Shown here: positions 1 to 64,000 of the stretch, piece by piece
Layout of the letters: each line of letters begins with the position of its first letter
Numbering within the stretch: the stretch's first letter is position 1
Virus record (IMG/VR): IMGVR_UViG_3300034104_005687
Coordinates: 1-64,000 of that record
Direction: 5' to 3' (one strand)
Length of the DNA stretch: 64,000 nucleotides
Made by a program: the position numbers and the translations under genes
The notes under the pieces: generated by a model
Told to the model about the DNA's origin: nothing
The model's input: the letters and a program-made list of their open reading frames with translations, nothing else
The model's database searches: none

Positions 1-189
1 ACTGCTGAAGCACCTGCTGAAGCTCAGACTATCAAGTTGGCAGATTTGATCAGCAACAGCCGAAGCATCGTAGCACACGACCCTGCTTTCGCCCGGACTT
101 ACTTGGCGGAAAAGAGATTGTTGTTGGCTGTGATGACTCGGGGCGATGCAGGGTTGCATGCCGAAGCCAGTGAATATGTAGGAGAGTAA
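1..189 (+). CDS. 3' end of HD-domain phosphohydrolase (RelA/SpoT-hydrolase or Mesh1-like), truncated by window edge
   Basis: Frame +1 reads ...AEAQTIKLADLISNSRSIVAHDPAFARTYLAEKR...* (TAA 187-189). xxxIKLADxxxN is the C-terminal motif of SpoT/Mesh1-type HD domains. Not in the ORF track (no start in window). Confidence 0.65.
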   Translation, partial: TAEAPAEAQTIKLADLISNSRSIVAHDPAFARTYLAEKRLLLAVMTRGDAGLHAEASEYVGE

Positions 190-190
190 A

Positions 191-388
191 ATGAACACAC
201 GAATTCAAGAACTAATGAAGCGGGCTGGCACCGACACCAGCGGCAAGTGGCTGGGCACAGAACATGCAGAAAAACTAGCCGAGTTGATTGTAGAGGAATG
301 CAACCAGTATGCTCTTAGGAACTGGGAGCATGGTCATCTACTAGGACAAGACTTAAAAATATACTTTGGTTTCGGAGTCGAAGAATGA
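191..388 (+). CDS. Small hypothetical phage protein
   Basis: 65-aa ORF packed directly after the upstream stop; MNxRIxEL start typical of phage small early proteins; ATGA overlap with next gene. Confidence 0.7.
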   Translation: MNTRIQELMKRAGTDTSGKWLGTEHAEKLAELIVEECNQYALRNWEHGHLLGQDLKIYFGFGVEE

Positions 389-561
389 AAGACGAATCGC
401 ACTTACCGGTCTCTGAACAGAGTCTGGTATTTAGACTGCGTAAGAGGGCAGAGATCCGTAGGCAGATTCAGGATCGCAAGAGTGTACAAGAAGGTCGTCC
501 AGACCGCATTGCAGACTTGCTGGAAGAAGCTGCCAACGAGATTGAGTGTTTATCTAAGTAA
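385..561 (+). CDS. Small hypothetical phage protein (58 aa, MKDESHLPVSEQSLVFRLRKRAEIRRQIQDRKSVQEGRPDRIADLLEEAANEIECLSK)
   Basis: Translated by hand (below ORF-track cutoff); ATG overlaps the TGA of 191..388; helical, charged. Confidence 0.75.
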   Translation: MKDESHLPVSEQSLVFRLRKRAEIRRQIQDRKSVQEGRPDRIADLLEEAANEIECLSK

Positions 562-1716
562 AATCTGTTTTACCCTTGCAAGATCAATGTTTTGCAAGGG
601 TAATTCTTTTCCGTCTATTCTGCCGTTGTTCCAGAGTCGAATCGACCGTTCAAAGTTGTTGACCAATTCGTCCACAATTTGATGTTTAAACGTAGTCCAT
701 AAGTGGTCAAAGTTGTGCTCTAGTATTGGCTGCATTTCTTTGTGCATTTCTCGCAGTTCTAAGTCACTCATGGCACACAGTCGACTGGTTTGATCAACAA
801 TGGCCTGCAGTCTCTGATCTGGGTCTTTTATGTTGTCGTAGCTTTCGTCAATCCACTGATCAAAAGTTCGAAATCCATAACTTTTTAAATACGCAAGATT
901 GCCCGGAGCCGCGGCCAGCATGAACGGTCGCTGCGCCACAATGGGTTTGAATATTTTTTCTGTGAGGTGCAGTTTGTCATGATAAAACACTGTTTCGGTC
1001 ACAATGTGCCAAAGCCCCGACTTCCACAGTTCAAACTCTTGGTGCCCAAAGTTGGCACTCAAGCTACCGGTGCTGGTTTCGCAATCCAAGATCAGGGGTT
1101 GATCAAGATGCTGTGCAATCATGTTGCAGGCCTCACTGCTTAGACGAGTGTTGGGGTTGGTCAATTCTTGGCGCCAGGTACCGTATTCGGTGTGCCCGAG
1201 ATGCAGGCTCACATGTCCTTGATCCAGCAAGTTTTGTTCTGCTAGACGTGCCGCAAGGTTTAGTCTATAACTGCGATCGTTGACATGCAATCGATTCAGT
1301 GTGATGTAAGGACGAGTCCAGTCAATATGTTGGTCAAAGTATTGACCATCCTGATACCAGTCAAGGGCAGCAAAGCCGTGAAAAAAGTAATACCAATCTT
1401 GACATTGATGTTCGTGACACAAGTGTTTTTTTAATTTGCTGATTTCGCTGTTGGCCAACATCTTGAAATGTTTTGGAGTAGTCCATTCCATTAGATCAGC
1501 AATTGGCATTGATTGCACAGGCTCTTGATCAAAATAATAACAAGAGTTTACTCCCGAAAATATCTTCCCGTACATGCTTGTATTTTTAAAATACCGTCCA
1601 AGTCGTATATCAACTGGATCAGTTGATCCAAAATTTATGTGCATAGTGTCCTGTAGACCCAGCGGTTTTAACAGATGACTATGCAAAATATAGTAAAAAT
1701 TTTCGATGGAAAACAT
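550..1716 (-). CDS. Putative glycosyltransferase, GT10-like 'TEK-x-FKP' family (paralog 1 of 5)
   Basis: WHIVTETVFYHDKLHLTEKIFKPIVAQRPF...LKSYGFRTFDQWIDESYD; YYFFHGFAALDWY is shared with 15116..16246. Confidence 0.55.
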   Translation of the reverse strand: MFSIENFYYILHSHLLKPLGLQDTMHINFGSTDPVDIRLGRYFKNTSMYGKIFSGVNSCYYFDQEPVQSMPIADLMEWTTPKHFKMLANSEISKLKKHLCHEHQCQDWYYFFHGFAALDWYQDGQYFDQHIDWTRPYITLNRLHVNDRSYRLNLAARLAEQNLLDQGHVSLHLGHTEYGTWRQELTNPNTRLSSEACNMIAQHLDQPLILDCETSTGSLSANFGHQEFELWKSGLWHIVTETVFYHDKLHLTEKIFKPIVAQRPFMLAAAPGNLAYLKSYGFRTFDQWIDESYDNIKDPDQRLQAIVDQTSRLCAMSDLELREMHKEMQPILEHNFDHLWTTFKHQIVDELVNNFERSIRLWNNGRIDGKELPLQNIDLARVKQILLR

Positions 1717-1726
1717 ATGGAGACAG

Positions 1727-1733
1727 TATTTAA
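1727..1733 (-). promoter_or_regulatory. Late-promoter-like TTAAATA upstream of 550..1716
   Basis: TAAATA core 10 nt upstream of the ATG at 1716; T4 late consensus is TATAAATA. Confidence 0.45.
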
Positions 1734-1738
1734 CAACG

Positions 1739-1756
1739 GTAATACTGTAGTATTAC
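1739..1756. repeat. Perfect 8-bp inverted repeat GTAATACT-GT-AGTATTAC (operator-like)
   Basis: Seen directly in the divergent intergenic region. Confidence 0.6.
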
Positions 1757-1761
1757 AAATT

Positions 1762-1788
1762 AAAACCCTGCACTACGTAGGGTTTTTA
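1762..1788. terminator. Hairpin AAAACCCTGC-ACTAC-GTAGGGTTTT, possible bidirectional intrinsic terminator
   Basis: 10-bp stem (one G-U pair) flanked by A and T runs. Confidence 0.5.
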
Positions 1789-1817
1789 TTGACTGAAATT
1801 TTGTATTTTGCTATAAT
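1789..1817 (+). promoter_or_regulatory. Sigma70-type promoter TTGACT-N17-TATAAT
   Basis: Near-consensus -35/-10 with 17-nt spacer; AAGGA and ATG (1848) follow. Confidence 0.85.
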
Positions 1818-1847
1818 ACACACATGTCAACAAAACAAGGAACTGCA

Positions 1848-2000
1848 ATGAGCAAGATGAGCGAACTAGCAATGGATATTGAGTACTTGCTGAACAAGGG
1901 CATGAGCTTTGCAGAAGTTGCTCGAGAACTGGAAATTCCAGTGAGCTTTGTGATTGAAGCCAGCGAAGACTGTGATCCTTTTGCAACAATCAACAGTTGA
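1848..2000 (+). CDS. 50-aa protein, possible helix-turn-helix (MSKMSELAMDIEYLLNKGMSFAEVARELEIPVSFVIEASEDCDPFATINS)
   Basis: Translated by hand; promoter plus SD upstream; GMSFAEVARELEIP resembles an HTH pattern. Confidence 0.7.
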   Translation: MSKMSELAMDIEYLLNKGMSFAEVARELEIPVSFVIEASEDCDPFATINS

Positions 2001-2025
2001 CCAATAAATCCCAATGCCTTATAAT
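1997..2025 (+). promoter_or_regulatory. Sigma70-type promoter TTGACC-N17-TATAAT for the AAA ATPase
   Basis: Exact 17-nt spacer; shares the 13-mer TTGACCAATAAAT with the promoter at 4690. Confidence 0.85.
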
Positions 2026-2067
2026 TAAGGCTTACCAACCCAGTTTTGTGTTTTTTGAAAGGTAATT

Positions 2068-3150
2068 ATGTCCGATACCCGCACCGTCTCTTCTGTTCAA
2101 GCTCGTCGCAGCCTGTTGTCTGCATTCAAAGTCAAACGTCCTGTGTTCCTGTGGGGGCCTCCAGGCATTGGCAAAAGTGAATTGGTCGAAGGCATTACCC
2201 AAGAACTAGGAGGCCTTATGATTGACCTGCGTTTGGGTCAGATGGAGCCCACTGACATTCGCGGTATTCCATTCTACAACAAAGAAAAGAACGTGATGGA
2301 ATATGCCCCTCCTGTGGACTTGCCCGATGCGGCCACAGCGGCTCAGTACCCTATTGTGGTGTTGTTCTTGGACGAAATGAACAGTGCCCCGGCCAGTGTT
2401 CAGAGTGCGGCTTATCAGCTGATTCTGAATCGTCGAGTGGGCAAGTATGTGTTGCCGGACAATGTTGTGATGGTGGCTGCTGGTAACCGTGAAAGCGACA
2501 AAGGTGTTACTTACCGCATGCCTACTCCTCTGGCAAACCGTTTCATCCACCAAGAGATGAAGGTGGACTTTGCTTCGTGGCAAGAGTGGGCTGTCAACAA
2601 CAGCATCCACAAAGACGTTGTGGGTTACTTGAGCTTTGCCAAGCAGGACCTGTATGACTTTGATGCCAAGAGTTCAAGTCGTGCATTTGCTACCCCACGT
2701 AGCTGGAGCTTTGTGAGCCAGTTGTTGGACGACGAGATTGACGACGACACTGTGACCAACTTGATTGCAGGTACTGTGGGCGAAGGTCTTGCTGTGAAAT
2801 TTATGGCACACCGCAAGATTGCAGGTCGTATGCCCAACCCCGTGGACATCTTGAAAGGCAAAGTCAAGGACTTGAATGTCAAAGAAGTCAGTGCCATGTA
2901 CAGCTTGGTGATCTCCATGTGTTACGAGCTCAAAGCACAAGTCGAAGGCAAGACAGTAGACAAAGAGTTCCACGAAATGGCTGACAACTTCTTTGGCTAC
3001 ATGATGAAGAACTTTGAGACTGAACTGGTAGTTATGGGTGCTCGTATTGCACTGACCACATACAACTTGCCATTCCAGCCCACCAAGTTGAAAAACTTTG
3101 ACGAGTTCCATCAGCGTTTCGGCAAGTACATTTTGCAAGCTAGTGCCTAA
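2068..3150 (+). CDS. MoxR/dynein-related AAA+ ATPase
   Basis: Walker A GPPGIGKS, Walker B VLFLDEMN, sensor AAGNR, arginine finger LANRF. Confidence 0.9.
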   Translation: MSDTRTVSSVQARRSLLSAFKVKRPVFLWGPPGIGKSELVEGITQELGGLMIDLRLGQMEPTDIRGIPFYNKEKNVMEYAPPVDLPDAATAAQYPIVVLFLDEMNSAPASVQSAAYQLILNRRVGKYVLPDNVVMVAAGNRESDKGVTYRMPTPLANRFIHQEMKVDFASWQEWAVNNSIHKDVVGYLSFAKQDLYDFDAKSSSRAFATPRSWSFVSQLLDDEIDDDTVTNLIAGTVGEGLAVKFMAHRKIAGRMPNPVDILKGKVKDLNVKEVSAMYSLVISMCYELKAQVEGKTVDKEFHEMADNFFGYMMKNFETELVVMGARIALTTYNLPFQPTKLKNFDEFHQRFGKYILQASA

Positions 3151-3154
3151 AAAG

Positions 3155-3179
3155 AAAGCGGTAGAAATACCGCTTTTTT
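3155..3179 (+). terminator. Intrinsic terminator AAAGCGGTA-GAAA-TACCGCTTT-TTT
   Basis: Perfect 9-bp stem, GNRA loop and T-tract, 4 nt after the ATPase stop. Confidence 0.85.
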
Positions 3180-3182
3180 ATT

Positions 3183-3521
3183 ATGAAGTACAAAGTTACC
3201 AAACTCGACAAGCGATATAGCCAGAAAGAGTATTTTCAATTCATGATTGAATTTTCAAAGTCTCATTGGAAAGGAACCGGTGTACTAGATTTTGATCATG
3301 CTCGGAAATGGTTTAATAAAACATTTGGGTGGAGCCAAGATGTCGAAACTCGTTTGGCCATGATCCGAAGTGGCAGTGCCAATCCGTTACGAGCTGAGCC
3401 CGATGATATTAACCCTTATTGGGCATACTCTGCCAAGTACAACGATTATAGAATCTATGTGGGCACAGACAAAGAACTAAACTGGTTTGTACTAAGTAAT
3501 CCCAATGAAAGTCACAATTAA
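3183..3521 (+). CDS. Hypothetical protein
   Basis: 112-aa ORF, co-oriented and overlapping the next gene. Confidence 0.7.
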   Translation: MKYKVTKLDKRYSQKEYFQFMIEFSKSHWKGTGVLDFDHARKWFNKTFGWSQDVETRLAMIRSGSANPLRAEPDDINPYWAYSAKYNDYRIYVGTDKELNWFVLSNPNESHN

Positions 3522-3801
3522 AAACAACCTGATTGTGTTTCATCGTCCCGGTGAATGGTCTGATGTGTATGCACGGATTCTGCAGGATTATGGCATGGGC
3601 ATGGCTGTGAGACCGCGACTGCGTCGTGAACTGGGCTTTGTGTACAGATATCACCGGGGACTGGTGCCCAACGCAACCCCCCGGAAAGATGGTCCTACCA
3701 TGTACTACGAAGACCAAGTACACCTAGATTTCTACTCGGATTCTGCACAATCTTGGTTTCAGTTAAAGTATCTAAATCTTAATACTCAAGTATTACCTTG
3801 A
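3505..3801 (+). CDS. Hypothetical protein
   Basis: 98-aa ORF overlapping the upstream gene; C-terminal 'QSWFQLKY' echoes 'LNWFVLS' of the preceding ORF and 'IFWTLKW' of 8991..9320. Confidence 0.7.
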   Translation: MKVTIKNNLIVFHRPGEWSDVYARILQDYGMGMAVRPRLRRELGFVYRYHRGLVPNATPRKDGPTMYYEDQVHLDFYSDSAQSWFQLKYLNLNTQVLP

Positions 3802-4007
3802 TATTTGCAAGATCTTGTAGCAAACCCACAGATCACGTGGTTTTTGTCAGACACAGGCGTGCTATCATGTTGATTTATATAGGGTTTTGATATGCTAAAA
3901 TCGCTGTTTTTGCTACTGTGAGCACAATAGCAAGATCTTCGTGAAATATTGCTGTAAAACGCCCAAGATCTCAAAAATGTATACTTTTTGCTACAGATAC
4001 AAAACGG

Positions 4008-4036
4008 TTGACCAAAAATCCCCATTTTGCTATAAT
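4008..4036 (+). promoter_or_regulatory. Sigma70-type promoter TTGACC-N17-TATAAT
   Basis: Consensus spacing; followed by AAGGAG (4055-4060) and ATG 4067. Confidence 0.85.
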
Positions 4037-4066
4037 ATGAACATAGTAAGAAATAAGGAGCCACAA

Positions 4067-4441
4067 ATGACAGCATTTACATCTTGGGAAGACATGACAG
4101 AATTGGAACAGGCCCAGGCTACTTTTTGGGACATCTACAAAGACGCTTATGGCGTTCGTCCCCGTGGTATTGACACCAGTGGCTGGACCCTGGAGACCTT
4201 CCGTAAGGAATTTGACTATCTGGGTCAGCTCATTGAGCGTGAGGACATTGCTCGCAAGGCCGCCGAAGGCAAGGCTGTAGAAGCATTTGATCGCCGTGTT
4301 GCTGAATTGATCAGCATGGGCGCCAAGGACTCGGAAATGGCCATGCGTTGGATCCACGAAGCAGAAGGCACCCAAGGTGACAATGATTACCTTGCTTGGA
4401 CTTTGGGCTTGCCCTATCGATATTTTCGCAAAGCGGCTTAA
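4067..4441 (+). CDS. Hypothetical phage early protein (start moved from ORF-track 3941)
   Basis: AAGGAG SD 6 nt before ATG 4067 and downstream of the promoter; D-x-YKDAYGVRPR motif. Confidence 0.8.
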   Translation: MTAFTSWEDMTELEQAQATFWDIYKDAYGVRPRGIDTSGWTLETFRKEFDYLGQLIEREDIARKAAEGKAVEAFDRRVAELISMGAKDSEMAMRWIHEAEGTQGDNDYLAWTLGLPYRYFRKAA

Positions 4442-4451
4442 GGAGTCAAAT

Positions 4452-4685
4452 ATGTTGGTAGAACACACAAGATCTGGTTACTACAACGAACGCCATGGCG
4501 GTCCTTATGATCGTGGCCAGGCTGACAGCTACTACGGTCGCGAGTACAATCCTCACTACTTTGTGGGAGACTCTTACAACTCGCCCAAGATTGAGTTGGG
4601 TCAGATGACCCCAGCAGAGATCGTGGCCTACACCGCGGGGTATCGCGACAACGAAGCCAACGGCGACAAAAAATCCTGGGATTAA
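4452..4685 (+). CDS. Hypothetical phage protein with RHGGPYDRGxADSYY motif (start moved from 4377)
   Basis: AAGGAG SD at 4440-4445, ATG 4452. Confidence 0.8.
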   Translation: MLVEHTRSGYYNERHGGPYDRGQADSYYGREYNPHYFVGDSYNSPKIELGQMTPAEIVAYTAGYRDNEANGDKKSWD

Positions 4686-4689
4686 CAGT

Positions 4690-4718
4690 TTGACCAATAA
4701 ATTGTCTTCAGCTATAAT
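4690..4718 (+). promoter_or_regulatory. Sigma70-type promoter TTGACC-N17-TATAAT for the VWA/metallopeptidase gene
   Basis: Consensus spacing; AAGGA SD and ATG 4743 follow. Confidence 0.85.
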
Positions 4719-4742
4719 ATACATATTGCAACAAGGACATCT

Positions 4743-6023
4743 ATGACTTCCACTACACAGACCAAAGACGACAAGAAAAAGTTTGCCAATCTACTGGGTC
4801 CAACTGACGCCAAAGTTGATCGAGAGGTTCGCGAAAAACTGATTACTGCTCGAGTGGGTTTACTGCTTCGTGCCAGCTTTTTTGGCAATTTGGCCACCCG
4901 TCTCAAACTGGTCAACGCCGATGAGTGGTGCTCAACAGCGGCCACAGATGGTCGCCACTTCTACTACAACAGCCGTTTCATTCAGATGTTGCGTCCCAGA
5001 GAGATCGAATTTTTGTTTGGACACGAGGTCTTGCATTGCGTTTATGACCACTTTGGACGCCGCGGAGATCGAGACCCGCAGTTGTTCAACATTGCCAATG
5101 ACTTTGCTGTCAACGCAGACTTGATCAAGCACCGTGTGGGAGAAAAGATTACCACAGTGCCTTGCCTGCACGATCCCAAGTATGATGGCATGAGCTCAGA
5201 AGAGATCTATGACATTTTGTACGAAAAAGCAGACAAAATTGACATCGGCGATTTACTGGATAAACTGATCGACGAGCACTTGGACGGTGATGGTGATGCC
5301 GACGGTGATGGTGATGGTGATCAAGAAGGCAAAGGCAAAGGTCGTCCCCAACTCAGTGCCGCAGATCGTCAGGCCATCAAGGACGAGATCAAAGAAGCCA
5401 TGTTGGCTGCCGCTCAGACCACAGACGGTGCAGGTAACATTCCTGCAGGCGTAATGCGCATGATCAAAGAGCTTACAGAACCACAGATGAACTGGCGTGA
5501 ACTGTTGCGTATGAACTTGGAGAGCACTATCAAGAGTGACTACACCTGGATGCGTCCTAGCCGTCGTGGATGGCACATGGATGCAGTGATGCCAGGTCGC
5601 AAAAACGACGAAATGATTGACATTGCTATTGCAATCGACACTTCAGGTTCGATTGGCGAGAAAATGCTCAAAGACTTCTTGGGCGAGATCCAAGGTATCA
5701 TGGACTCGTTCCCAGCATACAAGATTCACATTGTGAGTTTTGACACCGACACTTACAATCCTGTTCAGTACGATAGTGACAACTTGGATTCAATTGTGGA
5801 CTACGAGCCAGCAGGCGGTGGCGGCACAGACTTTGATGCTATCTATCGCTACTTGAAAAATGAGGACATCCAACCACGTCGATTAGTAGTGTTTACAGAC
5901 GGCTATCCGTTTGGCAGCTGGGGCGACGAAAACTACTGTGATGCTACCTGGATCTTGCATGGTACCACCAGCATTGTTCCACCCTGGGGCACTTACGCCT
6001 ACTACGAAGATGCAAAAGACTAA
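4743..6023 (+). CDS. DUF2201-like putative metallopeptidase plus C-terminal VWA domain (MoxR partner)
   Basis: AATDG, HEVLH (HExxH), acidic/Gly linker, MIDAS DTSGS, GGGGTDF and VFTDG. Confidence 0.85.
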   Translation: MTSTTQTKDDKKKFANLLGPTDAKVDREVREKLITARVGLLLRASFFGNLATRLKLVNADEWCSTAATDGRHFYYNSRFIQMLRPREIEFLFGHEVLHCVYDHFGRRGDRDPQLFNIANDFAVNADLIKHRVGEKITTVPCLHDPKYDGMSSEEIYDILYEKADKIDIGDLLDKLIDEHLDGDGDADGDGDGDQEGKGKGRPQLSAADRQAIKDEIKEAMLAAAQTTDGAGNIPAGVMRMIKELTEPQMNWRELLRMNLESTIKSDYTWMRPSRRGWHMDAVMPGRKNDEMIDIAIAIDTSGSIGEKMLKDFLGEIQGIMDSFPAYKIHIVSFDTDTYNPVQYDSDNLDSIVDYEPAGGGGTDFDAIYRYLKNEDIQPRRLVVFTDGYPFGSWGDENYCDATWILHGTTSIVPPWGTYAYYEDAKD

Positions 6024-6032
6024 GGACAGACC

Positions 6033-6254
6033 ATGCCCACAATATATACTGAAGTTGAAGTTGACGTAGAGTTGCATGAGTTTGACACAGATGATCTAAT
6101 TGAAGAGTTAGAAAAACGTGGCAAGGGATTTGAAGTTGCGAGTCGTTCGGGCACTGAATTACTTGATGCTATCTACGAAAAACGTCGATTAGGCAAAGAC
6201 TACCAACGTGAACTAGATGAACTGATCTACGTCGGAATAGGACGGATTGTATGA
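6033..6254 (+). CDS. Hypothetical protein
   Basis: 73-aa ORF with AAGGA SD. Confidence 0.75.
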   Translation: MPTIYTEVEVDVELHEFDTDDLIEELEKRGKGFEVASRSGTELLDAIYEKRRLGKDYQRELDELIYVGIGRIV

Positions 6255-6379
6255 ATGACTTCTTTGCAGCCTTGGGCCCGTTTGTGTATGGTTTTGTGCT
6301 AGGATATTTTTGGCATCCTGTATGGACGATTGCAAAGAAGATTTGGGTTGAAGTTAAACAAGCCCGAAAGGAATGGTAA
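6251..6379 (+). CDS. 42-aa putative membrane protein (MNDFFAALGPFVYGFVLGYFWHPVWTIAKKIWVEVKQARKEW)
   Basis: Translated by hand; ATGA and TAATG overlaps on both sides; one hydrophobic segment and a basic tail. Confidence 0.65.
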   Translation: MNDFFAALGPFVYGFVLGYFWHPVWTIAKKIWVEVKQARKEW

Positions 6380-6582
6380 TGAGCGAAGATAAAAAGTTTG
6401 ATCGATTTGATCTCGAACAAGGTATCATGCAGTGCTGGAACGTGGTAGACGATGTTCGTCTGCTGGTCAAGCGTGGCGCATCTCTAGAGGACTTCGACGG
6501 TGTGGCCAGACTGTATCAACACAAATTTGAAGAACTGTTTGCTCAGTTTGAAAACGGGGTACATGAAAGGAAAATTGTATGA
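6379..6582 (+). CDS. Hypothetical protein
   Basis: ORF track 6373..6582; likely start at the TAATG overlap (6379). Confidence 0.7.
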   Translation: MSEDKKFDRFDLEQGIMQCWNVVDDVRLLVKRGASLEDFDGVARLYQHKFEELFAQFENGVHERKIV

Positions 6583-6755
6583 ACAAATTTAAAACATGGT
6601 ATGTGACACACCAAGATGCTATCACTTGGTTCTTGATTGGCTGGCTTTCGAGTGCAGGGTTGAATGAACTAGCACACAGTAATTATATTTGGGCCGCGGT
6701 GTTGTTTGTGATTGCATTCTTGAACTATGCAGTAAACCGAGTACGATTGTCATGA
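6579..6755 (+). CDS. 58-aa putative two-TM membrane protein
   Basis: Translated by hand: MNKFKTWYVTHQDAITWFLIGWLSSAGLNELAHSNYIWAAVLFVIAFLNYAVNRVRLS; ATGA overlap upstream. Confidence 0.65.
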   Translation: MNKFKTWYVTHQDAITWFLIGWLSSAGLNELAHSNYIWAAVLFVIAFLNYAVNRVRLS

Positions 6756-6756
6756 C

Positions 6757-6996
6757 ATGGGCAGTCAAACTGACTACTTCAATCGCATAGGATACAAGCA
6801 TACCTATGTCATCGGCGATCGTGTTTTTGGACACTGGAATCAGATTCCGTTTGTGGGCAGTGTGGGAAATGACCGCAAGATCAACAACATTGATGGACCT
6901 GAAGTCACAGTTTACTTAGATCTTCCGATCAAGCACAACGGCAAATGGCGGCATGTGATAGTGGTCAAGCACTGTGACATACGGCCTTATCAGTAA
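6757..6996 (+). CDS. Hypothetical protein (small beta-barrel-like)
   Basis: 79-aa ORF directly after the preceding stop. Confidence 0.7.
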   Translation: MGSQTDYFNRIGYKHTYVIGDRVFGHWNQIPFVGSVGNDRKINNIDGPEVTVYLDLPIKHNGKWRHVIVVKHCDIRPYQ

Positions 6997-7049
6997 CATC
7001 AATTTGTCCAAAATACTGCTATAAAATAATTTGTGCCGGTTAATACACC

Positions 7050-7056
7050 TTAAATA
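7050..7056 (+). promoter_or_regulatory. Late-promoter-like TTAAATA
   Basis: TAAATA ends 5 nt before ATG 7062; no SD. Confidence 0.5.
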
Positions 7057-7061
7057 TCTGC

Positions 7062-7256
7062 ATGGAAAATCTACAACTCACTATAGCCGATATGGCTAGC
7101 TTGAAATCACTTCTTGAATTGGCTGCATCACGTGGCACATTCAAGGCAGCCGAAATGAGTCAGGTCGGTATTGTGTATGACAAACTGTCACGATTCTTAG
7201 ACGCCAGCACCGAACAGCTACGTCAACAACAAACATCAGGAGAGCAAAATGCTTAA
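7062..7256 (+). CDS. Hypothetical protein
   Basis: 64-aa helical ORF with ASRGTFKAAEM motif. Confidence 0.75.
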   Translation: MENLQLTIADMASLKSLLELAASRGTFKAAEMSQVGIVYDKLSRFLDASTEQLRQQQTSGEQNA

Positions 7257-7992
7257 ACACATAGGTAGACACGGAGACCGCAAGGTTGCAATTGTATTCA
7301 GACAGATCCCAGGCGAGGACCATATGTGCCTTGTGGTATATCCCGACGTACTTCCCACGCATATTCACAACTCAGTGTTGAGCGTGTTGGAGAGTGCACC
7401 AGGACAAGCAGCCACCACACTGGCAGACGTGTTTCATCGCAACTTGCTGCCCGACGGTCGTCCTATCTTGGAGGCCTTGCATCGCGAAGGCATGCTGAAA
7501 AAGATTGCCACAAATCAAGTGATTGTGACACCCACTGCCACTAGCTCAGTCAAGTTAGACGAACTCAACAGACTGGTCAAAGAAATGGAAAGCGGCGACG
7601 ACGCTCGCAAGCGCATGACCGAACTGGATGCCAACACAGGCATAGTGGATCCTGCTACCAAACGTCAGCAAGAACAAGAATTCAAAAAGCGCAGACTTGA
7701 ACAAGAGGCTGCCAGATCACAGCAAGGCCTGCCACCAGTGCCCGCTGGTTCAGATTCGGCACTGGACGACAAATCACTGGCATCCAACATGTTGGCTCAA
7801 GCCAAGAAAATGGAAATTGAAGCCAAGGGCTTGATTGCTGAAGCTGCCAGAATGAAAAAAGATGCCGAACGTATGCACCCAGGAGTGACAACAAACAGCG
7901 GCGTTGCTCCTGTTGTTCAAGAAGTCAAAGCCGAGCCAGCAGTGCGTCGTGGTCGCAAACCCAAAGTAGCGGCTACCAATGCAGTTCAGTGA
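7249..7992 (+). CDS. Hypothetical protein with coiled-coil C-terminal half
   Basis: 247-aa ORF, GGAG SD, overlaps neighbours. Confidence 0.8.
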   Translation: MLKHIGRHGDRKVAIVFRQIPGEDHMCLVVYPDVLPTHIHNSVLSVLESAPGQAATTLADVFHRNLLPDGRPILEALHREGMLKKIATNQVIVTPTATSSVKLDELNRLVKEMESGDDARKRMTELDANTGIVDPATKRQQEQEFKKRRLEQEAARSQQGLPPVPAGSDSALDDKSLASNMLAQAKKMEIEAKGLIAEAARMKKDAERMHPGVTTNSGVAPVVQEVKAEPAVRRGRKPKVAATNAVQ

Positions 7993-8281
7993 TGAATTTC
8001 TTGACAAGTGGGAACATTTAATCAAGGAAGCGCCCAAGACCGAAGTTCCACTTGAGTGTCTCAAAAAAATTATCATCAAGATGCATGGCAAGCGACAACG
8101 AACCATAAATCTTGATGTGTTACGAAAGCAGGGTCTGGACATTGTAGAAATTGAAGTAGTCCTTACCAGAACCTTGCTGGAACTTGATCAACAAGTCAGA
8201 GATATTGAATTTGTGGTTGACACTGTGCTAGTTGCAGAACTTGTTCAACCCGAGACTGATAAATTATTGAAAAATCTATGA
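7979..8281 (+). CDS. Hypothetical protein
   Basis: 100-aa ORF; ATGA overlap with thyX. Confidence 0.75.
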   Translation: MQFSDEFLDKWEHLIKEAPKTEVPLECLKKIIIKMHGKRQRTINLDVLRKQGLDIVEIEVVLTRTLLELDQQVRDIEFVVDTVLVAELVQPETDKLLKNL

Positions 8282-8970
8282 ATGTTACCCTTGTATCATA
8301 TTCACAGCCAACCGACGCATTTAGAACCCAAGGCATCGATGATGCACAAGAGCTTATTGCCTATTGTGCCCGTGTGTCCAACCCTGCCAACCAGTTCACA
8401 ACCGATACCAGCGAAAGACTTATCCGATACTTGGTCCGACACCAACACTGGAGCCCACTGGAAATGGTGTCAGCCTGTTGCGAAATCGTCACCACCCGCG
8501 ACATTGCCCGACAGATTCTACGTCACAGAAGTTTCAGCTTTCAAGAGTTCTCCCAGCGATATGCTGATCCTACAGCTGAACTCGATGAGGCGTTTGTGCT
8601 ACGTGAGGCACGATTCCAAGACACCAAGAATCGACAGAATAGCGTAGAATTGGACATGGCAGACGAAGCTCAACGGCTGTTGGCCATTGAATGGGAACGT
8701 GCGCAAAAACGTGTGTTGTTCAGTGTCAAACAAGAATATGCATGGGCCATCAAGAACGGCATTGCCAAAGAACAGGCCCGTGCTGTGTTGCCCGAAGGAC
8801 TCACAGTGAGTCGCATGTATATGAACGGTACCTTGCGTAGCTGGATTCATTTTATTGAACTGCGATCAGGCAATGGTACACAAAAAGAGCACATGGAAGT
8901 GGCTCGCGCATGTGCACAAGTTATTGCCAAAATCTTCCCAATGGCTGCCGACTTGGTTGCTAAAGACTAA
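8278..8970 (+). CDS. thyX: FAD-dependent thymidylate synthase
   Basis: Signature RHRSFSFQEFSQRY, plus HWSPLE and ARAVLP motifs. Confidence 0.95.
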   Translation: MNVTLVSYSQPTDAFRTQGIDDAQELIAYCARVSNPANQFTTDTSERLIRYLVRHQHWSPLEMVSACCEIVTTRDIARQILRHRSFSFQEFSQRYADPTAELDEAFVLREARFQDTKNRQNSVELDMADEAQRLLAIEWERAQKRVLFSVKQEYAWAIKNGIAKEQARAVLPEGLTVSRMYMNGTLRSWIHFIELRSGNGTQKEHMEVARACAQVIAKIFPMAADLVAKD

Positions 8971-8985
8971 CACTTGTGCTATACT
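8957..8985 (+). promoter_or_regulatory. Sigma70-type promoter TTGCTA-N17-TATACT (probably leaderless mRNA)
   Basis: -10 ends 5 nt before ATG 8991; no SD. Confidence 0.55.
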
Positions 8986-8990
8986 AGTGT

Positions 8991-9320
8991 ATGGCAATAA
9001 CAACCAATTATCCAGACGAATACAAGCAATGGCAGCCTGAACGGGTTGAACTCATTGGAGACCGAGCTGTAAAGTTTCGTGACGTATGTGTACACGAGAT
9101 CCGCATGGGCGACGTAGAAGATCCGGATTTAATGGTTGCTGAACCAATTTGGAGGTGGCAAGAATCAGATGCTGGTAAGTTTATAATGGAGCATGCCAAG
9201 GATAAACCTTACTGGACTCGTAGCATAGATCCGCACACGTATGGACACATGTACCGCATCATAGCAAGATTAAGTGAGCAGGATCAAATCTTTTGGACAT
9301 TAAAGTGGGGTAACAAATGA
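8991..9320 (+). CDS. Hypothetical protein
   Basis: 109-aa ORF; ATGA overlap with the epimerase gene. Confidence 0.75.
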   Translation: MAITTNYPDEYKQWQPERVELIGDRAVKFRDVCVHEIRMGDVEDPDLMVAEPIWRWQESDAGKFIMEHAKDKPYWTRSIDPHTYGHMYRIIARLSEQDQIFWTLKWGNK

Positions 9321-10285
9321 AAATATTAGTAACAGGCGGACTAGGGTTAATTGGTCACAATGTAGTGCAAAGACTAGAAGCCCGAGATCACGAAGTGATC
9401 ATCACAGACACTCGTACCAACTACGGAATTATTCCACAAGCAGAACTTGATTACTTGATGGGCGAGCGGTTAAAGAAGATATCAGGCAACAACATCTATC
9501 ACATTGACATTACCAATGCCGAAGACTTTGACTGGTTGGTAGGCAAACACAAGCCCGAAGTAATCATTCACATGGCAAGTTTTCCCCGACAGAAAGTTGT
9601 CAATGCTAACCCTGCCTGGGGCAGTCGTGTTATGATGGAAGGGTTGATCAACGTTTGTGAGAGTGCCAAAAAGCACAATGTAGAACGTGTTGTGTACATA
9701 TCTAGTTCAATGGTGTATGGTGATTTTGAAGATCAAGTAGAAGAAGACTACGACTGCCGACCCATTGGACAATATGGCATCTTAAAATTAACTGGAGAAG
9801 ACCTTGTCAAAGACTACCATCGTCGCGGTGCTTTCGATTACGCTGTTATTAGGCCTAGTGCTGTATACGGGCCACTGGATGTGGAAGACAGGGTCGTTGC
9901 AAAATTTATGCTCGGAGCCATGCGAGGTAGCGTTCTCCGAGTTAATGGGGCAGGGGAGACGTTAGACTTTACCTATGTAGATGATGCCGCTGATGGTATT
10001 GTAGCAGCCGCTACTCGTATCATGGCTCGTAACAATACCTACAACATTACTAAATCGCATTCAGTTAGTTTGTTAGAAGCCGCAGAGATGATTGTGAAGA
10101 TTGTGGGCAAGGGTGAGATCGAAACTCGAGACAAAGATGCAGACTTTCCCAGTCGCGGTGCACTGAACATTGATCGTGCCAGGACCATACTAGGCTACGA
10201 TCCCAAAGTTGATGTAGAAGAAGGATTCCAAAAGTATTATGACTGGCTTTCGAATTCCGTTTACTGGTCTCCAAAGACAGTATAA
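9317..10285 (+). CDS. NAD-dependent NDP-sugar epimerase/dehydratase (extended SDR)
   Basis: TGGLGLIG Rossmann motif, YISSSMVYG, YGILK (YxxxK), RPSAVYGP, DFTYVDD. Confidence 0.92.
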   Translation: MKILVTGGLGLIGHNVVQRLEARDHEVIITDTRTNYGIIPQAELDYLMGERLKKISGNNIYHIDITNAEDFDWLVGKHKPEVIIHMASFPRQKVVNANPAWGSRVMMEGLINVCESAKKHNVERVVYISSSMVYGDFEDQVEEDYDCRPIGQYGILKLTGEDLVKDYHRRGAFDYAVIRPSAVYGPLDVEDRVVAKFMLGAMRGSVLRVNGAGETLDFTYVDDAADGIVAAATRIMARNNTYNITKSHSVSLLEAAEMIVKIVGKGEIETRDKDADFPSRGALNIDRARTILGYDPKVDVEEGFQKYYDWLSNSVYWSPKTV

Positions 10286-11342
10286 ACAACTCCGCGAGGA
10301 GATTCTAGACGCAACTGATCAGGTACTGCAATCAGGTCAGCTCATGAACGGCGCCTGGACTCAGAAGTTTGAAAACTGGCTGGCTGTTAGGAACGGTGGC
10401 AAAAATGCTGTGACTTGCCACTCGGGCACACAGGCCTTGGAAATTATAGCCGAATATTGGCGTGGACTAGAACTAACCAATAAGTCGCCAAGAGTGTTGA
10501 TCCCTAGCTTGACGTTTGTGGCCACGGCCAATGCGTTCTTGCGAGCTGGTTGGGACGTACACTTTGTAGACGTGGATGTCAACGGGTTGCTTGACCCTGA
10601 TAAAATCCCCCAAGACCTTGATTATCAAGCCATAGTGTTGGTTGGTTTGTATGGCGCTGCTATTTCCCACGCTCATTCTGTAAAGGCCTGGACACATTGG
10701 TTACACAACAATGTCACAGTGATTGAAGATGCTGCACAACATTGGTTAGGCAACAATAGCCAACGAGTCGGCGAAGGCAGCGCCATCAGTTTTGACCCCA
10801 TGAAGAACTTGGCCTGTTATGGCAACGGTGGTGCAGTGGTCACAGACAACCAGGATCTAGCAGACTTTGCACGAGCCTGGCGCAATCACAACAAAGGTGA
10901 CTACAAGGCCGAACGTGGTGGCAGCAACAGTCGCATGAGCGAACTGGATTGTGCACACATGATGGTCAAAACACAGTACATTGATCAATGGCAAGCTCGT
11001 CGTCGCCGGATTGCTGCCTACATGTGTGAACGATTTGCAAATACCAGCATACGCTGTTTGATCAACGAACACAATGAGCACAATCATGCGTTTCACAAGT
11101 TTGTGATTGATGTTGATCAGCGCAATCGACTGCAAGAGAAACTGTGGAACGCCAGTATTGACACACGAATACACTATGAGCAACCCTTGCACGATAACTC
11201 TGTGTTGAGACAATTCCCCGGGCCCAACATGATGAGTGTAGCCACTGCACTGAGCCAGCGTGTGTTGAGTTTGCCTATCTATCCTGAGTTGTCAGACTTA
11301 GATGTGGAATATGTCACTGATCAGGTGTTAAAGAACGTTTGA
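10239..11342 (+). CDS. DegT/DnrJ/EryC1/StrS PLP-dependent sugar aminotransferase
   Basis: HSGTQAL, TFVATANA, IEDAAQH, SFDPMKNL (catalytic Lys), GNGG, LSLPIYP. Confidence 0.93.
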   Translation: MTGFRIPFTGLQRQYKQLREEILDATDQVLQSGQLMNGAWTQKFENWLAVRNGGKNAVTCHSGTQALEIIAEYWRGLELTNKSPRVLIPSLTFVATANAFLRAGWDVHFVDVDVNGLLDPDKIPQDLDYQAIVLVGLYGAAISHAHSVKAWTHWLHNNVTVIEDAAQHWLGNNSQRVGEGSAISFDPMKNLACYGNGGAVVTDNQDLADFARAWRNHNKGDYKAERGGSNSRMSELDCAHMMVKTQYIDQWQARRRRIAAYMCERFANTSIRCLINEHNEHNHAFHKFVIDVDQRNRLQEKLWNASIDTRIHYEQPLHDNSVLRQFPGPNMMSVATALSQRVLSLPIYPELSDLDVEYVTDQVLKNV

Positions 11343-14300
11343 CAAACGCATAGCTTGCGAGCCAATCCCACTCGTAGCTCTTGCGGAGCTCAGTGGGATC
11401 ACCTTTGACCTCTTCATAGTACTCCACAGCATCCTGTGCGCCTTTATGACTCCAATGTCCATTGGCAATGGTGCCGGAGTCTTCTTTTAACCAGACATTG
11501 AGTCTGTATTCATTTTCCACGTTGGGTAAACTTGCACGTAGTTTAAGTGCTTCACGGAAAGCTGTGCGCCAGGCCATCCAAGGCGATTCAGCATAGTTGG
11601 CTGTGCCACTGAGAATAGGTACAACTTCGTGCGCCTGATCTAGCGTAAAGTCCAGGCCAACACCTGTGTTCTCCAACGCCAACTTCTTGTTGTAGGCAAT
11701 CATGGCTTGGTGACCATACACCAATCCATTGACAGGATTGCCAGCATGAAAGATATAGTGCTTGGGCTGTTGCATACGATCTGGCTGCCAGGTCCAATCA
11801 AACTTGGCGTCAACTTCTAACTTGGCAAACACAGCAAAGAACCAAGGTGTGGTACTGGCTCGTGCTGCCGCATGATAAGCTGCCACACGACCTTTTACTC
11901 CTGATACCATATGTACTTTGTTGGTATGTGATGAGTTGGCTAGATACATCTGCATTTGCAAATAATTAGATGCAGAATTGGGTTCGCCATTGCTGATAAA
12001 CACAATGTCCAGTGGCTGATCGCCATGACGTTTACGTTGTGTCTTGTCAATATGTGCATAATCGTACAGTTGCGTTTTAACATCACCTCGAGCTACTTTT
12101 GGCACAATCACTGCACTGGCACCTGTGCTCAACGGCACAATAGTTTTGACTTCTTGACGCCAAAGAGGAACGGTGGGCATTGTGATAGGCACACCATTTG
12201 TGGTGAACAATGCCAAGGGTCCGGCCCAATCTACATTCTTGACTGCATCCACATGCGAATCAGCAGTGTGTTCAATCACAGGCATGGATCTACGTGGTAC
12301 ACTCCGGCGGGATACATAGTTCACACTATACCATTCCAGCAAAGCTTTCTTTTCGGCACGTTCGGCAAAGGTAGGTACATGCATGTAGAATGTGTCCCCA
12401 AACTTTTGTTCATTGCTGGGGAATACATGCAACATTGTACTTTGCCAGATCTCTGGGTGCCATGAAAAGTCAAAGCCAGTGTAATCGCAAATTGAACTGC
12501 ATATCCACACATGCTCGTATTGCCCCACAAGGCTCCGGGCCAAACGTATTAGTGTATCTCTGTAGTTGTCAAAGTAACGTACTTTTTTAACTACATCTGG
12601 AATTTGCCCTGCGTTGCCATCCAGGTGATCAATTTCAAATATAGGTGCAGCTTCTTGCTTGACTTCTGCCCTCATCATGTCCACATACTTGAACTCAGTG
12701 GCACCAGGCATGCGATACTGCGGTCCTCCAGTCTTTTGATGCTGTGTGGCAAATTGATAGATGTAGGCTGGTTCGCCTGGGTCTGGCTGCCAACTGAAGT
12801 CCATATCAGTAGTGTTCACATATTCAGGAATGGTCCAATTGGTCATATTCGTCAACAAGTTAGCAACCGGTCCTGTCATGTACTTGCGCTCAGTGGCACT
12901 GGGCATGTGATATTCTACAGTGGGCATTTTCTCTGCTGGCCACCACTGGTTACCAAACACATAGATGTAGGGTGGTGATCCAGGTTCGGGTCTCCAGGTA
13001 TAATCCCATTCACAGTCTATGACGGTGTGCCAGTGATTATCGTGTTGAGGCAACAACTGTGCAGGGATATCCATGTACTTGAGTTCTGTAGCACCCAGCA
13101 TGTGATATTCTACAGTGGGCATTACTTCTGCTGAATAGTACTGATTACCAAACACATAGTTATAAGGTGGTGATCCTGGATCGGGTTCCCACGACCAATC
13201 AAAGCTCGCAGGATAGTGTTGTGTAAACCGTGTATGATCCCCACGACGTTGTGCTCGCGGATGATCCATGTATTTGATTTGTGTAGCACCTGTTACTGCA
13301 TACTGTAATGCGGGACGTTGTTCAGGCGTGAGCCACTGATTACCAAACACATACGTATAAGGAGGATCTGTGGGATTGGGCCGCCAGGAGTAATCAAACG
13401 ATTCAATGTCATCCAACAATTCCCAAGCAGCCACGTCTTGTGCTAGTGTAGCAACAATATCATCTACATACTTGATTTCAGTGCCGCCGGCATTGTACAC
13501 TACTGTGGGTTCTAGTACAGCCGAGTTCCATTGGTTACCGAACACATAGGTCATTGGTGGATCAAAAGGATTTGGTTCCCACGAATAGTCAAATTCACTG
13601 ACCGCTAGGTTATGTCCGAACAGGCGTGGTTGCGGCAGTCTGCGTGTGCGTCTATCCATGTACTTGACTTCGATGGCGCCCGGAACAACATACTTGACAC
13701 TGGCTTTGAACTCTGGCTGATTCCATTGATTACCGAACACGTAAATATAGGGTGGATCTTTAGGATTAGGAACCCAGGTCCAGTCCCACCTACTATTATC
13801 AACATCCTCGCATAACTCCCAGTTGGCCATGTTGTCACCTAGTTGAGCAACCACATTGTCAACAAATTTTTCCTGTGTTGCACCAGACATTTCGTAAACC
13901 ACAGTGGGCATTTCTATACCTGGCCAATGTTGATTGCCAAACACATAATTGTAAGGCGGTTCTGTATTGTCAGGATGCCAGGAGTAATCAAATCCTTGTA
14001 TAATTTCTAAATTCTTAAACAACTGTTTATTAGGTAATCTGCGATGCAATATTTCTACATACTTGCGTTCTACAGCACCAGGTACTACATAACAAGCACC
14101 GCCATTGGGTTGCCACTGAGTAGCAAATTCATATATGTAAGGGTTGTCTCCTGGATCAGGCCGCCAAGAATAATCCACGCTTAACGGATCAACATAATCT
14201 GGTACTTGCCAGTTGGTCTTGTCCGCAAGTATCCTGGCAGTCATGTCCATGTATTTGCGTTCAGTAGCACCGGTGACGTGATACTCAACTGTGGCCATTT

Positions 14301-15117
14301 TCTCTGCACTCCACCACTGATTACCAAACACGTAAATGTAAGGCGGATCTCCAGGATCTGGTTCCCAGGCCCAATCAAACTCACAAGGATACAAACAACA
14401 AAATTTACTTTTGTCTGGTAGTCGTTGTGTACGAATATTGTGCATGTACTTTTTTACAGTTGCACCGGGCACATGATACTCTACACTAGAACGAGATTCT
14501 GCTGGCCAATGTTGATTGCCAAACACATAAATCATTGGAGGATCAAATGGATTTGGGTGCCAGTTAAACACAGGATCATGTTCATCTACGTTATCATGTG
14601 TCTGCCAGTCTTTGCGATCCGACTGTGTACGAGCAACAAACACATCCATGTATTTGCGTTCTGTTGCTCCGGGCACACGGTATTCTGGGCCACCTACTCT
14701 ATCCCAATCCCATTCTACAGGAAACTCATATATGTACGGAGGATCTGTGGGATTAGGTGCCCATGTATAGTTTATACTAGCAGGATCAATCCATTTGGGT
14801 ATGTGCCAGTAGCTGATATCAGGCAGTCTGTGTACGGTGCGCTCGCTGTGATAATTTGTTTCAGTATATCCAGCTTTGGGAATAAGATAAACACCTGCAT
14901 CAATTTGATATTGATCTAACCATGCATGTCGCTGATGTGCTTGCCATGGTGGTGGCTCATAAAGCCAATCCCAGTCTGAGTAGTCTGCTAAGTAGTTTGC
15001 TATCCAAAAATACCTTGTGCGACTCAGTTGTTGCGCATGCTGAATAGATTCAACTGCTCGTTCATGAGCAAACAAATTGGGCTTGTGTCCCGATGCAAAA
15101 TAAAATACGTCAAACAT
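11314..15117 (-). CDS. 1267-aa protein: 11 tandem ~65-aa Trp/Pro/Tyr repeats plus C-terminal GT-A-like domain
   Basis: Repeat core (F/W)DxSWxPxPxDPPYxYVFGNQ...VxYxxPGATExKY. C-terminus DIVFISNGEP...VKGRVAAYHAAA...NPVNGLVYG...AWRTAFRE aligns by eye with 32501..33424. Confidence 0.8.
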   Translation of the reverse strand: MFDVFYFASGHKPNLFAHERAVESIQHAQQLSRTRYFWIANYLADYSDWDWLYEPPPWQAHQRHAWLDQYQIDAGVYLIPKAGYTETNYHSERTVHRLPDISYWHIPKWIDPASINYTWAPNPTDPPYIYEFPVEWDWDRVGGPEYRVPGATERKYMDVFVARTQSDRKDWQTHDNVDEHDPVFNWHPNPFDPPMIYVFGNQHWPAESRSSVEYHVPGATVKKYMHNIRTQRLPDKSKFCCLYPCEFDWAWEPDPGDPPYIYVFGNQWWSAEKMATVEYHVTGATERKYMDMTARILADKTNWQVPDYVDPLSVDYSWRPDPGDNPYIYEFATQWQPNGGACYVVPGAVERKYVEILHRRLPNKQLFKNLEIIQGFDYSWHPDNTEPPYNYVFGNQHWPGIEMPTVVYEMSGATQEKFVDNVVAQLGDNMANWELCEDVDNSRWDWTWVPNPKDPPYIYVFGNQWNQPEFKASVKYVVPGAIEVKYMDRRTRRLPQPRLFGHNLAVSEFDYSWEPNPFDPPMTYVFGNQWNSAVLEPTVVYNAGGTEIKYVDDIVATLAQDVAAWELLDDIESFDYSWRPNPTDPPYTYVFGNQWLTPEQRPALQYAVTGATQIKYMDHPRAQRRGDHTRFTQHYPASFDWSWEPDPGSPPYNYVFGNQYYSAEVMPTVEYHMLGATELKYMDIPAQLLPQHDNHWHTVIDCEWDYTWRPEPGSPPYIYVFGNQWWPAEKMPTVEYHMPSATERKYMTGPVANLLTNMTNWTIPEYVNTTDMDFSWQPDPGEPAYIYQFATQHQKTGGPQYRMPGATEFKYVDMMRAEVKQEAAPIFEIDHLDGNAGQIPDVVKKVRYFDNYRDTLIRLARSLVGQYEHVWICSSICDYTGFDFSWHPEIWQSTMLHVFPSNEQKFGDTFYMHVPTFAERAEKKALLEWYSVNYVSRRSVPRRSMPVIEHTADSHVDAVKNVDWAGPLALFTTNGVPITMPTVPLWRQEVKTIVPLSTGASAVIVPKVARGDVKTQLYDYAHIDKTQRKRHGDQPLDIVFISNGEPNSASNYLQMQMYLANSSHTNKVHMVSGVKGRVAAYHAAARASTTPWFFAVFAKLEVDAKFDWTWQPDRMQQPKHYIFHAGNPVNGLVYGHQAMIAYNKKLALENTGVGLDFTLDQAHEVVPILSGTANYAESPWMAWRTAFREALKLRASLPNVENEYRLNVWLKEDSGTIANGHWSHKGAQDAVEYYEEVKGDPTELRKSYEWDWLASYAFVKRSLTPDQ
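12670..14830 (-). repeat. Coding tandem repeat array, 11 units of ~65 aa (~195 nt)
   Basis: 11 WxPx(P/N)x(D/E/S)(P/N)(P/A) cores counted in the translation; boundaries approximate. Confidence 0.85.
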
Positions 15118-16246
15118 GCTTAGAATAGATGAAATTTACAACAATACATTTTGGCCTTGGTTAAAAGCCAACCGCCCAGGCTTTAGGGCTTTCTTCTGCG
15201 AACCATTTGGCAGAAGTGATGCAGACAGCGTTATGAACTACGGTAGAGATGATGTACACGAACACAATTATATATTCTTTTTTGACCAAGAGCCAATACA
15301 TTTGAACATACACACAAATACTTTTTTCAAAGTGCACGACTATAATTTAGATATCACACATGACCGATCGTTGTCAAAAAAACAGCATGAATATAAAGTC
15401 CAAGACGCTGGGTATCTGCTTACCAGCGAGTACAACAGTGAGAACGTAGATCTAGTGTGCAAAAAGTTTGAATGGAAACCATTGTACTACTTTTTTCACG
15501 GATGGGCAGCACTGGATTGGTATCGAGGATACGACAAGACATTTTTGATTACGCCCCTTGCACAACGACAGATCACAAAAACATTTATTGCGCCCAATCG
15601 TATTGTGGCTGGAGAACGAAAACACAGACTGGAAATGCTGTACCACATATTCAAAAACAACATGACCAACAATCATGTCAGTTGCCCTGCTGTGTGTCCA
15701 GCTGAAAACATTTCTATACTGGAAGCTGTCAAACCATTGATCACAAAGTACACTGACATTGAATCAGTATTTACTGCACAGTCTTTGCCTATTAACTTTG
15801 AGGGAGAAACTGACCATCCCATGCATAGCTGCTGGCTTAGTTTGTTTGATCAGTGTGCAGAAAGCTTGCTGTATTTGGTGACAGAAACTGTGGCCACTGG
15901 TCGTAGACATCACTTAACAGAAAAAACTTTCAAGCCCATTGCCCTGGGCATGCCTTTTGTGATTGTGGGCACACGCGGAAGTTTGGAATACTTACGTAGC
16001 TATGGGTTCCGCACGTTCGAAGGCATATGGGACGAAAGCTATGATGACGCAGAAGACGATGTGCGTATCCAACGCATTGCCAGTTTGTTGCGTAGCCTTG
16101 ATGAGCTATCGCCAGAGGGCAAACAAGACCTGTTTGTTCAGTGCCAAGAAGTAATTGAACACAACTGGAATCACTTCTATGGTGGCGGCTTTGAAGCTGT
16201 GCTGTGGAAAGAACTCAATGAGATGCTGAATGAAATTGAACTTTAA
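15116..16246 (+). CDS. Putative GT10-like glycosyltransferase, TEK-x-FKP family (paralog 2)
   Basis: LYLVTETVATGRRHHLTEKTFKPIALGMPF...GFRTFEGIWDESYD. Confidence 0.55.
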   Translation: MLRIDEIYNNTFWPWLKANRPGFRAFFCEPFGRSDADSVMNYGRDDVHEHNYIFFFDQEPIHLNIHTNTFFKVHDYNLDITHDRSLSKKQHEYKVQDAGYLLTSEYNSENVDLVCKKFEWKPLYYFFHGWAALDWYRGYDKTFLITPLAQRQITKTFIAPNRIVAGERKHRLEMLYHIFKNNMTNNHVSCPAVCPAENISILEAVKPLITKYTDIESVFTAQSLPINFEGETDHPMHSCWLSLFDQCAESLLYLVTETVATGRRHHLTEKTFKPIALGMPFVIVGTRGSLEYLRSYGFRTFEGIWDESYDDAEDDVRIQRIASLLRSLDELSPEGKQDLFVQCQEVIEHNWNHFYGGGFEAVLWKELNEMLNEIEL

Positions 16247-17420
16247 CTTTGTAGCTGATCAAGTGCTCAAGGGCAGAATATACCCTGCACTTGCACAGCA
16301 TCAGGCAAGACCATACACACAGTCCTGGCGAGAGTTTGGTAAACATTTTCCCTATACTATCCCGTTACGACTGCAGGAATACTGCAATCAACACGGGGTT
16401 GATATCAACATATACAATATACACGACTCTTATCCTGACAACACCTTTTACCCTGTGGGAATAGGATTTTTTGATTTTGGCATAGATTACTTTACTTTGC
16501 TGCCCACAGCAGTATTTCAGGCAGTGTACTACGGCAAAATTCGGGTGTTGTTTTACTATCACGAAGGCGACAATCCGCGGCGTATCAAACAACGGCTAGA
16601 TACCCTGGCTGCACAATTGAAATTGCCGCCTGACTGTTATGTGTTTGTGAGTTCCAACAGTGCTGCTGAACACATACCAGGGTTTGTGGTGTTCAATGAT
16701 TTTGAATTATGGTATTATCAGCGCAACATAGAAACTGATCCATTGCCAGTGCACAGTGATCATCGTACCAAAGAATTTACATGTCTCAGCAGACTGCACA
16801 AGTGGTGGCGAGCCACTGTCATGGCAGATTTGCATCGCAGCGGCATGTTAGATAACAGCTATTGGAGCTACTGTGAATCAGCCACAGGGGCCGACACTGA
16901 CTGCCCAATAGAAGTTGATATGATTGCACGGCTAAGACATGATCGCACAAAATTTCTCAAAGATGCTCCCTATTTCAGTGACGAACTATCTGACAGCGAT
17001 CGTAACAATCACGCTGTAATGGAACCCAAATACTACGCAGACAGTTATTGTCAGATTGTGTTGGAAAGTCAATTTGACGTGGATCAAAGCGGCGGTGCGT
17101 TTGTGACTGAAAAAACTTTCAAGCCCATCAAACACGGTCAGTTGTTTTTTGTAGCAGGTGGTGTAGGCAGTCTTCAAGTACTGCGAGATCTGGGTTATAG
17201 AACATTTGATCACTTGTTGGACAACAGCTATGACACCATAACCAATCATACTCAACGATGGAAACAACTACAACAAAGTATTACAGCAGCTCAACCCAGA
17301 TTGCCTGAGTTATTTGCTGCGGCTCGGGAAGATATAGAACACAACCAACAATTATTTGTGGCCAACAAGAGCCAACGCCTAAATAGCTTACTTGAGAAAA
17401 TAAATGAACAACACCGTTAA
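16230..17420 (+). CDS. Putative GT10-like glycosyltransferase, TEK-x-FKP family (paralog 3)
   Basis: CQIVLESQF...FVTEKTFKPIKHGQLF...GYRTFDHLLDNSYD. Confidence 0.55.
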   Translation: MKLNFNFVADQVLKGRIYPALAQHQARPYTQSWREFGKHFPYTIPLRLQEYCNQHGVDINIYNIHDSYPDNTFYPVGIGFFDFGIDYFTLLPTAVFQAVYYGKIRVLFYYHEGDNPRRIKQRLDTLAAQLKLPPDCYVFVSSNSAAEHIPGFVVFNDFELWYYQRNIETDPLPVHSDHRTKEFTCLSRLHKWWRATVMADLHRSGMLDNSYWSYCESATGADTDCPIEVDMIARLRHDRTKFLKDAPYFSDELSDSDRNNHAVMEPKYYADSYCQIVLESQFDVDQSGGAFVTEKTFKPIKHGQLFFVAGGVGSLQVLRDLGYRTFDHLLDNSYDTITNHTQRWKQLQQSITAAQPRLPELFAAAREDIEHNQQLFVANKSQRLNSLLEKINEQHR

Positions 17421-18432
17421 TTCCTACACATCATGGCAACCACTAGAAGAAGTCATTGTGGGCCGTGCCTACACACCAGACTATTTTGACTTCATTGACA
17501 ATCCACAGGTGCGCAATCAGTTGCAGCAAATCCTAGCTGAGACAGAAGAAGATCTTGACAATCTTTGCCGCACCATCGAACGGTACGGTGCCACTGTACA
17601 TCGACCAGACTTGCCTGGCAAGGACAACTTTGTTTGGCATCAAACCGAAGGAGGAGGTGCTCCGCTGCCGCCATTGACACCTCGCGATTGGCAGATTACG
17701 CTGGGCAACAAATTGTTACGTGTGCTCAACATGGAAGAGCTAGACACAATTTGCAGTAGGTACGGCGATCAAGTGGTCAACCCTCACACCAGTCGGTGGG
17801 ATTCGGATTGCATTCTCAATGGTGCCAGTGCTAGTTGCATTGTACGTGTGGGTCGAGATGTGTTCTTTGACAACTCAGACTTCCTACGACCCGATCAAAC
17901 TCGTTGGATTGTGGACAATGTGTTGGGTCCCGAATATCGCATACACGAAGCAGTCACAGACGGACACGGTGATGCTGTCTTTGCCATTCTTAAACCTGGT
18001 GTAATTCTCAGCAGCAAACACGACGTGAATCTAGATCTTGGCAGAGATTTCCCAGGATGGGATGTGTGCAAGATTTGGGACAGTTCAATCTGGGCAGCAA
18101 TGGAAGTGGGCAAGTTCAAATACGAGCAAAGCCCTGGTGCATGGTATGTACAAGGTCAAACTCCTACACTAGAGTTTACCAAGTTTGTGGACACTTACTT
18201 GAACAAGTGGACTGGCTTTGTGGCCGAAACAGTGTTTGATGTCAACTGTCTTGTGCTAGATGAACAAAATGTGATCTTCAGTGCCTACAACAAAGAAGTG
18301 TTTGACTACTGTAAAAAGCATCGTATCAATCCCATTATCTCAGAATTGCGACACAGCTACTTCTGGGACGGCGGCATCAGTTGCTGTACACAGGATATTC
18401 GACGACGTGGTGGGCTTGAAAATTACTTATAA
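17404..18432 (+). CDS. Amidinotransferase (glycine / inosamine-phosphate amidinotransferase family, pentein fold)
   Basis: VNSYTSWQPLEEVIVG, TPRD; apparent triad Asp (NSDF), His (HGDAV), Cys (DGGISCCT); FDVNCLV. Confidence 0.85.
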   Translation: MNNTVNSYTSWQPLEEVIVGRAYTPDYFDFIDNPQVRNQLQQILAETEEDLDNLCRTIERYGATVHRPDLPGKDNFVWHQTEGGGAPLPPLTPRDWQITLGNKLLRVLNMEELDTICSRYGDQVVNPHTSRWDSDCILNGASASCIVRVGRDVFFDNSDFLRPDQTRWIVDNVLGPEYRIHEAVTDGHGDAVFAILKPGVILSSKHDVNLDLGRDFPGWDVCKIWDSSIWAAMEVGKFKYEQSPGAWYVQGQTPTLEFTKFVDTYLNKWTGFVAETVFDVNCLVLDEQNVIFSAYNKEVFDYCKKHRINPIISELRHSYFWDGGISCCTQDIRRRGGLENYL

Positions 18433-19002
18433 CTTGGTATATTCGCCCAAGGTAATGTAACAACAAATTCGTTGCACTGATTCAGGAACCTCACGTTCCA
18501 TATCGTGCCATAATAATTTTTTAACACCGCCACATGTGTGAGAATTAAACATCAGGTATCCGGTGTTTGTAACACTGGGGAATCGATGCACAACATCACT
18601 GTCTGAATTGGTGTTGAAAAATGTTGTACCTATCGTGGTATCATTGTTGGGCAAAAGGTATATTTGCATAGCCGATGGCAGTGTACCATCACAGTGCATA
18701 CCAGGTCTAAAGCCGGGTTCGTCTATCCACCAGCTCAGACTCCAGTACTTTTCATCTACAAACCTTACTCCACATGCTTGTTCAATTTGTGGACGTAGAG
18801 TTTTGCGTGCATAATCTTCCACATCGAAGAAAAACGGTAGGTCAGGTCCGCAAAACATCTTGCGCTTGCTTCTTCCTATCTCCAATCGTTGATATGACAT
18901 TGTGTTCCAGGAACATGATATTATCTGTGACAAAATATTGCTAGGAAATACCTCTGCAACAGAGTACAAATAGCCACAAGAATCAACTGATTGAATCAAC
19001 AT
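18427..19002 (-). CDS. 2OG-Fe(II) oxygenase-like protein
   Basis: HCD (HxD), MQIYL, GTTF, GYLMFN, distal WH and R. Likely start at the TAATG overlap (19002; ORF track 19011). Confidence 0.65.
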   Translation of the reverse strand: MLIQSVDSCGYLYSVAEVFPSNILSQIISCSWNTMSYQRLEIGRSKRKMFCGPDLPFFFDVEDYARKTLRPQIEQACGVRFVDEKYWSLSWWIDEPGFRPGMHCDGTLPSAMQIYLLPNNDTTIGTTFFNTNSDSDVVHRFPSVTNTGYLMFNSHTCGGVKKLLWHDMEREVPESVQRICCYITLGEYTKL

Positions 19003-20489
19003 TAGCTGCAAACCTTTACACCATACAACGTTTCAAATCTGTCTGCGTCTTTGCGATCGTTGACCATAGGTTCCCCACGTATGTTAAGGCTAGTGTTTAA
19101 CAACATCGGACACCCAGTCATTACATACCACTTTTCCAGTAGCTGTCTTATACCGGATCCGTCATTGGGTACAGTCTGTACACGACTAGTGCCGTCAGCA
19201 TGAATGATAGCAGGAAATAGGTCAGGATGCCTGCAACGAGCGATGACTTGCATATACCTACTGTTACCGAAGCCACGAGGCATATCAAAGTACATATCAG
19301 CCAGTTCCTCCAAAATAACCGGCGCAAAGGGTCTAAATTGTTGTCTACGTTTGATTCCATTTACTTGATTCTTTATATCAGGGCCGCGAGGATCGGCCAA
19401 CAAACTACGATTTCCTAGTGCTCGTGGACCAAACTCAGCACGGCCGCTGGCAACACCAACGATGCGAGAGGACACAAGCTCGTCTAGAATCTCATTCACA
19501 GGGTAGGCACCGCCAATATTGTGACCCAGAAAAGCATTGTGCCAATTGATCCTACCGCCATGAGCCAATGCGGCAGCACCCAGACTGCTGCCGGCATCAC
19601 CGGGACAAGGCATAATCCAAATGTTGTCAAATAGTTCACCTAGCCTCCTGTTGGCACTACAGTTTAGCGCAACTCCACCTGCGTACACAAGATTGCGACT
19701 CCACCCAAATCCTTTGGCACGAGCCATCACATTCATGATTAGGTCCTCCACAAGATCCTGGGCACCTGCTGCAATATCTACATCGCCTATGTGACTGAGA
19801 TATTTGTGAGTTAGTCCTGTGTGCAAGTTATCACGAAAACGAACTTTCCAGGCATCCTCCACAAGATCCTGCTTCATAAGTTCACCAAAGCCACGTTCGC
19901 CATAAGCGGCCATGCCCATTAGTATGTATTCTTCGTCTAGTGGGCGTAGGCCAACGCGGCCAGTAGCTGCAGAGTAGAAGAGTCCAATTGAATGCGGGTA
20001 CCGTTGACTCCAAAGTTTGCGATAAGTTGCTTGATTGTTTCGATCATATTCAGCTGCCCATATTGTTACAGTATCAAATTCACCAATAGCATCTATTACA
20101 ACTACAGTGGCACGATCAAACGGGCTGGTTTGAAAACCTCCGGCTGCATGGCTTTGATGATGATTGTGCGTGCTGATGTGTGCCGGCAGTTGAATTTTGT
20201 GGTCAAGTTGATCATTGATGATTTGCCGAGCACTCAATTTGTTCCATTCTATGCCCTGGCCTGAATACAGTTGTCTCAATTGTTTTAGCCACGGTCGTTC
20301 ATAGTATGCAACATGATCAATGGCACCGCCATGTGCTATTGCGTCTTGAATCAATTCAAGACACAGATTTTCGTCATTTTTTTTCTTGCTGTAGCGTTCA
20401 CTGTGGCCAGCAAAAAGAATATCGCCCTGCGGAGATATTACTGTGGCTGCTGCATCATGAAAGCCGGCTGCTATTCCCAGTATGTTCAT
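19002..20489 (-). CDS. O-carbamoyltransferase (NodU/CmcH/TobZ family)
   Basis: HHQSHAA, VIDAIGE, GGVALNC, GDAGSSLGAA, EFGPRALGNRS, FRPFAP, DGTSRVQTV, LNTSLN. Confidence 0.93.
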   Translation of the reverse strand: MNILGIAAGFHDAAATVISPQGDILFAGHSERYSKKKNDENLCLELIQDAIAHGGAIDHVAYYERPWLKQLRQLYSGQGIEWNKLSARQIINDQLDHKIQLPAHISTHNHHQSHAAGGFQTSPFDRATVVVIDAIGEFDTVTIWAAEYDRNNQATYRKLWSQRYPHSIGLFYSAATGRVGLRPLDEEYILMGMAAYGERGFGELMKQDLVEDAWKVRFRDNLHTGLTHKYLSHIGDVDIAAGAQDLVEDLIMNVMARAKGFGWSRNLVYAGGVALNCSANRRLGELFDNIWIMPCPGDAGSSLGAAALAHGGRINWHNAFLGHNIGGAYPVNEILDELVSSRIVGVASGRAEFGPRALGNRSLLADPRGPDIKNQVNGIKRRQQFRPFAPVILEELADMYFDMPRGFGNSRYMQVIARCRHPDLFPAIIHADGTSRVQTVPNDGSGIRQLLEKWYVMTGCPMLLNTSLNIRGEPMVNDRKDADRFETLYGVKVCS

Positions 20490-20587
20490 TTGTAGATAAA
20501 TGGATCTCGTTTGCGGAGCTCTTTGAGCTTTTTACGATAACGAATTTCCAGGGTGATTCGTGCCCATAATCTCTTGATCCAGTTCAT
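20486..20587 (-). CDS. 33-aa basic peptide MNWIKRLWARITLEIRYRKKLKELRKRDPFIYK
   Basis: Translated by hand; ATGA overlaps at both ends fill the gap exactly. Confidence 0.7.
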   Translation of the reverse strand: MNWIKRLWARITLEIRYRKKLKELRKRDPFIYK

Positions 20588-21627
20588 TTCAATTCCTTTA
20601 TTTGCTGTTCAGCATAGTCTGGATCGCTCCAGTTGTATGTGTATGTAGCTGAAATATTGCCAATTTGAATTTTATACACATCCAGGTGTTGAGCCAGCTG
20701 TGCCCAAATTTGTTCATAGTCTGTGGTACCAAAACTCTTGATCAAATTGACCTGAGCCACTTTGGGATGCCCTATGGTCAAACTTTTGTCTTCGGGGTCA
20801 AATCCGTTTTGTGTTAGCCAGGTTCTGAACTCTGCCAGTTGTTTTTGTTGCCAATAGTACGCACCCGGATCACGTGCCCATTCAATATCAAAGTCCCCAG
20901 CGGCTTGTGTTTGTGCTCGCAGTGAAGTTGTGGTCAACTCGCTGAGCCGCGAATCTCGACCTTCGTCGTTGAACACTTCCCAATGTGCTTTGCCCACAGC
21001 TTTGTTGACTCCCACATACACTCCGCCTAACTGTCGATTAATTGTTTCAATGCCAAACAGTTCGTAGTCTTCGGGCCCTAATTCAAATCGGGGTGCTCGC
21101 AGCCAACACATCAATTGACTGGGACGACGCCACTCAGGTGCTTGAATCACTTTACGCATGCTGAGCACCAGGCTTTCCAGTTCATGACACAAGAGATTTA
21201 GTTGTCGAATGTGCCAGCGAGTAACATCATCTGCTGCGGTATAGTACGGACTCATGGCTCCTGACACACCTTGTAGATCTTCAAAGTAGCGGTGCAACCA
21301 ATTCATGCGTTCATGATTGATGTCTAGGTCTGACTGTATCACTGATTCCACATTGTAATCAGGGCACACAATGTGATAGCCTAGGTTGGCTTGATTCACG
21401 GCTGTGATGCTGCGATTGATCTCTCCACAAATGTATTCAGCTGTGCGTTCGCTCTCAGTCCACCCCAGCCAACAGTAGTTCTTTTCCAAATGATATTGAT
21501 TCTGCACTAGATGCTGCAAGGCGGCGTGCCATTTACGTCCAAGACTGGTGTCAGGAACATCAATATACACTGGCAAAGTGCTGCCGGTGCGTGAGCTGCG
21601 TAATGTTATTGTGATTTGGTCAAGCAA
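20584..21627 (-). CDS. Hypothetical protein (LHRYFE / CHELE motifs)
   Basis: 347-aa ORF coupled to neighbours by overlaps. Confidence 0.8.
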   Translation of the reverse strand: MLDQITITLRSSRTGSTLPVYIDVPDTSLGRKWHAALQHLVQNQYHLEKNYCWLGWTESERTAEYICGEINRSITAVNQANLGYHIVCPDYNVESVIQSDLDINHERMNWLHRYFEDLQGVSGAMSPYYTAADDVTRWHIRQLNLLCHELESLVLSMRKVIQAPEWRRPSQLMCWLRAPRFELGPEDYELFGIETINRQLGGVYVGVNKAVGKAHWEVFNDEGRDSRLSELTTTSLRAQTQAAGDFDIEWARDPGAYYWQQKQLAEFRTWLTQNGFDPEDKSLTIGHPKVAQVNLIKSFGTTDYEQIWAQLAQHLDVYKIQIGNISATYTYNWSDPDYAEQQIKELK

Positions 21628-22912
21628 TTTGATCCCACCATTTCTTTATTTCAGGTCTCGCACTCAATATTGTGGCCATGTCTGTGGGCGCTGTGCGAAT
21701 ACTTTCTAATTTTAACACACGAGCCTTGCCTTGAGCAAGAGCAGACTGATAAGTGTCAGGCCATTGTTGTTCAAAAGTAGGTCTTGATTTTAACTGCGTT
21801 AGCACATCTCTCATGCTGGTTGCTGTGCATTTTGCAATCAATTCATCCAACCAAGGGTCCAGCAAATGTCGTGGCAAGGCCAAAGGACTCATCACAATGT
21901 CTGGAGAAAAGCTGAACATTACCTTGCTCAACAATTCTACATCATACTGCTGTGCCAATGCCTGTATGGCATCTACTTCAAACATACCTGGTAGAGTAAG
22001 TGTAAAGTCCAGTCTCATTTGTCTACGGTTTTGTTGATGTTGGCGTCCTGCTTCGAAGTTTCTGCAGAAAATATTGTAGTCGAGGCCTGTTCTAATGTAT
22101 TCACCAATTGCTCCAGTGCCGTCAATGCTTGCGCAAATTTGCCAATCTTGTATATGATCCAAAATATCGCTGTAAAGATTGCACCCGCGATAATCAATTC
22201 TGCTAAGGTTAGTGTTGTATCTAGCGTAAACATTTTTTCCATCCCCTAGTTCCACAATTCTTTTCATGTAGCGCCAATGCTGTTCATACATTAGAGGTTC
22301 GCCGCCAACCCAGTATATTTCTTCTACTCGGTGTTGCTCTACAGCATCACTGAATTCTTGTTCAATCTGCTGATCTTGAAACTGCGAGATTTGTTGTCGT
22401 ACACTGGGAGTCATCCAGTTGTTTTTAGAATTTGCCCAATCAACCATGTTGTGAGTTTTTTGTTCTGTTTCCCAGGATGACGACAACATGTCTCCGCAAG
22501 TTCTACACTTAAAGTTACATAGGTTACTGAACCTATAATCCCAGCTAACAGGTTGCATTGTGGTGGCTCCACTGGCATCAGTTGTGGCATATACTTCTGA
22601 TATTTTGTGCCCAAACAGATGACCAAAGTAGTCTCTGTACACGCTGGTGTTTAACAATTTTGAATTACAAACATCGCACTCGGGTAATGTTTCGCCGGCC
22701 ATCATTCGTCGACGTACACTCCGCATGTGTTCGCTGTTCCAGTGTTGCTCCAGTGTGGCAGGAATATACTGACCTGTGCCTGAACTAGTATCTATATATT
22801 GTTCAAAGTTCTGTGCAGGTTCACGACTAGCGCAACACAATCGTCGTTCAGTTTGCGGGCTAAGATATGTGTGAGTCCAAGGTGCAAGACAAAGAGTATC
22901 AGGTTTTTTCAT
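21620..22912 (-). CDS. Radical SAM protein with N-terminal Twitch/SPASM-like Cys motifs (rSAM 1)
   Basis: CLAPW...RLCC...CDVC, then NLCNFKCRTC (CxxxCxxC) and VGGEP. Confidence 0.92.
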   Translation of the reverse strand: MKKPDTLCLAPWTHTYLSPQTERRLCCASREPAQNFEQYIDTSSGTGQYIPATLEQHWNSEHMRSVRRRMMAGETLPECDVCNSKLLNTSVYRDYFGHLFGHKISEVYATTDASGATTMQPVSWDYRFSNLCNFKCRTCGDMLSSSWETEQKTHNMVDWANSKNNWMTPSVRQQISQFQDQQIEQEFSDAVEQHRVEEIYWVGGEPLMYEQHWRYMKRIVELGDGKNVYARYNTNLSRIDYRGCNLYSDILDHIQDWQICASIDGTGAIGEYIRTGLDYNIFCRNFEAGRQHQQNRRQMRLDFTLTLPGMFEVDAIQALAQQYDVELLSKVMFSFSPDIVMSPLALPRHLLDPWLDELIAKCTATSMRDVLTQLKSRPTFEQQWPDTYQSALAQGKARVLKLESIRTAPTDMATILSARPEIKKWWDQIA

Positions 22913-23864
22913 AAATTTGTTGGCATATCCAAGTATATAACTGTTCTAACCCGTGTTCTAAATTATCTGGTGGCTCCCACCCTAACACTTGTTGCACCAA
23001 AGTATTATCACTGGTACGGCCCATAACTCCAAGAGGACCGTCGATGTTGCGTATGCTCACAGACTTGTTGGCCAACTTGCTAATCAAAAATACCAGCTGG
23101 TTAATAGTGATCATTCGTTGACTACCAATGTTGATAGGTTGTGTGTAATTGCTGTCCATTAATCGATGAATACCTTCTATACACTCGTCAATGTAAAGAA
23201 AACTGCGTGTTTGTGTACCTGGACCCCAAACGTCAACAATGCCTTGATCTTCGCATTGTAGAACTTTGCGACACAGCGCAGCAGGGGATTTTTCTCTACC
23301 CCCGGTCCAAGCGGATTCAGCACCAAATACATTGTGCAGCCTGGCAATTCGAACATCGATACTGTGGTTACGAGCAAAGGTTGCATACAAACGTTCACTG
23401 AACAATTTTTCCCAGCCGTATTCAGAATCAGGTTCTGCCGGATATGCGCTGGCCTCGCTCATTACAGGATTGTCAGGATCTTGTTGATTGTAAGCAGGAT
23501 AAATGCATGCACTGGAACTGTAAAATATTTTTTTAATCTTCTTAAACACCATTTCGTGCAAGATATTCAAATTAATAATTGCCGAGTTGTGCATGATCTC
23601 AGCGTCATTGTTGCCAGTAAAGATATATCCTGCGCCGCCCATGTCTGCTGCCAACTGATATATTTCATCTATGTCCCGTGTAATCAATCTTGTGACTTGG
23701 CGTTGGTTGCGAAGATCCACAATATGGAATTCATTGGCATCAGTTTGACTAAACTCTGGACGATGTAGGTCAGCGCCTACAACATAGTGTCCTTGTGCTC
23801 TCAAACTCCGAACCAAGTGTGCACCAATAAATCCGCCTGCACCACAGACCAATACTTTTTTCAT
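22899..23864 (-). CDS. GDP-mannose 3,5-epimerase-like NAD-dependent epimerase
   Basis: GAGGFIG, QLAADMGGAGYI, FYSSSACIYP, YPAEPDSEYGWEKL, WTGGREKSPAALCRK; these are GME-family motifs. Confidence 0.85.
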   Translation of the reverse strand: MKKVLVCGAGGFIGAHLVRSLRAQGHYVVGADLHRPEFSQTDANEFHIVDLRNQRQVTRLITRDIDEIYQLAADMGGAGYIFTGNNDAEIMHNSAIINLNILHEMVFKKIKKIFYSSSACIYPAYNQQDPDNPVMSEASAYPAEPDSEYGWEKLFSERLYATFARNHSIDVRIARLHNVFGAESAWTGGREKSPAALCRKVLQCEDQGIVDVWGPGTQTRSFLYIDECIEGIHRLMDSNYTQPINIGSQRMITINQLVFLISKLANKSVSIRNIDGPLGVMGRTSDNTLVQQVLGWEPPDNLEHGLEQLYTWICQQIYEKT

Positions 23865-24466
23865 TCAGTTGCTTTCGTATAATATTCAGCCACATGTTTG
23901 TGTACATCGCTATCAACTATGTGGTAATAAGGGCGATAGCTTCTAGTTCTAGCATAATCCCAAAGATTTATTTTGCTACGATACTGGTCAAACTGTTCAA
24001 AGTATATATTTGTACTACCAAAACTAGAATGTTCAAAGCCGCCTTGGTCGAATAAAAATGGAATACTGCTCTGTACTAACTTATGAAGAGTATTCTCGAT
24101 TATGCACTTGTTCTCATACACAGCTAACTCGAGATCAAAAAATTCTGTGTAGTATTGTTTGAGAATTTTCAATTGAGTTGAATCAAAAGGTGTGGTTGTT
24201 TGATTGGCTGTGTGATAACTAAAAGGTACTACTGCACCGTTGTGTCTTGTTTGACTGCGTGTGCATGCAGTGCCCTGAACTATTATATAATCTGCAGATT
24301 CTGCAATGGCCTGATCAACTTGCATGGATATCATTAAATTTGTTGCAGACACACAGGCCAAGTTTGTCACTGAGTGCTGCTGAGCCAAATAATCTACCCA
24401 GCACGGACCGTATTCAGGATCACTGACACAGAAACTATCGCCGCAAATGTAAACTCTTTTTTTCAT
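23861..24466 (-). CDS. SGNH/GDSL-like hydrolase or acyltransferase
   Basis: Block I ICGDSF near the N-terminus, VTNLA, and a C-terminal His (YHIVDSDVH). Confidence 0.45.
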   Translation of the reverse strand: MKKRVYICGDSFCVSDPEYGPCWVDYLAQQHSVTNLACVSATNLMISMQVDQAIAESADYIIVQGTACTRSQTRHNGAVVPFSYHTANQTTTPFDSTQLKILKQYYTEFFDLELAVYENKCIIENTLHKLVQSSIPFLFDQGGFEHSSFGSTNIYFEQFDQYRSKINLWDYARTRSYRPYYHIVDSDVHKHVAEYYTKATE

Positions 24467-25467
24467 CCTAGAAACTTTTGCAAATCTCCAATGATTTCTT
24501 TTTCAAAGCGTTGTAAAACTTGATCGCGATCAAAGAATCTAGCATGATTATGCTGTAATTTTTGTTCAGTGTACGAATCAATACCAATATTGCCACTGCG
24601 GAACCTGGCAACATTATCTAGTATCAACTCAGTTACAACATTGTGTCTGCCTTGGTCTGATTCAACTAAGTCGTAGCTTTCGTCCCAAAGATTGTCAAAG
24701 GTCTCAAATCCTTCTCTGCGCAAGTATTCAAGTGTGCCAAGACTGCCGTATACAACCATAGGATGATAAAACATGCCTGGCTTAAAAAGTTTTTCACTGA
24801 CCTCTGTGCGGTAGTTGGGAACCGTTGGACAGGCAATCCAGGGGTCTGACCTCATGTAGCTTTCTACAACCACGCTGAAAAATGTAGAGTTGTACCACAT
24901 GGGGTTGATATAAAATTCCCAAAAAATACTATTGTCGATAGTATGATCTTTGTCACCGGGCACAAATATGTCTTTTTCAACATAGCTCCACAGGGCCTGA
25001 TCCAATACTGGTCGCAGTTTTTCCTGTGCTTGATCTCTGTGCCAGCGTGTTTTGTGCATAGGCATAAAAAATGCATGCGTATAGTTTCGCTGCGGAACAT
25101 AGTTATGATAGCCTTGCTCCATAAAACGTATGCACTCTCGATACCAAACCCAGTTACCGTTTCGCAAAATCAGTCTACCGTTTTTTACAGTGCTAGGTGT
25201 GTCAACATCGCTGTCCCATAAATGATCTACTACTACACGAAAGCCTGCTTGTTCAAACGGTGTAAACCATCCTGTTGAGTTGCGTGTTTCAACTTCTTCA
25301 ACATGTGTGATCAATATCACTGTGTCACATGGATTGTAGGTCTTGGCAGCATCATAAACTTCTATGTTGTACCATGGCTCTACAATACGCTGAATATCCC
25401 CGCTTATAAAACAAGGATGGTTGCCTTGTTGATAAATGAAACGAATTTTACTCATACCGGTAATCAA
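24463..25467 (-). CDS. Putative GT10-like glycosyltransferase, TEK-x-FKP family (paralog 4)
   Basis: FSVVVESY...EVSEKLFKPGMFYHPM...GFETFDNLWDESYD. Confidence 0.55.
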   Translation of the reverse strand: MITGMSKIRFIYQQGNHPCFISGDIQRIVEPWYNIEVYDAAKTYNPCDTVILITHVEEVETRNSTGWFTPFEQAGFRVVVDHLWDSDVDTPSTVKNGRLILRNGNWVWYRECIRFMEQGYHNYVPQRNYTHAFFMPMHKTRWHRDQAQEKLRPVLDQALWSYVEKDIFVPGDKDHTIDNSIFWEFYINPMWYNSTFFSVVVESYMRSDPWIACPTVPNYRTEVSEKLFKPGMFYHPMVVYGSLGTLEYLRREGFETFDNLWDESYDLVESDQGRHNVVTELILDNVARFRSGNIGIDSYTEQKLQHNHARFFDRDQVLQRFEKEIIGDLQKFLG

Positions 25468-26659
25468 TTATCTCAGCAAGTTCGGGTGCAACTGTGGCCA
25501 AGTTTTGTTGGCGCTTACGATCTAGGTCACGCACTTTCATACGCAACATGAATCCATCAGTTGATGCACCACGACGCATGAAGTCACAAATTCGATCAAA
25601 TTCGTCACGCCATTGAGACGGAATGCTGGCAGATTCTAAGTGCAATATGATGTCGTTCTTGGCTGATTCTGGCAGGGTTGCAATACTGAAATACCAGGCG
25701 TCATGCATCATGTTCCAGTACACAAAGTCAAATCCTTGACCAGCAATCCAATTAGCCAGCTGATCAATATATCGAACATTGAACACATTTACAGTACTGC
25801 AACACTGTAGTCGGATGTTGGGATAGTCTTTCCTTAGTAAACGGAAACGATCAATATTGAATACTACGTCTGACCATACAGCGTTTGAACGCTGATATTC
25901 AAATCTTGCGCCTAGGTCATCAATTGAAAATGCTATTTCCACAGTTTTAAAATGCTTCCAAATTTCAATAGCTTGCTCTGGATATTGTGTGCCATTGGTA
26001 TTGTAGTGTATTTCAACTTGATGCGCGATGCCACGATCCACAATACCTTGCAGCATGGCAAAATGTTGTTCAATCATGAATGGTTCGCCGCCAGTGAACT
26101 CAATATAACGAATGTCTGTTAAATGCTGGTCGATCTGATTCCAGAACTGCAGATTTTCTTTGGGCCAGGCGCCGGCACGCAACATTTGATATGCATAGGT
26201 ACTTTTCTTTTCTTCAGGAGGTGCATCGTTGATCTCTTCGGTAGCAAACTGACTTGAACTCCAAGATCCACATATGCGACATTTTAGGTTGCAGATATTG
26301 CCCAGCTTGAGATCCAGAAACATCAAAGGTTTGGCATCTTCGGTCCAGGTCTGATTGCCAATTATATGCTTGAGCCGATCCAGTGTGTGCATACGTTTGC
26401 TAGTACGGCCAGATCGTTCTTCGTTCCAGCACTTTCTACAAGTTTGCGGTTTTTCGCCTGCAAGAAATTGTTGTCGCAATTCACGCATGCCACCACTGTT
26501 CTGAATATTGCCAAAGTCTGCTGTAAGCAAATTGAACTTTTTGCCAGCATCATCCACAAGTTCGTCGTCGGCTAGACAACAAGGTCTCACAGTACCAACA
26601 GGGCTGGCTTCTAGACTAATCCAGGGCAGCACACAGAATGTAGGGTGTGGTATGTTCAT
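25448..26659 (-). CDS. Radical SAM protein with N-terminal Twitch/SPASM-like motifs (rSAM 2)
   Basis: CVLPW...RPCC...CRKC; NICNLKCRIC; FTGGEP. Confidence 0.92.
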   Translation of the reverse strand: MNIPHPTFCVLPWISLEASPVGTVRPCCLADDELVDDAGKKFNLLTADFGNIQNSGGMRELRQQFLAGEKPQTCRKCWNEERSGRTSKRMHTLDRLKHIIGNQTWTEDAKPLMFLDLKLGNICNLKCRICGSWSSSQFATEEINDAPPEEKKSTYAYQMLRAGAWPKENLQFWNQIDQHLTDIRYIEFTGGEPFMIEQHFAMLQGIVDRGIAHQVEIHYNTNGTQYPEQAIEIWKHFKTVEIAFSIDDLGARFEYQRSNAVWSDVVFNIDRFRLLRKDYPNIRLQCCSTVNVFNVRYIDQLANWIAGQGFDFVYWNMMHDAWYFSIATLPESAKNDIILHLESASIPSQWRDEFDRICDFMRRGASTDGFMLRMKVRDLDRKRQQNLATVAPELAEIIDYRYE

Positions 26660-27915
26660 TTTAATGCTCGCAATTCAGGAATTATGTTCATAATGTTTTC
26701 ATTTCTAATAGAATCTAGCTCATAGGTCTTGCGCCAAAATGTGTCTAGTAGGTGTGTGTTGTCAGTCTGCATCATGAAATTAATTGCACTCTCAAATCCC
26801 ACTGTGGCTCTGGACAATTGATCTTGTGGCCTCAGCCATTCAATATGCTGTTCAAATTTGTGCTTAATCTGTTGTTTATACTCAGTAGTAGCAATGTCTA
26901 TTCTGTAGTGTACTGGATCTTGCAAGATATTTACATTTAAGTCTTGCGCTCGTAATAGGCCTTGCTCAACCCAGTCACGATGAAAATCTGGCAGGTGCAG
27001 GGCGTTCATGATGCTTAGAGTGGGGCTGATATAGAAGTCTACTTCGGGGCATATTCTCATCATGTCTCGGCGATTCTGTTCTACCACTGCCCAGTCTGTG
27101 CCTTTGCGTATGTATTCACCTCTAGCACCAGATGCGTCTAGGCTAGCACCAACTGCTACTGATTTGAACTGGCTCCAATACTCAAACACTGATCGGCCTT
27201 TGAGGTCGGTGTGGGTAAAGTTGGTGTTGTAGATCAGTCGCACATCAAATCGCTTTCTGCGTACCAGTTCGTCAAGAATACGATAGTGTTCCTCCATCAG
27301 CAAGGGCTCGCCACCAGCAAAGTAAATCTGTTCCACGTAGTCAAGATGAGGCTCTAGTTGTGACCACATGTCTGTTTCTGTGCGCCCAGCATAGTTCAGC
27401 ACTGTGTTGCGGTCTTTCCAGTCACCGCCGGCCAGCTTGGCCTGATCCTGATACCATTGGCTGCTAAAGATGTGTCCACAGCTACGACATTTCAAATTGC
27501 ACAGGTTGCTGAATCTAATATCCCAGTAAGTCATTTCAAAAGGATTTGACTCTAGCTTTTTGATGTGATGTCCGTGATGCTTGTTGGCGCTTTTACGACC
27601 ACTAAAGAATCCTGATGCTTCTTGTTCATAACAACGACCGCAAGCAGCGTTGGAGGTTTCACTCAGCATGTCTTTGCGCAACTGTGCCATGGGCTGATCA
27701 CGCCATATTTCTTCAAGAGTATTGGTACGACAATTGCCTACTTGGCCCACGCCCATTTCAGCATGACAACAAGGATATGCTTCACCTGTGGGATATGCAT
27801 GCAGGTGAATCCAAGGATAGATGCAAAAGGTCTTGGAATCTTGTAGCAAGAATTCTTCACGGTCGGTAAGGTCCACTGGCTTTACCAAGTCTGATGAGTT
27901 GTAGTTATAGGTCAT
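26656..27915 (-). CDS. Radical SAM protein with N-terminal Twitch/SPASM-like motifs (rSAM 3)
   Basis: CIYPW...YPCC...CGRC; NLCNLKCRSC; FAGGEP. Confidence 0.92.
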   Translation of the reverse strand: MTYNYNSSDLVKPVDLTDREEFLLQDSKTFCIYPWIHLHAYPTGEAYPCCHAEMGVGQVGNCRTNTLEEIWRDQPMAQLRKDMLSETSNAACGRCYEQEASGFFSGRKSANKHHGHHIKKLESNPFEMTYWDIRFSNLCNLKCRSCGHIFSSQWYQDQAKLAGGDWKDRNTVLNYAGRTETDMWSQLEPHLDYVEQIYFAGGEPLLMEEHYRILDELVRRKRFDVRLIYNTNFTHTDLKGRSVFEYWSQFKSVAVGASLDASGARGEYIRKGTDWAVVEQNRRDMMRICPEVDFYISPTLSIMNALHLPDFHRDWVEQGLLRAQDLNVNILQDPVHYRIDIATTEYKQQIKHKFEQHIEWLRPQDQLSRATVGFESAINFMMQTDNTHLLDTFWRKTYELDSIRNENIMNIIPELRALK

Positions 27916-29252
27916 AGTGTGTTGTACCAGTTGGTAATATCAGCCCTGATACCAAATGTTTCGGCAAAGTTCTTGTTGCGGCGGCGGTCGTACTGTGAGA
28001 AAAACTCATGAAAGTCGTTGAGCAAGCGAGGCATGTCAAATGCTTCTGAATGCGGAGTTTCAACTACATCCAAGTAATCGATTAACCTCTGCAAGTGATC
28101 CAGTTCATGTTCATGAAACAAGGGATTGTGCTGATTGCGGTAGTGTAGTTCTTTTAGTTCTGCAGCAAATCTAGCACGTAGGTCATGTGGCATTACCAGC
28201 GCACTTTGAAAACTGGGAAATCTCAAAATATTCAAGGTGTAACTTACTGCGTCACGCCCGTGGCGTTGCTTTAATTCTAGTAGATAACGCAAATGGTCAG
28301 ACAAGCTGGGCAGGCACAGTGCATTGATTGTGCCCATAAAGTGCAGGGTGCGTACACGCCTACTGGCCAAGATCTTTTCTACATTTGCCTGCCAGGCTGT
28401 GTAATCTAGGCCATCACGTATGTATTCAGCTTGGACACCCACGGCTTCCTGACTGGTATAGATATCTACATCCAGTCCTTGTATTGAATCCAACAGTCGG
28501 TCTACATCTACATCTGCACCTAGATTTGAGTTGATGGCCAGGCGTGTGTTGCTTCGCCCTGGATTGTTGCGAAACCAGTCAATCAGCTTCCAGGTATGGC
28601 CGCTCATTAAGGGCTCTCCACCAGTGATTCTTAACTCTTGTAGGGTGCTATGCAGATCTGATTCCCACCATGCAAAAAAAGCTTCAACATACGGATTGGT
28701 CTCCCCGAAACGATACAGTTGAGCACTTGAGTGCTCATGTGTAAAGTGATTACGACCGTCAGACACAAGGCCCATATAGGGTCCGTTATTCCTAATATCT
28801 TTAACCCATGTTGAGCTAAAAGCAGGATTGCAGTAACTACAAGCAAACTGGCAGGTCCGATCAAAAGCAATTTCAAGAGTTCGCAAATCAACATCTTGGT
28901 CAACTGGAGTTTCATATGCTTCCTTTAATGCAGCAATGGGGTAAATCTTTGACTTGTACACACGGTCGCTGACAGCATCACGACCCATGTCTTCAATTTT
29001 CCAGCAGTATTCGCAACCTGCAGGACGTTCACCTGCAATCATTTTGGCACGATCAGCTTTCTTTTGCGGTGTATTGTGCAGCAGCTTAGGGTTGGTTGTG
29101 ACTTTATCAATGTCCACCAAATGAGCTGGCGGGTGGTGGCAGCTGGTGCTCATGCCGCTACCAAGCCAAATGGTAGCATTAAACCACTTTGCGCCACAAA
29201 AACTAGGGCTCAGTGTGTCCAGTACTTGCTGGCGAAATTCAAGATCGTTCAT
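27912..29252 (-). CDS. Radical SAM protein with N-terminal Cys/His motifs (rSAM 4)
   Basis: CGAKW...SCHH...CEYC; RTCQFACSYC; ITGGEP. Confidence 0.92.
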   Translation of the reverse strand: MNDLEFRQQVLDTLSPSFCGAKWFNATIWLGSGMSTSCHHPPAHLVDIDKVTTNPKLLHNTPQKKADRAKMIAGERPAGCEYCWKIEDMGRDAVSDRVYKSKIYPIAALKEAYETPVDQDVDLRTLEIAFDRTCQFACSYCNPAFSSTWVKDIRNNGPYMGLVSDGRNHFTHEHSSAQLYRFGETNPYVEAFFAWWESDLHSTLQELRITGGEPLMSGHTWKLIDWFRNNPGRSNTRLAINSNLGADVDVDRLLDSIQGLDVDIYTSQEAVGVQAEYIRDGLDYTAWQANVEKILASRRVRTLHFMGTINALCLPSLSDHLRYLLELKQRHGRDAVSYTLNILRFPSFQSALVMPHDLRARFAAELKELHYRNQHNPLFHEHELDHLQRLIDYLDVVETPHSEAFDMPRLLNDFHEFFSQYDRRRNKNFAETFGIRADITNWYNTL

Positions 29253-30345
29253 TTAGATAATTTAGTAGATTTTGTGGCAGTAGAGCACGTTGCTCACGAT
29301 TGTACTCCACAAGATGTTGCTGATTGTATTTACAGATGTCGCGGCTGGCCTTCCAGAAATCCCCAGAGCCCGAGTAACTTATGGCACGTACTGTATCTAT
29401 TATACGCTCACTCCTGGCTTGTGGACAATCAATTTGGTCGTAGCTTTCGTCTAACAATGTGTGAAATGTTTGAAATCCTGCGTTGCGTAGATCTCGCAAA
29501 TAGCCCTGATTGGCTGCAACCACAAATGGGTGTGCCATCAGAATAGGCTTGTAGATCTTTTCTGTACGAAATGTGTGCGGATAATCAAAAATGGTTTCTG
29601 TTACCAAACTGAACCAGGTGTCTGTGTAGCAACGATGATTCACAATAGCATCGCCCCAGGTGTTGTTGAACAGTTGATGTTTGACAAAGCCTGCGTCAGG
29701 GACTGCGTTTAACTGCGGCACAGCACGATCTATTTCGTATTCAGGCGGCAACAAACGTATAGGTTCTGTTTTGCCTGTGTCCAACGCAGACGTAAATGCC
29801 ATTTCGACTTGACTGCCCAAATTGGTCCACAGTGCATGTGACAACATGCCTTGTGCTCTTAGATGATCCATTAGGTACTTGCGGTGTGGTCGCAATCGTC
29901 CGTTAAGGAACAAAAATTCATAAGGACGATGTTCTTTGTATTCCAAGGCACCTTCAATCTGTGCTGCCTTGTTTTCTGTGTACTCCACTATGTTAGAGAA
30001 GTAGCAATCTGTTTTGCAATAACGCCACCCTGGTTCTAAGTCGCCAGAGGTCAACAAACCAATGCGACCATCGCGCACATGGTCAGCGATACGCAATCGT
30101 CGGAGTTGCAGCAACACAGTTTCAGATCCTTCAGCAGGATTTGAAAACACAATGCTCCCTGGATACTGAGTAGCCCACTCTGTGATTTCTGTCCAGTGCT
30201 GTTTCAACAGCACACGGCCCACAATGTACACAGTGTTGGGATCTAACTCAGCAGGCCATTGCCAGAATTCTTCGTCAGAATAGGGCTTCAACAAGTCATA
30301 GACTTCGGCCCAGGTGTCTACTGCAATCTTATGTGACCCTAGCAT
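29239..30345 (-). CDS. Putative GT10-like glycosyltransferase, TEK-x-(F/Y)KP family (paralog 5; start moved from 30501)
   Basis: WFSLVTETIF...FRTEKIYKPILMAHPF...GFQTFHTLLDESYD; ATG 30345 overlaps the end of rSAM 5. Confidence 0.55.
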   Translation of the reverse strand: MLGSHKIAVDTWAEVYDLLKPYSDEEFWQWPAELDPNTVYIVGRVLLKQHWTEITEWATQYPGSIVFSNPAEGSETVLLQLRRLRIADHVRDGRIGLLTSGDLEPGWRYCKTDCYFSNIVEYTENKAAQIEGALEYKEHRPYEFLFLNGRLRPHRKYLMDHLRAQGMLSHALWTNLGSQVEMAFTSALDTGKTEPIRLLPPEYEIDRAVPQLNAVPDAGFVKHQLFNNTWGDAIVNHRCYTDTWFSLVTETIFDYPHTFRTEKIYKPILMAHPFVVAANQGYLRDLRNAGFQTFHTLLDESYDQIDCPQARSERIIDTVRAISYSGSGDFWKASRDICKYNQQHLVEYNREQRALLPQNLLNYLNERS

Positions 30346-31729
30346 AGTATTCACATTCGTGCCACCAGGTGGCCATTTCAGGAAACATTTTCTTAAAGTC
30401 TGTGCCTCTGCGACGATCGTGCTCTGAGAAAAAACGATGGAAATCTGCTTTGGCCACAGTGTGATCTTGTCCTTGGCCTGTTCGCATCCAGGCAATGTCA
30501 CGTTCTAGACGCTGTACTTCATAGTCCTTGAATCCGTGCAGGGGATTGGCTTCTGTGGTCATGTTGGCCAGCATGAAGTCACGTGACTTTTCTAGTTGTA
30601 CTGCATAACTTTCAGGCAACAGTTGCAGACTCTGCCACGCAGGTTCTCTAAGAACAGGTGTATCGAACCACACACGCTGATAGGTTGTGCTGTGAGTGCG
30701 TCTAAGTTGCAGGATCCATTCCATGTAGTCTTGAAATCCAGTGACACTCAAGTTGTTCATTGTGATAATAAACGTTAGACTGTTGCGAGTGGGCACTTCT
30801 GTCAAGAAACGATTCACATTGCGTACCACTCGATCAGCACTCATACCGTGTCTAATATACTCGGCCTGTGCACCACGTCCTGAGTCCAGGCTCACGTACT
30901 GCATGAAGTGTTCAATGTTGGGTGTGCATAGTTGTTTGGCATAGCCTAGATACTTTTCAAACAATGCATCTTCCACTGAGAAGTTTGATGTTACGTTTAG
31001 ATGCAACTTGGGACTAGGATTTGCCAACACATAATCAAACACTCGATAGGTATTTTTGTCCATCAAGGGCTCGCCGCCAGTCATGCGGAAATGTTCTAGC
31101 TTAGGATACAGTGTGGGCCACCATGACCAAAACGCTTCAACATATGGATTAGCCTCCCGAACTGGGATAGGTTTGCGATTACCGGTAAAGTGAGTAGGAT
31201 CGTTATGGGTAGTACTAGTCGGATATCCTCCCAACCTATCAACTTCATCAGCCCATGAGCTACTAAATTGAGGGCTACAGTAACTACACTTGAGATTACA
31301 AGCGTGATTAAAGTTAACTTCCACGTAACTGGGTACGATATCATCTTCTGTTCCTGTTGAATTACGAATCTGTTCAAAGTCTACTGCGGCCCAGGGCTCT
31401 CCTGACCGATAGTGTCTATCCGACAGTTTGTCGTTGGCTTCCATGTTCCAGCAGTACTGACACTCTGAGGGCTTTTCACCACGCAGCATCATCACACGCT
31501 GAGCCTTTTTGTGATCAGTGTTATGTAGGCCGCCGGGCCGAGCCAGATCAGCTTTGGTGATCTTGTGCAAGGGAGGATGATAACATGAGTTGTTGAGACC
31601 TGTAGGCAAGTGAAAACTCACTTGCTTCCATTTGGCCAAGCACAGTGCAGGACCAAGATCCTGTTTCATTTGTTCAGCTGAGTTTAAGAACCTGCTTTTG
31701 TTGTCTACGGTTTCGTCGCCTTTATTCAT
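30329..31729 (-). CDS. Radical SAM protein with N-terminal Cys/His motifs (rSAM 5; start moved from 31831)
   Basis: CLAKW...SCYH...CQYC; HACNLKCSYC; MTGGEP. ATG 31729 overlaps the upstream gene's end. Confidence 0.92.
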   Translation of the reverse strand: MNKGDETVDNKSRFLNSAEQMKQDLGPALCLAKWKQVSFHLPTGLNNSCYHPPLHKITKADLARPGGLHNTDHKKAQRVMMLRGEKPSECQYCWNMEANDKLSDRHYRSGEPWAAVDFEQIRNSTGTEDDIVPSYVEVNFNHACNLKCSYCSPQFSSSWADEVDRLGGYPTSTTHNDPTHFTGNRKPIPVREANPYVEAFWSWWPTLYPKLEHFRMTGGEPLMDKNTYRVFDYVLANPSPKLHLNVTSNFSVEDALFEKYLGYAKQLCTPNIEHFMQYVSLDSGRGAQAEYIRHGMSADRVVRNVNRFLTEVPTRNSLTFIITMNNLSVTGFQDYMEWILQLRRTHSTTYQRVWFDTPVLREPAWQSLQLLPESYAVQLEKSRDFMLANMTTEANPLHGFKDYEVQRLERDIAWMRTGQGQDHTVAKADFHRFFSEHDRRRGTDFKKMFPEMATWWHECEYYARVT

Positions 31730-32423
31730 TGTAAACTGCTTTCCATACCATATCAAATATATCACTGCGATAAAGATCAAGTTCTTGTGCCATAAAAACA
31801 CAAAAATCATCCTGATCTTGATCAATATCAATCACATGTTCTGCCTGCGAAAAATCCATTGGCCAGTTGTTGTAATAATTTTTGTGCCAAGAAATAATCT
31901 CGTAAGCAGAATTTATTTTATCCAAACACTCTTGAGCTATGGATTCTAATAGGTCCGGCACATCAATATTTTGGTTAATTACTTTTGAATAGTCTGCTTG
32001 TACTTCGCCTAGAATATGTGCAGGCAACTGATCCAGTTGTTCTGTGCAATTGATTTCGGGCCAGGCAGGATCTTTGATGGCCTGATAGTGCAACAATCTT
32101 GAAACGTCGTTTTGAATTTGTAGATCTACAAATCTTTTGTGTCCGTGCAGAATCCACTCTCTTCTTAAACTAGACTGCAAATCAGATTTGATAAAGGTTA
32201 TTGATTGCCCTGGAAAAACTTTGGCAATTTGTTGACTGTTCATGCAGTGTGTTAACGTGTGATCTAACGGATTTGATAGAACAGTGTCTAATAGATATCT
32301 GTGCTGAAATACCTGATCGCGATTTGTGTTGTCGTAACTGATGTTAAATTTGTCCCAGGAGTTTCCTAAAAGACGCTGCAGATATCGGTTGCCGCCAGCA
32401 CCGGGACAAAAAGCAATTATCAT
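31722..32423 (-). CDS. Hypothetical protein; weak sulfotransferase/P-loop-like N-terminus
   Basis: MIIAFCPGAGGNRY start resembles a 5'-phosphosulfate-binding loop. ORF solid, function weak. Confidence 0.6.
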   Translation of the reverse strand: MIIAFCPGAGGNRYLQRLLGNSWDKFNISYDNTNRDQVFQHRYLLDTVLSNPLDHTLTHCMNSQQIAKVFPGQSITFIKSDLQSSLRREWILHGHKRFVDLQIQNDVSRLLHYQAIKDPAWPEINCTEQLDQLPAHILGEVQADYSKVINQNIDVPDLLESIAQECLDKINSAYEIISWHKNYYNNWPMDFSQAEHVIDIDQDQDDFCVFMAQELDLYRSDIFDMVWKAVYNE

Positions 32424-32500
32424 TTGTGACCTTTGAGGTTAAGAGTAAGTATTGGAATATTCATTACGATCCAAAAACGCATCAAGCATTAGACAAAAAA

Positions 32501-33424
32501 TTACCAACCTTCTTGCTTGCGGATTACATCAATTTCTCGAATCATGATGCCTTGATTGTGCCAATTTGATCTATAGTGATGTTTAAAAAATGAACTTTGT
32601 TCAGCCTCTAATATAGCCATTGGCAAATCTAATTGTGTACCAAGTTCAGGTCCCAACTGGTTGGCCAATATACGCGGCTGCGAATCTTTGACTGTGTCCC
32701 ATAATTTTGCTAATGCATCAAAGTCTTGTACTTGAGTATGGTCCCAGTTTGTGAGCATGGTCATGTATGTTCCTTGCCGTGCTCCTGCAATTGCCCATTC
32801 TCCATTTTCGACATCACTGCCTACATTGTGCCAGATTGTGAGATTGTCAAGATTGCGCAGTACCTGAGTTTTGAATTCTTCCACAGTGGGCTTGCGTCCA
32901 CGTTGTAGGCTCATTTTGACGCCTTCGCGAAACCCTGCACGCCAGGCTTGAAAAGGTGATCCATTAGGGTATGTTTTGCTGTAGCAGTCGTGCATGGCCC
33001 AATACGCAGGGTCAAAGCAAAACTCTACTTGTGTTTCTGTTCTACCGTCGGTGGCTTCATGCGTCTGCATGGCCGCAACAAAAGTCTTGGTCCACGAACT
33101 GAGTCCTCCGTTGCCATACATCAGTCCATTGATATGATTACGTGCTCGCCATCTAAACACAGCTTGTTCATAATCAGGTGTAGGAAAATGTAGCGTTTGA
33201 TTAAAAAAGCTTGCATTGGGAAGATTGTCTCCATCAATGAGAATAAATCTTTCAGTGCCAGATGCCAAGGCTGCGGCCTTGTGCGCTGCATCGCTGCCCT
33301 TGACACCGTCTACCCGTTTGGCCCAGGGCACCATGTTCTTGATTTTGACCCAAAATTCTTCGCGTTGAGGTTCATCATAGGTTAGAAAAATGCAGTCTAG
33401 ATCTGCTATGTCAATTTGTTTCAT
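32501..33424 (-). CDS. GT-A fold glycosyltransferase-like protein
   Basis: [29 protein letters not shown] (DxD), [18 protein letters not shown]. Confidence 0.65.
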
Positions 33425-33731
33425 AAGTTTGTTTGCTCCAGCATTGGTGTGGTTGTTGATCAGACACTACTACAGCAACATCACAAGGATGACATGGCGT
33501 TCCTGTTTCGGCATGCTCCAGTCGTGCAGTAGTTTGCCAAGTCAGTTCTACTAGTTTGCCACCGCGCACTCGCACATTGGTGGCGCTGCGGGCAAAAGTG
33601 TCTGCGTCAATTTCTATGTATGTACCTGGCACATCTTCCATGCTGTAGAATAACGGAACACCTTGACTGTCATGATACAGTCGAAAGAACACAGGCACTG
33701 GGTCAGCAAAATTCATTTGATATTCAATCAT
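33411..33731 (-). CDS. Hypothetical protein (start moved from 33764)
   Basis: ATGA overlap with the upstream stop at 33728-33731. Confidence 0.7.
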
Positions 33732-34495
33732 GATCGTTGTGCCCTGTAATGTACTGCTCCCCATTGTGCCACAGTGTTGATACGAACAGGATCCATTTCA
33801 AATGTTAGTTCTTTCATCCAGTCCTCTGTAGTAGTGTTGGCATGATGTCGCTTCATGTGTACAATTTGTGGGTAAGTTGCAAATGGCATGGTCACCTGTT
33901 CTGTGCCTATCACTGCGGCAGCCATGGCATACACAAGATCAGTGCTGGGAACGTCTTCGGGATACTTTAGTAATTTTTTGAACTCTGTCCAGTTTGCAAA
34001 TATCTCCCGTACTAGATCAAAAAACGTCTGGGCAGTTTTGCTTAGACGCCAATAGGTTATGGCATTGTACACATCTGGCAGTTGATTTTGATCAAAGCAA
34101 TGTCGATAATTGCGAGCACCACTGATCTCACCAAGCCAGTTTCTACAACCAGTGCTGATCACAACATCACGATGTCTAAACATAGTCCACCAGTGATCAA
34201 TTGGAGTGGCAATCAGCATGTCTGCTTCCAGTTTGATAGTTTCACGAAACGGGGTTTGACGGAAAACCATCCAATCGTTGGCCCAAGGATTTTCAGTGTT
34301 GATGTCATCAACCACGTGTGTGTAAGCAAACAATGCTGAGTCAGCGGCATAGGGCTCGTTGGTCAGCAAACAGATACGTGCCGCGGGATTGTGTTTCAAC
34401 AGTGTCTTTGCCAACGCCCGAGCACAATCCACATAGTCAGTTTTGCCTACATTCCAAGCAGGAATGATATAGCCTTGTTCTTCAATGGGACGCAA
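33728..34495 (-). CDS. GT-A (GT8-like) nucleotide-diphospho-sugar transferase
   Basis: GYIIPA...YVDCARALA...[13 protein letters not shown]; paralogous to the adjacent gene. Confidence 0.6.
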
Positions 34496-35285
34496 TTATT
34501 TTCTCCAAGTGCTGTTTGCCCATGGCATGAAAGTCTGTACCTTGCCAAGTCACCCATCTTGGGCTGTTGTCTGAATCATTGTAGTTGACCTGGTACATGC
34601 TGTCGTCTAGCTTGACAAGTTCTGTGTCAGGCAGCACACTGAGCAAAGGCCAAGGTATTTCTGTGACCTGACCAGTGTGACCTGACACAATGCCCAAAGC
34701 AATGCTGAGTGCAAAATCGTTGCGATAGGTCAACTTGTCAATACCATACAAGTCTCGATAGTGTTGCCAGTTGTTTCGTATCATTTGCATGCAGTCAAAT
34801 ATGTATTGTGCAGTGTTGCTGCGACGAAACATCATTACCGTGGCCCACCACATGGGCATGCTGTGTTGACCAAAAACATTGAGTCCTGGTATGGGAAGGC
34901 CCGTGGCCATGTTGACAGCAGTTCTGTGACACATAAAGTCTGTGTCACTTTGCAGTACACGGCGCAACTCTGATCCGGCTACAACATAGTCAGCATCCAA
35001 CACCAGAGTCTGGTCCCAGGGGGTCAAAGAGTAAGAGTCAACTCGACCTGCATTGTGCCAAGACACAGTTGCTGCGTAATCCTCAAACCAACGTGTGCCT
35101 CCTGTTTGCGGTGCCACGTTAATGACTCGATCAAACGCTCTATTTCTTTCATGGTCCACACAGTCTGTGACAATGGCAACCGGTATGTCAAGGTGTCGGC
35201 GAATGTTTCTAGCACTCCACTCAGCCATAGCAAGGTAGTTGGTTTGTTCATTGTTGAACGCAAAAATAAGTGCGCCAGTGGTCAT
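34482..35285 (-). CDS. GT-A (GT8-like) nucleotide-diphospho-sugar transferase (start moved from 35342)
   Basis: GALIFA...YLAMAEWSA...TPWDQTLVLDADY (DxD), WWATVMMF, RNDFALSIA; ATGA overlap at 35282-35285. Confidence 0.65.
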   Translation of the reverse strand: MTTGALIFAFNNEQTNYLAMAEWSARNIRRHLDIPVAIVTDCVDHERNRAFDRVINVAPQTGGTRWFEDYAATVSWHNAGRVDSYSLTPWDQTLVLDADYVVAGSELRRVLQSDTDFMCHRTAVNMATGLPIPGLNVFGQHSMPMWWATVMMFRRSNTAQYIFDCMQMIRNNWQHYRDLYGIDKLTYRNDFALSIALGIVSGHTGQVTEIPWPLLSVLPDTELVKLDDSMYQVNYNDSDNSPRWVTWQGTDFHAMGKQHLEKIIASH

Positions 35286-35590
35286 CGTTTTTTGTTGTTT
35301 GCGTCGTGTTCCACTAGCCAAGCATTCATTTGCTCTTGCCAACGTTGTTGTACGGCCATTTCGAGATCTCCAACATTGATCCGGATTGGATTTTCATACA
35401 AGTCAAGAATAACTGCTGATTCTCTGTCAGGACAGACTGATAACATAGTCAGTAGTTCTGGTCCAGCACGCCACATACCACCTGCGTAAGCAAATAACAT
35501 ACGTGCTTCGTATTTTTCTTTTAGTAGTCGACGTGCTGTTTGATGATCAAAACGGGCTCGCGAATGTGCAATCAAGGCTTCAGTATCCAT
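35282..35590 (-). CDS. Hypothetical protein, first gene of the long minus-strand modification operon
   Basis: 102-aa ORF directly downstream of a sigma70-type promoter. Confidence 0.75.
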   Translation of the reverse strand: MDTEALIAHSRARFDHQTARRLLKEKYEARMLFAYAGGMWRAGPELLTMLSVCPDRESAVILDLYENPIRINVGDLEMAVQQRWQEQMNAWLVEHDANNKKR

Positions 35591-35595
35591 AACAT

Positions 35596-35624
35596 ATTAT
35601 AAGGGAATTTTAGAGAAAAGTAAA
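35596..35624 (-). promoter_or_regulatory. Sigma70-type promoter TTTACT-N17-TATAAT (probably leaderless mRNA)
   Basis: 17-nt spacer; -10 ends 5 nt before ATG 35590; -35 overlaps the terminator hairpin arm. Confidence 0.7.
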
Positions 35625-35642
35625 GGGGCAACAGCCCCTTTT
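35622..35642 (-). terminator. Hairpin AAAGGGGC-(4 nt)-GCCCCTTT ending the structural transcript
   Basis: Perfect 8-bp stem 2 nt after the stop of 35645..36610, followed on the minus strand by ACTTTTCT. Confidence 0.75.
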
Positions 35643-35644
35643 GG

Positions 35645-36610
35645 TTAAGCAGTTGTGGCAGCTACAGTTGGTGTGCCCCAGCTTGCAGTCAGGTACGTGG
35701 TGCTGGGAGGGAAGTAGGTGCAGATTGTGGTAGGTGCTGTGCCAGCCGTTGCGCCTGAACTTGCTGTACCGCCAGAAATTGGATCACCGTCACTGGCTGA
35801 CCAAAGTGTAGTAAATGTCAGTATAGTCGATGCTGCATTTAGGGCCACCTGAACACGAATAAAGTTGTTGGTGTAAGGTGCTGTGTCAGCTGCTTGTTGA
35901 TAGATTGTTGTGGCAGCAGCGCCTGCTGTTAAATCATAAAAACCAGTAGTAGTGGCCAATGTTGTGGGAGTACCTGTGCCGCCAATTTTTGTGGTGCCAG
36001 TGTATGCTGCACCAGCAATGGTTTGGCTAAAGGCGCCTCCGGTGAAAAAGATATCTCCGCACAAAGTATTGGCTAGGTCGTTCCATTCTGGGTCGCCAGT
36101 CTGACCTGTGGCAGTTTTGCTGAAATCCAATTTGATGCGGCCGCCTGCATTGAAGAAATATCGTGCCGCAGCAGCACTGGCAAACGTCACAGTGTTAGTA
36201 AATGTAATAGTCCAGGTTGCACCCGATGTGGCTGCTGTTTTGCTGTTGGTACCAGTCCATGCTGTGTATTGACTGCCGCTGGCTGCTGCGTTGCCACGGT
36301 TGTTGTAGCAGTTGGTAATGTCTGTGTTGACTGCTGCCAATACTGCAATAAGTGTGCCAGCAGTGGGTGCAGTTCTTGCTGTGATTGTGGTACCTTGATG
36401 ATTGGCCATAGAAGCAACAGTGTTGACCAAACTAGCCCATTGTGCTGCGGTAACTGTGCCTGCTGCACTCACAGTGGTCAAGTCAGTTTGACCGTACCCT
36501 GCTGATGTAACACCTGTTCCCCAGGTAGCGTTGATGTTGGCTCCTGCCGTGGTGCTAACAAACCCGTTGTAGTCCGTAGCTTGAATTAAACCGCCTACTG
36601 AATATGCCAT
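35645..36610 (-). CDS. Virion structural protein (tail-fibre/baseplate-associated, Thr/Ala/Gly-rich)
   Basis: Low-complexity beta-rich composition; RYFFNAGGRIK motif; lies in the structural operon. Confidence 0.65.
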   Translation of the reverse strand: MAYSVGGLIQATDYNGFVSTTAGANINATWGTGVTSAGYGQTDLTTVSAAGTVTAAQWASLVNTVASMANHQGTTITARTAPTAGTLIAVLAAVNTDITNCYNNRGNAAASGSQYTAWTGTNSKTAATSGATWTITFTNTVTFASAAAARYFFNAGGRIKLDFSKTATGQTGDPEWNDLANTLCGDIFFTGGAFSQTIAGAAYTGTTKIGGTGTPTTLATTTGFYDLTAGAAATTIYQQAADTAPYTNNFIRVQVALNAASTILTFTTLWSASDGDPISGGTASSGATAGTAPTTICTYFPPSTTYLTASWGTPTVAATTA

Positions 36611-36623
36611 TCTTTTGTCCTAA

Positions 36624-38408
36624 TTATTTGATCGTAACAATAGCTTCTATTGTACCTTGATCGGGATCCAGTTTGTCAACCAGTGCTCGTCCAATCACGT
36701 TGAATGCTGTTGCTTCTCCTGCTTGAGCTGATCTAGCAACACCGTTGCCAGCACTGACCAATCTGTCGCCTTTGCGTACAGACCCGATTACTTGAACAGG
36801 TACTCGACCAGTCATGGCCACCGCAGGGTGAGTGATGTCATCACCGGCACCTCCGTTCATGGTGTATGCAGGCCGTGTACTTATGACACCGAACACTGTT
36901 TCAGTGAGATCGTTTTTGGCTCTAGTAATTTCTTTGGAGCCACCTAGTTCAACCACTGTGCCTGGAGCCAACAGTTCGTCAGCTTCAAATCGTTCTGCAA
37001 CGTCAGCGTACAGTGCTGTGGTAGCTGTGGCAAACACGCGGTTAAAGTAGTTAGAGCTTGAACCAATGTTGCCCACAGCATTGGCTCCTGTTTTTTCAAT
37101 GGCCGCCACACTGACGTTGCCAGAAAAGAATGTGGTACCAGTAGTAAAAACAACCACGTTGCTGGTGCCTCCAATTGTGACGTTGGCATTGCCTCCGCTG
37201 GCGCCAATTTGCACTGAACTGGTACCGTTTTGAATCTGAGTCACGCTGACCGCAGCACTGAGTCCAGTGAGCTGACTGCCGTTACCAATAAAGAAAGATC
37301 CAGAGGTGATGTTGCCAGCAGCACTGATTGTGGTGCCTGCAGTAATCACGTTGCTGGTGCTGATGTTGTTGCCTGTGACGTTGCCTGTGGCACTGACTGT
37401 GGCACCTGTGACCAATGCTGCACCGTTGATGTTGCCACCGTTGATGTTGCCTGTGGCACTGACCAAGCCTGCAGTGTTGATGTTGGCACCTGAGGCGTTG
37501 CCAGTGACTACCAATGTGGTACCCACTGTAGCAGCGTTGGACACAGCAAATACGCCTGTGCCTAATGCACTGGCCACGTTGAAAATAGTGCCGCCCACAT
37601 TGCTTTGAATAACCAAGTTGGCGCCGCTGATTGAACTGCGTACTAGGCCGTCGTTGGTGCTTTGTGTCATGCTGATAGCATTGGTTGCACCAACTGTTAG
37701 GCCTGAATTGTTGAGAACATTGAGTGTGCCGGTAGTGGACGTATTGGCGTTGGTACGCATAAACGACGAACTTGGCAAGCTGTTTAGGTTACTGGCATTG
37801 TTGGCTGTGCCAGCAAAAATAGCACTGTTGGTTGTGGTCAGTGTGATGCCAGGATAAATTATAGGAAAGGTAGATAACAAGCTGGACTGTGGCACAAATT
37901 GCGCACCGTCATATGCAATAGCCACACGGTTGTTGTTGACATAGATACTGGTAATAAACTTGGTAGCACCTACGCTGTCTGCGATAGTTTCAGGAATTGC
38001 ACCTGATGTGCCTTGACTGCTGGAGAATGCTGGCCCAACCACAATAAATGCAGCGCCAGTCCATACTTTCAACTGTGCATTGGTTGTGTCGTACCACAAG
38101 TCGCCTGTGACGTTGGAGGTAGGAGCAGTTGAAGAACTGGTGGCGGCGCTGATTGTTTTGAATATCGTGCCGTTGTATACTTTTAGCAAACTGTTGGTTT
38201 TGTCCCACCAAAGCTGACCAGTCAACGGTGCGCCGGGAGCAGTGGTATTGGATCCACTTTCCAACAAGTGAATGTAGTTTTCGTTGAGAAAATCACCGTA
38301 TCCAGCGTAGTTTTTGCCCACTAGGGTCATTGAGCTGTTGGTATTGATTGTACCATCAGCTATTGTTGCAAAAACCGTACCATCAGTGAGAGTAATTGTA
38401 TATGCCAT
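36624..38408 (-). CDS. Tail fibre-like protein with C-terminal intramolecular-chaperone (peptidase G2-like) domain
   Basis: N-terminal LVGKNYAGYG..NENYIHLLE, GQLWWD/GDLWYD; SATGNxxGGN repeats; C-terminal ALYADVAERF...VFGVIS...VAMTGRVPVQV.GDRLVS. Confidence 0.7.
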   Translation of the reverse strand: MAYTITLTDGTVFATIADGTINTNSSMTLVGKNYAGYGDFLNENYIHLLESGSNTTAPGAPLTGQLWWDKTNSLLKVYNGTIFKTISAATSSSTAPTSNVTGDLWYDTTNAQLKVWTGAAFIVVGPAFSSSQGTSGAIPETIADSVGATKFITSIYVNNNRVAIAYDGAQFVPQSSLLSTFPIIYPGITLTTTNSAIFAGTANNASNLNSLPSSSFMRTNANTSTTGTLNVLNNSGLTVGATNAISMTQSTNDGLVRSSISGANLVIQSNVGGTIFNVASALGTGVFAVSNAATVGTTLVVTGNASGANINTAGLVSATGNINGGNINGAALVTGATVSATGNVTGNNISTSNVITAGTTISAAGNITSGSFFIGNGSQLTGLSAAVSVTQIQNGTSSVQIGASGGNANVTIGGTSNVVVFTTGTTFFSGNVSVAAIEKTGANAVGNIGSSSNYFNRVFATATTALYADVAERFEADELLAPGTVVELGGSKEITRAKNDLTETVFGVISTRPAYTMNGGAGDDITHPAVAMTGRVPVQVIGSVRKGDRLVSAGNGVARSAQAGEATAFNVIGRALVDKLDPDQGTIEAIVTIK

Positions 38409-38434
38409 GTCAGTAACCTGTTCCTATTTCCTTA

Positions 38435-38442
38435 TATTTATA
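38435..38442 (-). promoter_or_regulatory. T4-type late promoter TATAAATA
   Basis: Exact consensus overlapping the upstream stop, followed by AAGGA and the fibre gene. Confidence 0.7.
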
Positions 38443-39043
38443 CAGCATTGATGTTGCTCAATGTCTGAATACGTAACGTGTAATCAATTTGAATCTGTCG
38501 GTTCAAGCTCTTTTGGACCGGGTGAAAAATCACATGCGTGATCAATCGCAAGTTGTCAGCTGAGCCATTCCATGCTTTGAGTCCCAGTTCGTCAAACACA
38601 AATTCGCCGTTGAAATTGGTTGAATTGTCAAACGCCTGCTGTTGTGCAGGCTCGCCGTAGTCCAACAAGCATTGTACCAAAATATCAGTGTACACATTGC
38701 CTGCTGTGTGCAGCACAGTCATTTTGTTGTTGGCAGGATCTGTGTCAGCAGCCGAGTTGTCGTTGACCACTTTTGCATAGGTTTGATTGTACAAGTCAGC
38801 ATTTTGACCCACGGTATTAGGGGGCAAATAGGTAATAACACCTGTGGGGTCCACAGAACTTCCGCCATTGCCAAATGCCATTTCGTAGATGTAGCCTATG
38901 TTACGATCGCTGAGAGTTTGTGCCATGGCAATACTGATGTTTTCGTAGTGAATAGCATTGTGATCGTTGTAGTAAATTTCACCGCTGTCGGGGTCATGAA
39001 TCTTGACATGCCCTGTGATTTTGGCCAATCCTGGAGTGATCAT
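38438..39043 (-). CDS. Conserved structural/hypothetical protein
   Basis: 201 aa; NAIHYENISIA, FDELGL, THVIFHPVQKSLNR motifs; in the structural operon. Confidence 0.75.
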   Translation of the reverse strand: MITPGLAKITGHVKIHDPDSGEIYYNDHNAIHYENISIAMAQTLSDRNIGYIYEMAFGNGGSSVDPTGVITYLPPNTVGQNADLYNQTYAKVVNDNSAADTDPANNKMTVLHTAGNVYTDILVQCLLDYGEPAQQQAFDNSTNFNGEFVFDELGLKAWNGSADNLRLITHVIFHPVQKSLNRQIQIDYTLRIQTLSNINAV

Positions 39044-39186
39044 GCTCGTCCCTCCACAAATACCTGTTTGGTAATTGGATCAAAAATACGCATGTGTGCT
39101 TGCACACTTATGGTACCTTGCTCGTTGGGACGAGATTTTTCTGGCTGAGCAGTTGCGGCTGGCTTTGTTGATTCAGTGTTTGACAT
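39040..39186 (-). CDS. 48-aa protein MSNTESTKPAATAQPEKSRPNEQGTISVQAHMRIFDPITKQVFVEGRA
   Basis: Translated by hand; preceded by GATAAATA; ATGA overlap with the next gene. Confidence 0.7.
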   Translation of the reverse strand: MSNTESTKPAATAQPEKSRPNEQGTISVQAHMRIFDPITKQVFVEGRA

Positions 39187-39193
39187 GGTTCTT

Positions 39194-39201
39194 TATTTAT
39201 C
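39194..39201 (-). promoter_or_regulatory. Late-promoter-like GATAAATA
   Basis: In the 19-nt gap after the giant gene, 7 nt before ATG 39186. Confidence 0.6.
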
Positions 39202-39205
39202 CACA

Positions 39206-42200
39206 TTAATTTCCACACAAAAACCTTGCGGCAATAGTGGTGCTTTCTTGCAGTGCAACCCCGTCAGATGCTGTTGTCACAGTGCCTGTGCCGCTGGCCG
39301 GACCTGTGCAGGTAAACAGCACGCCAGGAGTGTTTTCCAATGAGCCAACTGCAACAAAATTAGTGGTACCCACAAAGTCTATAAAGTAGCTTTCTCCAGC
39401 AATCATTGCAGATGCTGAAATCACAGGACCAGTGTTGTACCAAGATTTGCCACGACGTTGCAGCACAGTGATTTCTACTCCAGCAGGTGGTGCTAACACA
39501 GGATCCACAGGATCGTTGGTTGTGTAAAAATCAATTACCAATTCGCTCAGCGATGCCACAAAGAACGGGTATTGCGATGGTGTTAAGTCTCCAAATTTGT
39601 TTACACCCACTGGGTACTGTCTGACACCGGCTACGTAGACTTCGATCAGATCATTGATGTAGCCAGTGCTGGAGTCTTTGGGATCAATCACATTGATATC
39701 AAAATCAGTTACTCTGAATACTGTAGTGCTGCCGTCAGCCACAAATGTCTGACTAACCACATAATCTTGATATTGTTGTGCCAACAAATTGCCACCGGTG
39801 ATATCATACACTTCGGCATCAACAGCATGGTCAGCAGCAGCAGTGCCAGCTGTGCCACGACGCAGACCTCTGAGTGTGTTCAGTGCTATATCTCGTTCAC
39901 GATACATAATGCGTTCGCCATCTATTGTGACCACACCCAAACGTCCTGCTGGCAAATTGGGTGCAGTCAGTGCTGACGCATTGGCAACATACACTATGTC
40001 TGCAGATGCTGACAATGCCTGTGTTAGCACAGTGGTGGTAGCGTCGGTAATTCGGTAAGTTGCTTGTACACCGCGCATGTCTTGGAAAATACGGAAAGCC
40101 ACAGCTTCTGGCACGACGCTGTCAGTGAACTGAGTGATTACCATGGTATCTGATAGCTCAATAGGGCCAGTGGCCAAAATCAAGTAGTTGTTTTCAACGG
40201 TGAAATCTTGACCTTCAAACAATCTTGTGCCATTGAGTGTGACCCACAATCTTCCAGCAACAACGTTTTCGCGCTGTAACAAGAAGTCGTTTCTGTTGAG
40301 GCCCACGCCCACAGAGTAGTCAAATGTTCCCGGGCCTCCAGTGATCGAACCATCGTCAAATACGGTGCTGTCAAATCCTTCAGACACCACAATACTGGTA
40401 ACCACTGGTCCCACAAATACCTGTGTCAGTATTTCTTGCTGAGCAGTATCGTTCCAGGTAGTTACTGCAATTACATCACCTAGGGTAGGATTAAAAGACA
40501 ACTGCAATGTGCTGTCTGCTACGTTATAGGCTGCCAAAGTAGTGACCACAATCAGTATTACATCGTCGGGAGTAGGAGCAGTGTTGAACACCACTTGACG
40601 TCCAGGCGTATTGCTGCCAGTCCAGTTGGTAACACTGTAAGAGCCAACAATGGCACCCACACTCTGCACCTGCAGTTCGTTGTTGACCCAAACTTGAACA
40701 TCAGTTGGTGCATTGATTGAGCTTTGAACAAAACTTTCTCCCAGTCGTTGTGGCAATCCAAAGCTGGTAGAACTTCCGTCGCCGTGCCATTCAATACCAG
40801 CAGGTGGATTCAATCTCAGACCGTTGCGTGTCACAATCATGTTGACTGTGTTGGTGCCTTGCAGGCTGTTGTCCAGGGTAATAGTGCCGGTGTCAATAAT
40901 GTTTTGATCAACAAAAATGTACTGTCGTTGTGGTGTACTCCAGCTGTAGTTGTTGGGGGTTGTGGTACCAAATACCACAATAGCTACGCCATCAGTAGCA
41001 AGTGGTTCTGTGGCCAAGGTCACTTGACTCAACAGTGTAGGCACAAAACTTTCCCAGTACGCAGTATCAGTGATTGCAATACCAATTGGTACCGCTTGCA
41101 CAGCTCGATAGTATGTGCCTGCAGAGTTTACCACGGTGTTTAGAGTGTATGTGCCAGTAATGCTCCAGGCTGCGGACTCAATGTAAGGAATCCATGTTGG
41201 TGTACCCGAAATTTCACCGTTGACAAATACTGCAACAGCAGTGATTTCGCTGGTGTTGACTGGCACAATCACAATACTGTCATTGATTTGGTCGCCAACA
41301 TAATTCACACGGTACAACTGACTGCCGCCACCTAGTTCATACACTGCAATGTTTACAATATCGCCGTTGTCAAATCCAGCGTTGGGAATTATGTCAATGT
41401 TGCGATCGTCCCAATTGACAAAATAGTCAACATCCAGAACTGCATCACGGCCAGTGGTTTGGTTGCTGACCAGAACCTGTACAGGGTGATCAGTTTGGTC
41501 AGCCCAGCTTAGTCTGAAATCAGTGACTGCATTGTACACATAGTTTACTGTGCTAATTTCAAATCCGTGACCATTGGACTGCCAGTCAGACCCTGGACGA
41601 GTGTAGATACGCATGTCCAGTGTGTCAAATTCGCTGCCGTTGACCAGTTCTTCAGGTGCATGGCCTTCGTAAGGGCCAATAAATTCGCCGCCGTCAACAT
41701 TGACGTCAATAGGACGAGTTCCCAAGGCAGCATCATCAAATGTGCTTTGATAATCAGCATCAACTATGGCATTGCCGCCAAAATAGTCGCCCCATACTTG
41801 AACACCAGGATATTCAATTCCGTCTATCAGCAACGGTAGTTCTAGGCCAGGAGAGTTGATACCAGCAACATAATATCCCATGGTACGATCTACACCGCTG
41901 AGGTCTTTTGCTGCCACTGGTTGCCAGTTGTCTAGATCAAAAGTTGGATCCGACACCGCAGTGCTGTCTGGGCTTGCGGCACGCCATACACGATTGTCAT
42001 ATCTAACCAAGGTACCGTCTAGATATGTGGCACCGGGTATCCAAGTTTGAACTTGGGTCTGATACTGATACCGGTCATACTTGATTGTGGTTTTGAACGA
42101 GCGTACCAAATTGTAGTCGTTGACAGTGTTTGATATTGTTGGTGTGTTGTACAGCTGGCCTCTTCCTGACCCGCTCAACACTGCGTATGCACGAGCACTG

Positions 42201-45200
42201 ACTCCGTTGCCACCAAAGAATGTTATTGTAGGTTGCGATCTGTAGCCTGATCCAGACGAAGTCAGGTTGATTGCAACCACGCGGCCTGCACTGTTGATCA
42301 CTGCTGCTGCGGTTGCTGCGATTGCTGCATCGCCGGTGATTGTGACTTCAGGTGCTTCGGTATAGCCCGAGCCGCCATCGACCACTGTGATAGAATCAAT
42401 GCTTACCAAATAGTTGTTGTACCACTGATTGTAAGGAAATTGTGCCCAAATTGTGTCAGTAGCGGCTGCGTCGCTTAGTACATTGCTGACTTGAGCTGCA
42501 CTTTGTGCATAAGGCAACAGTATTGGACTGGTAAACTGCGGAATTTCAAGACTGGTGTTGAAATATGCAGGAACATCAAAATCAGCAATATCGCCTAGGT
42601 AGGTGTCTGAACCAAAATATTTTAAGTTAAACTCTCTGATCTGTACATGATAAGGTTTGACTTCTTGAATGTAATCCAGCACAAATTCTTGATTGTCTCT
42701 GCTGTAATTCTGGAACGGCAACAGTTCACGAAGTTTGTGATCAACATCAACCAAACTGGTCTTGACCAGCCACTCAGGTGCTGCAAATTCGCTCAACACA
42801 AAGTTAAACATCAAAATCAGTGCACGATTGCGCTCAATGGCCAACTCGTCGATCAGCAATTCTTCGTTGATGGCCTGAATAATTTTTCTTGATTCGATGC
42901 TGGGTTCTTGATCGTAATACTGAGCATCGAACACTTCTGAATCAAACCCAAAACGTCCAATTTCGTAGTCCCACACTTCGTTGCTCACACTGATTGTACC
43001 GTCTTCGAGTCCTACTCGTTCCCACCCAAGGTCGGTCAGCAGGTAAATTTCGAATTTTCCTTGAGCGTTGGCAGTTACTTTTACAGAGCTGCCAACAGGA
43101 ACGTCAATGGTGCCAAGGCTGCTAAAAGTAGGAACTTCTGCAATGGGTTTGATGCTGAAATTGTATCCAGGTCTGTACCAGTTGATATAGTCCCAGTAAT
43201 CGGGGGTGTTGAAGTTCTGTACTTTGACCAACACCAGTTCACGAACTCCCAGGTTGTTGCCAGTGGTGGATTCTACTTGATAAATGGTCCAGAGACCTTG
43301 ATTGTCAGCATCAGACAGAACCAAATATCTATAATCCAGTGGTACTGCATAGATATTTTGAAATCCAAGAATTTCAAGGTTAGCCACTTCCATGTTCCAT
43401 TGGCTTGTGCCTGCCAGCGGGATAGGATCAGCACTGTTCAGCAGATTGAAACTTCTGATTTCAGAAATTGGATACTGTGCCAACACGCTGTTGACTTTGT
43501 TGATATAGTTCTGCAATGCTGCAAATCGATCCACAAACATGCTTTGACGAGGACGGAATTGCACACCATAGCGTTCAGCTGGGCTTAGATTTATGTCAGG
43601 AACTTGATTACCAGCGGTGTCAACGCCACACAGGCTGTCTTGAAACTTTCTGTACAATCCATCGCTTAAGAACCCGTCGCTGCGATCCTGCGGAATTAGT
43701 TCGTATTCAACGTGTACATTGTCGTTGGTAAGTTGTCTGTCAAACTCAATATGCAGCACAGTGTCTTGTGCTTCAATTAGAGTTTCGCAGTTGTAGATAG
43801 CAACCGTGTTGGCATCAATTGGCGCAAGATATGCAATACCTGTGGCTCGAGGATTTTCAATGTATCTAGCCACTGTGTCTATGCTCAGCGTTTTGCCTTG
43901 CTGTGTTGCCACTGTGCTGATACCGCGCACCCAGAAATAGTATCTAGTGTCAAACACATTTTGACGGCTTAAAGAAGTATTGACCACAAAACTCAATGTG
44001 TTCAACGGAGTTCCTGGACCAGTATAGTCAGCGGGTGCCACTGTGCTTTCAATCCATTGATAAACATCTACAGTACTGCCAGGGAAGATTTGTCCCCATC
44101 GACGGCTAGCGTACACAATGTCGTCTTGGGCAGGATCAATAAATCTCACGTTGCTGACGTTCCACCACACTTGGCCCACATGAATTGGACCCCATACTGA
44201 TCCGCGATTGTTTTGTGGACCAGCATTGTAGCCTGCTGGGTCAACAGCACCAATGTAATCAATGTTTTGCTGTGCGGCGCCCAGTATTTTGCCTTGCAAG
44301 GGATTGAAAAAATCCAAGAACTCGGTAGTGGCTGAAGTAACTTGATCGTACAAGAACACAGAATTCAACAGTCGGATATCCACAGTAGGTTGTTGAATTC
44401 GCTTGACTGCCCATGTGGGAGAACGAGTTGGATTACTCCAAACATACGCACGTCCAAAGTTTGACAACGACGAGTCTTCAATATCGTCTCCGGGTGCAGA
44501 CATCCACAAGATACCCGAGTTGTAGTTTACAGCAGTCCCAAAATTGTCACCATACACCAACGACGGTATTTCAATCTGAGTACCAAATATAAATTTACCT
44601 GGATTGGTCACAGACGGGGCCGATGACGCCAAATAGTCATAGGTGTAAACAGCACCACTCTGAGGTACGCCACTGAAAAACTCTGTGGCGCCTGCGTCCC
44701 AGTCTGTGGTGTTGTTGTCCCACACAGCAATGATGTATGTGGTACCAGTGGGTGCTCCGACCACCAGTGATGTAGCAGAGTCGTCGATGCTGATGCTGTA
44801 ACCAAACTGTGCAAAGTTTTGTGGATAAGGGCTTTGTATAGCCTGTGTGTACACAAATGTGTCAAACCCAATGTCGTCAAACGCAGTTCCAATACTGCCT
44901 GGCGCAACTTGTAGTTTGTTGCCAACAGGTGCTGCATTTGTGTTGGCAACACTGATTGTTATTTTGCCATCTGAGGTCACAGAGGCTGTGGTGTTGGGCA
45001 CAATGTTGCTAATTGCTGTGGCCAACCCGGCCAAGTTGGCTCCTGCTCCTGCTGGCACAGCAACATCAATGTTGTTGACACGCAGTGTATTGCCTGCAGT
45101 GAGTGTGGGATTGGACACAGTAGATGTGATTGTGCCGTAAACTCTGGCCTGGTTGACTTGTCGTTCAACTATGCCGCCTTTGTAAATTTGCAAACTGCTT

Positions 45201-48200
45201 TGTGGTGCACCCACATACAAGCTACAGTTGTAAGAACAAATATCCACGCTTTGCCCAAAATTTGAAAACTCTTCAATGACGTTTTGTGCAACTTGTTGTA
45301 CCAATGCAAACTGGTTGGTTTCTATCTCAACAATGTCGCCGGCGCTTAGAGGCTGATTCACAATCACACTGTTACCGTCCACTCCAAAAGTAAACGTGTC
45401 TCCAGGATAACTGTAAGTTTCGTTGATCAAAAACTGATTGTTGACCACAACACTTATTGGCTCAACTGGGCTACCTTCTACATCAAACACAATGTCGCTG
45501 CCGCCTTGATAGATAAAGCGTTGAACATTTCTGTCAAAAACGTAGACCAATCCTGCCTGCACTTTGCCAGCAGCAGTCACAGTTGGTGTACCAATCAGTA
45601 CTTGTCTACCGTCTGTGGTGCAACTCACACTGGTTCCAAAGCCAGCATCTGATGCTAGGCCTGCAACTGTCAATGCGCCTACGTACTGCCAGAAACCTTT
45701 GGCTCGCACAACTACCACATCTGCAGAGCCCGGAGCAGTGGTGAATGTAATTCTTTTGGTGGTGCTGTTGAATGTGTAATCAATGTTGGGACGTTGCAGC
45801 ACTGTGTTGATTTCAACACTAAAACTGTCGATTGTGCTGTCTGACAGACTTACTTGATACAAATATGGTGCCAAATCAAACTGAACTGTGCTGCCGTTGG
45901 TTGTCAACTGTAGCAGCGAAATGCGGGTGATTGCAATCAACACATTGTCAGCAGGAGGGGTTGTAAATGTTACTGAAGTAAATCCAACACTGGCTGTTCC
46001 AGTACCAGTACCAGGGCCTGTGGCAGTAAATGTTACTCCCACAGTGTTTGATGCGGCACCAATCAATGTAAAATTAGTTGATCCTACAGACACAATGGTG
46101 TACTGTGTCCCAACAGTGAAGAATCCTGCTGGTACCACTGTGGAGTCCACAGTGTAATCAGTGTTTAACTGCTGGATTGCTCCGTCCAAGGTAACACGTA
46201 ATTGAGTGTCAAACGCAATTCTAATTGCGTTACCAATAGAGAATGTTTCGGTGGCGCCGTTGCCGCGAGCAGTGACTGTTTGATCTTGCCAATCAACTCG
46301 TCCATATGCATACACTCTATTGACTGCAGGCGCACCAACATACATCCAACGCTCGTCTTGGCTCATGGCCACACTGTAGCCAAACTTGCCTTGATCTGCA
46401 CTGACGCTGCCAGGAGTGGTCAATAGTTGCCAGTTGCTGTAAGGGTTAGAACCTGGAGTGTAGGTAGCCTGATCTCGATAGATTACAGCGGCATATCCAT
46501 TGTTGGCTTGGCTAGCAGACCCCAAACTGTAGGGAGCACCAGCAACTGCCCAGTTGGTGCTGCCAAAGTCCACAGAGAATCCATAACCGCGTGCTGCTGG
46601 CACACCTGAGCCTGCGCTGGTTTGTACATCCAGCGTGAGTATAGCATCTGCGTCAGTGACTGGACTCACTGGCTGATAAGTGCTGCTGAAGTCTTTGACA
46701 TACACATACACTGCTCCTCGAGTGTAAGGATTGGTGCCAGTAAGGTAGTTGGGACTGCCAACTATGGCTGCAAACTGATTGGTAGCCTGACTGATTGCTC
46801 GACCGTATTCTTCTCGTGCATCCAAAACCTTTGGAGCCAGTTCAGTGACTTGATCGAATACTACATCTTTTTCTAGCACTTCCCATAGATTGTTGCCATT
46901 GTTGTCTACCCAAACAGTCAAAGTATTGTCTATGGTGTTGGCATAAGGCAAGTCAACTACATCACTGGCCTGTGCCACACGCAAACTTTTGAGCGTGAAT
47001 CCTATACCGTTGCCATTGGCCACTGTGCGGTTGCCCGCAAACTGGAATGCAATGGTTACTTCTGTCAATCCAGGCACAGTCAACACATCGTATACACCGT
47101 CAACTTCGCTGTCAAAGTACTTGATAATCAGTTTGTCGCCCACGGCCAATCCGTGTTGCTGGCTAAACACCACTCGACTGGTAAAATCCAAATTGTCGCA
47201 AACATGACTTATGATGCCTGGCACAGCGTTGCATTGATACACATTCCAATCATAGTTGTTGACTTTGGCCGCCCATATAGTGGCACCGTCAACAACTTTT
47301 TCAATGTTGGCTGCAATGTTGGCAGAGTCATTGATGTCAAACACTGTGATGTCAACGTCGTCTAGGTTCACATAACCTGCACCAGGCAGCCCTATATCAG
47401 TTGGCAATTCAGTAGTGGTTGGCAAATAGTCCGGCGATGTCAGTTTGAAACTCTGTCTCCACACATTACCTAAAAATATCTGTTGATCAGCTATACTGGG
47501 TTCTTGAGGATTTGTAACTTGAATCAAACTTGGGCTGGCACTCAGCAATGCACGGTTCAGTCGTAGCTCTACATAACTGCGATTTGCGTTGGCGCCGTAC
47601 ACTGCACGCTGAACTGCCCAGTTTTCATAAATGTCGTACTCAGCACTTTCCTTGCCCAAGTCAGCCTGTTTGAACAGTTCAGCACTGAGAATGGTTCCTT
47701 TGCTGCCCAAGAATTGACGATACACATTGATCTGGCTGACATCATCAAGGTTCAATGCTGCCATGTATTCACGTGGTCTAAAACCAATCAGTCCATAGCT
47801 AAACAAGTCGTTTTCGGCATCAAGGTTGGCTGTGTTGATGTTGTAGCTGTTTTCCAACTGGTCAGCTTTGTTGGCCAAGTTAGGCAACAGGCCTTGTTCA
47901 ATCTGTTCATACTCGCTTTGCAACCAATCACTGAAATTGAAAATTGCACTGGGTTGAACAATGGTTGCTGCGCTCCAGAATCGATTCTTGTAACGAACAA
48001 TTTCGCCCTTGCTGTAGGTTCTTGCGCCAGTCCATTCTTCCACATTGTCTTGATTGAGAATAAAACCTTGAGCATCTACACTGCCGTTCCAGTCGCTGCT
48101 GTTGGTCATTACCAAGTTGAGGCGGCTCTGGCGAGCTCCGGTGGTCGGGTCATAGATCAAATCACCAAACACACTGACGTTGTCCAACACAATCATGTGC

Positions 48201-51200
48201 TCGTAGGAAGTGTACTTGAGCTCAACAAAGCTAAGAGTTTGATCCACCAACGGTTGTACAGTGAATGTGTTGTCAATTCTGACCACATTTACATTTCGAG
48301 TTGGCAGTTCCTGACGGTTTTGATCCAACAGCACATTTTCGCTGGTTTGTGCTTGAATGCTGTCAACCACTGCTTGATCACGACTCACACTGAGTTTGGT
48401 CGCCAATGGGTTGAGGTTGATAATGGCATCTTCATTCCACCCTTGCTGGCTCCAGTACAGGAATTCTTGAGACATTTGAGCCCAGGTCAGCACATAACCA
48501 TTGTCAATGTTGTCAAATACCAAGCCCTGTGTTTCGTAATACTTGCCCAAGCTCAACAAAAAGTCAACCACACTGGTAGTGTTGTTGAAAATATATCCGT
48601 AGGGTATCTGCACCACAGTGTTTGAATATGCAGTAGGCACACGCACAGTTGCACCTGCTACGCTGATGGTTTGCAATTGTCCATTTGGTCGGCTTTGTAG
48701 CACACTGAAATATGGTTGCACGGTACTGTAGCCAAACACAGCATACCCTCCGGGTACTTGCTGTATCAGCACAGAACTGTAACTCACACGCTCAAACGGC
48801 TGGTTTTTGTACAATACCAGATTGTAACTTTCGTCAGGAATCAAGAAAGTTGTGTTGGTAGAATTTGGGCTAGACTTTTCTGTAAAGACCTTGATGTATT
48901 GCTTGTCTGAAAAACTAGCCAGCCTATAACTCAGTCTTACATCTAAACTAGCCAAGTTGGCAGTCAAATCTTCAGTAGAGTCTAGGCCACTTTGTCGGTT
49001 GTAGTCCACAATCCAGTTGATGTAACTGGCTTTGCTGACGCCGTCGCCGTAGACTTCAATACCATTGGCGTCCAGTCGGTAGCGATTGTTGTACAAATAT
49101 TGATCTTGTGCAATGTTGTAACGATACAGATCTCGGTCAGCAAACAGTGCAAAAAATTCAGCAGACCTAGTAAGGGCCAGCAGTCTCATCACTGCAAACG
49201 GATAATCTGAGCTGTTGTACCAGGATGCTTGCACTGGACCGCCATCAGCAAGACTCCAGCTCTTGCGGAACTGGCTGTCGTTGTAAGTACCAACCACAGA
49301 GTTAAAAGGACTCAGCAAGTTTCCTTCCTCACCAGTGGGGACAACGTCAGTCAGCCCTGGGCGTGCATACCGTGGATCAAAGTAAGGGGCCACAGGATCA
49401 CGAATATAACCTGCTTCAAGGTCGTCCCATAGAACCAAGTTGCCCGAAGTATAAGGGGCTGGACCGTAGGTGTCGTCCCACCACAGTGGTTTTACAGATA
49501 GCCCCAACATTTCCCATGGGGTCAGTTGTGGTTGCTGGGTGTCGTAATAGTATTGGTATATGCCGCGCCAGGCGCCAGGCAAGTCTTCACCATCGAGTTT
49601 GCTTTGTGCTGTGCTGTAGTTCCAAGTAAACTGATTAGACACACTGTAGTCTTGAGTGGTGTAATCAAGTTTGTTCCAGGCTACATAGCTCAAAAACTGC
49701 TGATTCAAAATAGTGTCTACATCGCTGACAGAATATCCTGTGTCACGGAACTGTCCAGGAATTACATCAGCAGTAGACAGCGGAATAGGATTGCCATCCA
49801 TCTTGATGTTGTTGAAAATTCTTGTTTCGAATTCCAACAACACATCGTCCCGAATGTCGCCAAACACTGGTGTAATTGATCCGTCATGACCGACTATCAC
49901 TGACTGTGGACCTGATGTGGCCTGTATAGTGATTGTTTCAGGACGCCAAACTGGATACAATCCCATTTTAGTAGGAGTATTGGGCACAAAACTTCCGTAG
50001 GTAGCAGTGTACTCACGAATGGTCAATTGATCTCCCAGAGTCAATGCAGTTAACACTGTGATTCGAGGTCCGTCGCTGGCCACAACATAGTCTAGATTTC
50101 GTGTCAAGATTTCGCTATTGAGGTACACGTTCATACCTAAGTAGTTGGAGCTAGAGTAATTGTAAACTTGTACTGTGTCAAATACATCTGTGGTTGTGAA
50201 GCTCACTGTGTAATTGGTGTCAGTGTACACAGCGCCTGATGGCAACATGTCAGTCCAATAGAATGGCTGTGTATCTACTTTTCCTGCAGTCAAAGTTTCA
50301 ATGGCTTCGTCTAATATCTGGGCAGGAGTTTCAAACTGTATCAGCTGCTGAGTCACATTGTTGAGAATCAAGTTTTTTATCTTGATATATTCACGACTGT
50401 TGTAGACCAACGAATTAAAAATATTGTATTCTTCGCTGCGCATGAAATAGCCCAGCATGGTCATTGGAGAACTCTGTTGAAGAATTATCAGGCCGTAGGG
50501 CACCAGGTTGCCAAGGTCTCGAGTGTTGTTGGAGCCTGATATAGATCCAGCAAATGCAGGCAAATTTTCGCAGATAGACTGATAGTGTTGACGAACAGTG
50601 CCCAGTGTATAAGTTGGGCTGTTGCTGTTCAACGGGTTGTTTTCCAGGTTGATAGGTACTTGATAAAACCCTGTTTTGCTGATCTGCTGACTCAGTGCTG
50701 ACACTTCAATTACATCGTCGGGCGAATAGATCTTAGACAACACAATGGTAGTGGTGTTGTTGGTGCGTGTATAAGTGTAATCGCCAGGCAACACAAACTG
50801 CGATCCCACATATATTTTCAACACAGGCACTGTGGTAACGTCATCTACTCTGACATCAATCAGCAAAGGTTGTCCAGAGTAGGTAAATTTAAATTGTTGA
50901 TAAATCTGACTGGTGGTAGCAGCATTTTGCCAACCAATCAATGACTGATACTCTGTACGAGACGAATACTCACGCACAAACCCATCACTGACTGATTGTG
51001 TTGTACTCACACTGCCGAGAGTGTACACAAATGTGTCTGTGTAAAGATTGTTGTCAAAAACAATGTCTCCCACATTGGCAATATTTAGATATTTGAGAGG
51101 TATTTTTAGCACAGCGTCAAGAATACCAGTGTCTCCTACAGCATAGCTAAACAATTTACTGCCCACAAAGTTTGAGCTTGGATATACTGCACGGTTACCA

Positions 51201-53908
51201 AAGCTTATGCCGTTGGAGTCGTATACATCAAACAACGGTGCTTGTTGTATCGCAGTCTTTTGTTGTGCCTTTGTCCAGGTTATACCATCGTACCAGTAAG
51301 TGTCCCCTTGCAAGGTTTGTCCTTGCAGCACCAATGTGCTTTGATTCACTGCCACATTGCCGTCGCTGGCCAATGTCAAATTGATGATTGGCTGTGCCAT
51401 CAGTGGCAGCACTGTGTCAGGAGTAATAAACTCAACCACATAAATTTTGTTTCTTACTTGGTTGTCTTCGTCGGCAGCAAAAATTACTCGAGTGCCATTG
51501 ACAAAATTATAGCCATCCACAGAATAACTAGTAGCACCTTGTATATTACTCAGTGCATCAGTTTCGTCAAAATCAATAATGTCCACTGGCTGTTTGCCTT
51601 CTGTACCCATGTTGAACAGTTTTAGGTCAGGTCTAAACTGAATAATAGCACGTTTGGCTCTGTAATTGTTGTCCAATGTGGCCACTGTACCGTTGTACTG
51701 TGATGTGGCGTTGATCACATCGATATGGAACCAACGGTTTGATCGGCTCCATGCGTTAAGGTCACGACTGCTGCGATCAATAGTAAGATAGTCAGGTTCT
51801 TCAGGCACAGGCAAGCTGCTGTCGTTGCTGGCTTCAACATATGGCTCGGGAGTAACAAAGTCAGTGACTGGCAACAAGCGAATACCGGTGCCTACTCCGT
51901 CTACATAATATTCTTTGTAGACCACAGCTATTGCTGAAAATTCAGCGGATGTAGTGGTCAGTGTAACTGGCATTCCGCCCGGAGTTGTAGACACTGTGAA
52001 TTCAAACAAGTTGACCACGCTGCTTACATAGTAAGTCACACCGCTGATTAGGCCACCAGTGGGATCAATGAACACCACTTCCAACCCAGGGTACAGATCT
52101 GCTGTGCTGTAAACTGTGATGGTGTTGGTGCCCGCTGTGGTGTTGGTGCACAAGAACTCAGTAGTACCAGATTTGTAGCTAGCAGGACGAACATCTCCAC
52201 GGAACACCACTTTGAGTCCATTGGTAAATTCCACACCGTTGGGCGAAGTATAGTTGGTCGCGCCAAGAATGTTGTTGATAAACAACGTAGATTCCTCAGG
52301 CTGCTCTAACAATGTGATACGACCAAATATTTCTGGATCAGTGCCATCTTGATAGTACAGTGTGTTTAGATTGGCTGTCAACAATGGGATTTGTGAGATT
52401 TCGCCAATGTTGGTTTTGTACCAATTGGTATTGCTGTAGGTCGTTCCAAATCTTACCGAAAACTTTTGAAGCGGTTCAATGTTTATGAGTTTGGTCAAGT
52501 TCAAGTAAATGAGCCCGTTGTCGACCACGTAGTTGATTTGCCAAATCTGACGACGGTCCTGCACTGGTACCACGTTGGCTTGAGCATACAGTGTAGTGTC
52601 GTAGCTGCCTGGCAAACCGTTGTTGGCCGATCCTGCAGTCAATGGATCAAAGAAACTGGTTCGTTCCCAAGCGTCGTCAGACTCGTTGTTGGTCAAGAAC
52701 ACAATGTTGCGGCCAGCTAGGCTGGTAATGCCATCAATACCGCCGTATTGTGCCACAAACAGGTCCAGTCTGGCATTGTTGATCTGACTAAATTCTAGCT
52801 CAGTTACCAAGTCAACTGGCTGACTTGTAGGGTCAAGATTGTAATAAAACTCTTGTGCTGTGCGTGTGGGCACATCAAAGGTGACTATGCCAAGATCTTC
52901 ACCGTTGTTGCTGACTCCAAACACATCTCTGCTGCTGATGTTGGGAGTAGTAGGAATCTTTCCCAAAATGCCAGGATTGGTTTGAATCCAGAATCCTGGT
53001 CCTGTTCCGGGCACAGCATCAACAACTGTGATCTGGCCGCCCATGTTCACAATGTTCTGACTGATATAGTACAAGGTGTTGGGTGCGTCTTGTGGCACAA
53101 CAAATGTAACAAGACCGTCGGCGCTGCCATTGCGGCTGACTCCAGCGTTGTATGCATTACCTGTGCCTGTGGTAGGTGTTGTTTTGATCCAGAATGGATA
53201 CACCCCTTGTGTGTTGAGGTTGAACACATAGGTATTGCCGCGCACCAATGTCAGTGCAGGATTGTTTTCAAAGTCAATTACATATGCTGCTGTGCCCTGA
53301 TTACCCACACGATAGTTCACAGTTTCTTTGTTGTTTTGAGCAACCTGAAATGTGTAACTGCCGCCACGTACCAACTCGATGTTGGGATTGTTGCCAGTCA
53401 ATCCCGAAAATGTGTATACTCCATTTTCACGGTTGACCACATAGTTGTCGGTGGTAGGAACTGTGGATGCTGCGACCTCTACTGCATCAGGCCCGTTGGG
53501 CAACCAGTAATACTGGCTGAAGTTCACAAACGAGTCAAAATCAATAAACGGATCCCAGGTGTAGTAGGCGCTTTGATACAGTCGATCTGGTCGGGTGCTG
53601 TTGCCGCCCTGCAAAGCAATGGCATCATTGATACCTGGGTAGGTAATGGCGTTTTGAATGTTGTCGGTGTCAGGTTGCAGATTGATCACTGTTGGTTCAA
53701 GCTGATAATCACTGCGAGTTTTACTAGGCTCAACTACATATCGATCGTTGGGGTTTACACCTGGTCCAACTGTTCTACCAATGTAACCTTGTGTTTTTTT
53801 GAACTTGGGCTCTTGAATCAGTTGATCAAGAGTTGCTGCCAAAAACTGCTTGTTGGCATCTGTTCTAAAAATTTCCGGTAGAAAGTCTACTGATCTTACT
53901 CGGGCCAT
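39206..53908 (-). CDS. Giant 4900-aa virion/baseplate protein with FG-GAP-like propeller and Ig-like repeats
   Basis: Uninterrupted 14.7-kb ORF coupled (TAATG) to the gp6-like gene; 7 FGxSV...VGAP blades; many V(Y/F)VNG...DY units. Confidence 0.85.
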   Translation of the reverse strand: MARVRSVDFLPEIFRTDANKQFLAATLDQLIQEPKFKKTQGYIGRTVGPGVNPNDRYVVEPSKTRSDYQLEPTVINLQPDTDNIQNAITYPGINDAIALQGGNSTRPDRLYQSAYYTWDPFIDFDSFVNFSQYYWLPNGPDAVEVAASTVPTTDNYVVNRENGVYTFSGLTGNNPNIELVRGGSYTFQVAQNNKETVNYRVGNQGTAAYVIDFENNPALTLVRGNTYVFNLNTQGVYPFWIKTTPTTGTGNAYNAGVSRNGSADGLVTFVVPQDAPNTLYYISQNIVNMGGQITVVDAVPGTGPGFWIQTNPGILGKIPTTPNISSRDVFGVSNNGEDLGIVTFDVPTRTAQEFYYNLDPTSQPVDLVTELEFSQINNARLDLFVAQYGGIDGITSLAGRNIVFLTNNESDDAWERTSFFDPLTAGSANNGLPGSYDTTLYAQANVVPVQDRRQIWQINYVVDNGLIYLNLTKLINIEPLQKFSVRFGTTYSNTNWYKTNIGEISQIPLLTANLNTLYYQDGTDPEIFGRITLLEQPEESTLFINNILGATNYTSPNGVEFTNGLKVVFRGDVRPASYKSGTTEFLCTNTTAGTNTITVYSTADLYPGLEVVFIDPTGGLISGVTYYVSSVVNLFEFTVSTTPGGMPVTLTTTSAEFSAIAVVYKEYYVDGVGTGIRLLPVTDFVTPEPYVEASNDSSLPVPEEPDYLTIDRSSRDLNAWSRSNRWFHIDVINATSQYNGTVATLDNNYRAKRAIIQFRPDLKLFNMGTEGKQPVDIIDFDETDALSNIQGATSYSVDGYNFVNGTRVIFAADEDNQVRNKIYVVEFITPDTVLPLMAQPIINLTLASDGNVAVNQSTLVLQGQTLQGDTYWYDGITWTKAQQKTAIQQAPLFDVYDSNGISFGNRAVYPSSNFVGSKLFSYAVGDTGILDAVLKIPLKYLNIANVGDIVFDNNLYTDTFVYTLGSVSTTQSVSDGFVREYSSRTEYQSLIGWQNAATTSQIYQQFKFTYSGQPLLIDVRVDDVTTVPVLKIYVGSQFVLPGDYTYTRTNNTTTIVLSKIYSPDDVIEVSALSQQISKTGFYQVPINLENNPLNSNSPTYTLGTVRQHYQSICENLPAFAGSISGSNNTRDLGNLVPYGLIILQQSSPMTMLGYFMRSEEYNIFNSLVYNSREYIKIKNLILNNVTQQLIQFETPAQILDEAIETLTAGKVDTQPFYWTDMLPSGAVYTDTNYTVSFTTTDVFDTVQVYNYSSSNYLGMNVYLNSEILTRNLDYVVASDGPRITVLTALTLGDQLTIREYTATYGSFVPNTPTKMGLYPVWRPETITIQATSGPQSVIVGHDGSITPVFGDIRDDVLLEFETRIFNNIKMDGNPIPLSTADVIPGQFRDTGYSVSDVDTILNQQFLSYVAWNKLDYTTQDYSVSNQFTWNYSTAQSKLDGEDLPGAWRGIYQYYYDTQQPQLTPWEMLGLSVKPLWWDDTYGPAPYTSGNLVLWDDLEAGYIRDPVAPYFDPRYARPGLTDVVPTGEEGNLLSPFNSVVGTYNDSQFRKSWSLADGGPVQASWYNSSDYPFAVMRLLALTRSAEFFALFADRDLYRYNIAQDQYLYNNRYRLDANGIEVYGDGVSKASYINWIVDYNRQSGLDSTEDLTANLASLDVRLSYRLASFSDKQYIKVFTEKSSPNSTNTTFLIPDESYNLVLYKNQPFERVSYSSVLIQQVPGGYAVFGYSTVQPYFSVLQSRPNGQLQTISVAGATVRVPTAYSNTVVQIPYGYIFNNTTSVVDFLLSLGKYYETQGLVFDNIDNGYVLTWAQMSQEFLYWSQQGWNEDAIINLNPLATKLSVSRDQAVVDSIQAQTSENVLLDQNRQELPTRNVNVVRIDNTFTVQPLVDQTLSFVELKYTSYEHMIVLDNVSVFGDLIYDPTTGARQSRLNLVMTNSSDWNGSVDAQGFILNQDNVEEWTGARTYSKGEIVRYKNRFWSAATIVQPSAIFNFSDWLQSEYEQIEQGLLPNLANKADQLENSYNINTANLDAENDLFSYGLIGFRPREYMAALNLDDVSQINVYRQFLGSKGTILSAELFKQADLGKESAEYDIYENWAVQRAVYGANANRSYVELRLNRALLSASPSLIQVTNPQEPSIADQQIFLGNVWRQSFKLTSPDYLPTTTELPTDIGLPGAGYVNLDDVDITVFDINDSANIAANIEKVVDGATIWAAKVNNYDWNVYQCNAVPGIISHVCDNLDFTSRVVFSQQHGLAVGDKLIIKYFDSEVDGVYDVLTVPGLTEVTIAFQFAGNRTVANGNGIGFTLKSLRVAQASDVVDLPYANTIDNTLTVWVDNNGNNLWEVLEKDVVFDQVTELAPKVLDAREEYGRAISQATNQFAAIVGSPNYLTGTNPYTRGAVYVYVKDFSSTYQPVSPVTDADAILTLDVQTSAGSGVPAARGYGFSVDFGSTNWAVAGAPYSLGSASQANNGYAAVIYRDQATYTPGSNPYSNWQLLTTPGSVSADQGKFGYSVAMSQDERWMYVGAPAVNRVYAYGRVDWQDQTVTARGNGATETFSIGNAIRIAFDTQLRVTLDGAIQQLNTDYTVDSTVVPAGFFTVGTQYTIVSVGSTNFTLIGAASNTVGVTFTATGPGTGTGTASVGFTSVTFTTPPADNVLIAITRISLLQLTTNGSTVQFDLAPYLYQVSLSDSTIDSFSVEINTVLQRPNIDYTFNSTTKRITFTTAPGSADVVVVRAKGFWQYVGALTVAGLASDAGFGTSVSCTTDGRQVLIGTPTVTAAGKVQAGLVYVFDRNVQRFIYQGGSDIVFDVEGSPVEPISVVVNNQFLINETYSYPGDTFTFGVDGNSVIVNQPLSAGDIVEIETNQFALVQQVAQNVIEEFSNFGQSVDICSYNCSLYVGAPQSSLQIYKGGIVERQVNQARVYGTITSTVSNPTLTAGNTLRVNNIDVAVPAGAGANLAGLATAISNIVPNTTASVTSDGKITISVANTNAAPVGNKLQVAPGSIGTAFDDIGFDTFVYTQAIQSPYPQNFAQFGYSISIDDSATSLVVGAPTGTTYIIAVWDNNTTDWDAGATEFFSGVPQSGAVYTYDYLASSAPSVTNPGKFIFGTQIEIPSLVYGDNFGTAVNYNSGILWMSAPGDDIEDSSLSNFGRAYVWSNPTRSPTWAVKRIQQPTVDIRLLNSVFLYDQVTSATTEFLDFFNPLQGKILGAAQQNIDYIGAVDPAGYNAGPQNNRGSVWGPIHVGQVWWNVSNVRFIDPAQDDIVYASRRWGQIFPGSTVDVYQWIESTVAPADYTGPGTPLNTLSFVVNTSLSRQNVFDTRYYFWVRGISTVATQQGKTLSIDTVARYIENPRATGIAYLAPIDANTVAIYNCETLIEAQDTVLHIEFDRQLTNDNVHVEYELIPQDRSDGFLSDGLYRKFQDSLCGVDTAGNQVPDINLSPAERYGVQFRPRQSMFVDRFAALQNYINKVNSVLAQYPISEIRSFNLLNSADPIPLAGTSQWNMEVANLEILGFQNIYAVPLDYRYLVLSDADNQGLWTIYQVESTTGNNLGVRELVLVKVQNFNTPDYWDYINWYRPGYNFSIKPIAEVPTFSSLGTIDVPVGSSVKVTANAQGKFEIYLLTDLGWERVGLEDGTISVSNEVWDYEIGRFGFDSEVFDAQYYDQEPSIESRKIIQAINEELLIDELAIERNRALILMFNFVLSEFAAPEWLVKTSLVDVDHKLRELLPFQNYSRDNQEFVLDYIQEVKPYHVQIREFNLKYFGSDTYLGDIADFDVPAYFNTSLEIPQFTSPILLPYAQSAAQVSNVLSDAAATDTIWAQFPYNQWYNNYLVSIDSITVVDGGSGYTEAPEVTITGDAAIAATAAAVINSAGRVVAINLTSSGSGYRSQPTITFFGGNGVSARAYAVLSGSGRGQLYNTPTISNTVNDYNLVRSFKTTIKYDRYQYQTQVQTWIPGATYLDGTLVRYDNRVWRAASPDSTAVSDPTFDLDNWQPVAAKDLSGVDRTMGYYVAGINSPGLELPLLIDGIEYPGVQVWGDYFGGNAIVDADYQSTFDDAALGTRPIDVNVDGGEFIGPYEGHAPEELVNGSEFDTLDMRIYTRPGSDWQSNGHGFEISTVNYVYNAVTDFRLSWADQTDHPVQVLVSNQTTGRDAVLDVDYFVNWDDRNIDIIPNAGFDNGDIVNIAVYELGGGSQLYRVNYVGDQINDSIVIVPVNTSEITAVAVFVNGEISGTPTWIPYIESAAWSITGTYTLNTVVNSAGTYYRAVQAVPIGIAITDTAYWESFVPTLLSQVTLATEPLATDGVAIVVFGTTTPNNYSWSTPQRQYIFVDQNIIDTGTITLDNSLQGTNTVNMIVTRNGLRLNPPAGIEWHGDGSSTSFGLPQRLGESFVQSSINAPTDVQVWVNNELQVQSVGAIVGSYSVTNWTGSNTPGRQVVFNTAPTPDDVILIVVTTLAAYNVADSTLQLSFNPTLGDVIAVTTWNDTAQQEILTQVFVGPVVTSIVVSEGFDSTVFDDGSITGGPGTFDYSVGVGLNRNDFLLQRENVVAGRLWVTLNGTRLFEGQDFTVENNYLILATGPIELSDTMVITQFTDSVVPEAVAFRIFQDMRGVQATYRITDATTTVLTQALSASADIVYVANASALTAPNLPAGRLGVVTIDGERIMYRERDIALNTLRGLRRGTAGTAAADHAVDAEVYDITGGNLLAQQYQDYVVSQTFVADGSTTVFRVTDFDINVIDPKDSSTGYINDLIEVYVAGVRQYPVGVNKFGDLTPSQYPFFVASLSELVIDFYTTNDPVDPVLAPPAGVEITVLQRRGKSWYNTGPVISASAMIAGESYFIDFVGTTNFVAVGSLENTPGVLFTCTGPASGTGTVTTASDGVALQESTTIAARFLCGN

Positions 53909-56900
53909 TAAATTACTCCACTGCCTGGCGCGGTGCGCAAGTTGGTACTTGTCAACGCTTCAATTACATCAATATTGTCAATGGTAGCACCATTGGCAAA
54001 AATTTCATTTGGTTGTGATCTTATTTCGTACAAATCACCAAAACTCTTTTGAGGATTCAACGGCACCAGGACCACACTACTAATTATGGTTCCTAAAGTT
54101 CGGTGCAAATATGCAGCCAATTCTGAGAAGTAGAACGTGTCACCAAAGTTCCACTTGTCGATGCTGAAGTATTCATTCATCTGAGCCAGAACCGCACTCT
54201 TGATTTCTGATGTGCTGGCAGTTGAATTCTGTGCACGAATTACTTTGATAGTTGCTCGCAATTCAGCGGCTGCCTTGGCTCCAAACAACGGTTTGAACGT
54301 CACAGAGTTCAACACAATGTTGTCTGAAATCATTTTGTAGTTTTGCAATCCTTGGTATGCAGTATTGAGCTCATCAATAGTGGGCTGTTGAGGTTCTGTC
54401 ACAGTGCCTGTGGTATCACGCAACCAGTTTTGATAAGCAGTGTAATATGCCTGTGTGACCACATACAAGTCAATGATGTTGGTAGTGCCTGGATCAATCC
54501 GGTTGGTCAGCGGTGAGTTGTGACGATACTGATAGTATAGTCCTTGTCTACCTGAACGTGCAATCCATTCATCTTGTTGAAATTCTGTGAGTTCACGCAC
54601 ACCAGTCACAGTGATTGACAAACTGTAAAAAGTGTTTTCGCTGTAGGCATAAAACACTTGACCCGGACTCCATTCTGTTTTGGCCAGTTCTATTTCGTCC
54701 AGTGTGCCGTACTGACTGATGACTCGGCCACTGTCTACCAACAAGTATCTTTGTAGATTGTCAAAGTCCACAGTGCGTTCCAAGAATATCCAAGGTGAAG
54801 TGGTGTTGGCTGTGACTGGCACAGTGCCCACTATCTCTTTGAAGAAATCAGGATTGTCAGGTACACCGTCAAGGTCGCTGTCACGGTAGCTGACCAGCAC
54901 CTGAAAGTCGTCTACATAACCGTCAGACTCTACTGGCTGACCAATGATGGTCATGGGTATGTCGCTTTGTAGGGGTATTCCCAGTGTGTTGCCTGGCTGG
55001 CTGTTCATGGCCAGCACGTTGATAAAATCTTTGATCACTGTGCCAGTGCGACTGTCGAACACCTGTTGATCTTCGTAAAAGAAGAAACGTGTCTGCAGCA
55101 CTGATCCAAACGAATATGCAAGTCCGCGGAAAGTAATGGTGTAGTTTTGATTTTCAACCACAAACTGCACCATCCAGCTGGCATCGCCGCCGGGCACTGG
55201 TTGTCCTGCATTGGCCTGACTCCACGGTGCATCCTGATCAAGGTACGTTGATGGTATTAGATACCAAGTGTAGGGTGTTCCTGTAACTGATCCATTGTTG
55301 TCATACCCCAGGCCAAAATTACGGAACAACACAATTTGTTCTGCCATCTGTTGTTCGATGCTCAAGGGCAAATCTGTCACGAACAACGAAATAATAGTGT
55401 CTACAATGGCACCAGTTGGCACAAAGTTGTTGAGCACAATTGGCCCTGATCCGTTGGTGAGATTGCCCAGACCTGAATTGGTTCCGTCACCAATGACCTG
55501 CACTGGGCTGGCCCATATTTCAGTTTTTTGTTCTGTGCGAGTAGGGATACCAGTTTGCAATCGGTTGTTGCGATCAAAATACTGTCCTGCTGGAGCCACA
55601 AACTTGATCAAGCTGCCATTGACAGCGTAGCGGAACACTGTGCCAGATTCGGACCCTACTGCTACGGGTGTACCTGTGGCAGTTTTGAAATAGCCGGTGG
55701 TTTCGTTGGCCAGTGTGGTACTTTGATTCCATATTGTGTTGCCAGTCACAGTGGTAGCCACGGTTGTTACTGATCTGCCCACTGTAGTGGTCAACGGAAA
55801 CACACCACCGTTGGCCACGGTGCTTACAGTAAAAGTTCGTGCGGTCAGATTCCAGCTGCCTGGTCTGACATAATAGGTTACTCCGCCAATCAGTCCGCCA
55901 AAAACTGCACCGTCATCGGCTGTGCCAAACACCACAGGCATGTTGTCAAACACATATTGATCAAACAAAGCTGCAGTGGCAGAGCTGACTGTAACAGAAT
56001 TGACAGTTGCAGTAGTCCCTGTACACACAACTTCAATAGTGTTGGCTGCTTCACGGGGGAAGTTTGCGTAATAAAACTGTTTGACTGTGGCTTCTGTCAA
56101 TGCTGGTTGTACTTGATTATTGATAACATCTGCAATTTCATTGCGGTTGGTCCAGGAGAACAAAATTGTAGGAAGAATATTTTGTTCCCACAGTCCGCCA
56201 TCGCTGCCAAATGTGTTGGTGCTAGAATATTTGCCAGTGTTGTCTACCAGATCCAGATATCGACTGGTACCAATGCTGGAACGATTCAGAGCCTTGCTCT
56301 TGATAATGCTGTTGTACTGAGTGAACGGAAACAGGTTGTAGTCTTCGCCGTTGACCATACGGTTTTGTGTGTAATAACGAGCAGGAGCACGCTGCTTAAT
56401 GGCAGCAATAGGTTCACGAGCCTGAGCGTTGGTCACAGGGCGTGTGATACCACAGGTGAATGTGATGGTCTGCAGATTTCCGTTGCGGTCAGTGTAACTG
56501 ATGGGAATCACAACGTTTTGCATTTCTTCAGGATTGATAATGTACTGCAATCCATTTGAGCTGCGAACATATGCACGGAATGTTCCTACAGGAATTTCTG
56601 AGAACACGCCATCGCCAAACACCACAGTTATTTGATCGTTGGCACGGCTAGTAGTTGAATAAATTGGACGCAGAGTGGTAACTTGTTCAGCTGCTGCGGT
56701 GTATACGTTTTCAACATAGGTCCATTCGCGAGCAATACTGCCTACGTTGTCCAGTTGGAAAATCCAACGATCTTCGTTGTTGATACCTTCAATATTGATA
56801 TCTACTGTGCGATTGGCGATGCGTTCAGCCAAGTTGAAGTCTTGACTTTGTAAAATACCTTGCTTGAACAAAAAGAAATAGCCAGTGTTGTCTGAATTGA

Positions 56901-57639
56901 AGCCCAGTTGGTCATTGCGGTACAACACGTTGAAACTGGTGCCTGACACAGGACTGGGTTCATAGATTACATCAGTACCTACTGTGCTGGATGTAACAGC
57001 TTCAAAAGGCATGTTGATGCCGTCTACAGTGGCCGAGTATGGCACCACTGGCAAAAATCCTGGTACCAGGTTAATGGCGTATTCATCTGTACGTACACCC
57101 AGTATGGTTTGACGATTGCCTGGACGACCCACACGCTGGCTGTCCACTAGACTGGCGTTCACAATAGCAGTGAACTGTTCTTGCCAGTCAGGGTTTGTGG
57201 GGTCAGCCCAGTTCACAGTAACGTTGCTTAGGTTTACGCCGTTGTAGTCTACTACATTTTCTGTGGTAGTCACATTGAACACTTTCAGCAGACCTTGTGC
57301 TGCTGTGTTGCGTTTGGCAGTGTAGCTGACCAAGTCGGCCAATCGTACCACACTGTCACGACGTTCAGCAGTGTCTAGATAGTTTTCTCGAGTGTTTAGA
57401 TCTGTACGAAATGCCAGCGCCTGACCCATGAACGCAATAACGTCCAGCAGCGCAATAAACTCTGAACTTTCAATGTAGTCATTGAATGATTCAGGATAGT
57501 AAAGACGAATATAATCAATGAAACTCTTGCGCAGCGTTTCAAAGTCATAGCTTTGAAAGTCTGCTTCGCGATAAGTTTGATAGATCTGTTTCCAGTCTTC
57601 AACTCCAAATATAGCTGTTTGTCTAGTAGTCTGTGCCAT
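53908..57639 (-). CDS. Baseplate wedge subunit (T4 gp6-like; start moved from 57648)
   Basis: DFETLRKSFIDYIR..YPESFNDY..SSEFIALLDVIAF...ENYLDTAERRDSVVRLA..VSY; RMVNGEDY. Confidence 0.85.
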   Translation of the reverse strand: MAQTTRQTAIFGVEDWKQIYQTYREADFQSYDFETLRKSFIDYIRLYYPESFNDYIESSEFIALLDVIAFMGQALAFRTDLNTRENYLDTAERRDSVVRLADLVSYTAKRNTAAQGLLKVFNVTTTENVVDYNGVNLSNVTVNWADPTNPDWQEQFTAIVNASLVDSQRVGRPGNRQTILGVRTDEYAINLVPGFLPVVPYSATVDGINMPFEAVTSSTVGTDVIYEPSPVSGTSFNVLYRNDQLGFNSDNTGYFFLFKQGILQSQDFNLAERIANRTVDINIEGINNEDRWIFQLDNVGSIAREWTYVENVYTAAAEQVTTLRPIYSTTSRANDQITVVFGDGVFSEIPVGTFRAYVRSSNGLQYIINPEEMQNVVIPISYTDRNGNLQTITFTCGITRPVTNAQAREPIAAIKQRAPARYYTQNRMVNGEDYNLFPFTQYNSIIKSKALNRSSIGTSRYLDLVDNTGKYSSTNTFGSDGGLWEQNILPTILFSWTNRNEIADVINNQVQPALTEATVKQFYYANFPREAANTIEVVCTGTTATVNSVTVSSATAALFDQYVFDNMPVVFGTADDGAVFGGLIGGVTYYVRPGSWNLTARTFTVSTVANGGVFPLTTTVGRSVTTVATTVTGNTIWNQSTTLANETTGYFKTATGTPVAVGSESGTVFRYAVNGSLIKFVAPAGQYFDRNNRLQTGIPTRTEQKTEIWASPVQVIGDGTNSGLGNLTNGSGPIVLNNFVPTGAIVDTIISLFVTDLPLSIEQQMAEQIVLFRNFGLGYDNNGSVTGTPYTWYLIPSTYLDQDAPWSQANAGQPVPGGDASWMVQFVVENQNYTITFRGLAYSFGSVLQTRFFFYEDQQVFDSRTGTVIKDFINVLAMNSQPGNTLGIPLQSDIPMTIIGQPVESDGYVDDFQVLVSYRDSDLDGVPDNPDFFKEIVGTVPVTANTTSPWIFLERTVDFDNLQRYLLVDSGRVISQYGTLDEIELAKTEWSPGQVFYAYSENTFYSLSITVTGVRELTEFQQDEWIARSGRQGLYYQYRHNSPLTNRIDPGTTNIIDLYVVTQAYYTAYQNWLRDTTGTVTEPQQPTIDELNTAYQGLQNYKMISDNIVLNSVTFKPLFGAKAAAELRATIKVIRAQNSTASTSEIKSAVLAQMNEYFSIDKWNFGDTFYFSELAAYLHRTLGTIISSVVLVPLNPQKSFGDLYEIRSQPNEIFANGATIDNIDVIEALTSTNLRTAPGSGVI

Positions 57640-57657
57640 TCCGTGCAACCTTTGTAT

Positions 57658-57689
57658 TATTTATCGCCGAAAAAAACGGCGTACTTATA
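57658..57689 (-). promoter_or_regulatory. Tandem late-promoter-like motifs TATAAGTA and GATAAATA bracketing hairpin CGCCG-T7-CGGCG
   Basis: Seen directly between the gp25-like stop and the gp6-like start. Confidence 0.55.
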
Positions 57690-58059
57690 CGTAGGAAGCA
57701 GAACGCTGTTGAAGGTCAAAAAAGATGCTGAGTATTTCGGCGTTGGTACTGGGTACTACAGCAATCTCTAACTGTATCAATATGCCGTTTTGCTGCGGAA
57801 ATATTTGAATATCTGTGACCTGTATTCTGGGATCACCTGCAGCCACACGCTCAACTTCTCTGCGAATATTGTTGGCCAATTCTTCAATTTGGTTTTCAAA
57901 CACAAAGTCCCACATTGCGGTACCGTAACCAGGACGGCCAGGTAGTTCACCTTGACGTATGTTAAAGGCGTTTAACAGGTCACGCTGAATCAGAGCAAAT
58001 TCAGTTAGTGTGAACTTTTTGAACTGGTTGATGGTGTTGAAGCCAATAAATGTAGTCAT
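57685..58059 (-). CDS. Baseplate wedge subunit (T4 gp25-like)
   Basis: LIQRDLLNAFNIRQGELPGRPGYGT..WDFVFE...DPRIQV. Confidence 0.88.
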   Translation of the reverse strand: MTTFIGFNTINQFKKFTLTEFALIQRDLLNAFNIRQGELPGRPGYGTAMWDFVFENQIEELANNIRREVERVAAGDPRIQVTDIQIFPQQNGILIQLEIAVVPSTNAEILSIFFDLQQRSASYV

Positions 58060-58064
58060 GGCAA

Positions 58065-58071
58065 TATTTAG
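58065..58071 (-). promoter_or_regulatory. Late-promoter-like CTAAATA
   Basis: TAAATA 5 nt before ATG 58059; no SD. Confidence 0.55.
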
Positions 58072-58077
58072 CCTAGA

Positions 58078-59484
58078 TTATGCAGCAGATTCTGCAACAA
58101 CTTCCTTGAAGCCTTTGATAGCTTTTTCAAAAATAGCAATTGCTCTAGCAATATCAGCTCTGCTGGTTTCAATCTGAGCCAATTGTGGTGGAGTAAAGTT
58201 CAATTGGGCTTTGATCAAGTTGGCTTCGCGCAACAGTGACAACAGTACCCCATCAGACGCATTCAAGTCGCTGACCAGTTGTTCCAGCTGTCTGATAGTA
58301 GGAGACAGATTGTTTTCATCAGCGGTTCTGGTCAACGCAAGTCCACGTTTCAAAAAGCCTGGGTATTTTGATTGCTCGGCACTGACTGCATCGCCAAATT
58401 TAACAATATCTACTTTAGGAGCACTGTTATAATTGACTGCAGGCACTTTGGCATTGCCTATTACTCGGCTGCCAGCAGCGTTGAGTGTTTCACGATTCAC
58501 TGTGTCGCTGGCTGGAACAGGTACAATTTCTTGTTTTAACGAGTTTGTGATGTTTTGATTGGCAAAGTCCACTGCAAATGCACCATCACGTGCAACTTTG
58601 TCAAATTGTCCTTTGACGTCAGGTGGCACTGGCAAACCCTTGGCCCAATCTGCAGCAGCCGGTAGATTTTTGGCAGCATTCAACGCTGTGCCCACCAGTG
58701 CAGTGGGAGTCAGAGTGTTGACTGGAACTCCTACTTGTTTGAGTCCTTCTACACCTTTGGACATCAAGCTTTGCTGTATGCTGTTTTGTTTGACTTCAGA
58801 TCCCAACAAATCTGTTAGAGACTTTATACCATCCTTGCCAGTGAACACTGTGGGGCTTTTGAGCACGTCAGTCAGTTTGTTGGCACCGCTTTGTAAATAT
58901 TGTGCTGCTACCCCTGGTTTTAGTATGCCAGCTGATTCTAGTTGGGCGCCATCAAAGCCAAATTTTCCCACGCCTGCTGTGTTTGATACAACGTCGGCTG
59001 CTTGTCCTACCAACTTTGAGGCCTGTGCCATGCCTGCTCGAACATCCACTGATGTCAGATTGCCAATAGGCAATAACGCCGAAGCTTGTTTTGCAAAATC
59101 AGCTGGGTTGATACCGTTGGTTACTGGTATGGTTTTCACAATGTTTGTGACGTTGGTCACAGCCGCACGGGCCACAGAAGTTGCCTGTCCCACCGCTTGT
59201 GAAATTTGCCCTGACACTTGTCCTACTGCATTGTTTAGCACCGCGCCGTTGACGATGCTGGTACTGCCTGTCAGCGACTGTGCCAATTGAGAAGCTGCGC
59301 CAGGCAATCCAGCAGCAGCTTGTTTTGCTGAGTTCAACACATCGCCTGGGTTGAATCCCACAAAACTGCCAGCAGCAGCTTGTTGATCAAATATAGATCG
59401 TGCCTGTGCTTCAGTAAAACCGTCAGGTCCTTTGATGCTAAAGGACTTGGCAGACCCTGGGAGAGTAAAAGTAAATGATGCCAT
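58078..59484 (-). CDS. Tail/baseplate-associated hypothetical protein (start moved from 59499)
   Basis: Ala-rich helical protein; central GKFGF..QLESAGILKPG...FTGKDGI; sits between the gp5- and gp25-like genes. Confidence 0.7.
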   Translation of the reverse strand: MASFTFTLPGSAKSFSIKGPDGFTEAQARSIFDQQAAAGSFVGFNPGDVLNSAKQAAAGLPGAASQLAQSLTGSTSIVNGAVLNNAVGQVSGQISQAVGQATSVARAAVTNVTNIVKTIPVTNGINPADFAKQASALLPIGNLTSVDVRAGMAQASKLVGQAADVVSNTAGVGKFGFDGAQLESAGILKPGVAAQYLQSGANKLTDVLKSPTVFTGKDGIKSLTDLLGSEVKQNSIQQSLMSKGVEGLKQVGVPVNTLTPTALVGTALNAAKNLPAAADWAKGLPVPPDVKGQFDKVARDGAFAVDFANQNITNSLKQEIVPVPASDTVNRETLNAAGSRVIGNAKVPAVNYNSAPKVDIVKFGDAVSAEQSKYPGFLKRGLALTRTADENNLSPTIRQLEQLVSDLNASDGVLLSLLREANLIKAQLNFTPPQLAQIETSRADIARAIAIFEKAIKGFKEVVAESAA

Positions 59485-59485
59485 A

Positions 59486-60991
59486 TCAGTTTGCCACAAT
59501 CTCTACACCGGCAGGAACAGGCGGTGCGCCCGGAGGAGGAGCTGGTGTTCCTTCTTCAAACACAACTTCAACGTCTACACCCTTGTTGTGATATGGATAA
59601 GGTTCATGGGTAGGTGCTCGTCCCACAATGCTTTCTAATTTTTCTTTTTCAACTTGCCAGCCTTTGAGGTTGTCAAAAGTGGTATCATCAAGTTTGGTTT
59701 TTTGCAAGGGTCGTGGCGCTTCCACAGTAGCAGCAGCAGGACCGTTGAGATCAATGCCCCCGGCTTTGAATACCAAACTGTCGCCACCGCCCCAAGATCC
59801 ACCTTGACTGTTGAGAGTCAACGTGCCATCAGCTTTGATGCCAATGGTGGCCTTGCTGTACAGTTTTAGATCTGCTTGTGCTGTAATTGTGGTGTTGACC
59901 ACTGCTTCCATGGTGATGCTGGCATTGGCTTTGACTTTGAAATCTCTCCCAGCATACATGTTGATGTCGCGGTCAGCATGCAAATTAATATCGCCCTGTG
60001 TGCGTATGTTTACAGAATTTGTGCTGAATACATCAACTGTGCCTTCTACGCCTAACTCAATCCAGGTTTGTCCATTGGCATGAATGATGTACAGGAAGTT
60101 TCCTGTGTCATTCATGGTGATCTGATGCCCTTTGGCTGTGCGCAGACGGAACATTTGATTGTTGCCGTCTATATCGCCATCGTCCATGACCAGGGTATGG
60201 CCGCCCATGCGTCCAATTACGCCTATGTCAGCTGGCTTGACTTCTCCTGCATTGAGTTTTTGTCTGATATCTGCAGGTGTTAGTCCGCCTTGATAAATTG
60301 CAGTGCCTGGAGTACTGATACCAAACACAGCAGATGGTGATTCTCGTTGGCTGCTGCTGCGCACAGGGCCGCGTTCAATGTCGTTGTTGAGACCTTGTTG
60401 AAACATAGAGCTTGCTACAACACCATGAACTGGTTTGGCTTGGTCATAGAACCTTCCAGCATTGTCCAACTGCTTGTTGCTGGTGTTGATTTCAGTCACC
60501 GGCAACAGCGGCGAATCAGCAAAGTAGCTTTCTTGATTCTTGTTTCCCACCACATAGTTGGCTGCTGCGCCAATAGCCGGCACCATGTGATTCACACCAT
60601 TTTCAGGAATCACCCCCACATAGTAACCGCCTTCGGTTCTATCGCCGTTGACAAAAAAGCACAGCACTTTGACACCAATGTCTGGAGGTGTAAACCACAT
60701 GCCGTAGCTGTTTTGATTGCCAGGGTATTCGCCTGTGCCAGTGTTGGGTGTTTTGCCTTCAGGTGTGGCGCCATAAAACGGCGGCAGGTATCGAACTCGA
60801 GTCCATTTGTTTGCGTTGTTGATATCTCCAGAGCCGAATGCTTCAATATATACCTGCAGCCGTCCTGACCGTGCAGGGTCAATGTTGTTCATGACTGTGC
60901 CAATAAACGGCCCTGATTCCGCAGGAACACCGCCACGATCTAACTTGTAGTTTGACGGCCGACCTCGACTGCGTTCACTTTCTTGTGCCAT
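59486..60991 (-). CDS. Baseplate hub/central spike (T4 gp5/VgrG-like, OB-fold plus beta-helix)
   Basis: GTVMNNIDPARSGRLQVYI, YGMWFTPPDIGVKVLC, RLRTAKGHQI, beta-helix repeats, C-terminal PTHEPYPYH. Confidence 0.85.
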   Translation of the reverse strand: MAQESERSRGRPSNYKLDRGGVPAESGPFIGTVMNNIDPARSGRLQVYIEAFGSGDINNANKWTRVRYLPPFYGATPEGKTPNTGTGEYPGNQNSYGMWFTPPDIGVKVLCFFVNGDRTEGGYYVGVIPENGVNHMVPAIGAAANYVVGNKNQESYFADSPLLPVTEINTSNKQLDNAGRFYDQAKPVHGVVASSMFQQGLNNDIERGPVRSSSQRESPSAVFGISTPGTAIYQGGLTPADIRQKLNAGEVKPADIGVIGRMGGHTLVMDDGDIDGNNQMFRLRTAKGHQITMNDTGNFLYIIHANGQTWIELGVEGTVDVFSTNSVNIRTQGDINLHADRDINMYAGRDFKVKANASITMEAVVNTTITAQADLKLYSKATIGIKADGTLTLNSQGGSWGGGDSLVFKAGGIDLNGPAAATVEAPRPLQKTKLDDTTFDNLKGWQVEKEKLESIVGRAPTHEPYPYHNKGVDVEVVFEEGTPAPPPGAPPVPAGVEIVAN

Positions 60992-61000
60992 TGTTTGTCC

Positions 61001-63502
61001 TTAATAATCTCTTGCGCCTGGTTGCGACGCACTGGGTACAGCTCCGGGTGCTGCAGAGGATGGATTGAGTCTACTATTAGCAGGTGTTTCAATTGGTTGT
61101 CCATTACTACTTACCGGTAGTGGGGGCAACAATCTAGAAACTGGGTTGTTTGCGTTGGGTGCTACAGCAGGAAACTGCCCCGAACTCACTGGGGTAACAG
61201 CAAGGGTTGGTGTTGGCTCCAACCTTGCACTAGGAGATGCCGAACTGGACAATACTGCTGCAGGGTTGTCGGCTTTTCTTGGATCTGCTTGGTCGTTGGC
61301 AGCATTTGGACGATTTGTTTCTGTATCACTTTGATCAGGTTCACTGCCTGTTGCATTACCTGCAGCTGGTCCAGGCACACGATATCGGTACAGTACACCT
61401 TTGATTTTTTGCTGGAATCGTCCTTTGGTAAATTCACTAACAATACCTATAGCTCGATAGATCACGCTTTGACGAGGCTCTCGATCTCCAAAGATATTCT
61501 GTGTTCTTGCATACGGGTCTGCAAGCCCGTTGTTGAGATCATAGTCTTCAGGACGTTGCCACACTATTTCAAACAGCACATCCTGTGTGTCGTAGTTGAT
61601 GGTACCATCACTGGTAAACGGACTATAGTCAACCGCAGTTGGGTTTAGTTCGCCCACAGCAGATCCCTGCTGTATCCAAGCAGGATCTCCAATAATGGTT
61701 ATTTCTCCTTGTCCGTTGTCTGCTGGATTGTACAAGTATTCAGCTGCGTTGGCTGCCAGTTCGTTGGCTTTGCCAGCGGCACCTTGTGCTGATTCTGTAC
61801 TACGAGGTGGAAAATCCACAAACGGCAATTCTCTCTGGCTGGCTGCAAAGTTTGCTCTACTGCGAGCCAATACTGAATTGTCGGCTGAACTGCCGGTCAC
61901 AGTTTGTACATACAGTTTGTTGAAGTTGGCTCTGTAGTCCAGTACCGCAGTGTTCTCACCTGTGAACCAGTAGGGATAACTTTTTACTACACCTCTAAAT
62001 TTGGGCACTGGAAAATACTGACTTTGAAAATCTTGCGGCGTGAAAGGTATAATGGTGTATCTGACTCGATATGCAAAATCATTGCGTTTGGGATCGTAGT
62101 CCAGCTGCTGCACACTCATGGCAATGTGATACCAGGAAAAAGATGTAGTGGTGGCTGTGCTACCAGCTTCTGATCTATCGTCATCGCCTTCGGCAATCAC
62201 TGTGGTGGCCTGGTTGGTGATGTAGTCGGAATTTCTTATGGCTATGTCAATGGCCTGCAACATCTGCATGCCAGCGGTGATGCCTTGATTTCTGCTGTTG
62301 GGATTGACTGCTCCTTTGTCTGGGCTTAGACCGCTGGGATCCTGCTGTGGCGCAGGACCCATGTCAGTGGCTCCTTTGTTGACAGTAGATCCAGGTTTGA
62401 ACAGCGTAGCGTCTCTGATTTTTTCAGCACCGTTGGCAAACACAATTTCATATTCGTCAGCAACATCGGCTCTGCCATCTTTGACCAGTTGTTGTTGATA
62501 GGCATTCATGACACCAACCAGACCAGTTCTCAATGCAGATTTTTGTTGTGCCGCTGATGCATTGGGTGGAGGTGTACCTGCCTGTGCCAATCTAGTGGTC
62601 TCAGCGTTAGACTGGTTTGGATCAGACCTTGCACCAGCAGGAGCACTACCACTGACATTGTTGTCTGCTACGCTGCCTACCAGCAATTCGCCCACAGTCT
62701 GCCCATTGAGTTCATAATCAGCAGTGATGGTGCCGCGTCGTGTGCTGCCGGCCACAATCTGTCCAATAGGCTGACAATCAAACTCATAGCTGACCAGTCT
62801 GGAACTTACTTCCCATTTGATGTCTTTGATTCGGAAAGGAATATATTTTTCAACTATAGCCCTAGAGTCTGACTGTTTGGAGGCCTGGTCAGTAGAAGCC
62901 ACTGCTTGCAGTTTGCCAGTTTTATCATACCCATAAAAACGAATCACCATGAGATAGCACACTGCTGCGTAGTTTATGGCTCCGTTGCGGGTTTTGGGCT
63001 GTAGATCTTGTACAGCTTTGTATATGCAGTCTATCAGGGTAATGTTGGACGGTTCAACCACAGTGAACTTCAACTGGGTTGAACCGTGCGCGGCCATGGT
63101 ACCTTTTCCCAAAGGAATGTTTTCCAGGGTAATGGTATCTATATAAAAGTCATTGGGAAAAAATGGATTGCGTCCTGCATCTGGTGCACCAGCGCCTGCT
63201 GCAGACCCTTGGGGTCCTCCTATGTTGTTGGGTGCACCTCCGCTTTGAAACATCAAATTGTAGCCCGTAATTGATTTTTTTCCTGTGCGTTGAAATGCAG
63301 TAAGCTGAGCCGGAGTCAACATGTAGACCGAAGCCTGATAGCTAGTAGTTTCAAAGCCGTCCAGTATGTTGGGCTGTGGTACAATGGGTTTGTCCGCCGC
63401 AGTCTTTGCTGGGCGCGAGGTAGTAATTACTATTTCGCCAAGGTTGGCTACGTCTGACGTTTGCGGGTTGTCGTCATTGGCTTGATTGTCTGCTACTGAC
63501 AT
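61001..63502 (-). CDS. Baseplate hub protein (gp27-like)
   Basis: Position upstream of gp5; FTVVEP..ITLID, KSYPYWFTGEN.VLD, ITIIGDPAWI. Confidence 0.65.
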   Translation of the reverse strand: MSVADNQANDDNPQTSDVANLGEIVITTSRPAKTAADKPIVPQPNILDGFETTSYQASVYMLTPAQLTAFQRTGKKSITGYNLMFQSGGAPNNIGGPQGSAAGAGAPDAGRNPFFPNDFYIDTITLENIPLGKGTMAAHGSTQLKFTVVEPSNITLIDCIYKAVQDLQPKTRNGAINYAAVCYLMVIRFYGYDKTGKLQAVASTDQASKQSDSRAIVEKYIPFRIKDIKWEVSSRLVSYEFDCQPIGQIVAGSTRRGTITADYELNGQTVGELLVGSVADNNVSGSAPAGARSDPNQSNAETTRLAQAGTPPPNASAAQQKSALRTGLVGVMNAYQQQLVKDGRADVADEYEIVFANGAEKIRDATLFKPGSTVNKGATDMGPAPQQDPSGLSPDKGAVNPNSRNQGITAGMQMLQAIDIAIRNSDYITNQATTVIAEGDDDRSEAGSTATTTSFSWYHIAMSVQQLDYDPKRNDFAYRVRYTIIPFTPQDFQSQYFPVPKFRGVVKSYPYWFTGENTAVLDYRANFNKLYVQTVTGSSADNSVLARSRANFAASQRELPFVDFPPRSTESAQGAAGKANELAANAAEYLYNPADNGQGEITIIGDPAWIQQGSAVGELNPTAVDYSPFTSDGTINYDTQDVLFEIVWQRPEDYDLNNGLADPYARTQNIFGDREPRQSVIYRAIGIVSEFTKGRFQQKIKGVLYRYRVPGPAAGNATGSEPDQSDTETNRPNAANDQADPRKADNPAAVLSSSASPSARLEPTPTLAVTPVSSGQFPAVAPNANNPVSRLLPPLPVSSNGQPIETPANSRLNPSSAAPGAVPSASQPGARDY

Positions 63503-63505
63503 TGT

Positions 63506-63805
63506 TTAGTACCCCAAGACCGATTTCAGTGTGCTTTCTTTGGGCAAGTAAATTTCTTTGCCCACAGTAAAATCCAAAGGAGGCTTGGTCAGCGTATTGG
63601 GATTTCGTTGATAAAACACCCACCACAGTGTGGGTGTGCCATACAGGTCATAGGCCAACAAGTCGGGTCTGTACTGATATGTCAAGTTTATGACAGTTTT
63701 TAAGTCATCACTTTCTTTGGGTATGGGACGATCCACCATGACGTCAAGAAAAAACTGACTGTATGGAGTTGTGTAATAGGGACTGGTTGAGTCGTAGTTG
63801 GCCAT
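63506..63805 (-). CDS. Baseplate wedge protein (gp53/LysM-like)
   Basis: YQYRPDLLAYDLYG...LWWVF. Confidence 0.8.
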   Translation of the reverse strand: MANYDSTSPYYTTPYSQFFLDVMVDRPIPKESDDLKTVINLTYQYRPDLLAYDLYGTPTLWWVFYQRNPNTLTKPPLDFTVGKEIYLPKESTLKSVLGY

Positions 63806-64000
63806 TACCAGAATCCTTTCTTCAATAAGTTGCCATTGCTGAATTCTTTGACGCTGAACTGTTTGCTGACTTGTGACCTGGTCTGTATGGGCAGTAAGGT
63901 AATGTTCATGTCAATTTTGGTTGGTACATATGTGGCTTGATTCAAGCCGTAGACTGTTGCACGAGTCTGTCCCAGATCTCCTCGAGTGCCTGGCACAGCA
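63805..64000 (-). CDS. 3' end of tail-tube/baseplate junction-like protein, truncated by window edge
   Basis: VPTKIDMNITLLPIQTRSQVSKQFS; TAATG overlap with the gp53-like gene. Confidence 0.5.
   Translation of the reverse strand, partial: AVPGTRGDLGQTRATVYGLNQATYVPTKIDMNITLLPIQTRSQVSKQFSVKEFSNGNLLKKGFW

What the first reader, a model, noticed from the sequence alone, without database searches (positions are those of the whole stretch)
550..30345. Five-member GT10 (fucosyltransferase)-like family alongside a GDP-mannose-3,5-epimerase-like gene
All five share (V/L)xE(T/S)...(T/S)EKx(F/Y)KP...G(F/Y)xTF...D(E/N)SYD (seen). This resembles the GDP-binding FENS...YVTEK...IPIYWG motif of alpha-1,3-fucosyltransferases (established motif; match made by eye). 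GME produces GDP-L-galactose/L-gulose, and GT10 enzymes accept GDP-L-galactose (established). The phage may therefore supply its own L-configured GDP-sugar to a family of linkage-specific transferases (inference).
Basis: partly seen in the sequence, partly recalled or inferred. Interest (0 to 1): 0.62.

Follow-up and report, generated by a model that had tools for sequence, protein, structure and literature searches.

The report
Phage GT10-like glycosyltransferase family plus GME
A 349-kb lake-water jumbo phage carries nine copies (five in this window) of a large, unnamed, phage-restricted family of GT-B glycosyltransferases that only distantly resemble fucosyltransferases, set in a sugar-tailoring gene island with a genuine GDP-mannose 3,5-epimerase, so the phage probably builds its own decorated glycan.

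Summary
Five ORFs (550-1716-, 15116-16246+, 16230-17420+, 24463-25467-, 29239-30345-) are true paralogues sharing E..(S/T)EK.FKP..G..TF..D(E/N)SYD. Four more copies lie at 297-330 kb of the same 349-kb phage genome.

An AlphaFold model (pLDDT 93.6) is a GT-B glycosyltransferase. Its 50 best structural matches are all GT-B enzymes. T4 DNA beta- and alpha-glucosyltransferases and H. pylori alpha1,3-fucosyltransferase are tied at the top (Z 10-11).

It is not a GT10 member by sequence: no Pfam PF00852 hit in 97 members, in the genome, or with my own GT10 model. Profile-profile comparison does align the family's motif in register with FENS..TEK..IPIYWG, weakly (P 0.002; P 3e-4 through a divergent paralogue subfamily). 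GT4 and GT9 controls give nothing comparable. So this is a new GT-B family, most likely a distant GT10 relative, with about 13,000 clusters that are almost all viral.

The epimerase is a real GME: about 50% identical to plant GME, catalytic Cys, Tyr and both Lys kept. But GME accompanies the family only in close relatives, and another paralogue sits beside a GalE. A GME-fed family is therefore at most partly true.

The genes sit among N-twitch radical SAM enzymes, an amidinotransferase, a carbamoyltransferase and an aminotransferase. The acceptor is unknown; I favour virion proteins.

The parts
550..1716 (-). GT-B glycosyltransferase paralogue 1 (388 aa), the copy most typical of the family
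   Evidence: E 1.4e-131 against the family HMM. Motif VTET..TEKIFKP..GFRTF..DESYD.
15116..16246 (+). GT-B glycosyltransferase paralogue 2 (376 aa), the copy that was modelled
   Evidence: AF2 pLDDT 93.6, pTM 0.92. All top-50 structural matches are GT-B enzymes. Conserved E59, R171, E257, E269, K270.
16230..17420 (+). GT-B glycosyltransferase paralogue 3 (396 aa); overlaps paralogue 2 by 17 nt
   Evidence: E 1.1e-82 against the family HMM; alignment.
24463..25467 (-). GT-B glycosyltransferase paralogue 4 (334 aa, most divergent N-terminal domain), two genes upstream of GME in the same operon
   Evidence: E 1.2e-43 against the family HMM; motif VVES..SEKLFKP..GFETF..DESYD.
29239..30345 (-). GT-B glycosyltransferase paralogue 5 (368 aa from the ATG at 30345; the longest ORF runs to a GTG at 30501)
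   Evidence: E 9.6e-76 against the family HMM, with the match starting at ORF residue 58. The ATG at 30345 overlaps the upstream rSAM stop by 17 nt.
22899..23864 (-). [quoted passage not shown]
   Evidence: E 8e-89 and 1.5e-87 to solved plant GMEs over the full length. The motifs SSACIYP (Cys145), YGxEK (Tyr174, Lys178) and GGREK (Lys217) are kept.
21620..22912 (-). N-terminal-twitch radical SAM enzyme 1
   Evidence: NF033640, 285 bits against a cut-off of 170.
25448..26659 (-). N-terminal-twitch radical SAM enzyme 2
   Evidence: NF033640, 336 bits.
26656..27915 (-). N-terminal-twitch radical SAM enzyme 3 (modelled)
   Evidence: NF033640, 389 bits. AF2 pLDDT 88.4. Nearest folds are anSME, CteB, BlsE and SkfB. 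Invariant C31/C49/C92/C95 plus C139/C143/C146 and GGEP.
27912..29252 (-). N-terminal-twitch radical SAM enzyme 4
   Evidence: NF033640, 277 bits.
30329..31831 (-). N-terminal-twitch radical SAM enzyme 5 (the true start is probably an internal ATG)
   Evidence: NF033640, 305 bits, match from residue 62.
17404..18432 (+). Amidinotransferase-family enzyme (AGAT/StrB1-like), the most conserved neighbour of the GT family
   Evidence: E 3e-17 to L-arginine:glycine amidinotransferase and 6e-12 to inosamine-phosphate amidinotransferase. Present in 56 of 80 viral loci that carry the family.
19002..20489 (-). Carbamoyltransferase (NodU/CmcH/TobZ type)
   Evidence: Pfam Carbam_trans_C 4.6e-46 and Carbam_trans_N 1e-38. 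In 38 of 80 loci.
9317..10285 (+). Extended SDR nucleotide-sugar epimerase/dehydratase
   Evidence: Pfam Epimerase 6.7e-43. The best solved relatives are UDP-sugar epimerases and decarboxylases, E about 1e-27.
10239..11342 (+). DegT/DnrJ/EryC1-type sugar aminotransferase
   Evidence: Pfam 6.3e-67. The best solved relatives are Gln:scyllo-inositol transaminase 6e-46 and QdtB 1e-38.
11314..15117 (-). 1267-aa repeat protein with a C-terminal domain; diverges from paralogue 2 with overlapping start codons
   Evidence: PPYxYxF repeats. The C-terminal domain is homologous to ORF 32501-33424, E 7e-9. In 40 of 80 loci. CATG start overlap.
20584..21627 (-). Conserved operon gene of unknown function (347 aa)
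   Evidence: No Pfam or PHROG hit. Present in 38 of 80 loci.
23861..24466 (-). Small operon gene (201 aa) between GME and paralogue 4; function unknown
   Evidence: No Pfam or PHROG hit. 4-nt overlaps with both neighbours. The N-terminal GDS motif was seen by eye only.
32501..33424 (-). ORF homologous to the C-terminal domain of the 1267-aa protein, with a DGD motif
   Evidence: BLASTP E 7e-9. In 28 of 80 loci.

Best explanation
The five ORFs, plus four more in the same genome, are paralogous soluble GT-B fold glycosyltransferases. They belong to a very large, so far unnamed, essentially phage-restricted family. Its nucleotide-sugar-binding C-terminal motif (strand ending in E257, then helix starting (S/T)-E269-K270, then P280 and a strand) is the distant counterpart of the GT10 fucosyltransferase motif FENS..TEK..IP.

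By analogy with GT10, they are probably metal-independent inverting transferases. In FUT9, Glu137 is the base and Arg202 and Lys256 hold the diphosphate. Here the N-domain Glu59 would be the base, and Arg171 and Lys270 would hold the diphosphate.

They are embedded in a tightly packed island of about 24 kb (9.3-33.4 kb). Its core is an operon with overlapping stops and starts on the minus strand (31831 to 20584). The island also encodes a genuine GDP-mannose 3,5-epimerase, five N-terminal-twitch radical SAM enzymes, an amidinotransferase, a carbamoyltransferase, an SDR and a sugar aminotransferase.

The most likely reading is that the phage assembles its own multi-sugar, heavily decorated glycan in the infected cell. 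Each paralogue makes one linkage, and GME supplies GDP-L-galactose or GDP-L-gulose for at least one of them. Paralogue 4, two genes upstream of GME, is the best candidate for that.

Shown: paralogy, the GT-B fold, the conserved residues, GME identity, and the neighbourhood. Inferred: GT10 kinship (weak statistics), the inverting mechanism, GDP-L-sugar use, and the acceptor. I favour virion proteins as acceptor because the operon follows the tail, hub and fibre genes on the same strand.
For: Paralogy and motif.

Fold: AF2 pLDDT 93.6, pTM 0.92. All 50 best of 48,161 chains are GT-B glycosyltransferases. Z values are T4 BGT 10.8-11.4, H. pylori alpha1,3-FucT 10.0-10.4, T4 AGT 10.2, FUT11 9.2-9.4, FUT13 8.5-8.8 and FUT9 8.0.

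GT10 link: hhalign of the family against 129 bona fide GT10 sequences gives P 0.0019, aligning VTET..TEK..PF with FENS..TEK..IPIYWG. The divergent paralogue subfamily (46 sequences) against GT10 gives P 3.4e-4, 30% identity over 53 columns and 38% probability, while it matches the main family at 98.6%. Controls: GT4 P 0.36 and GT9 P 0.08, in unrelated positions. The nearest named language-model clusters are all PF00852, score 0.80. GT10 catalytic roles come from PMC12717137.

GME: E 8e-89, with Cys, Tyr and both Lys conserved.

Island content.

Conserved neighbourhood in 80 viral loci: amidinotransferase 56, N-twitch rSAM 50, repeat protein 40, carbamoyltransferase 38.

Precedent: cyanophage S-SCSM1 has a sugar island with GME, GMD, GFS, carbamoyltransferase, Asn synthase, methyltransferases and fucosyltransferases.
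Against: No sequence method reaches significance for GT10: Pfam, my own HMM, and an hhalign probability of at most 38%.

The structural ranking does not separate GT10 from the UDP-glucose-dependent T4 DNA glucosyltransferases, which differ by less than 1 Z unit.

I could not superpose the model on a GT10 structure residue by residue, so the roles of E59, R171 and K270 are argued from order, conservation and secondary structure only.

GME is absent from all 52 distant loci that carry the family, and a GalE-type enzyme flanks another paralogue. The donors are therefore probably diverse.

Nothing identifies the acceptor. No RNA or protein evidence was found: every run that holds the stretch is DNA.
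Confidence: 0.68

Rival explanations
1. The paralogues are DNA-modifying glycosyltransferases, like T4 beta- and alpha-glucosyltransferase. They would decorate hydroxymethylated or otherwise modified bases of the phage genome with sugars to evade host nucleases.
For: T4 BGT (Z 10.8-11.4) and AGT (Z 10.1-10.2) are the top or tied-top structural matches. The genome is a jumbo phage with ThyX, GTP cyclohydrolase I and several B12-radical SAM enzymes, which are typical companions of base modification.
Against: The genome has no thymidylate-synthase-type hydroxymethylase (PF00303) and no TGT/DpdA (PF01702). Nine paralogues plus aminotransferase, amidinotransferase, carbamoyltransferase and GME imply a longer and more decorated glycan than any known DNA sugar. 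The Z scores are tied with GT10 and only 1-2 above generic GT4 hits. The conserved E..TEK..P motif matches GT10.
Confidence: 0.1
2. The island is an auxiliary 'host cell-envelope' module, as proposed for cyanophage S-SCSM1. The enzymes would remodel host LPS, capsule or exopolysaccharide during infection, for example to exclude superinfection, rather than glycosylate the virion.
For: There is an analogous gene set in S-SCSM1, interpreted that way by its authors (PMC9602691). The closest cultured-phage GME homologues are all from cyanomyoviruses.
Against: The island contains no flippase, polymerase, lipid-carrier priming transferase or membrane protein. The GTs are soluble with no predicted membrane segment in the model. 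The operon is co-directional with and directly downstream of the tail, hub and fibre genes. None of this is decisive.
Confidence: 0.14
3. The cluster makes a small diffusible pseudo-oligosaccharide of aminoglycoside or aminocyclitol type, not a glycoconjugate.
For: The enzyme set resembles aminoglycoside pathways: a Gln:scyllo-inositol-type transaminase, a StrB1/AGAT-type amidinotransferase, a TobZ/NodU-type carbamoyltransferase, twitch-type radical SAM enzymes and GT-B transferases.
Against: No inositol or 2-deoxy-scyllo-inosose synthase, exporter or resistance gene was seen. All of these families are also ordinary nucleotide-sugar tailoring enzymes. Nine GTs far exceed any aminoglycoside pathway. 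No benefit to a lytic phage is apparent.
Confidence: 0.05
4. The proteins have a GT-B-like fold but are not glycosyltransferases. They could be non-catalytic structural or binding proteins, or another kind of group transferase.
For: No experimental data exist for any member. There is no significant sequence link to any characterised enzyme.
Against: Invariant acidic and basic residues sit exactly at the canonical GT-B donor site across 97 diverse sequences. All structural neighbours are active GTs. The context is sugar metabolism.
Confidence: 0.04

Closest known systems
CAZy GT10 / Pfam PF00852 alpha1,3/4-fucosyltransferases (H. pylori FucT 2NZW/5ZOI, FUT9, plant FUT11/FUT13)
   Same: GT-B fold, Z 8-10.4. 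The C-terminal donor motif has the same order and nearly the same spacing: a strand ending in E, then (S/T)EK starting a helix, then P and a strand. There is a conserved N-domain Glu after a beta-strand and a conserved Arg at the start of the first C-domain helix, as in FUT9 (Glu137, Arg202, Lys256; PMC12717137).
   Different: No significant HMM hit in either direction. ENS is replaced by ET or ES. The E-to-EK spacing is 12 residues instead of 10. There is an extra invariant G(F/Y)xTF..D(E/N)SYD..R block that GT10 lacks. A longer insert lies between the Arg helix and the motif. The N-domain is unalignable. The donor is unknown.
T4 DNA beta-glucosyltransferase (GT63) and alpha-glucosyltransferase (GT72)
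   Same: Phage-encoded, soluble, compact GT-B enzymes of similar size. They give the highest or tied structural Z, 10.1-11.4.
   Different: No shared sequence motif was seen. The T4 enzymes act on hydroxymethylcytosine DNA with UDP-glucose. This genome lacks a PF00303 hydroxymethylase and has nine paralogues in a sugar-tailoring island.
Cyanomyovirus sugar islands (Synechococcus phage S-SCSM1 ORF112-135; GME also in P-TIM68, S-SSM7, S-SM2 and others)
   Same: A phage-encoded GME, 52-56% identical, next to a carbamoyltransferase, Asn synthase, methyltransferases and several fucosyl- and glycosyltransferases.
   Different: The cyanophage island uses GT11, GT23 (NodZ), GT65 and GT2-type enzymes plus GMD and GFS. 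It has no member of this family and no N-twitch radical SAM enzymes. This family was not found in any of 50,697 GenBank phage records.
Autonomous glycosylation machinery of giant viruses (chloroviruses, mimiviruses; PMC4691112)
   Same: The virus encodes both nucleotide-sugar synthesis and a battery of cytoplasmic GTs to build an unusual, methylated and amino-decorated glycan on virion proteins. GT10-domain proteins are common in Nucleocytoviricota.
   Different: Those are eukaryotic viruses with experimentally determined glycans. Here the virus is a tailed phage, the glycan is hypothetical and the GT family is different.

Membership tests
CAZy GT10 / Pfam PF00852 (Glyco_transf_10) | Significant sequence similarity to the family model | tested here: not met
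   No PF00852 hit at E<=10 in any of 97 family members or at E<=1 in the five. No hit over the cut-off in the whole genome. My own HMM of 129 GT10 proteins gives a best family hit of E 0.11.
CAZy GT10 / Pfam PF00852 (Glyco_transf_10) | GT-B fold | tested here: met
   AF2 pLDDT 93.6. H. pylori FucT Z 10.0-10.4, FUT11 9.2-9.4, FUT13 8.5-8.8, FUT9 8.0.
CAZy GT10 / Pfam PF00852 (Glyco_transf_10) | alpha1,3-FucT motif F..FENS....Y(V/I)TEK......IP(I/V)(Y/V).G | tested here: inconclusive
   E, TEK, P and G are kept in register. N and S are replaced and the spacing is +2. hhalign gives P 0.0073 and 0.0019 (probability 5-14%) for the main family and P 3.4e-4 (38%) for the divergent subfamily. Controls: GT4 P 0.36 and 0.04, GT9 P 0.08 and 0.28.
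CAZy GT10 / Pfam PF00852 (Glyco_transf_10) | Catalytic constellation: N-domain Glu base plus Arg and Lys on the diphosphate | tested here: inconclusive
   E59 (>=90%), R171 (>=90%) and K270 (invariant) are conserved in the same order and the same secondary-structure positions. No residue-level 3D superposition was possible with these tools.
CAZy GT10 / Pfam PF00852 (Glyco_transf_10) | Uses GDP-beta-L-fucose (or GDP-L-galactose) with inversion | not testable with these tools
   Needs enzyme assays.
GDP-mannose 3,5-epimerase (EC 5.1.3.18), for ORF 22899-23864 | Full-length similarity to characterised GMEs, well above other SDRs | tested here: met
   E 8e-89 to 1e-86 to solved plant GMEs. The next family, UDP-glucuronate decarboxylase, scores only 2e-25.
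GDP-mannose 3,5-epimerase (EC 5.1.3.18), for ORF 22899-23864 | Catalytic Cys145/Lys217 acid-base pair and the Tyr174-x3-Lys178 SDR dyad; GxxGxxG NAD site | tested here: met
   All are conserved in the HMMER alignment to 2C59: SSACIYP, YGxEK, GGREK, GAGGFIG.
GDP-mannose 3,5-epimerase (EC 5.1.3.18), for ORF 22899-23864 | Product GDP-L-galactose / GDP-L-gulose | not testable with these tools
   Needs HPLC or NMR of the reaction.
NCBIfam NF033640 N-terminal-twitch radical SAM (five neighbouring ORFs) | Score above the curated cut-off; CX3CX2C plus four N-terminal Cys | tested here: met
   277-389 bits against a cut-off of 170. Invariant C31/C49/C92/C95 and C139/C143/C146. Nine copies in the genome.
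T4-type DNA glucosyltransferases (GT63/GT72) | Genome makes hydroxymethyl-pyrimidine DNA as the acceptor | tested here: not met
   No PF00303 homologue in the 97%-complete genome. Fold similarity alone is present.

The most novel reading that the evidence does not exclude
Tailed jumbo phages of lakes carry an autonomous, giant-virus-like glycosylation system built from two phage-specific enzyme families that expand together: GT10-like GT-B transferases and N-terminal-twitch radical SAM enzymes, nine copies each in this genome. The transferases and radical enzymes would alternate with an amidinotransferase and a carbamoyltransferase to assemble a radical-tailored, guanidino- and carbamoyl-decorated L-sugar glycan on virion proteins. 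Such a glycan chemistry and such a GT-rSAM partnership have no described counterpart.
Probability: 0.2. Interest if true: 0.8.

Novelty: new variant of a known kind. Interest (0 to 1): 0.55.

Why it matters
If the reading is right, about 13,000 sequence clusters of 'hypothetical' phage proteins become a new glycosyltransferase family with a testable active site (E59, R171, E269, K270). That would add a CAZy-level family sitting next to GT10.

It would also show that large freshwater phages invest tens of kilobases in making their own decorated glycans, as chloroviruses and mimiviruses do. This bears on virion stability, host recognition and immune or defence evasion.

It would give a source of enzymes for L-galactose or L-gulose transfer, which are rare activities in biocatalysis.

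The GME annotation also corrects a common mislabel. At least 37 cyanophage records carry the same enzyme, mostly named UDP-glucose 4-epimerase or generic nucleotide-sugar epimerase.

Tried and rejected
Pfam, PHROGs and NCBIfam gave no hit for any paralogue.

HMMER profiles A1 and A2 against all PDB sequences gave only chance hits.

tblastn of two paralogues against 50,697 phage records found no match. The window's own record may be hidden from that search.

The GTDB genome scan found only MAG contigs that look like binned phage. The search pattern was narrow, so this is not proof of absence.

Long fusion proteins (700-1000 aa) were examined for informative partner domains. They are tandem duplications without Pfam domains. 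One Atlas cluster is fused to an MTS methyltransferase.

The PF00852 model and my own GT10 HMM gave no significant hit.

I searched for a family member in the S-SCSM1 sugar island and found none.

The DNA-glycosylation idea was checked through PF00303 and PF01702. Both are absent.

I looked for Ser/Thr-rich acceptor-like regions in the neighbouring giant structural proteins and found nothing distinctive.

A radical SAM model was searched against the PDB to guess its substrate class. The hits are generic SPASM/twitch enzymes that act on peptides (anSME, CteB, SkfB) and on sugar nucleosides (BlsE), so the result is not informative.

Literature searches for N-twitch rSAM with glycans or phage found nothing relevant.

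Only DNA (lake metagenome) runs hold the locus, so I did not use read laying. Complex prediction was not used because no binding claim is made. The model coordinates are not exposed, so I could not superpose on GT10 structures residue by residue.

Full report
WHAT IS THERE. The window is the first 64 kb of a 349,369-bp IMG/VR virus record judged 97% complete. The same stretch is held, nearly identical, by lake-water metagenome runs from at least 19 studies. So this is a recurrent freshwater jumbo phage.

For the last one the probable start is the ATG at 30345, which overlaps the stop of the upstream gene by 17 nt.

Overall they are 22-29% identical and share the stated C-terminal motif. Pairwise BLASTP E-values among them run from 6e-9 to 3e-31. 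Each scores E 1e-43 to 1e-131 against a family HMM.

It is incomplete, though. The same genome holds four further, more divergent copies at 297043-298101(-), 312901-313917(+), 324721-325677(-) and 328364-329539(-). All keep E..(S/T/A/C)EK and D.SYD-like blocks.

HOW BIG THE FAMILY IS. No Pfam, PHROG or NCBIfam model matches any copy. A word-based search found more than 6,880 homologues, all 'hypothetical'. An exhaustive HMMER profile search of 1.84 billion cluster representatives found 13,189 clusters at E<=1e-3 and 10,078 at E<=1e-10. Many of these are tandem two-domain fusions.

Structure-based Atlas neighbours are 94-100% viral, commonest phylum Uroviricota. Two paralogues found nothing by tblastn in 50,697 GenBank phage records. 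A pattern scan of 185,579 species genomes found only MAG contigs. Among them are two contigs of 183 and 148 kb in a Haliscomenobacter MAG that carry 74-77% identical copies and look like a binned relative of this phage.

FOLD. I built a 97-sequence alignment (A2). Its invariant columns, in the numbering of 15116-16246, are E257, E269, K270, G297, F301, D310 and R317. Columns conserved at 90% or more include E59, R171, T258, T268, K273, P274 and P280.

AlphaFold2 gave pLDDT 93.6 and pTM 0.92. A Foldseek-independent comparison with 48,161 PDB representatives returned GT-B glycosyltransferases in all 50 top rows:
- T4 beta-glucosyltransferase, Z 10.8
- T4 alpha-glucosyltransferase, Z 10.2
- H. 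pylori alpha1,3-fucosyltransferase, Z 10.0
- POGLUT enzymes, Z 9.3-9.4
- FUT11, Z 9.4
- FUT13, Z 8.5
- FUT9, Z 8.0
- many GT4, GT5 and GT20 enzymes, Z 7-9.5

The second look over Foldseek's 1000 best chains gave the same picture: BGT 10.8-11.4, HpFucT 10.4 three times, AGT 10.1-10.2. Foldseek itself gave only E about 2e-3. But structure alone does not choose between GT10, GT63 and GT72, because the differences are within 1 Z unit.

IS IT GT10? By sequence it is not a member. PF00852 hits none of the 97 members even at E<=10 and nothing above cut-off in the genome.

I collected bona fide GT10 proteins: nine from bacterial genomes and 120 more carrying PF00852 and PF18025. An HMM built from them gives no significant hit on any family member. 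The best is E 0.11, on the TEK region of a divergent paralogue.

The family against GT10 gives P 0.0073 with 9 sequences and 0.0019 with 129. The single local alignment puts the family's VTET..TEK..PF in register with FENS..TEK..IPIYWG.

A profile of 46 homologues of the divergent paralogue 324721-325677 matches the main family at 98.6% probability (E 1e-15). It matches GT10 at P 3.4e-4, with 30% identity over 53 columns and 38% probability, sharing PG..(S/T)EK and IPI..G.

Controls built the same way gave the following:
- GT4: P 0.36 against the main family and 0.04 against the subfamily. The second falls at the topologically equivalent EX7E site.
- GT9: P 0.08 and 0.28, at unrelated positions.
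- GT4 against GT9, as a check on the method: 94.8% probability.

A protein-language-model search put PF00852 clusters as all the nearest named neighbours, but at 0.80, which is a lead only.

My reading is that this is a separate GT-B family whose donor-binding motif is the distant homologue of the GT10 motif. I would not file it as GT10.

MECHANISM (inferred). In the model, E257 ends a beta-strand (250-256), E269-K270 open the next helix (269-276) and P280 precedes the next strand (281-284). That is the canonical GT-B C-domain donor site. R171 lies in the first helix of the C-domain, and E59 follows an N-domain strand (52-55).

In GT10 enzymes a Glu of the N-domain is the proposed base, and an Arg and the Lys of TEK hold the diphosphate. 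In FUT9 these are Glu137, Arg202 and Lys256, and the reaction is metal-independent SN2 inversion (PMC12717137).

The same order of conserved residues here suggests an inverting, metal-independent transferase with E59 as base. I could not superpose coordinates, so this step is inference. The invariant G(F/Y)xTF..D(E/N)SYD..R block has no GT10 counterpart and its role is unknown.

THE EPIMERASE. ORF 22899-23864(-) matches solved plant GDP-mannose 3,5-epimerases at E 8e-89 to 1e-86 over its full length, at roughly 50% identity. The next SDR family scores only 2e-25. The alignment to 2C59 keeps the Cys145/Lys217 acid-base pair, the Tyr174-x3-Lys178 dyad and the NAD-binding glycines. This is a GME, and that part of the finding is correct.

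It is not unprecedented in phages. 37 phage records, nearly all cyanomyoviruses, encode 52-56% identical proteins, mostly annotated 'UDP-glucose 4-epimerase' or generic epimerase. S-SCSM1's authors already noted GME beside fucosyltransferases (PMC9602691).

CONTEXT. Between 9.3 and 33.4 kb the genes are packed with overlapping stops and starts.
- Plus strand: SDR 9317-10285 and DegT aminotransferase 10239-11342.
- Minus strand: a 1267-aa repeat protein, 11314-15117. Its ATG overlaps the ATG of paralogue 2 (CATG).
- Plus strand: paralogues 2 and 3 and an amidinotransferase, 17404-18432 (E 3e-17 to AGAT, 6e-12 to StrB1).
- Minus strand, in order of transcription: rSAM5, paralogue 5, rSAM4, rSAM3, rSAM2, paralogue 4, a 201-aa ORF, GME, rSAM1, a conserved 347-aa ORF, then a carbamoyltransferase and a 194-aa ORF.

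The five radical SAM proteins are NF033640 'N-terminal twitch' enzymes at 277-389 bits against a cut-off of 170. They have four invariant N-terminal cysteines plus CX3CX2C. The genome has nine of them. A model (pLDDT 88.4) resembles anSME, CteB, BlsE and SkfB, which does not tell peptide from sugar substrates.

The other four GT paralogues also sit among sugar and tailoring genes: DUF6492 proteins, a methyltransferase, a SPASM rSAM, a GalE-type UDP-hexose 4-epimerase (E 7e-66), a truncated DegT, an Asn-synthase-like amidotransferase and B12-rSAMs.

Upstream on the same strand as the operon lie large structural genes: a 4900-aa FG-GAP protein, 1246- and 833-aa proteins, and a hub-like protein.

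IS THE ASSOCIATION CONSERVED? In 80 viral loci carrying the family, unbiased clustering of neighbouring ORFs gave the following counts:
- amidinotransferase-like gene: 56 loci
- N-twitch rSAM: 50
- repeat protein: 40
- carbamoyltransferase: 38
- the 347-aa ORF: 38
- DegT: 34

Many of these loci are relatives, so part of this is synteny. True GME (high score) occurs in 22 of the 28 loci with at least 40% identity. It occurs in none of the 52 more distant ones, where only weak cross-hits of at most 45 bits to other SDRs appear.

So the family as a whole does not depend on GME. At most one or a few paralogues of this lineage use its product. Paralogue 4, two genes upstream in the same operon, is the obvious candidate. 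The GalE next to paralogue 312901-313917 points to UDP-hexoses for that copy.

VERDICT ON THE INTERPRETATION. It is partly supported. The GT-B fold, the GT10-like motif and GME are supported. GT10 membership is not met. 'A family fed by GME' is supported for at most a subset.

The best overall explanation is a phage-encoded glycan assembly line, analogous to the cyanomyovirus sugar islands and to the autonomous glycosylation of giant viruses (PMC4691112). It differs from both in being built from a new GT family and an expanded radical SAM family.

The acceptor is unknown. I favour virion proteins, on two grounds: soluble enzymes, and co-orientation with the structural genes. The rivals are listed here with my confidences:
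- Host-envelope remodelling: 0.14.
- DNA glycosylation: 0.10. It is weakened by the absence of PF00303 and PF01702.
- A small aminoglycoside-like product: 0.05.
- A non-catalytic GT-B-like protein: 0.04.

LIMITS. There is no expression or protein evidence, because only DNA runs hold the locus. No residue-level structural superposition was possible. The hhalign statistics are weak. The phage-record and genome scans may hide the window's own record and used narrow patterns.

Noticed in passing
window 21620-31831 (-); genome 137612-139875 (+), 150300-151496 (+), 221613-222716 (-): There are nine NF033640 'N-terminal twitch' radical SAM genes in one phage genome, the same number as the GT-like paralogues. 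Five of them are interleaved with GT paralogues 4 and 5 and GME in one operon. The substrate class is unknown; the nearest folds are anSME, CteB, BlsE and SkfB.
   Followed up: partly
window 17404-18432 (+): This is an amidinotransferase-family gene (AGAT/StrB1/HsvA/SxtG-like). It is the single most conserved neighbour of the GT-like family, present in 56 of 80 viral loci. That hints that a guanidino or amidino decoration, or an Arg-derived acceptor, is central to the system.
   Followed up: partly
window 11314-15117 (-) and 32501-33424 (-): A 1267-aa protein carries at least 8 repeats of a W.P.P.DPPY.Y.FGNQ module spaced about 65-130 aa apart, plus a C-terminal domain homologous (E 7e-9) to the separate ORF 32501-33424, which has a DGD motif. 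No Pfam family matches. Its ATG overlaps the ATG of GT paralogue 2 on the opposite strand (CATG at 15115-15118), so there is no intergenic promoter space.
   Followed up: partly
window 39206-53908 (-): A 4900-aa ORF has a single FG-GAP repeat hit. It is followed by 1246-, 473-, 501- (hub/VgrG-like, weak DUF2345 and Phage_base_V) and 833-aa ORFs. This is probably a tail, fibre and baseplate module directly upstream of the glycan operon on the same strand.
   Followed up: no
genome 311383-314790 (L013:1383-4790): A GalE-type UDP-hexose 4-epimerase (E 7e-66) is followed by a truncated 200-aa DegT-like ORF, GT-like paralogue 312901-313917 and then GTP cyclohydrolase I. Two B12-binding radical SAM genes lie at 316.6-318.6 kb and 330.5-332.5 kb. 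No TGT/DpdA or ThyA-type gene is present in the genome.
   Followed up: partly
L015, L016, L020 (NZ_JBBAKG010000001.1 and ...003.1): A Haliscomenobacter sp. MAG contains contigs of 183 kb and 148 kb with 74-77% identical copies of the GT-like gene. They are probably a relative of this jumbo phage binned with a bacterium, so either mis-binning or a hint at a Saprospiraceae host.
   Followed up: no
phage records H2-H26 (for example KM359505.1 155693-156673; GU071098.1 200680-201660): GME orthologues (52-56% identical, E about 1e-112) occur in 37 cyanophage and marine virus records. They are mostly annotated 'UDP-glucose 4-epimerase' or 'nucleotide-sugar epimerase', which is a likely systematic under-annotation.
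   Followed up: partly
window 2068-3150 (+), 4743-6023 (+), 8278-8970 (+): These are a MoxR/CobS-like AAA+ ATPase, a VWA (CobT-like) protein and ThyX (identified by eye from the translations; no family scan was run on them), a set typical of large marine and freshwater myoviruses. GT paralogue 1 (550-1716) sits apart from the main island next to these genes.
   Followed up: no

What the first reader, a model, noticed from the sequence alone, without database searches (positions are those of the whole stretch)
9317..18432. Possible route to a guanidino-sugar: dehydratase/epimerase + aminotransferase + amidinotransferase
The SDR and DegT genes are an overlapping pair, the usual route to an amino NDP-sugar (established). 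An amidinotransferase with an apparently intact Asp/His/Cys triad is coupled to two GT10-like genes (seen). Family members transfer amidino groups from Arg to glycine or to aminocyclitols (established). Transfer to an amino sugar would give a guanidinylated, cationic glycan, which I do not recall from any phage (inference).
Basis: partly seen in the sequence, partly recalled or inferred. Interest (0 to 1): 0.68.

Follow-up and report, generated by a model that had tools for sequence, protein, structure and literature searches.

The report
Phage amidinotransferase in a glycan/radical-SAM island
A widespread lake jumbo phage carries a very conserved but atypical arginine-type amidinotransferase inside a large sugar-modifying gene island; it may make a guanidino-decorated glycan, but its most constant partners elsewhere are radical SAM enzymes, not the sugar aminotransferase.

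Summary
The genes exist as described. The window holds an epimerase-type SDR, then a DegT aminotransferase. It also holds two paralogous GT-B glycosyltransferase genes that overlap into a 342-aa amidinotransferase homologue (AGAT E 3e-17; profile 4.5e-28).

Three details are wrong or incomplete:
- The SDR lacks the 4,6-dehydratase signature, and the genome encodes no dehydratase.
- The triad Asp (AGAT D254) is Ser142. Cys327, His188, Asp95 and Asp190 are intact, and an Asp at position 279 co-varies with loss of Asp142 (109 of 110 homologues).
- The 1267-aa ORF between the gene pairs is a third glycosyltransferase (GT-A domain plus about 11 repeats).

The locus belongs to a ~23-kb island, conserved in 52 related contigs from lake metagenomes. 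The island also holds a NodU-type carbamoyltransferase, five N-terminal-twitch radical SAM paralogues and two more GT-B paralogues.

The amidinotransferase is the most conserved island gene (median 86% identity). In 10 of 11 distant loci its homologues sit among the same radical SAM family, with no SDR, DegT or carbamoyltransferase homologue found.

A carbohydrate-borne amine is therefore the leading acceptor in this phage (confidence about 0.4). The proposed SDR-to-DegT-to-amidinotransferase route is not specifically supported. No function has been published for any of these phage genes.

The parts
9317..10285 (+). SDR1: extended-SDR NDP-sugar 4-epimerase-like enzyme, not a 4,6-dehydratase
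   Evidence: Pfam Epimerase 6.7e-43. Best solved relative is UDP-GlcA 4-epimerase 6zl6, 3.6e-27. Motifs 'SSSMVYGD' and 'YGILK'. Scores 114 bits against the 365-bit cut-off of the dTDP-glucose dehydratase model. Present in 52/52 related loci at median 74% identity.
10239..11342 (+). DegT/DnrJ/EryC1/StrS-family PLP sugar aminotransferase
   Evidence: PF01041 6.3e-67. Best solved relatives are 7b0d, then the sugar aminotransferases QdtB, DesV and WbpE. PLP lysine motif 'SFDPMKN'. Present in 51/52 loci at median 55% identity.
11314..15117 (-). 1267-aa protein: about 11 tandem ~65-aa Trp/Pro-rich repeats (about nt 12649-14787) plus a C-terminal GT-A glycosyltransferase domain (about nt 11587-12021). 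It is transcribed divergently from P0001.
   Evidence: Repeats read directly from the sequence. AF2 model of aa 830-1267 has pLDDT 79.8. VIA matches: B4GALNT1 Z 11.9 (rmsd 2.9, 141 aa), CHSY3 Z 11.4, WrtF Z 10.7, SpsA Z 10.1, PBCV-1 A64R Z 9.8. Foldseek matches HddC, WrtF and ArnC at E about 1e-4 to 9e-4. Present in 44/52 loci.
15116..16246 (+). P0001: GT-B-fold glycosyltransferase-like protein of an unnamed family (motif LTEKTFKPI)
   Evidence: Paralogue of P0002 over the C-terminal ~110 aa (38% identity, 1e-15). Matches the family HMM at 2.6e-63. No Pfam, NCBIfam or PHROG hit. Present in 52/52 loci at median 50% identity.
16230..17420 (+). P0002: GT-B-fold glycosyltransferase-like protein (motif VTEKTFKPI)
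   Evidence: AF2 model pLDDT 78.6, pTM 0.82. VIA matches: T4 BGT Z 12.5, alpha1,3-FucT 5zoi Z 11.8, FUT9 Z 10.4. Foldseek matches SenB, Asp1 and glycogen synthase at about 1e-4. The family has 9191 representatives and none of 43 sampled members hits a Pfam GT family. A viral protein cluster fuses this fold to an SDR epimerase domain.
17404..18432 (+). P0003: divergent amidinotransferase homologue. Cys327, His188, Asp95 and Asp190 are present. Ser142 replaces the triad Asp, and Asp279 is the candidate substitute.
   Evidence: similarity to AGAT, HsvA, StrB1, SxtG; residues; 52/52 loci, median 86% identity, the most conserved island gene; 3789 relatives.
18427..19011 (-). Variable 194-aa ORF of unknown function
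   Evidence: No family hit. Homologue found in only 3/52 loci.
19002..20489 (-). NodU/NolO/TobZ-type carbamoyltransferase
   Evidence: Pfam Carbam_trans_N 1e-38 and Carbam_trans_C 4.6e-46. phrog_1601 7.7e-91. Present in 52/52 loci at median 69% identity.
20584..21627 (-). Conserved 347-aa protein of unknown function
   Evidence: No family hit. Present in 52/52 loci at median 67% identity.
21620..22912 (-). N-terminal-twitch radical SAM paralogue 1
   Evidence: NCBIfam NF033640, 285 bits against a 170-bit cut-off.
22899..23864 (-). GDP-mannose 3,5-epimerase homologue; an accessory gene, not found in most relatives
   Evidence: 8.4e-89 to 8sg0 and 2c59. Motif 'SSSACIYP'. In the related loci the only matches are ~22% identity matches, which in L086 fall on the SDR1 gene, and L001/L002 lack it.
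24463..25467 (-). Third island copy of the P0001/P0002 GT-B family
   Evidence: Family HMM 2e-28. Cross-matches to the GT genes.
25448..26659 (-). N-terminal-twitch radical SAM paralogue 2
   Evidence: NF033640, 336 bits.
26656..27915 (-). N-terminal-twitch radical SAM paralogue 3
   Evidence: NF033640, 389 bits.
27912..29252 (-). N-terminal-twitch radical SAM paralogue 4
   Evidence: NF033640, 277 bits.
29239..30501 (-). Fourth island copy of the P0001/P0002 GT-B family
   Evidence: Family HMM 1.4e-49.
30329..31831 (-). N-terminal-twitch radical SAM paralogue 5
   Evidence: NF033640, 305 bits.

Best explanation
The window begins a 349-kb lake-water jumbo phage genome. Coordinates 9.3-31.8 kb form a cytoplasmic glycan-tailoring island with no membrane proteins.

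Shown:
- The island encodes two epimerase-type SDRs, one DegT aminotransferase, five glycosyltransferase-fold proteins (one GT-A, four GT-B), one sugar-type carbamoyltransferase and five N-terminal-twitch radical SAM paralogues.
- It encodes one amidinotransferase homologue, whose gene is overlapped by the two GT-B genes upstream of it.

Inferred mechanism:
- Host nucleotide sugars are epimerised.
- A keto group is generated, probably by a BtrN-like radical SAM dehydrogenase, because no dehydratase is encoded.
- DegT installs a primary amine.
- P0003 takes the amidino group of L-arginine onto Cys327 as a covalent intermediate. Asp95 and Asp190 hold the guanidinium, His188 acts as acid/base, and Asp279 replaces the lost Asp142.
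- P0003 then passes the amidino group to that sugar-borne amine, giving a guanidino sugar.
- The carbamoyltransferase adds a carbamoyl group.
- The glycosyltransferases assemble and attach the glycan. The likely target is a phage macromolecule such as a virion protein, because the baseplate and tail module follows directly on the same strand.

The acceptor and the target are inference only.
For: - Family assignment and retained catalytic Cys, His and the two guanidino-binding Asp.
- Strong constraint: median 86% identity, highest in the island.
- 17-nt overlaps P0001/P0002/P0003, read from the coordinates and kept in relatives.
- Glycan enzymes all around.
- Nine GT-B paralogues genome-wide.
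- A GT-B/SDR fusion in other phages.
- No hydrophobic segments in island proteins.
- No ThyA-like hydroxymethylase or C5-methyltransferase; a TET/JBP search also found nothing but is uninformative.
- Operons of oxidoreductase + DegT + amidinotransferase in archaeal MAGs.
- Amidinotransferase genes embedded among glycosyltransferases in S-SCSM2R and beside two GT-A-like genes in CP220.
- The twitch domain of the radical SAM paralogues matches that of BtrN, an aminocyclitol dehydrogenase.
- StrB1, which amidinates an aminocyclitol phosphate, is a family precedent (established knowledge).
- Baseplate genes are adjacent.
Against: - In 10 of 11 distant loci carrying homologues, the neighbours are 1-7 N-twitch radical SAM genes. 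Four of these loci also carry an Asp/Arg-hydroxylase domain. No SDR, DegT or carbamoyltransferase homologue was found there, and only one GT-B copy, in L115. The conserved partnership is therefore with radical SAM chemistry, not with DegT.
- The DegT-linked homologues (archaea, S-SCSM2R ORF309) are of the canonical Asp142 type, unlike P0003.
- The triad Asp is absent and AGAT Arg322 and Ser355 are replaced by Val208 and Asp279. Donor, acceptor, and even transferase versus hydrolase chemistry are therefore uncertain.
- No keto-sugar-forming enzyme, nucleotidyltransferase or GFO oxidoreductase is encoded.
- No expression or chemical data exist; no RNA run holds the locus.
Confidence: 0.4

Rival explanations
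1. P0003 works with the N-twitch radical SAM array on a peptide or protein, in a RiPP-like or virion-protein maturation pathway. It might convert Lys or Orn side chains to homoarginine or arginine. The sugar genes would act separately, or glycosylate the same protein.
For: - The amidinotransferase plus N-twitch radical SAM pairing is the only association kept across distant loci.
- L116-L118 and L120 add Asp/Arg-hydroxylase domains.
- L117 also has an M16/PqqF-like peptidase, methyltransferases and small ORFs, and looks bacterial.
- The nearest solved relatives of the radical SAM core include the peptide maturases SkfB, anSME and YydG.
- Loss of the AGAT residues recalled as binding the alpha-carboxylate fits a substrate without a free carboxylate.
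Against: - No member of this family is known to act on peptidyl amines (own knowledge).
- No precursor peptide or RiPP recognition element was identified.
- Viperin, BtrN, BlsE and MoaA, which act on nucleotides or sugars, match the radical SAM profile about as well as the peptide maturases.
- In this clade the gene is overlapped by glycosyltransferase genes, not by radical SAM genes.
Confidence: 0.22
2. P0003 makes a free small molecule from host arginine, as an auxiliary metabolic or antibiotic-like function. Candidates are guanidinoacetate, homoarginine, an amidino-polyamine as made by HsvA, or an aminocyclitol/aminoglycoside-like compound of streptidine or bluensidine logic.
For: - All characterised family members act on small molecules (AGAT, StrB1, HsvA, SxtG).
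- HsvA ranks above StrB1 in the profile search.
- Another jumbo-phage clade has its homologue near an Orn/Arg decarboxylase and an aminotransferase fragment (L115).
- The set DegT + twitch radical SAM + amidinotransferase + carbamoyltransferase + glycosyltransferases resembles aminocyclitol pathways such as BtrN/BtrS, StrB1 and TobZ (own knowledge).
- The authors of PMC12801897 suggested antibiotic synthesis for the cyanophage genes.
Against: - Asp279 and Val208 at the positions of AGAT Ser355 and Arg322 argue against glycine-type acceptors.
- No cyclitol synthase, kinase, phosphatase or exporter was recognised in the island.
- Nine GT-B paralogues and a 1267-aa repeat/GT-A protein suggest a polymer or a macromolecular target.
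Confidence: 0.18
3. The island hypermodifies phage DNA, with glycosylated and guanidinylated bases. The GT-B proteins would act like the T4 glucosyltransferases.
For: - T4 beta-glucosyltransferase is the top structural match of P0002 (Z 12.5), and T4 alpha-glucosyltransferase scores Z 10.4.
- ThyX lies just upstream at 8278-8970.
- ThyX, a carbamoyltransferase fragment and an amidinotransferase also co-occur on the distant contig L094.
Against: - No ThyA-like hydroxymethylase or C5-methyltransferase in a genome estimated 97% complete. The TET/JBP search also found nothing, but its control rang in no genome, so it is uninformative.
- The Z scores of T4 BGT and the fucosyltransferases are tied.
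- ThyX is an ordinary thymidylate synthase.
Confidence: 0.08
4. P0003 is not a transferase. It would be a hydrolase of the same superfamily (arginine or agmatine deiminase, or DDAH-like), or a non-catalytic protein.
For: - The triad Asp is missing.
- No Pfam or NCBIfam amidinotransferase model is matched.
- Some sources label distant homologues as DDAH.
- One cyanophage homologue was found in the virion proteome (PMC12801897).
Against: - Only amidinotransferases, and no deiminase or DDAH, appear among solved structures, even with a profile at E up to 0.01.
- Cys, His and both guanidino-binding Asp are invariant in 146-147 of 147 homologues, and Asp279 co-varies with loss of Asp142. This argues for an active site that was remodelled, not lost.
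Confidence: 0.12

Closest known systems
L-arginine:glycine amidinotransferase (AGAT/GATM; PDB 1jdw)
   Same: Best solved relative (3.1e-17; profile 4.5e-28). Full-length alignment including the C-terminal 'GGxxC.T.D.RRRG...YL'. Cys, His and both guanidino-binding Asp are conserved.
   Different: About 25% identity and about 40 residues shorter than the crystallised AGAT chains (385-386 aa). AGAT D254 is Ser142, S355 is Asp279 and R322 is Val208. There is a 3-residue deletion before the catalytic His. P0003 has 'SCC' where AGAT has 'HCW'. The genomic context is a phage glycan/radical SAM island, not creatine synthesis.
StrB1, scyllo-inosamine-4-phosphate amidinotransferase of streptomycin biosynthesis (PDB 1bwd)
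   Same: Same family and similar length (348 vs 342 aa; 6.3e-12, profile 1.5e-22). It provides the precedent for a carbohydrate-like (aminocyclitol) acceptor made by a DegT/StrS-type aminotransferase.
   Different: No closer to P0003 than AGAT or HsvA. Sequences annotated as inosamine-phosphate amidinotransferase keep Asp at position 142. No inositol dehydrogenase, kinase or phosphatase is present here.
HsvA (polyamine amidinotransferase of Erwinia amylovora, PDB 5wpi) and SxtG (saxitoxin pathway, PDB 6u1r)
   Same: Same family. Profile E-values are 1.3e-24 and 3.8e-21. Both show that the family accepts amines lacking a carboxylate.
   Different: HsvA, whose alignment was printed, keeps the FDAAD triad motif; the SxtG alignment was not shown. 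Both sit in toxin or virulence small-molecule contexts.
Putative amidinotransferases of Campylobacter phages CP220/CPt10 and cyanophage S-SCSM2R
   Same: Phage-borne homologues clustered with radical SAM genes and glycosyltransferases. CP220 has 5 radical SAM genes and 2 GT-A-like genes (PMC2853527). S-SCSM2R ORF309 sits among 5 glycosyltransferases, a DegT-like gene and a radical SAM gene (PMC12801897). No function has been shown for any of them.
   Different: Only 22-30% identical to P0003. CP220 gp086 and ORF309 keep Asp142, while ORF266 does not. Their radical SAM genes are not of the N-twitch family by phmmer.
GT10 alpha1,3-fucosyltransferases (compared with P0001/P0002)
   Same: GT-B fold. 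5zoi, FUT9, FUT13 and FUT11 are among the best structural matches (Z 9.8-11.8). There is a C-terminal motif resembling the GT10 'TEK' nucleotide-sugar motif. A GDP-mannose 3,5-epimerase that would make a fucose-like GDP-L-sugar lies in the island.
   Different: No PF00852 match in P0001, P0002 or 41 sampled relatives. T4 beta-glucosyltransferase and exostosins score equally well. The protein-atlas feature score was only 0.79-0.80.

Membership tests
Amidinotransferase family (AGAT/StrB1/HsvA/SxtG; pentein or guanidino-group-modifying superfamily) | Significant full-length sequence similarity to characterised members | tested here: met
   phmmer 3.1e-17 to 4.2e-10. Profile 4.5e-28 to 3.8e-21, with no other superfamily branch listed.
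Amidinotransferase family | Catalytic Cys nucleophile (AGAT C407) | tested here: met
   Cys327 aligns with C407 and is invariant in 147/147 homologues.
Amidinotransferase family | Catalytic His (AGAT H303) and the two guanidino-binding Asp (AGAT D170, D305) | tested here: met
   His188, Asp95 and Asp190 align with them. They are present in 147, 146 and 147 of 147 homologues.
Amidinotransferase family | Triad Asp in the FDAAD motif (AGAT D254) | tested here: not met
   Ser142 is invariant in the 18 aligned clade members. It aligns with the D of AGAT and HsvA. In 109 of 110 non-Asp142 homologues an Asp occupies position 279.
Amidinotransferase family | Match to the curated family models (Pfam PF02274, NCBIfam) | tested here: not met
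   No Pfam hit even at E up to 10, and no NCBIfam hit.
Amidinotransferase family | Transfer of the amidino group from L-arginine to an amine, with release of ornithine | not testable with these tools
   Needs an enzyme assay.
GT10 fucosyltransferases (P0001, P0002) | Match to PF00852 Glyco_transf_10 | tested here: not met
   No hit for P0001, P0002 or 41 sampled relatives.
GT10 fucosyltransferases (P0001, P0002) | GT-B fold with GT10 as the distinctly best structural match | tested here: inconclusive
   GT-B fold is supported. GT10 entries score Z 9.8-11.8, tied with T4 BGT at 12.5 and exostosins at 11.1-11.5.
NDP-sugar 4,6-dehydratases (SDR1) | Catalytic Asp/Glu after the active-site Thr (TDE or TSE), and reaching the equivalog score | tested here: not met
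   The sequence reads 'SSSMVYGD'. It scores 114.5 bits against a cut-off of 365. The best solved relative is a 4-epimerase.
DegT/DnrJ/EryC1/StrS sugar aminotransferases | Full-length PF01041 match and the PLP-binding Lys | tested here: met
   226.8 bits over profile positions 2-359 of 360. The Lys of 'SFDPMKN' aligns with 'SFYPTKN' of 7b0d.
N-terminal-twitch radical SAM proteins (NCBIfam NF033640) | Score above the curated cut-off, the CxxxCxxC motif, and an N-terminal Cys-rich twitch domain | tested here: met
   Five ORFs score 277-389 bits against a cut-off of 170. C139, C143 and C146 and the N-terminal Cys residues are invariant. The N-terminus matches the BtrN twitch domain at 1.4e-5.
NodU/CmcH/TobZ O-carbamoyltransferases | Both the Carbam_trans_N and Carbam_trans_C domains | tested here: met
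   1e-38 and 4.6e-46. phrog_1601 7.7e-91.

The most novel reading that the evidence does not exclude
The amidinotransferase and its N-terminal-twitch radical SAM partners form an uncharacterised biosynthetic module found in bacteria and several phage lineages. In these lake jumbo phages the module has been joined to glycosyltransferases, an aminotransferase and a carbamoyltransferase. Together they would build a guanidinylated, carbamoylated (cationic) glycan on the virion or another phage target. To my knowledge (from memory and two paper searches) this would be the first guanidino-sugar glycan, the first amidino transfer to a carbohydrate outside aminocyclitol antibiotics, and an amidinotransferase active site with a relocated acidic residue.
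Probability: 0.3. Interest if true: 0.8.

Novelty: new variant of a known kind. Interest (0 to 1): 0.62.

Why it matters
- Phage glycan and nucleotide-sugar islands are mostly unexplored. This one is abundant: 3789 protein relatives, and near-identical DNA in 20 runs, 19 of them labelled lake water.
- Its best-conserved gene is an enzyme type never given a role in a phage.
- If the product is a guanidino- and carbamoyl-decorated glycan, it would be new carbohydrate chemistry. Possible roles are virion charge, adsorption or evasion of host defences.
- It would also give a first function to the puzzling multi-radical-SAM clusters noted in Campylobacter and marine T4-like phages since 2010.
- Even if the acceptor is not a sugar, three things remain unstudied leads. 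One is the amidinotransferase/N-twitch radical SAM module. Another is the Asp142-to-Asp279 active-site swap. The third is a GT-B family with more than 9000 cluster representatives and no Pfam model.

Tried and rejected
- **Family scans.** Pfam, NCBIfam and PHROG scans of P0001-P0003 gave nothing usable. PDB sequence searches of P0001 and P0002 gave only chance hits.
- **Phage DNA search.** Megablast of the locus against phage records found no match.
- **DNA hypermodification.** No ThyA-like hydroxymethylase, TET/JBP or C5-methyltransferase was found. The TET control matched no genome, so that blank is weak.
- **Keto-sugar and activation enzymes.** The only further SDR, near 311.4 kb, is GalE-like. 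No nucleotidyltransferase or GFO oxidoreductase is encoded.
- **Tree with characterised enzymes.** Only annotated actinobacterial homologues could be included.
- **Tree method.** The IQ-TREE run did not finish, so a FastTree tree was used. It is affected by long branches.
- **Structure.** No structure of P0003 was predicted. Model coordinates are not readable with these tools, so the question of which acid pairs with His188 could not be answered that way. The two fold jobs went to the unassigned proteins.
- **Reads and complexes.** No RNA run holds the locus. Complex prediction was not used because no protein-protein binding is claimed.
- **Literature.** Searches for guanidino sugars in glycans and for N-terminal-twitch radical SAM functions found nothing relevant.

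Full report
**What is there.** The window is the first 64 kb of a single 349,369-bp virus record estimated 97% complete.

- The plus strand carries ThyX (8278-8970), a small ORF, an extended-SDR gene (9317-10285) and a DegT-family aminotransferase (10239-11342).
- A 1267-aa ORF lies on the minus strand (11314-15117). Its start codon abuts that of P0001.
- Three overlapping plus-strand genes follow: P0001 (15116-16246), P0002 (16230-17420) and P0003 (17404-18432). Each junction overlaps by 17 nt.
- The finding's coordinates and gene calls are therefore correct.
- The same order recurs in related contigs of up to 364 kb.
- Near-identical DNA of the P0001-P0003 stretch is held by 20 runs from 20 studies, 19 of them labelled lake water. 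None is on record as RNA.

**The amidinotransferase.**

- P0003 matches no Pfam or NCBIfam model.
- It aligns end to end with every solved amidinotransferase: AGAT 3.1e-17, StrB1 6.3e-12, HsvA 2.2e-10, SxtG 4.2e-10. With a small profile the range is 4.5e-28 to 3.8e-21. No deiminase or DDAH appears.
- Cys327, His188, Asp95 and Asp190 align with AGAT C407, H303, D170 and D305.
- The Asp of the Cys-His-Asp triad (AGAT D254, the first D of 'FDAAD') aligns with Ser142. Ser142 is invariant in the 18 aligned clade members.
- In 147 homologues, Cys327, His188 and Asp190 never vary and Asp95 varies once.
- Position 142 is not Asp in 110 of the 147. In 109 of those 110, position 279 (AGAT S355) is Asp.
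- This state is clustered on a FastTree tree: 8 changes against 33 for shuffled labels.
- I read this as a remodelled but live active site, with Asp279 the candidate replacement acid. That reading is inference, because model coordinates could not be inspected.
- AGAT Arg322 corresponds to Val208. From memory, Arg322 and Ser355 bind the substrate carboxylate in AGAT, so a glycine-type acceptor seems unlikely.

**The sugar genes.**

- SDR1 has the Rossmann motif, a Ser and YxxxK. It reads 'SSSMVYGD' where 4,6-dehydratases have TDE and decarboxylases have TSE.
- Its best solved relative is a UDP-glucuronate 4-epimerase (3.6e-27). It falls far below the dehydratase equivalog cut-off.
- The genome's other SDRs are a GDP-mannose 3,5-epimerase (22899-23864, 8.4e-89) and a GalE-like enzyme near 311.4 kb.
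- No nucleotidyltransferase or GFO oxidoreductase is encoded.
- DegT is intact, with its PLP lysine. After 7b0d, its nearest solved relatives are the sugar aminotransferases QdtB, DesV and WbpE, which I recall as C-3 aminotransferases.
- The 'usual dehydratase plus aminotransferase route' is therefore not what is encoded. The keto-sugar source is open.

**The glycosyltransferases.**

- P0001 and P0002 share a C-terminal ~110 aa (38% identity) with the motif (L/V)TEKTFKPI.
- The P0002 model (pLDDT 78.6) has a GT-B fold. T4 beta-glucosyltransferase scores Z 12.5, alpha1,3-fucosyltransferase Z 11.8, and FUT9, FUT13 and FUT11 Z 9.8-10.4.
- Foldseek agrees on GT-B.
- The family is very large: 9191 cluster representatives at E up to 0.001. 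It has no Pfam model.
- The genome holds nine copies, four of them in the island.
- Other phages fuse this fold to an SDR epimerase domain.
- The 1267-aa protein has about 11 tandem ~65-aa Trp/Pro-rich repeats. It ends in a GT-A domain: B4GALNT1 Z 11.9 with rmsd 2.9 over 141 residues, also WrtF, SpsA and PBCV-1 A64R.

**The wider island.**

- Downstream on the minus strand lie a NodU/TobZ-type carbamoyltransferase (19002-20489) and a conserved unknown gene.
- There are also five paralogues of the NCBIfam family 'twitch domain-containing radical SAM protein'. They score 277-389 bits against a cut-off of 170. Two more GT-B copies are interleaved with them.
- No island protein has a hydrophobic segment typical of a membrane span.
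- The baseplate and tail module follows directly, including a 4900-aa virion protein.
- Across 52 full-length related loci the amidinotransferase is the most conserved island gene, at median 86% identity. The figures for the others are SDR1 74, radical SAM 72-76, carbamoyltransferase 69, GT-B 50-58 and DegT 55.

**Comparative context.**

- Canonical (Asp142) homologues in DPANN and Methanosarcinales MAG contigs lie in operons with a GFO/IDH/MocA oxidoreductase and a DegT aminotransferase. A Tmk-like kinase and NUDIX hydrolases are also present. This is the oxidise-transaminate-amidinate logic of streptidine synthesis.
- Cyanophage S-SCSM2R ORF309 sits in a run of five glycosyltransferases, a DegT-like gene and a radical SAM gene. 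CP220 gp086 sits with five radical SAM genes and two GT-A-like genes (PMC2853527).
- These cases support a carbohydrate context for the family in phages.
- The non-Asp142 type, to which P0003 belongs, tells a different story. In 10 of 11 distant loci (L089-L092, L115-L120) the gene is flanked by 1-7 paralogues of the same N-twitch radical SAM family.
- Four of those loci also carry an Asp/Arg-hydroxylase domain, and L117 looks bacterial. No SDR1, DegT or carbamoyltransferase homologue was found in them, and only one GT-B copy, in L115.
- The radical SAM profile matches the BtrN twitch domain at its N-terminus. Its core matches SkfB, viperin and BlsE about equally. That does not decide between sugar or nucleotide chemistry and peptide chemistry.

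**Interpretation.**

- The most economical reading for this phage is that P0003 amidinates an amine on the product of the surrounding glycan machinery.
- The radical SAM enzymes, rather than a dehydratase, would supply the oxidation that DegT needs.
- I give this about 0.4.
- The main rivals are a peptide or protein substrate shared with the radical SAM array (0.22), a free small molecule (0.18), hydrolase or non-catalytic behaviour (0.12) and DNA hypermodification (0.08).
- The DNA rival is weakened by the absence of a ThyA-like hydroxymethylase and a C5-methyltransferase. The TET/JBP search is uninformative because its control matched no genome.

**Novelty.**

- Amidinotransferase genes in phages have been noted before, but only as annotations (PMC2853527; PMC12801897).
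- Marine T4-like genomes with 12 radical SAM genes are likewise unexplained (PMC5332604).
- Paper searches found no report of a guanidino-sugar glycan or of a function for these clusters.
- The finding is therefore a divergent variant of a known enzyme family in an uncharacterised, abundant phage island. It is interesting and testable, but the proposed product is not established.

Noticed in passing
window 21620-31831 (-), also G000 137609-139890, 150267-151520, 221592-222722: Five tandemly arranged paralogues of the N-terminal-twitch radical SAM family (NF033640) lie in the island, with four weaker relatives elsewhere in the genome. The same family flanks amidinotransferase homologues in 10 of 11 distant loci.
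   Followed up: partly
window 11314-15117 (-): A 1267-aa protein has about 11 tandem ~65-aa repeats (motif W.P.P.DPPYIYVFGNQW...V.Y.V.GAT..KYMD) and a C-terminal GT-A glycosyltransferase domain. The role of the repeats is unknown.
   Followed up: partly
window 22899-23864 (-): A close homologue of plant/algal GDP-mannose 3,5-epimerase (8.4e-89) is encoded by a phage. L001/L002 lack it, and the other related loci give only ~22% identity matches (in L086 on the SDR1 gene).
   Followed up: partly
window 550-1716, 15116-17420, 24463-25467, 29239-30501; G000 297043-298101, 312901-313917, 324721-325677, 328364-329539: Nine paralogues of one GT-B-fold family occur in a single genome. The family has more than 9000 cluster representatives in public data and no Pfam model.
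   Followed up: partly
window 39206-53908 (-): A 4900-aa virion structural protein (phrog_10938) is followed by a 1246-aa baseplate wedge protein and baseplate hub proteins, immediately after the island on the same strand.
   Followed up: no
window 2068-3150 (+) and 4743-6023 (+): A MoxR-type AAA ATPase lies next to a DUF2201 metallopeptidase/VWA protein. This pair has no obvious phage role.
   Followed up: no
L086 (NZ_JBBAKG010000003.1, 148 kb): The whole island, with the amidinotransferase at 83% identity, lies on a contig binned as a Haliscomenobacter sp. MAG. This is either a mis-binned phage contig or a hint at the host.
   Followed up: no
L111:2408-3010 (G000 about 312.3 kb): A 200-aa ORF resembles the N-terminal half of DegT-type aminotransferases. 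It sits beside a GalE-like SDR and a GT-B paralogue, and is similar in size to the 'AHBA synthase' ORF305 of cyanophage S-SCSM2R.
   Followed up: no
L115 (346-kb contig, another jumbo-phage clade): An amidinotransferase homologue lies near an Orn/Arg decarboxylase, an aminotransferase fragment, three N-twitch radical SAM genes, a GT-B paralogue and ClpP.
   Followed up: no
L094 (Rhodospirillaceae-labelled MAG contig): A distant amidinotransferase (37% identity, apparently split) lies on the same contig as ThyX, which is directly followed by a fragmented NodU-type carbamoyltransferase. This echoes the window's gene set.
   Followed up: no

What the first reader, a model, noticed from the sequence alone, without database searches (positions are those of the whole stretch)
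9317..35590. About 26-kb phage cluster for building a hypermodified glycan: best candidate for an undescribed system
Seen: 2 NDP-sugar epimerase/dehydratases, a DegT aminotransferase, an amidinotransferase, a carbamoyltransferase, a 2OG oxygenase, an SGNH-like protein, 5 radical SAM enzymes and at least 8 glycosyltransferase-like proteins, mostly translationally coupled and abutting the tail/baseplate module. Established: this enzyme mix recalls aminoglycoside pathways (StrS-type aminotransferase and StrB1 amidinotransferase in streptomycin, TobZ in tobramycin, radical SAM BtrN in butirosin), and virion glycosylation is known in some mycobacteriophages and giant viruses. Inference: the phage makes its own activated amino/guanidino/carbamoyl sugars and polymerises them onto virion proteins as a shield or adhesin. 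Alternatives are DNA hypermodification or remodelling of the host surface.
Basis: partly seen in the sequence, partly recalled or inferred. Interest (0 to 1): 0.85.

Follow-up and report, generated by a model that had tools for sequence, protein, structure and literature searches.

The report
Jumbo-phage sugar-chain building gene island
A widespread freshwater jumbo phage carries a 26-kb block of about 25 soluble enzymes (five related radical-SAM enzymes, at least six sugar-transferases supported by predicted structure, and enzymes of the types that add amino, guanidino and carbamoyl groups) that very probably builds an unusual decorated sugar chain. What the chain is attached to is still unknown.

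Summary
Window 9317-35590 is a compact, mostly overlapping gene block. It encodes 2 SDR sugar epimerase/dehydratases, a DegT aminotransferase, an amidinotransferase, a carbamoyltransferase and 5 paralogous radical-SAM enzymes, all of the uncharacterised NCBIfam family N_Twi_rSAM. It also encodes 4 GT-B and 2 GT8-like glycosyltransferases supported by predicted structure, and 2 further GT-like proteins that are leads only. The 2OG-oxygenase and SGNH calls could not be confirmed, and both genes are rare accessories.

The window is the first 64 kb of a 349-kb IMG/VR contig. More than 200 relatives carry the block in the same order. A reduced version sits next to the sheath and baseplate genes of the cultured Ralstonia jumbo phage RsoM2USA, where every gene is annotated hypothetical.

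No cluster protein has a membrane segment, so this is not a Wzx/Wzy-type surface-polysaccharide pathway. No base-hydroxymethylating enzyme lies nearby; the adjacent ThyX looks canonical.

In bacteria the same rSAM family sits in operons with carbamoyltransferase, GDSL, SDR and GT genes, which points to sugar substrates.

My best reading is a cytoplasmic pathway that decorates a macromolecule, most likely the Ser/Thr-rich fibre proteins encoded directly upstream. DNA glycosylation, host-envelope remodelling and a soluble aminoglycoside-like product remain open. I rate it a new variant of a known kind.

The parts
550..1716 (-). Fifth paralogue of the GT-B family, outside the reported range
   Evidence: BLASTP 1e-30 to 15116-16246 and 3e-15 to 29239-30501.
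8991..9320 (+). Conserved 109-aa ORF of unknown function, overlapping the SDR start (ATGA) and following thyX
   Evidence: Present in 61/80 loci. No Pfam hit.
9317..10285 (+). Core SDR NDP-sugar epimerase/dehydratase
   Evidence: PF01370 7e-43. Best PDB relatives are UDP-GlcA 4-epimerase-type 6zl6, UDP-Glc 4-epimerases and UXS. No NCBIfam equivalog cut-off reached.
10239..11342 (+). DegT/StrS-type PLP sugar aminotransferase
   Evidence: PF01041 6e-67. Best PDB hit is Gln:scyllo-inositol transaminase 7b0d at 6e-46, then the C3-aminotransferases QdtB, DesV and WbpE.
11314..15117 (-). 1267-aa protein with 11 tandem ~65-aa repeats (WxPxPxDPPYIYVFGNQ...) and a C-terminal region related to 32501-33424; putative GT-like scaffold or enzyme
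   Evidence: Repeat HMM finds 11 domains at 1e-26 to 1e-33. The C-terminus aligns to 32501 at 2e-7. Copy number is 3-17 among 120 close orthologues.
15116..16246 (+). GT-B fold glycosyltransferase (TEK-motif family)
   Evidence: AF2 model pLDDT 88. Foldseek PDB matches WaaG 1e-4, BshA, TPS and TarM. In BFVD the fold appears in proteins named UGDH and fucosyltransferase. No Pfam or NCBIfam hit.
16230..17420 (+). GT-B paralogue
   Evidence: BLASTP to 15116 (4e-14) and to 29239 (8e-16).
17404..18432 (+). Amidinotransferase (AGAT/StrB1 type); the most conserved gene of the block
   Evidence: Profile against PDB: AGAT 5e-20, StrB1 2e-13, HsvA, SxtG, with GGxxC and HxD aligned. Median identity among relatives is 84%.
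18427..19011 (-). Accessory 194-aa ORF; the 2OG-oxygenase call is unconfirmed
   Evidence: No Pfam or PDB hit. Found in only 3 of 160 loci, one of them the window's own contig.
19002..20489 (-). Carbamoyltransferase (NodU/CmcH/TobZ family)
   Evidence: PF02543 1e-38 and PF16861 5e-46. NodU equivalog cut-off not reached.
20584..21627 (-). Conserved core protein of unknown fold and function
   Evidence: In 71/80 loci and in the distant clade L165. No hit in Pfam, NCBIfam, PHROGs, PDB or Atlas.
21620..22912 (-). Radical-SAM enzyme with N-terminal twitch domain (N_Twi_rSAM)
   Evidence: NF033640 8e-85. CX3CX2C and auxiliary Cys conserved.
22899..23864 (-). Accessory SDR epimerase/dehydratase, probably acquired from bacteria
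   Evidence: PF01370 1e-39. Up to 58% identical to SDRs next to N_Twi_rSAM genes in Bacteroidota contigs. True orthologue in 16/80 loci.
23861..24466 (-). Accessory 201-aa protein with an N-terminal GDS motif; the SGNH call is unconfirmed
   Evidence: No Pfam hit. PDB profile best hit 0.27. In 8/80 loci.
24463..25467 (-). GT-B paralogue (variable among relatives)
   Evidence: BLASTP 1e-12 to 15116. Orthologues mostly about 31% identical.
25448..26659 (-). N_Twi_rSAM radical-SAM enzyme
   Evidence: NF033640 3e-100.
26656..27915 (-). N_Twi_rSAM radical-SAM enzyme
   Evidence: NF033640 2e-116. 1370 cluster representatives at E<1e-30.
27912..29252 (-). N_Twi_rSAM radical-SAM enzyme
   Evidence: NF033640 2e-82. 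35% identical to RsoM2USA ORF349.
29239..30345 (-). GT-B paralogue (start revised from 30501)
   Evidence: The leader carries stop codons in a relative.
30329..31729 (-). N_Twi_rSAM radical-SAM enzyme (start revised from 31831)
   Evidence: NF033640 9e-91, match starting at residue 62 of the long ORF. 35% identical to RsoM2USA ORF349.
31722..32423 (-). Accessory ORF of unknown function
   Evidence: In 3/80 loci. No hits.
32501..33424 (-). Conserved putative GT-A-like protein (lead only)
   Evidence: Atlas neighbour cluster auto-named 'Glycosyltransferase 2-like' at 0.99. 39% identical to RsoM2USA ORF350. No Pfam, PDB or hhalign support.
33411..33764 (-). Conserved 117-aa ORF of unknown function
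   Evidence: In 71/80 loci. No Pfam hit.
33728..34495 (-). GT8-like (retaining GT-A) glycosyltransferase
   Evidence: AF2 pLDDT 79.5. Foldseek matches glycogenin 2.5e-8, GlyE, LH3, XXYLT1 and Skp1 GalT. Invariant D92, D186 and H249.
34482..35288 (-). GT8-like paralogue with an LDADY (DxD) motif (start revised from 35342)
   Evidence: BLASTP 2e-6 to 33728. Aligned in A9/A10. 29% identical to RsoM2USA ORF353.
35282..35590 (-). First gene of the minus-strand operon, conserved 102-aa ORF of unknown function
   Evidence: In 55/80 loci. No Pfam hit.
35596..35641 (-). Terminator-like hairpin (AAAGGGGC-TGTT-GCCCCTTT) followed by TTTACT-17-TATAAT, marking the upstream boundary of the block
   Evidence: Conserved in 47 relatives. 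91% of cells paired, with one G-C/C-G compensatory pair.
35645..38408 (-). Two Ser/Thr/Ala/Gly-rich fibre-like proteins directly upstream (35645-36610 with 28% S+T; 36624-38408 with 24% S+T); candidate acceptors by inference only
   Evidence: Composition and sequences. 36624 matches virion structural PHROGs.

Best explanation
The block is a self-contained, entirely cytoplasmic glycan-biosynthesis island of a roughly 350-kb freshwater jumbo phage.

Shown:
- It encodes sugar-nucleotide tailoring enzymes: an SDR, a DegT aminotransferase, an amidinotransferase and a carbamoyltransferase.
- It encodes five anciently diverged N-terminal-twitch radical-SAM enzymes.
- It encodes at least six soluble glycosyltransferases: four GT-B and two GT8-like.
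- All of these are conserved together and in the same order across relatives.

Inferred pathway:
- No nucleotidyltransferase was detected, so the pathway probably starts from host NDP-sugars.
- The SDR and the twitch rSAMs probably create keto or otherwise rearranged positions, BtrN-like.
- The DegT probably aminates these positions.
- The amidinotransferase probably converts an amine to a guanidino group.
- The carbamoyltransferase probably caps a hydroxyl.
- The GT-B and GT8 enzymes, together with the 32501 and 11314 proteins, probably assemble the units into an oligosaccharide or polysaccharide on a soluble macromolecular acceptor.

Most likely acceptor (inference): virion fibre or tail proteins, first of all the Ser/Thr-rich proteins 35645-36610 and 36624-38408 encoded immediately upstream. 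This would give a glycan coat on the tail apparatus.

I put about 0.85 on 'glycan-building island'. I put about 0.4 on 'virion proteins are the acceptor', and that is the figure given below.
For: - Enzyme identities.
- Conservation as a unit: more than 130 and more than 226 related IMG/VR stretches, and a core set present in 55-80 of 80 loci.
- A distant phage clade (L165) keeps the same order. It holds one 43-59% orthologue for each of the five rSAMs, plus 20584, the carbamoyltransferase, 32501, 33728 and 34482.
- A sugar context for the rSAM family: in Bacteroidota contigs L216 and L206 it sits in an operon of rSAM, carbamoyltransferase, GDSL, UbiA, GT4, SDR and UDP-glucose dehydrogenase. 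Another bacterial copy lies near a GT2, RmlD and a sugar C-methyltransferase.
- GT-B domain fusions to an epimerase, a methyltransferase and UGDH in other phages.
- No membrane segment in any cluster protein.
- Link to the virion module: the block abuts fibre and baseplate genes. The cultured phage RsoM2USA keeps a mini-module (ORF348-353: two 32501-like genes, one rSAM, two GT8-like genes) separated by a few unannotated genes from an SDR (ORF358), the sheath (ORF359), a giant structural protein (ORF361), the baseplate wedge and gp25.
- The Ser/Thr-rich fibre proteins lie directly upstream.
- The closest solved folds to the GT8-like enzymes are protein-directed glycan extenders: glycogenin, GlyE, LH3, XXYLT1 and Skp1 GalT.
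Against: - There is no direct evidence for any acceptor.
- A conserved terminator and a sigma-70-like promoter separate the block from the structural genes. The promoter resembles the one heading the thyX-side, non-structural block. The one TATAAATA (T4-late-like) motif in the window lies ahead of fibre gene 36624, not ahead of the block. This does not favour late co-expression with virion genes.
- The plus-strand part (SDR, DegT) is translationally coupled to thyX, a nucleotide-metabolism gene.
- The preference of the GT8 matches for protein-directed enzymes may only reflect what is in the PDB.
- The roles of the five rSAMs are inferred from family context only; no member has a known reaction.
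- Two of the 'GT-like' genes (32501, 11314) lack structural or profile support.
Confidence: 0.4

Rival explanations
1. DNA hypermodification. The glycosyltransferases attach a tailored sugar or oligosaccharide to a hydroxymethyl- or hydroxy-pyrimidine in phage DNA, and the other enzymes decorate it, protecting the genome from host nucleases.
For: - Phage GT-A and GT-B enzymes related to LPS and teichoic-acid enzymes do glycosylate DNA. Such clusters can contain epimerases and can lie near structural genes (10.1101/2023.12.21.572611; PMC13326640).
- Here SDR and DegT are translationally coupled to thyX in one plus-strand block.
- All the enzymes are soluble.
- The minus-strand operon has a sigma-70-like promoter of the same type as the non-structural block.
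Against: - The defining precursor enzymes are absent from the 64-kb window. No C5-methyltransferase with a TET/5mYOX partner and no ThyA-homologue hydroxylase or hydroxymethylase appeared in the Pfam scans.
- ThyX carries the canonical RHRxxSxxxxSxRY motif.
- thyX is not next to the module in L165 or RsoM2USA.
- The only 2OG-like candidate is unconfirmed and rare.
- Eight or more GTs plus ten tailoring enzymes far exceed the mono- to trisaccharide DNA glycans described so far.
- The remaining 285 kb of the contig could not be inspected.
Confidence: 0.2
2. Remodelling of a host envelope glycoconjugate. The soluble phage enzymes act on host lipid-linked or nucleotide-sugar intermediates and alter the infected cell's surface glycan or glycolipid, for example to block superinfection or to stop progeny adsorbing to debris.
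For: - The bacterial relatives of the rSAM, carbamoyltransferase, SDR and GDSL genes sit in operons with a UbiA prenyltransferase and a GT4, which is typical of membrane-anchored glycoconjugate synthesis.
- The accessory SDR is up to 58% identical to those bacterial genes, which suggests uptake from such operons.
Against: - The phage block has no UbiA, phosphoglycosyltransferase, flippase, polymerase, ABC transporter or any other membrane protein.
- The core module is conserved between phages with different host signals: a betaproteobacterial host for RsoM2USA, and contigs binned into Bacteroidota and Legionellales MAGs. That is unexpected for a host-specific surface structure.
Confidence: 0.12
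3. A soluble aminoglycoside-like or oligosaccharide secondary metabolite made by the phage and released into the cell or at lysis.
For: - The enzyme set parallels aminocyclitol pathways. The DegT's best solved relative is a Gln:scyllo-inositol transaminase. The amidinotransferase matches StrB1. There is a TobZ/NodU-type carbamoyltransferase and there are twitch-domain rSAMs as in BtrN.
- All enzymes are soluble and no carrier lipid machinery is present.
Against: - No cyclitol-forming enzyme (DOI synthase or inositol-phosphate synthase), no exporter and no self-resistance gene was found.
- Eight to ten GTs are far more than aminoglycoside pathways use.
- The tight, conserved linkage to the tail module is not explained.
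Confidence: 0.08

Closest known systems
Ralstonia jumbo phage RsoM2USA, ORF348-353 with ORF358 (MG752970)
   Same: It has a syntenic mini-module: two 32501-like genes, one N-twitch rSAM (35% identity), two GT8-like genes and an SDR. The module lies beside the sheath, giant structural protein, baseplate wedge and gp25 genes.
   Different: It has only one rSAM. No amidinotransferase, carbamoyltransferase, DegT or GT-B family was found in the 49-kb region compared. All its genes are annotated hypothetical and are not discussed in the phage's description (PMC8504454).
Giant-virus glycan gene clusters (Mimivirus fibril glycosylation cluster, chlorovirus capsid glycans); from my own knowledge
   Same: These viruses encode sugar-nucleotide tailoring (dehydratase, aminotransferase) plus several soluble GTs, and build an unusual glycan on virion proteins in the cytoplasm independently of host machinery. 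The GT-B model also matches Mimiviridae GTs and Mimivirus L138 weakly.
   Different: They are eukaryotic viruses. No radical-SAM, amidinotransferase or carbamoyltransferase set is known there. There is no detectable orthology beyond the fold.
Mycobacteriophage virion glycosylation (Freeman et al. 2023, PMC10527164, cited in PMC12619734)
   Same: Phage-encoded GTs lie next to structural genes and O-glycosylate capsid and tail-tube proteins.
   Different: Those systems have one or two GTs and no sugar-tailoring or rSAM genes. Here there are about 25 genes, and the target is unproven.
Phage DNA-glycosylation gene clusters (Pyle et al., 10.1101/2023.12.21.572611; Lee et al., PMC13326640)
   Same: They consist of soluble phage GT-A and GT-B enzymes with partner epimerases, sometimes near structural genes.
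   Different: They are defined by a C5-MT with a 5mYOX, or by a ThyA-homologue. Neither was found here. Their glycans have at most about three sugars.
Aminoglycoside pathways (streptomycin StsC/StrB1, butirosin BtrS/BtrN, tobramycin TobZ)
   Same: They use the same enzyme families: a DegT/StsC-type aminotransferase, an amidinotransferase, a twitch rSAM and an O-carbamoyltransferase.
   Different: Here there is no cyclitol synthase, kinase or phosphatase, exporter or resistance gene, and there are many more GTs. The rSAMs belong to a different subfamily, with the twitch domain at the N-terminus.
Bacteroidota operon of N_Twi_rSAM, carbamoyltransferase, GDSL, UbiA, GT4, SDR and UDP-glucose dehydrogenase (L206, L216)
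   Same: It shares the rSAM family, the carbamoyltransferase, the 22899-type SDR (up to 58% identity) and a GDS(L) protein.
   Different: The bacterial operon has one to three rSAMs and membrane-anchoring enzymes (UbiA). The phage has five rSAMs, different GT families and no membrane component. The bacterial operon's function is also unknown.

Membership tests
N_Twi_rSAM (NCBIfam NF033640, twitch-domain radical SAM) | Whole-protein score above the curated cut-off (170 bits) | tested here: met
   All five genes score 277-389 bits.
N_Twi_rSAM (NCBIfam NF033640, twitch-domain radical SAM) | CX3CX2C SAM-cluster motif, and N-terminal Cys ligands of an auxiliary cluster placed before the rSAM core | tested here: met
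   C139, C143 and C146 and C50, C92 and C95 are invariant in 18 sequences. The Pfam SPASM hit lies N-terminal to the Radical_SAM hit.
N_Twi_rSAM (NCBIfam NF033640, twitch-domain radical SAM) | Known reaction or substrate | not testable with these tools
   No paper on an N-terminal-twitch rSAM was found. Only genomic context is available.
GT-B fold glycosyltransferases (550, 15116, 16230, 24463, 29239) | Two-Rossmann-domain GT-B fold | tested here: met
   The model (pLDDT 88) matches only GT-B enzymes: WaaG at 1e-4 with probability 1.0, then BshA, TPS and TarM. Global TM is only about 0.33.
GT-B fold glycosyltransferases (550, 15116, 16230, 24463, 29239) | Sequence membership of a described GT family (for example GT10 or GT4) | tested here: not met
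   No Pfam, NCBIfam, PHROG or PDB-profile hit. GT10 is only an Atlas lead at 0.80.
GT8 (glycogenin/LgtC-type retaining GT-A) for 33728 and 34482 | GT-A fold closest to GT8 structures | tested here: met
   Foldseek matches glycogenin at 2.5e-8 with TM about 0.53, and 328 hits have E<=1e-3.
GT8 (glycogenin/LgtC-type retaining GT-A) for 33728 and 34482 | DxD motif and a downstream His for Mn2+ binding | tested here: inconclusive
   34482 has LDADY and 33728 has LEADM. D92, D186 and H249 are invariant. Metal ligation was not modelled.
GT8 (glycogenin/LgtC-type retaining GT-A) for 33728 and 34482 | Pfam PF01501 match | tested here: not met
   No Pfam hit. Only phrog_1903, of unknown function.
Amidinotransferase (AGAT/StrB1, guanidino-group-modifying superfamily) for 17404 | Profile similarity over the whole fold, with the catalytic Cys-His-Asp | tested here: met
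   AGAT 5e-20 and StrB1 2e-13. GGISC aligns to GGFHC (catalytic Cys) and GHGDA aligns to MHIDA.
Amidinotransferase (AGAT/StrB1, guanidino-group-modifying superfamily) for 17404 | Curated family model hit (Pfam or NCBIfam) | tested here: not met
   No Pfam or NCBIfam hit for the single sequence.
Carbamoyltransferase (NodU/CmcH/TobZ) for 19002 | Both Pfam domains above threshold | tested here: met
   134 and 157 bits. The N-domain match is partial (profile positions 111-345).
Aminoglycoside/aminocyclitol biosynthetic cluster | Cyclitol-forming enzyme plus export or resistance genes | tested here: not met
   No such family in any ORF of 9317-35590.
Phage DNA glycosylation cluster | An adjacent enzyme that makes the acceptor base (C5-MT with 5mYOX/TET, or a ThyA-homologue) | tested here: not met
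   None in the window. ThyX looks canonical.
Wzx/Wzy- or ABC-dependent surface polysaccharide cluster | Initiating phosphoglycosyltransferase, flippase or transporter, and polymerase (membrane proteins) | tested here: not met
   No hydrophobic segment (Kyte-Doolittle, 19-residue window, >=1.6) in any cluster protein, apart from an over-extended ORF leader.
Virion protein glycosylation system | GT genes linked to structural genes | tested here: met
Virion protein glycosylation system | Glycan present on virion proteins | not testable with these tools
   This needs glycoproteomics or glycan staining.
2OG-Fe(II) oxygenase (18427) and SGNH hydrolase (23861) | Family profile or fold match | tested here: not met
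   No Pfam hit even at E<=10. PDB best hits are 0.68 and 0.27.

The most novel reading that the evidence does not exclude
The island makes a free, soluble guanidino- and carbamoyl-decorated oligosaccharide. This would be an aminoglycoside-like secondary metabolite encoded by a phage and tailored by five radical-SAM enzymes. It could be used during infection or released at lysis, for example to act on host or competitor ribosomes or on rival phages.
Probability: 0.08. Interest if true: 0.9.

Novelty: new variant of a known kind. Interest (0 to 1): 0.65.

Why it matters
Virus-encoded glycan synthesis is established for giant viruses, a few mycobacteriophages and DNA-glycosylating phages. No described phage system that I found combines about ten glycosyltransferase-like genes with amino, guanidino and carbamoyl tailoring and five conserved radical-SAM enzymes.

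The lineage is abundant in public metagenomes. Individual cluster proteins have thousands of relatives in the 90%-identity protein clusters.

The rSAM family involved is very large, with about 6,000 50%-identity clusters at E<1e-10, and I found no known reaction for it. The phage island and the recurring bacterial operon together give a tractable entry to its chemistry.

A cultured relative, RsoM2USA, carries the minimal module. The acceptor question (virion, DNA or host envelope) is therefore directly testable.

Tried and rejected
- Megablast of 23.7 kb against 50,697 isolate phage genomes gave no match.
- tblastn of the GT-B protein 15116 against isolate phages gave no match.
- Pfam, NCBIfam and PHROGs on the unknown ORFs gave mostly nothing.
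- PDB profile searches for the GT-B family, 20584 and 32501 gave nothing significant.
- hhalign of 32501 against the GT8-like family, and of 20584 against the GT-B family, showed no relation.
- ESM Atlas for 20584 gave a best score of only 0.54, which is no lead.
- The search for homologous proteins for 33728 and 11314 returned only close, unnamed relatives.
- Two context look-ups with approximate gene coordinates failed.
- The isolate Agaribacillus aureus carries a lone rSAM in an uninformative context.
- Stop-codon recoding in relatives was considered, after in-frame stops appeared in tblastn hits. I rejected it: the stops lie in over-extended 5' leaders and at gene boundaries, and involve all three stop codons.
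- 'Moraphages' (PMC12619734) and a 2026 huge-phage envelope preprint were checked. The passages searched mention neither radical SAM nor a cluster like this one.
- Literature searches for N-terminal-twitch rSAMs, and for jumbo-phage clusters combining rSAM, GT and carbamoyltransferase, found nothing relevant.
I rebuilt it without those rows.

Full report
**Origin and setting.** The window is the first 64 kb of IMG/VR contig IMGVR_UViG_3300034104_005687 (349,369 bp); loci L056 and L081 match it at 100% identity. It has no nucleotide match among 50,697 isolate phage genomes. Protein searches recovered 132 (GT-B gene) and 226 (rSAM gene) related stretches in IMG/VR, on contigs of up to about 350 kb. 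Two contigs of the same phage group are binned in a Haliscomenobacter MAG (L163, L164). Downstream of the finding lie a fibre-like protein (36624-38408), a 4900-aa ORF (39206-53908), a baseplate wedge protein (53908-57648; phrog_10646, 6e-282), gp25 (57685-58059) and a VgrG-like protein. Upstream lie a MoxR ATPase, a VWA/DUF2201 protein, a chain of small ORFs and a ThyX with the canonical RHRxxSxxxxSxRY motif.

**Checking the observation.**
- Pfam and NCBIfam confirm two SDR epimerase/dehydratases, the DegT aminotransferase, the carbamoyltransferase and five radical-SAM enzymes.
- All five rSAMs exceed the curated cut-off of one NCBIfam family, NF033640. In this family a twitch (half-SPASM) auxiliary-cluster domain precedes the rSAM core. 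The CX3CX2C motif and the auxiliary cysteines are invariant.
- The amidinotransferase (17404-18432) is invisible to Pfam. A profile of ten orthologues hits arginine:glycine amidinotransferase (5e-20), StrB1 (2e-13), HsvA and SxtG, with the catalytic Cys, His and Asp aligned.
- Five paralogues share a C-terminal TEKTFKPI...PFV...GF.TF motif (550, 15116, 16230, 24463, 29239). They gave an AlphaFold2 model with pLDDT 88 whose PDB matches are exclusively GT-B glycosyltransferases (WaaG, BshA, trehalose-6-P synthase, TarM). In viral and Atlas structure libraries the same fold is found in longer proteins that also carry UDP-glucose dehydrogenase, epimerase or methyltransferase annotations.
- The paralogous pair 33728/34482 gave a model with pLDDT 79.5 that matches glycogenin-type GT8 enzymes (2.5e-8). 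A DxD-like motif and a downstream His are invariant.
- 32501 and the C-terminus of the 1267-aa protein are related to each other. They are GT-like only by an Atlas neighbour name, and every profile test failed.
- The '2OG oxygenase' (18427) and 'SGNH' (23861) calls could not be confirmed.
- Neighbouring genes mostly overlap by 4-20 nt.
- Three GTG/TTG ORF starts are over-extended.

**Core and accessory genes.** tblastn of every window protein against 160 related loci gave the following.
- Conserved core: thyX, 8991, SDR 9317, DegT, 11314, GT-B 15116 and 16230, the amidinotransferase (median 84% identity, the highest), the carbamoyltransferase, 20584, all five rSAMs (80/80 loci), 32501, 33411, 33728, 34482 and 35282.
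- Sporadic: 18427, SDR 22899, 23861 and 31722.
- A distant clade (L165, binned as Legionellales) keeps the same order. Each of the five rSAMs has its own 43-59% orthologue there, and L165 also holds a further rSAM copy. The five are therefore old, functionally distinct paralogues.
- The only cultured relative found is Ralstonia jumbo phage RsoM2USA. ORF348-353 hold two 32501-like genes, one rSAM and two GT8-like genes, and ORF358 is an SDR. These lie beside the sheath (ORF359), the giant structural protein (ORF361, detected in virions), the baseplate wedge and gp25. All are annotated hypothetical.

**What the rSAM family's relatives say.** The family is huge: 1370 50%-identity cluster representatives at E<1e-30. 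In bacterial genomes and MAGs it occurs mostly in Bacteroidota, Bdellovibrionota and Elusimicrobiota, often in arrays of up to 8 copies per 21 kb. In two Bacteroidota contigs, one of them a complete chromosome, it lies in a recurring operon. That operon holds the rSAM, a carbamoyltransferase, a GDSL protein, a UbiA prenyltransferase, a GT4, an SDR and a UDP-glucose dehydrogenase, and one contig adds a sulfotransferase. Another bacterial copy lies near a GT2, RmlD and a sugar C-methyltransferase fusion. The phage's accessory SDR 22899 is up to 58% identical to these bacterial SDRs. This context ties the rSAMs to glycoconjugate tailoring. I found no paper that describes the family.

**Mechanism.**

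Shown:
- The enzymes are all soluble.
- The families are those listed above, and they are conserved as a unit.

Inferred:
- Host NDP-sugars are oxidised or rearranged by the SDR and by twitch-type rSAMs. The precedent is the twitch enzyme BtrN, which oxidises a hydroxyl to the ketone that a DegT-type enzyme then aminates.
- The DegT's closest solved relatives are a glutamine:scyllo-inositol transaminase and C3-aminotransferases.
- The amidinotransferase would turn an amine into a guanidino group, and the carbamoyltransferase would cap a hydroxyl.
- Four or five GT-B enzymes, two GT8-like enzymes and the 32501/11314 proteins would assemble a multi-sugar chain.

**The acceptor.** This is the open question.
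- A Wzx/Wzy- or ABC-type surface pathway is rejected, because no membrane protein is present.
- A DNA target lacks its defining precursor enzymes in this window. thyX adjacency is not conserved in L165 or RsoM2USA.
- An aminoglycoside-like product lacks a cyclitol synthase, export and resistance genes, and would not need about ten GTs.
- A virion target fits several observations. The module is linked to the tail genes in two very distant phages. Two Ser/Thr/Ala/Gly-rich fibre-like proteins lie directly upstream (28% and 24% S+T). The nearest solved folds to the GT8-like enzymes are protein-directed.
- It is weakened by the transcription signals. A terminator-like hairpin followed by TTTACT-17-TATAAT separates the block from the fibre genes. 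It is conserved in 47 relatives, with 91% of cells paired and one compensatory G-C/C-G pair. The same architecture heads the non-structural plus-strand block at about 1775-1830. The window's single TATAAATA motif lies ahead of fibre gene 36624.
- I therefore give about 0.85 to 'glycan-building island', 0.4 to a virion-protein acceptor, 0.2 to DNA, 0.12 to the host envelope and 0.08 to a soluble metabolite. The remainder is unassigned.

**Comparison and novelty.** The system works like giant-virus glycan clusters and mycobacteriophage virion glycosylation, and it shares enzyme families with streptomycin, butirosin and tobramycin pathways. It fails the defining tests for an aminoglycoside cluster, a DNA-glycosylation cluster and a surface-polysaccharide cluster (see the membership rows). 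The combination of five conserved N-twitch rSAMs, guanidino and carbamoyl tailoring, and two phage-specific GT families has no description that I could find. I rate it a new variant of a known kind, virus-encoded glycan biosynthesis. It has a real chance of revealing new rSAM sugar chemistry.

**Limits.**
- Only 64 kb of the 349-kb genome was visible.
- Two structure predictions were available.
- Functions of 20584, 33411, 35282, 8991, 31722 and the 11314 repeats remain unknown.
- Promoter and terminator calls are pattern-level evidence only.

Noticed in passing
window 11314-15117 (-): The 1267-aa protein has 11 tandem ~65-aa repeats (FDxSWxPxPxDPPYIYVFGNQW...GATExKYMD). Among 120 close orthologues, whose C-terminal region is 74-100% identical to the window's, the copy number runs from 3 to 17 and protein length from 710 to 1648 aa in steps of about 65 aa. 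This suggests a ruler, spacer or binding array under rapid length variation.
   Followed up: partly
window 35596-35641 (-); also window ~1775-1830 (+): A conserved terminator-like hairpin is followed by a sigma-70-like promoter (TTTACT-17-TATAAT; TGn-extended -10 in most relatives) between fibre gene 35645 and the first cluster gene. It is present in 47 relatives with one compensatory stem pair. Eight relatives carry a different hairpin at the same place. The same hairpin-plus-promoter architecture (TTGACT-17-TATAAT) heads the plus-strand block.
   Followed up: yes
window 550-1716 (-): A fifth paralogue of the GT-B family lies 8 kb outside the reported range, on the far side of the MoxR/VWA/thyX block.
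   Followed up: partly
window 15115-15118: The divergent genes 11314-15117 (-) and 15116-16246 (+) have start codons that overlap by two bases (CATG), leaving no intergenic promoter space. Convergent 3' overlaps occur at 11314-11342 and 18427-18432.
   Followed up: no
L163, L164 (NZ_JBBAKG010000001.1 and NZ_JBBAKG010000003.1): Two contigs of 183 kb and 148 kb binned as a Haliscomenobacter sp. MAG carry this phage cluster at 79-84% identity. They are probably phage contigs in a bacterial bin and hint at a Saprospiraceae (Bacteroidota) host.
   Followed up: no
L206 9941-20074; L216 1017-16004: A recurring Bacteroidota operon holds an N_Twi_rSAM, a carbamoyltransferase, a GDSL protein, a UbiA prenyltransferase, a GT4, an SDR, an unknown gene and a UDP-glucose dehydrogenase; L216 adds a sulfotransferase and two more rSAMs. 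I found no characterisation of it.
   Followed up: partly
L172 (Bacteriovoracaceae UBA6144), L187, L165: Arrays of 6-8 N_Twi_rSAM paralogues lie within about 21 kb of bacterial or MAG contigs. One Elusimicrobia bin has many contigs that each carry copies.
   Followed up: no
window 39206-53908 (-): A single 4900-aa ORF lies between the fibre genes and the baseplate wedge. It has patchy similarity to RsoM2USA ORF361 (2541 aa), which was detected in virions by mass spectrometry.
   Followed up: no
window 35645-36610 and 36624-38408 (-): Both proteins start with MAY(S/T). They are extremely rich in Thr, Ser, Ala and Gly (28% and 24% S+T), are fibre-like, and lie directly upstream of the glycan block.
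   Followed up: partly
window 29239-30501, 30329-31831, 34482-35342 (-): The longest-ORF starts (GTG/TTG) are over-extended, because relatives have stop codons in the corresponding leaders. The apparent membrane helix at the N-terminus of 30329-31831 is an artefact of this.
   Followed up: yes
window 6033-7256 (+): A chain of six small overlapping ORFs (42-79 aa) fills the apparent gap between the VWA gene and 7249. One of them (6579-6755) looks hydrophobic. No tRNA genes occur anywhere in the 64 kb.
   Followed up: no
window 2068-3150 and 4743-6023 (+): A MoxR-type AAA ATPase and a DUF2201 metallopeptidase/VWA protein form a pair upstream of the thyX block. The orthologues detected in related loci are 73-79% identical at the median.
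   Followed up: no
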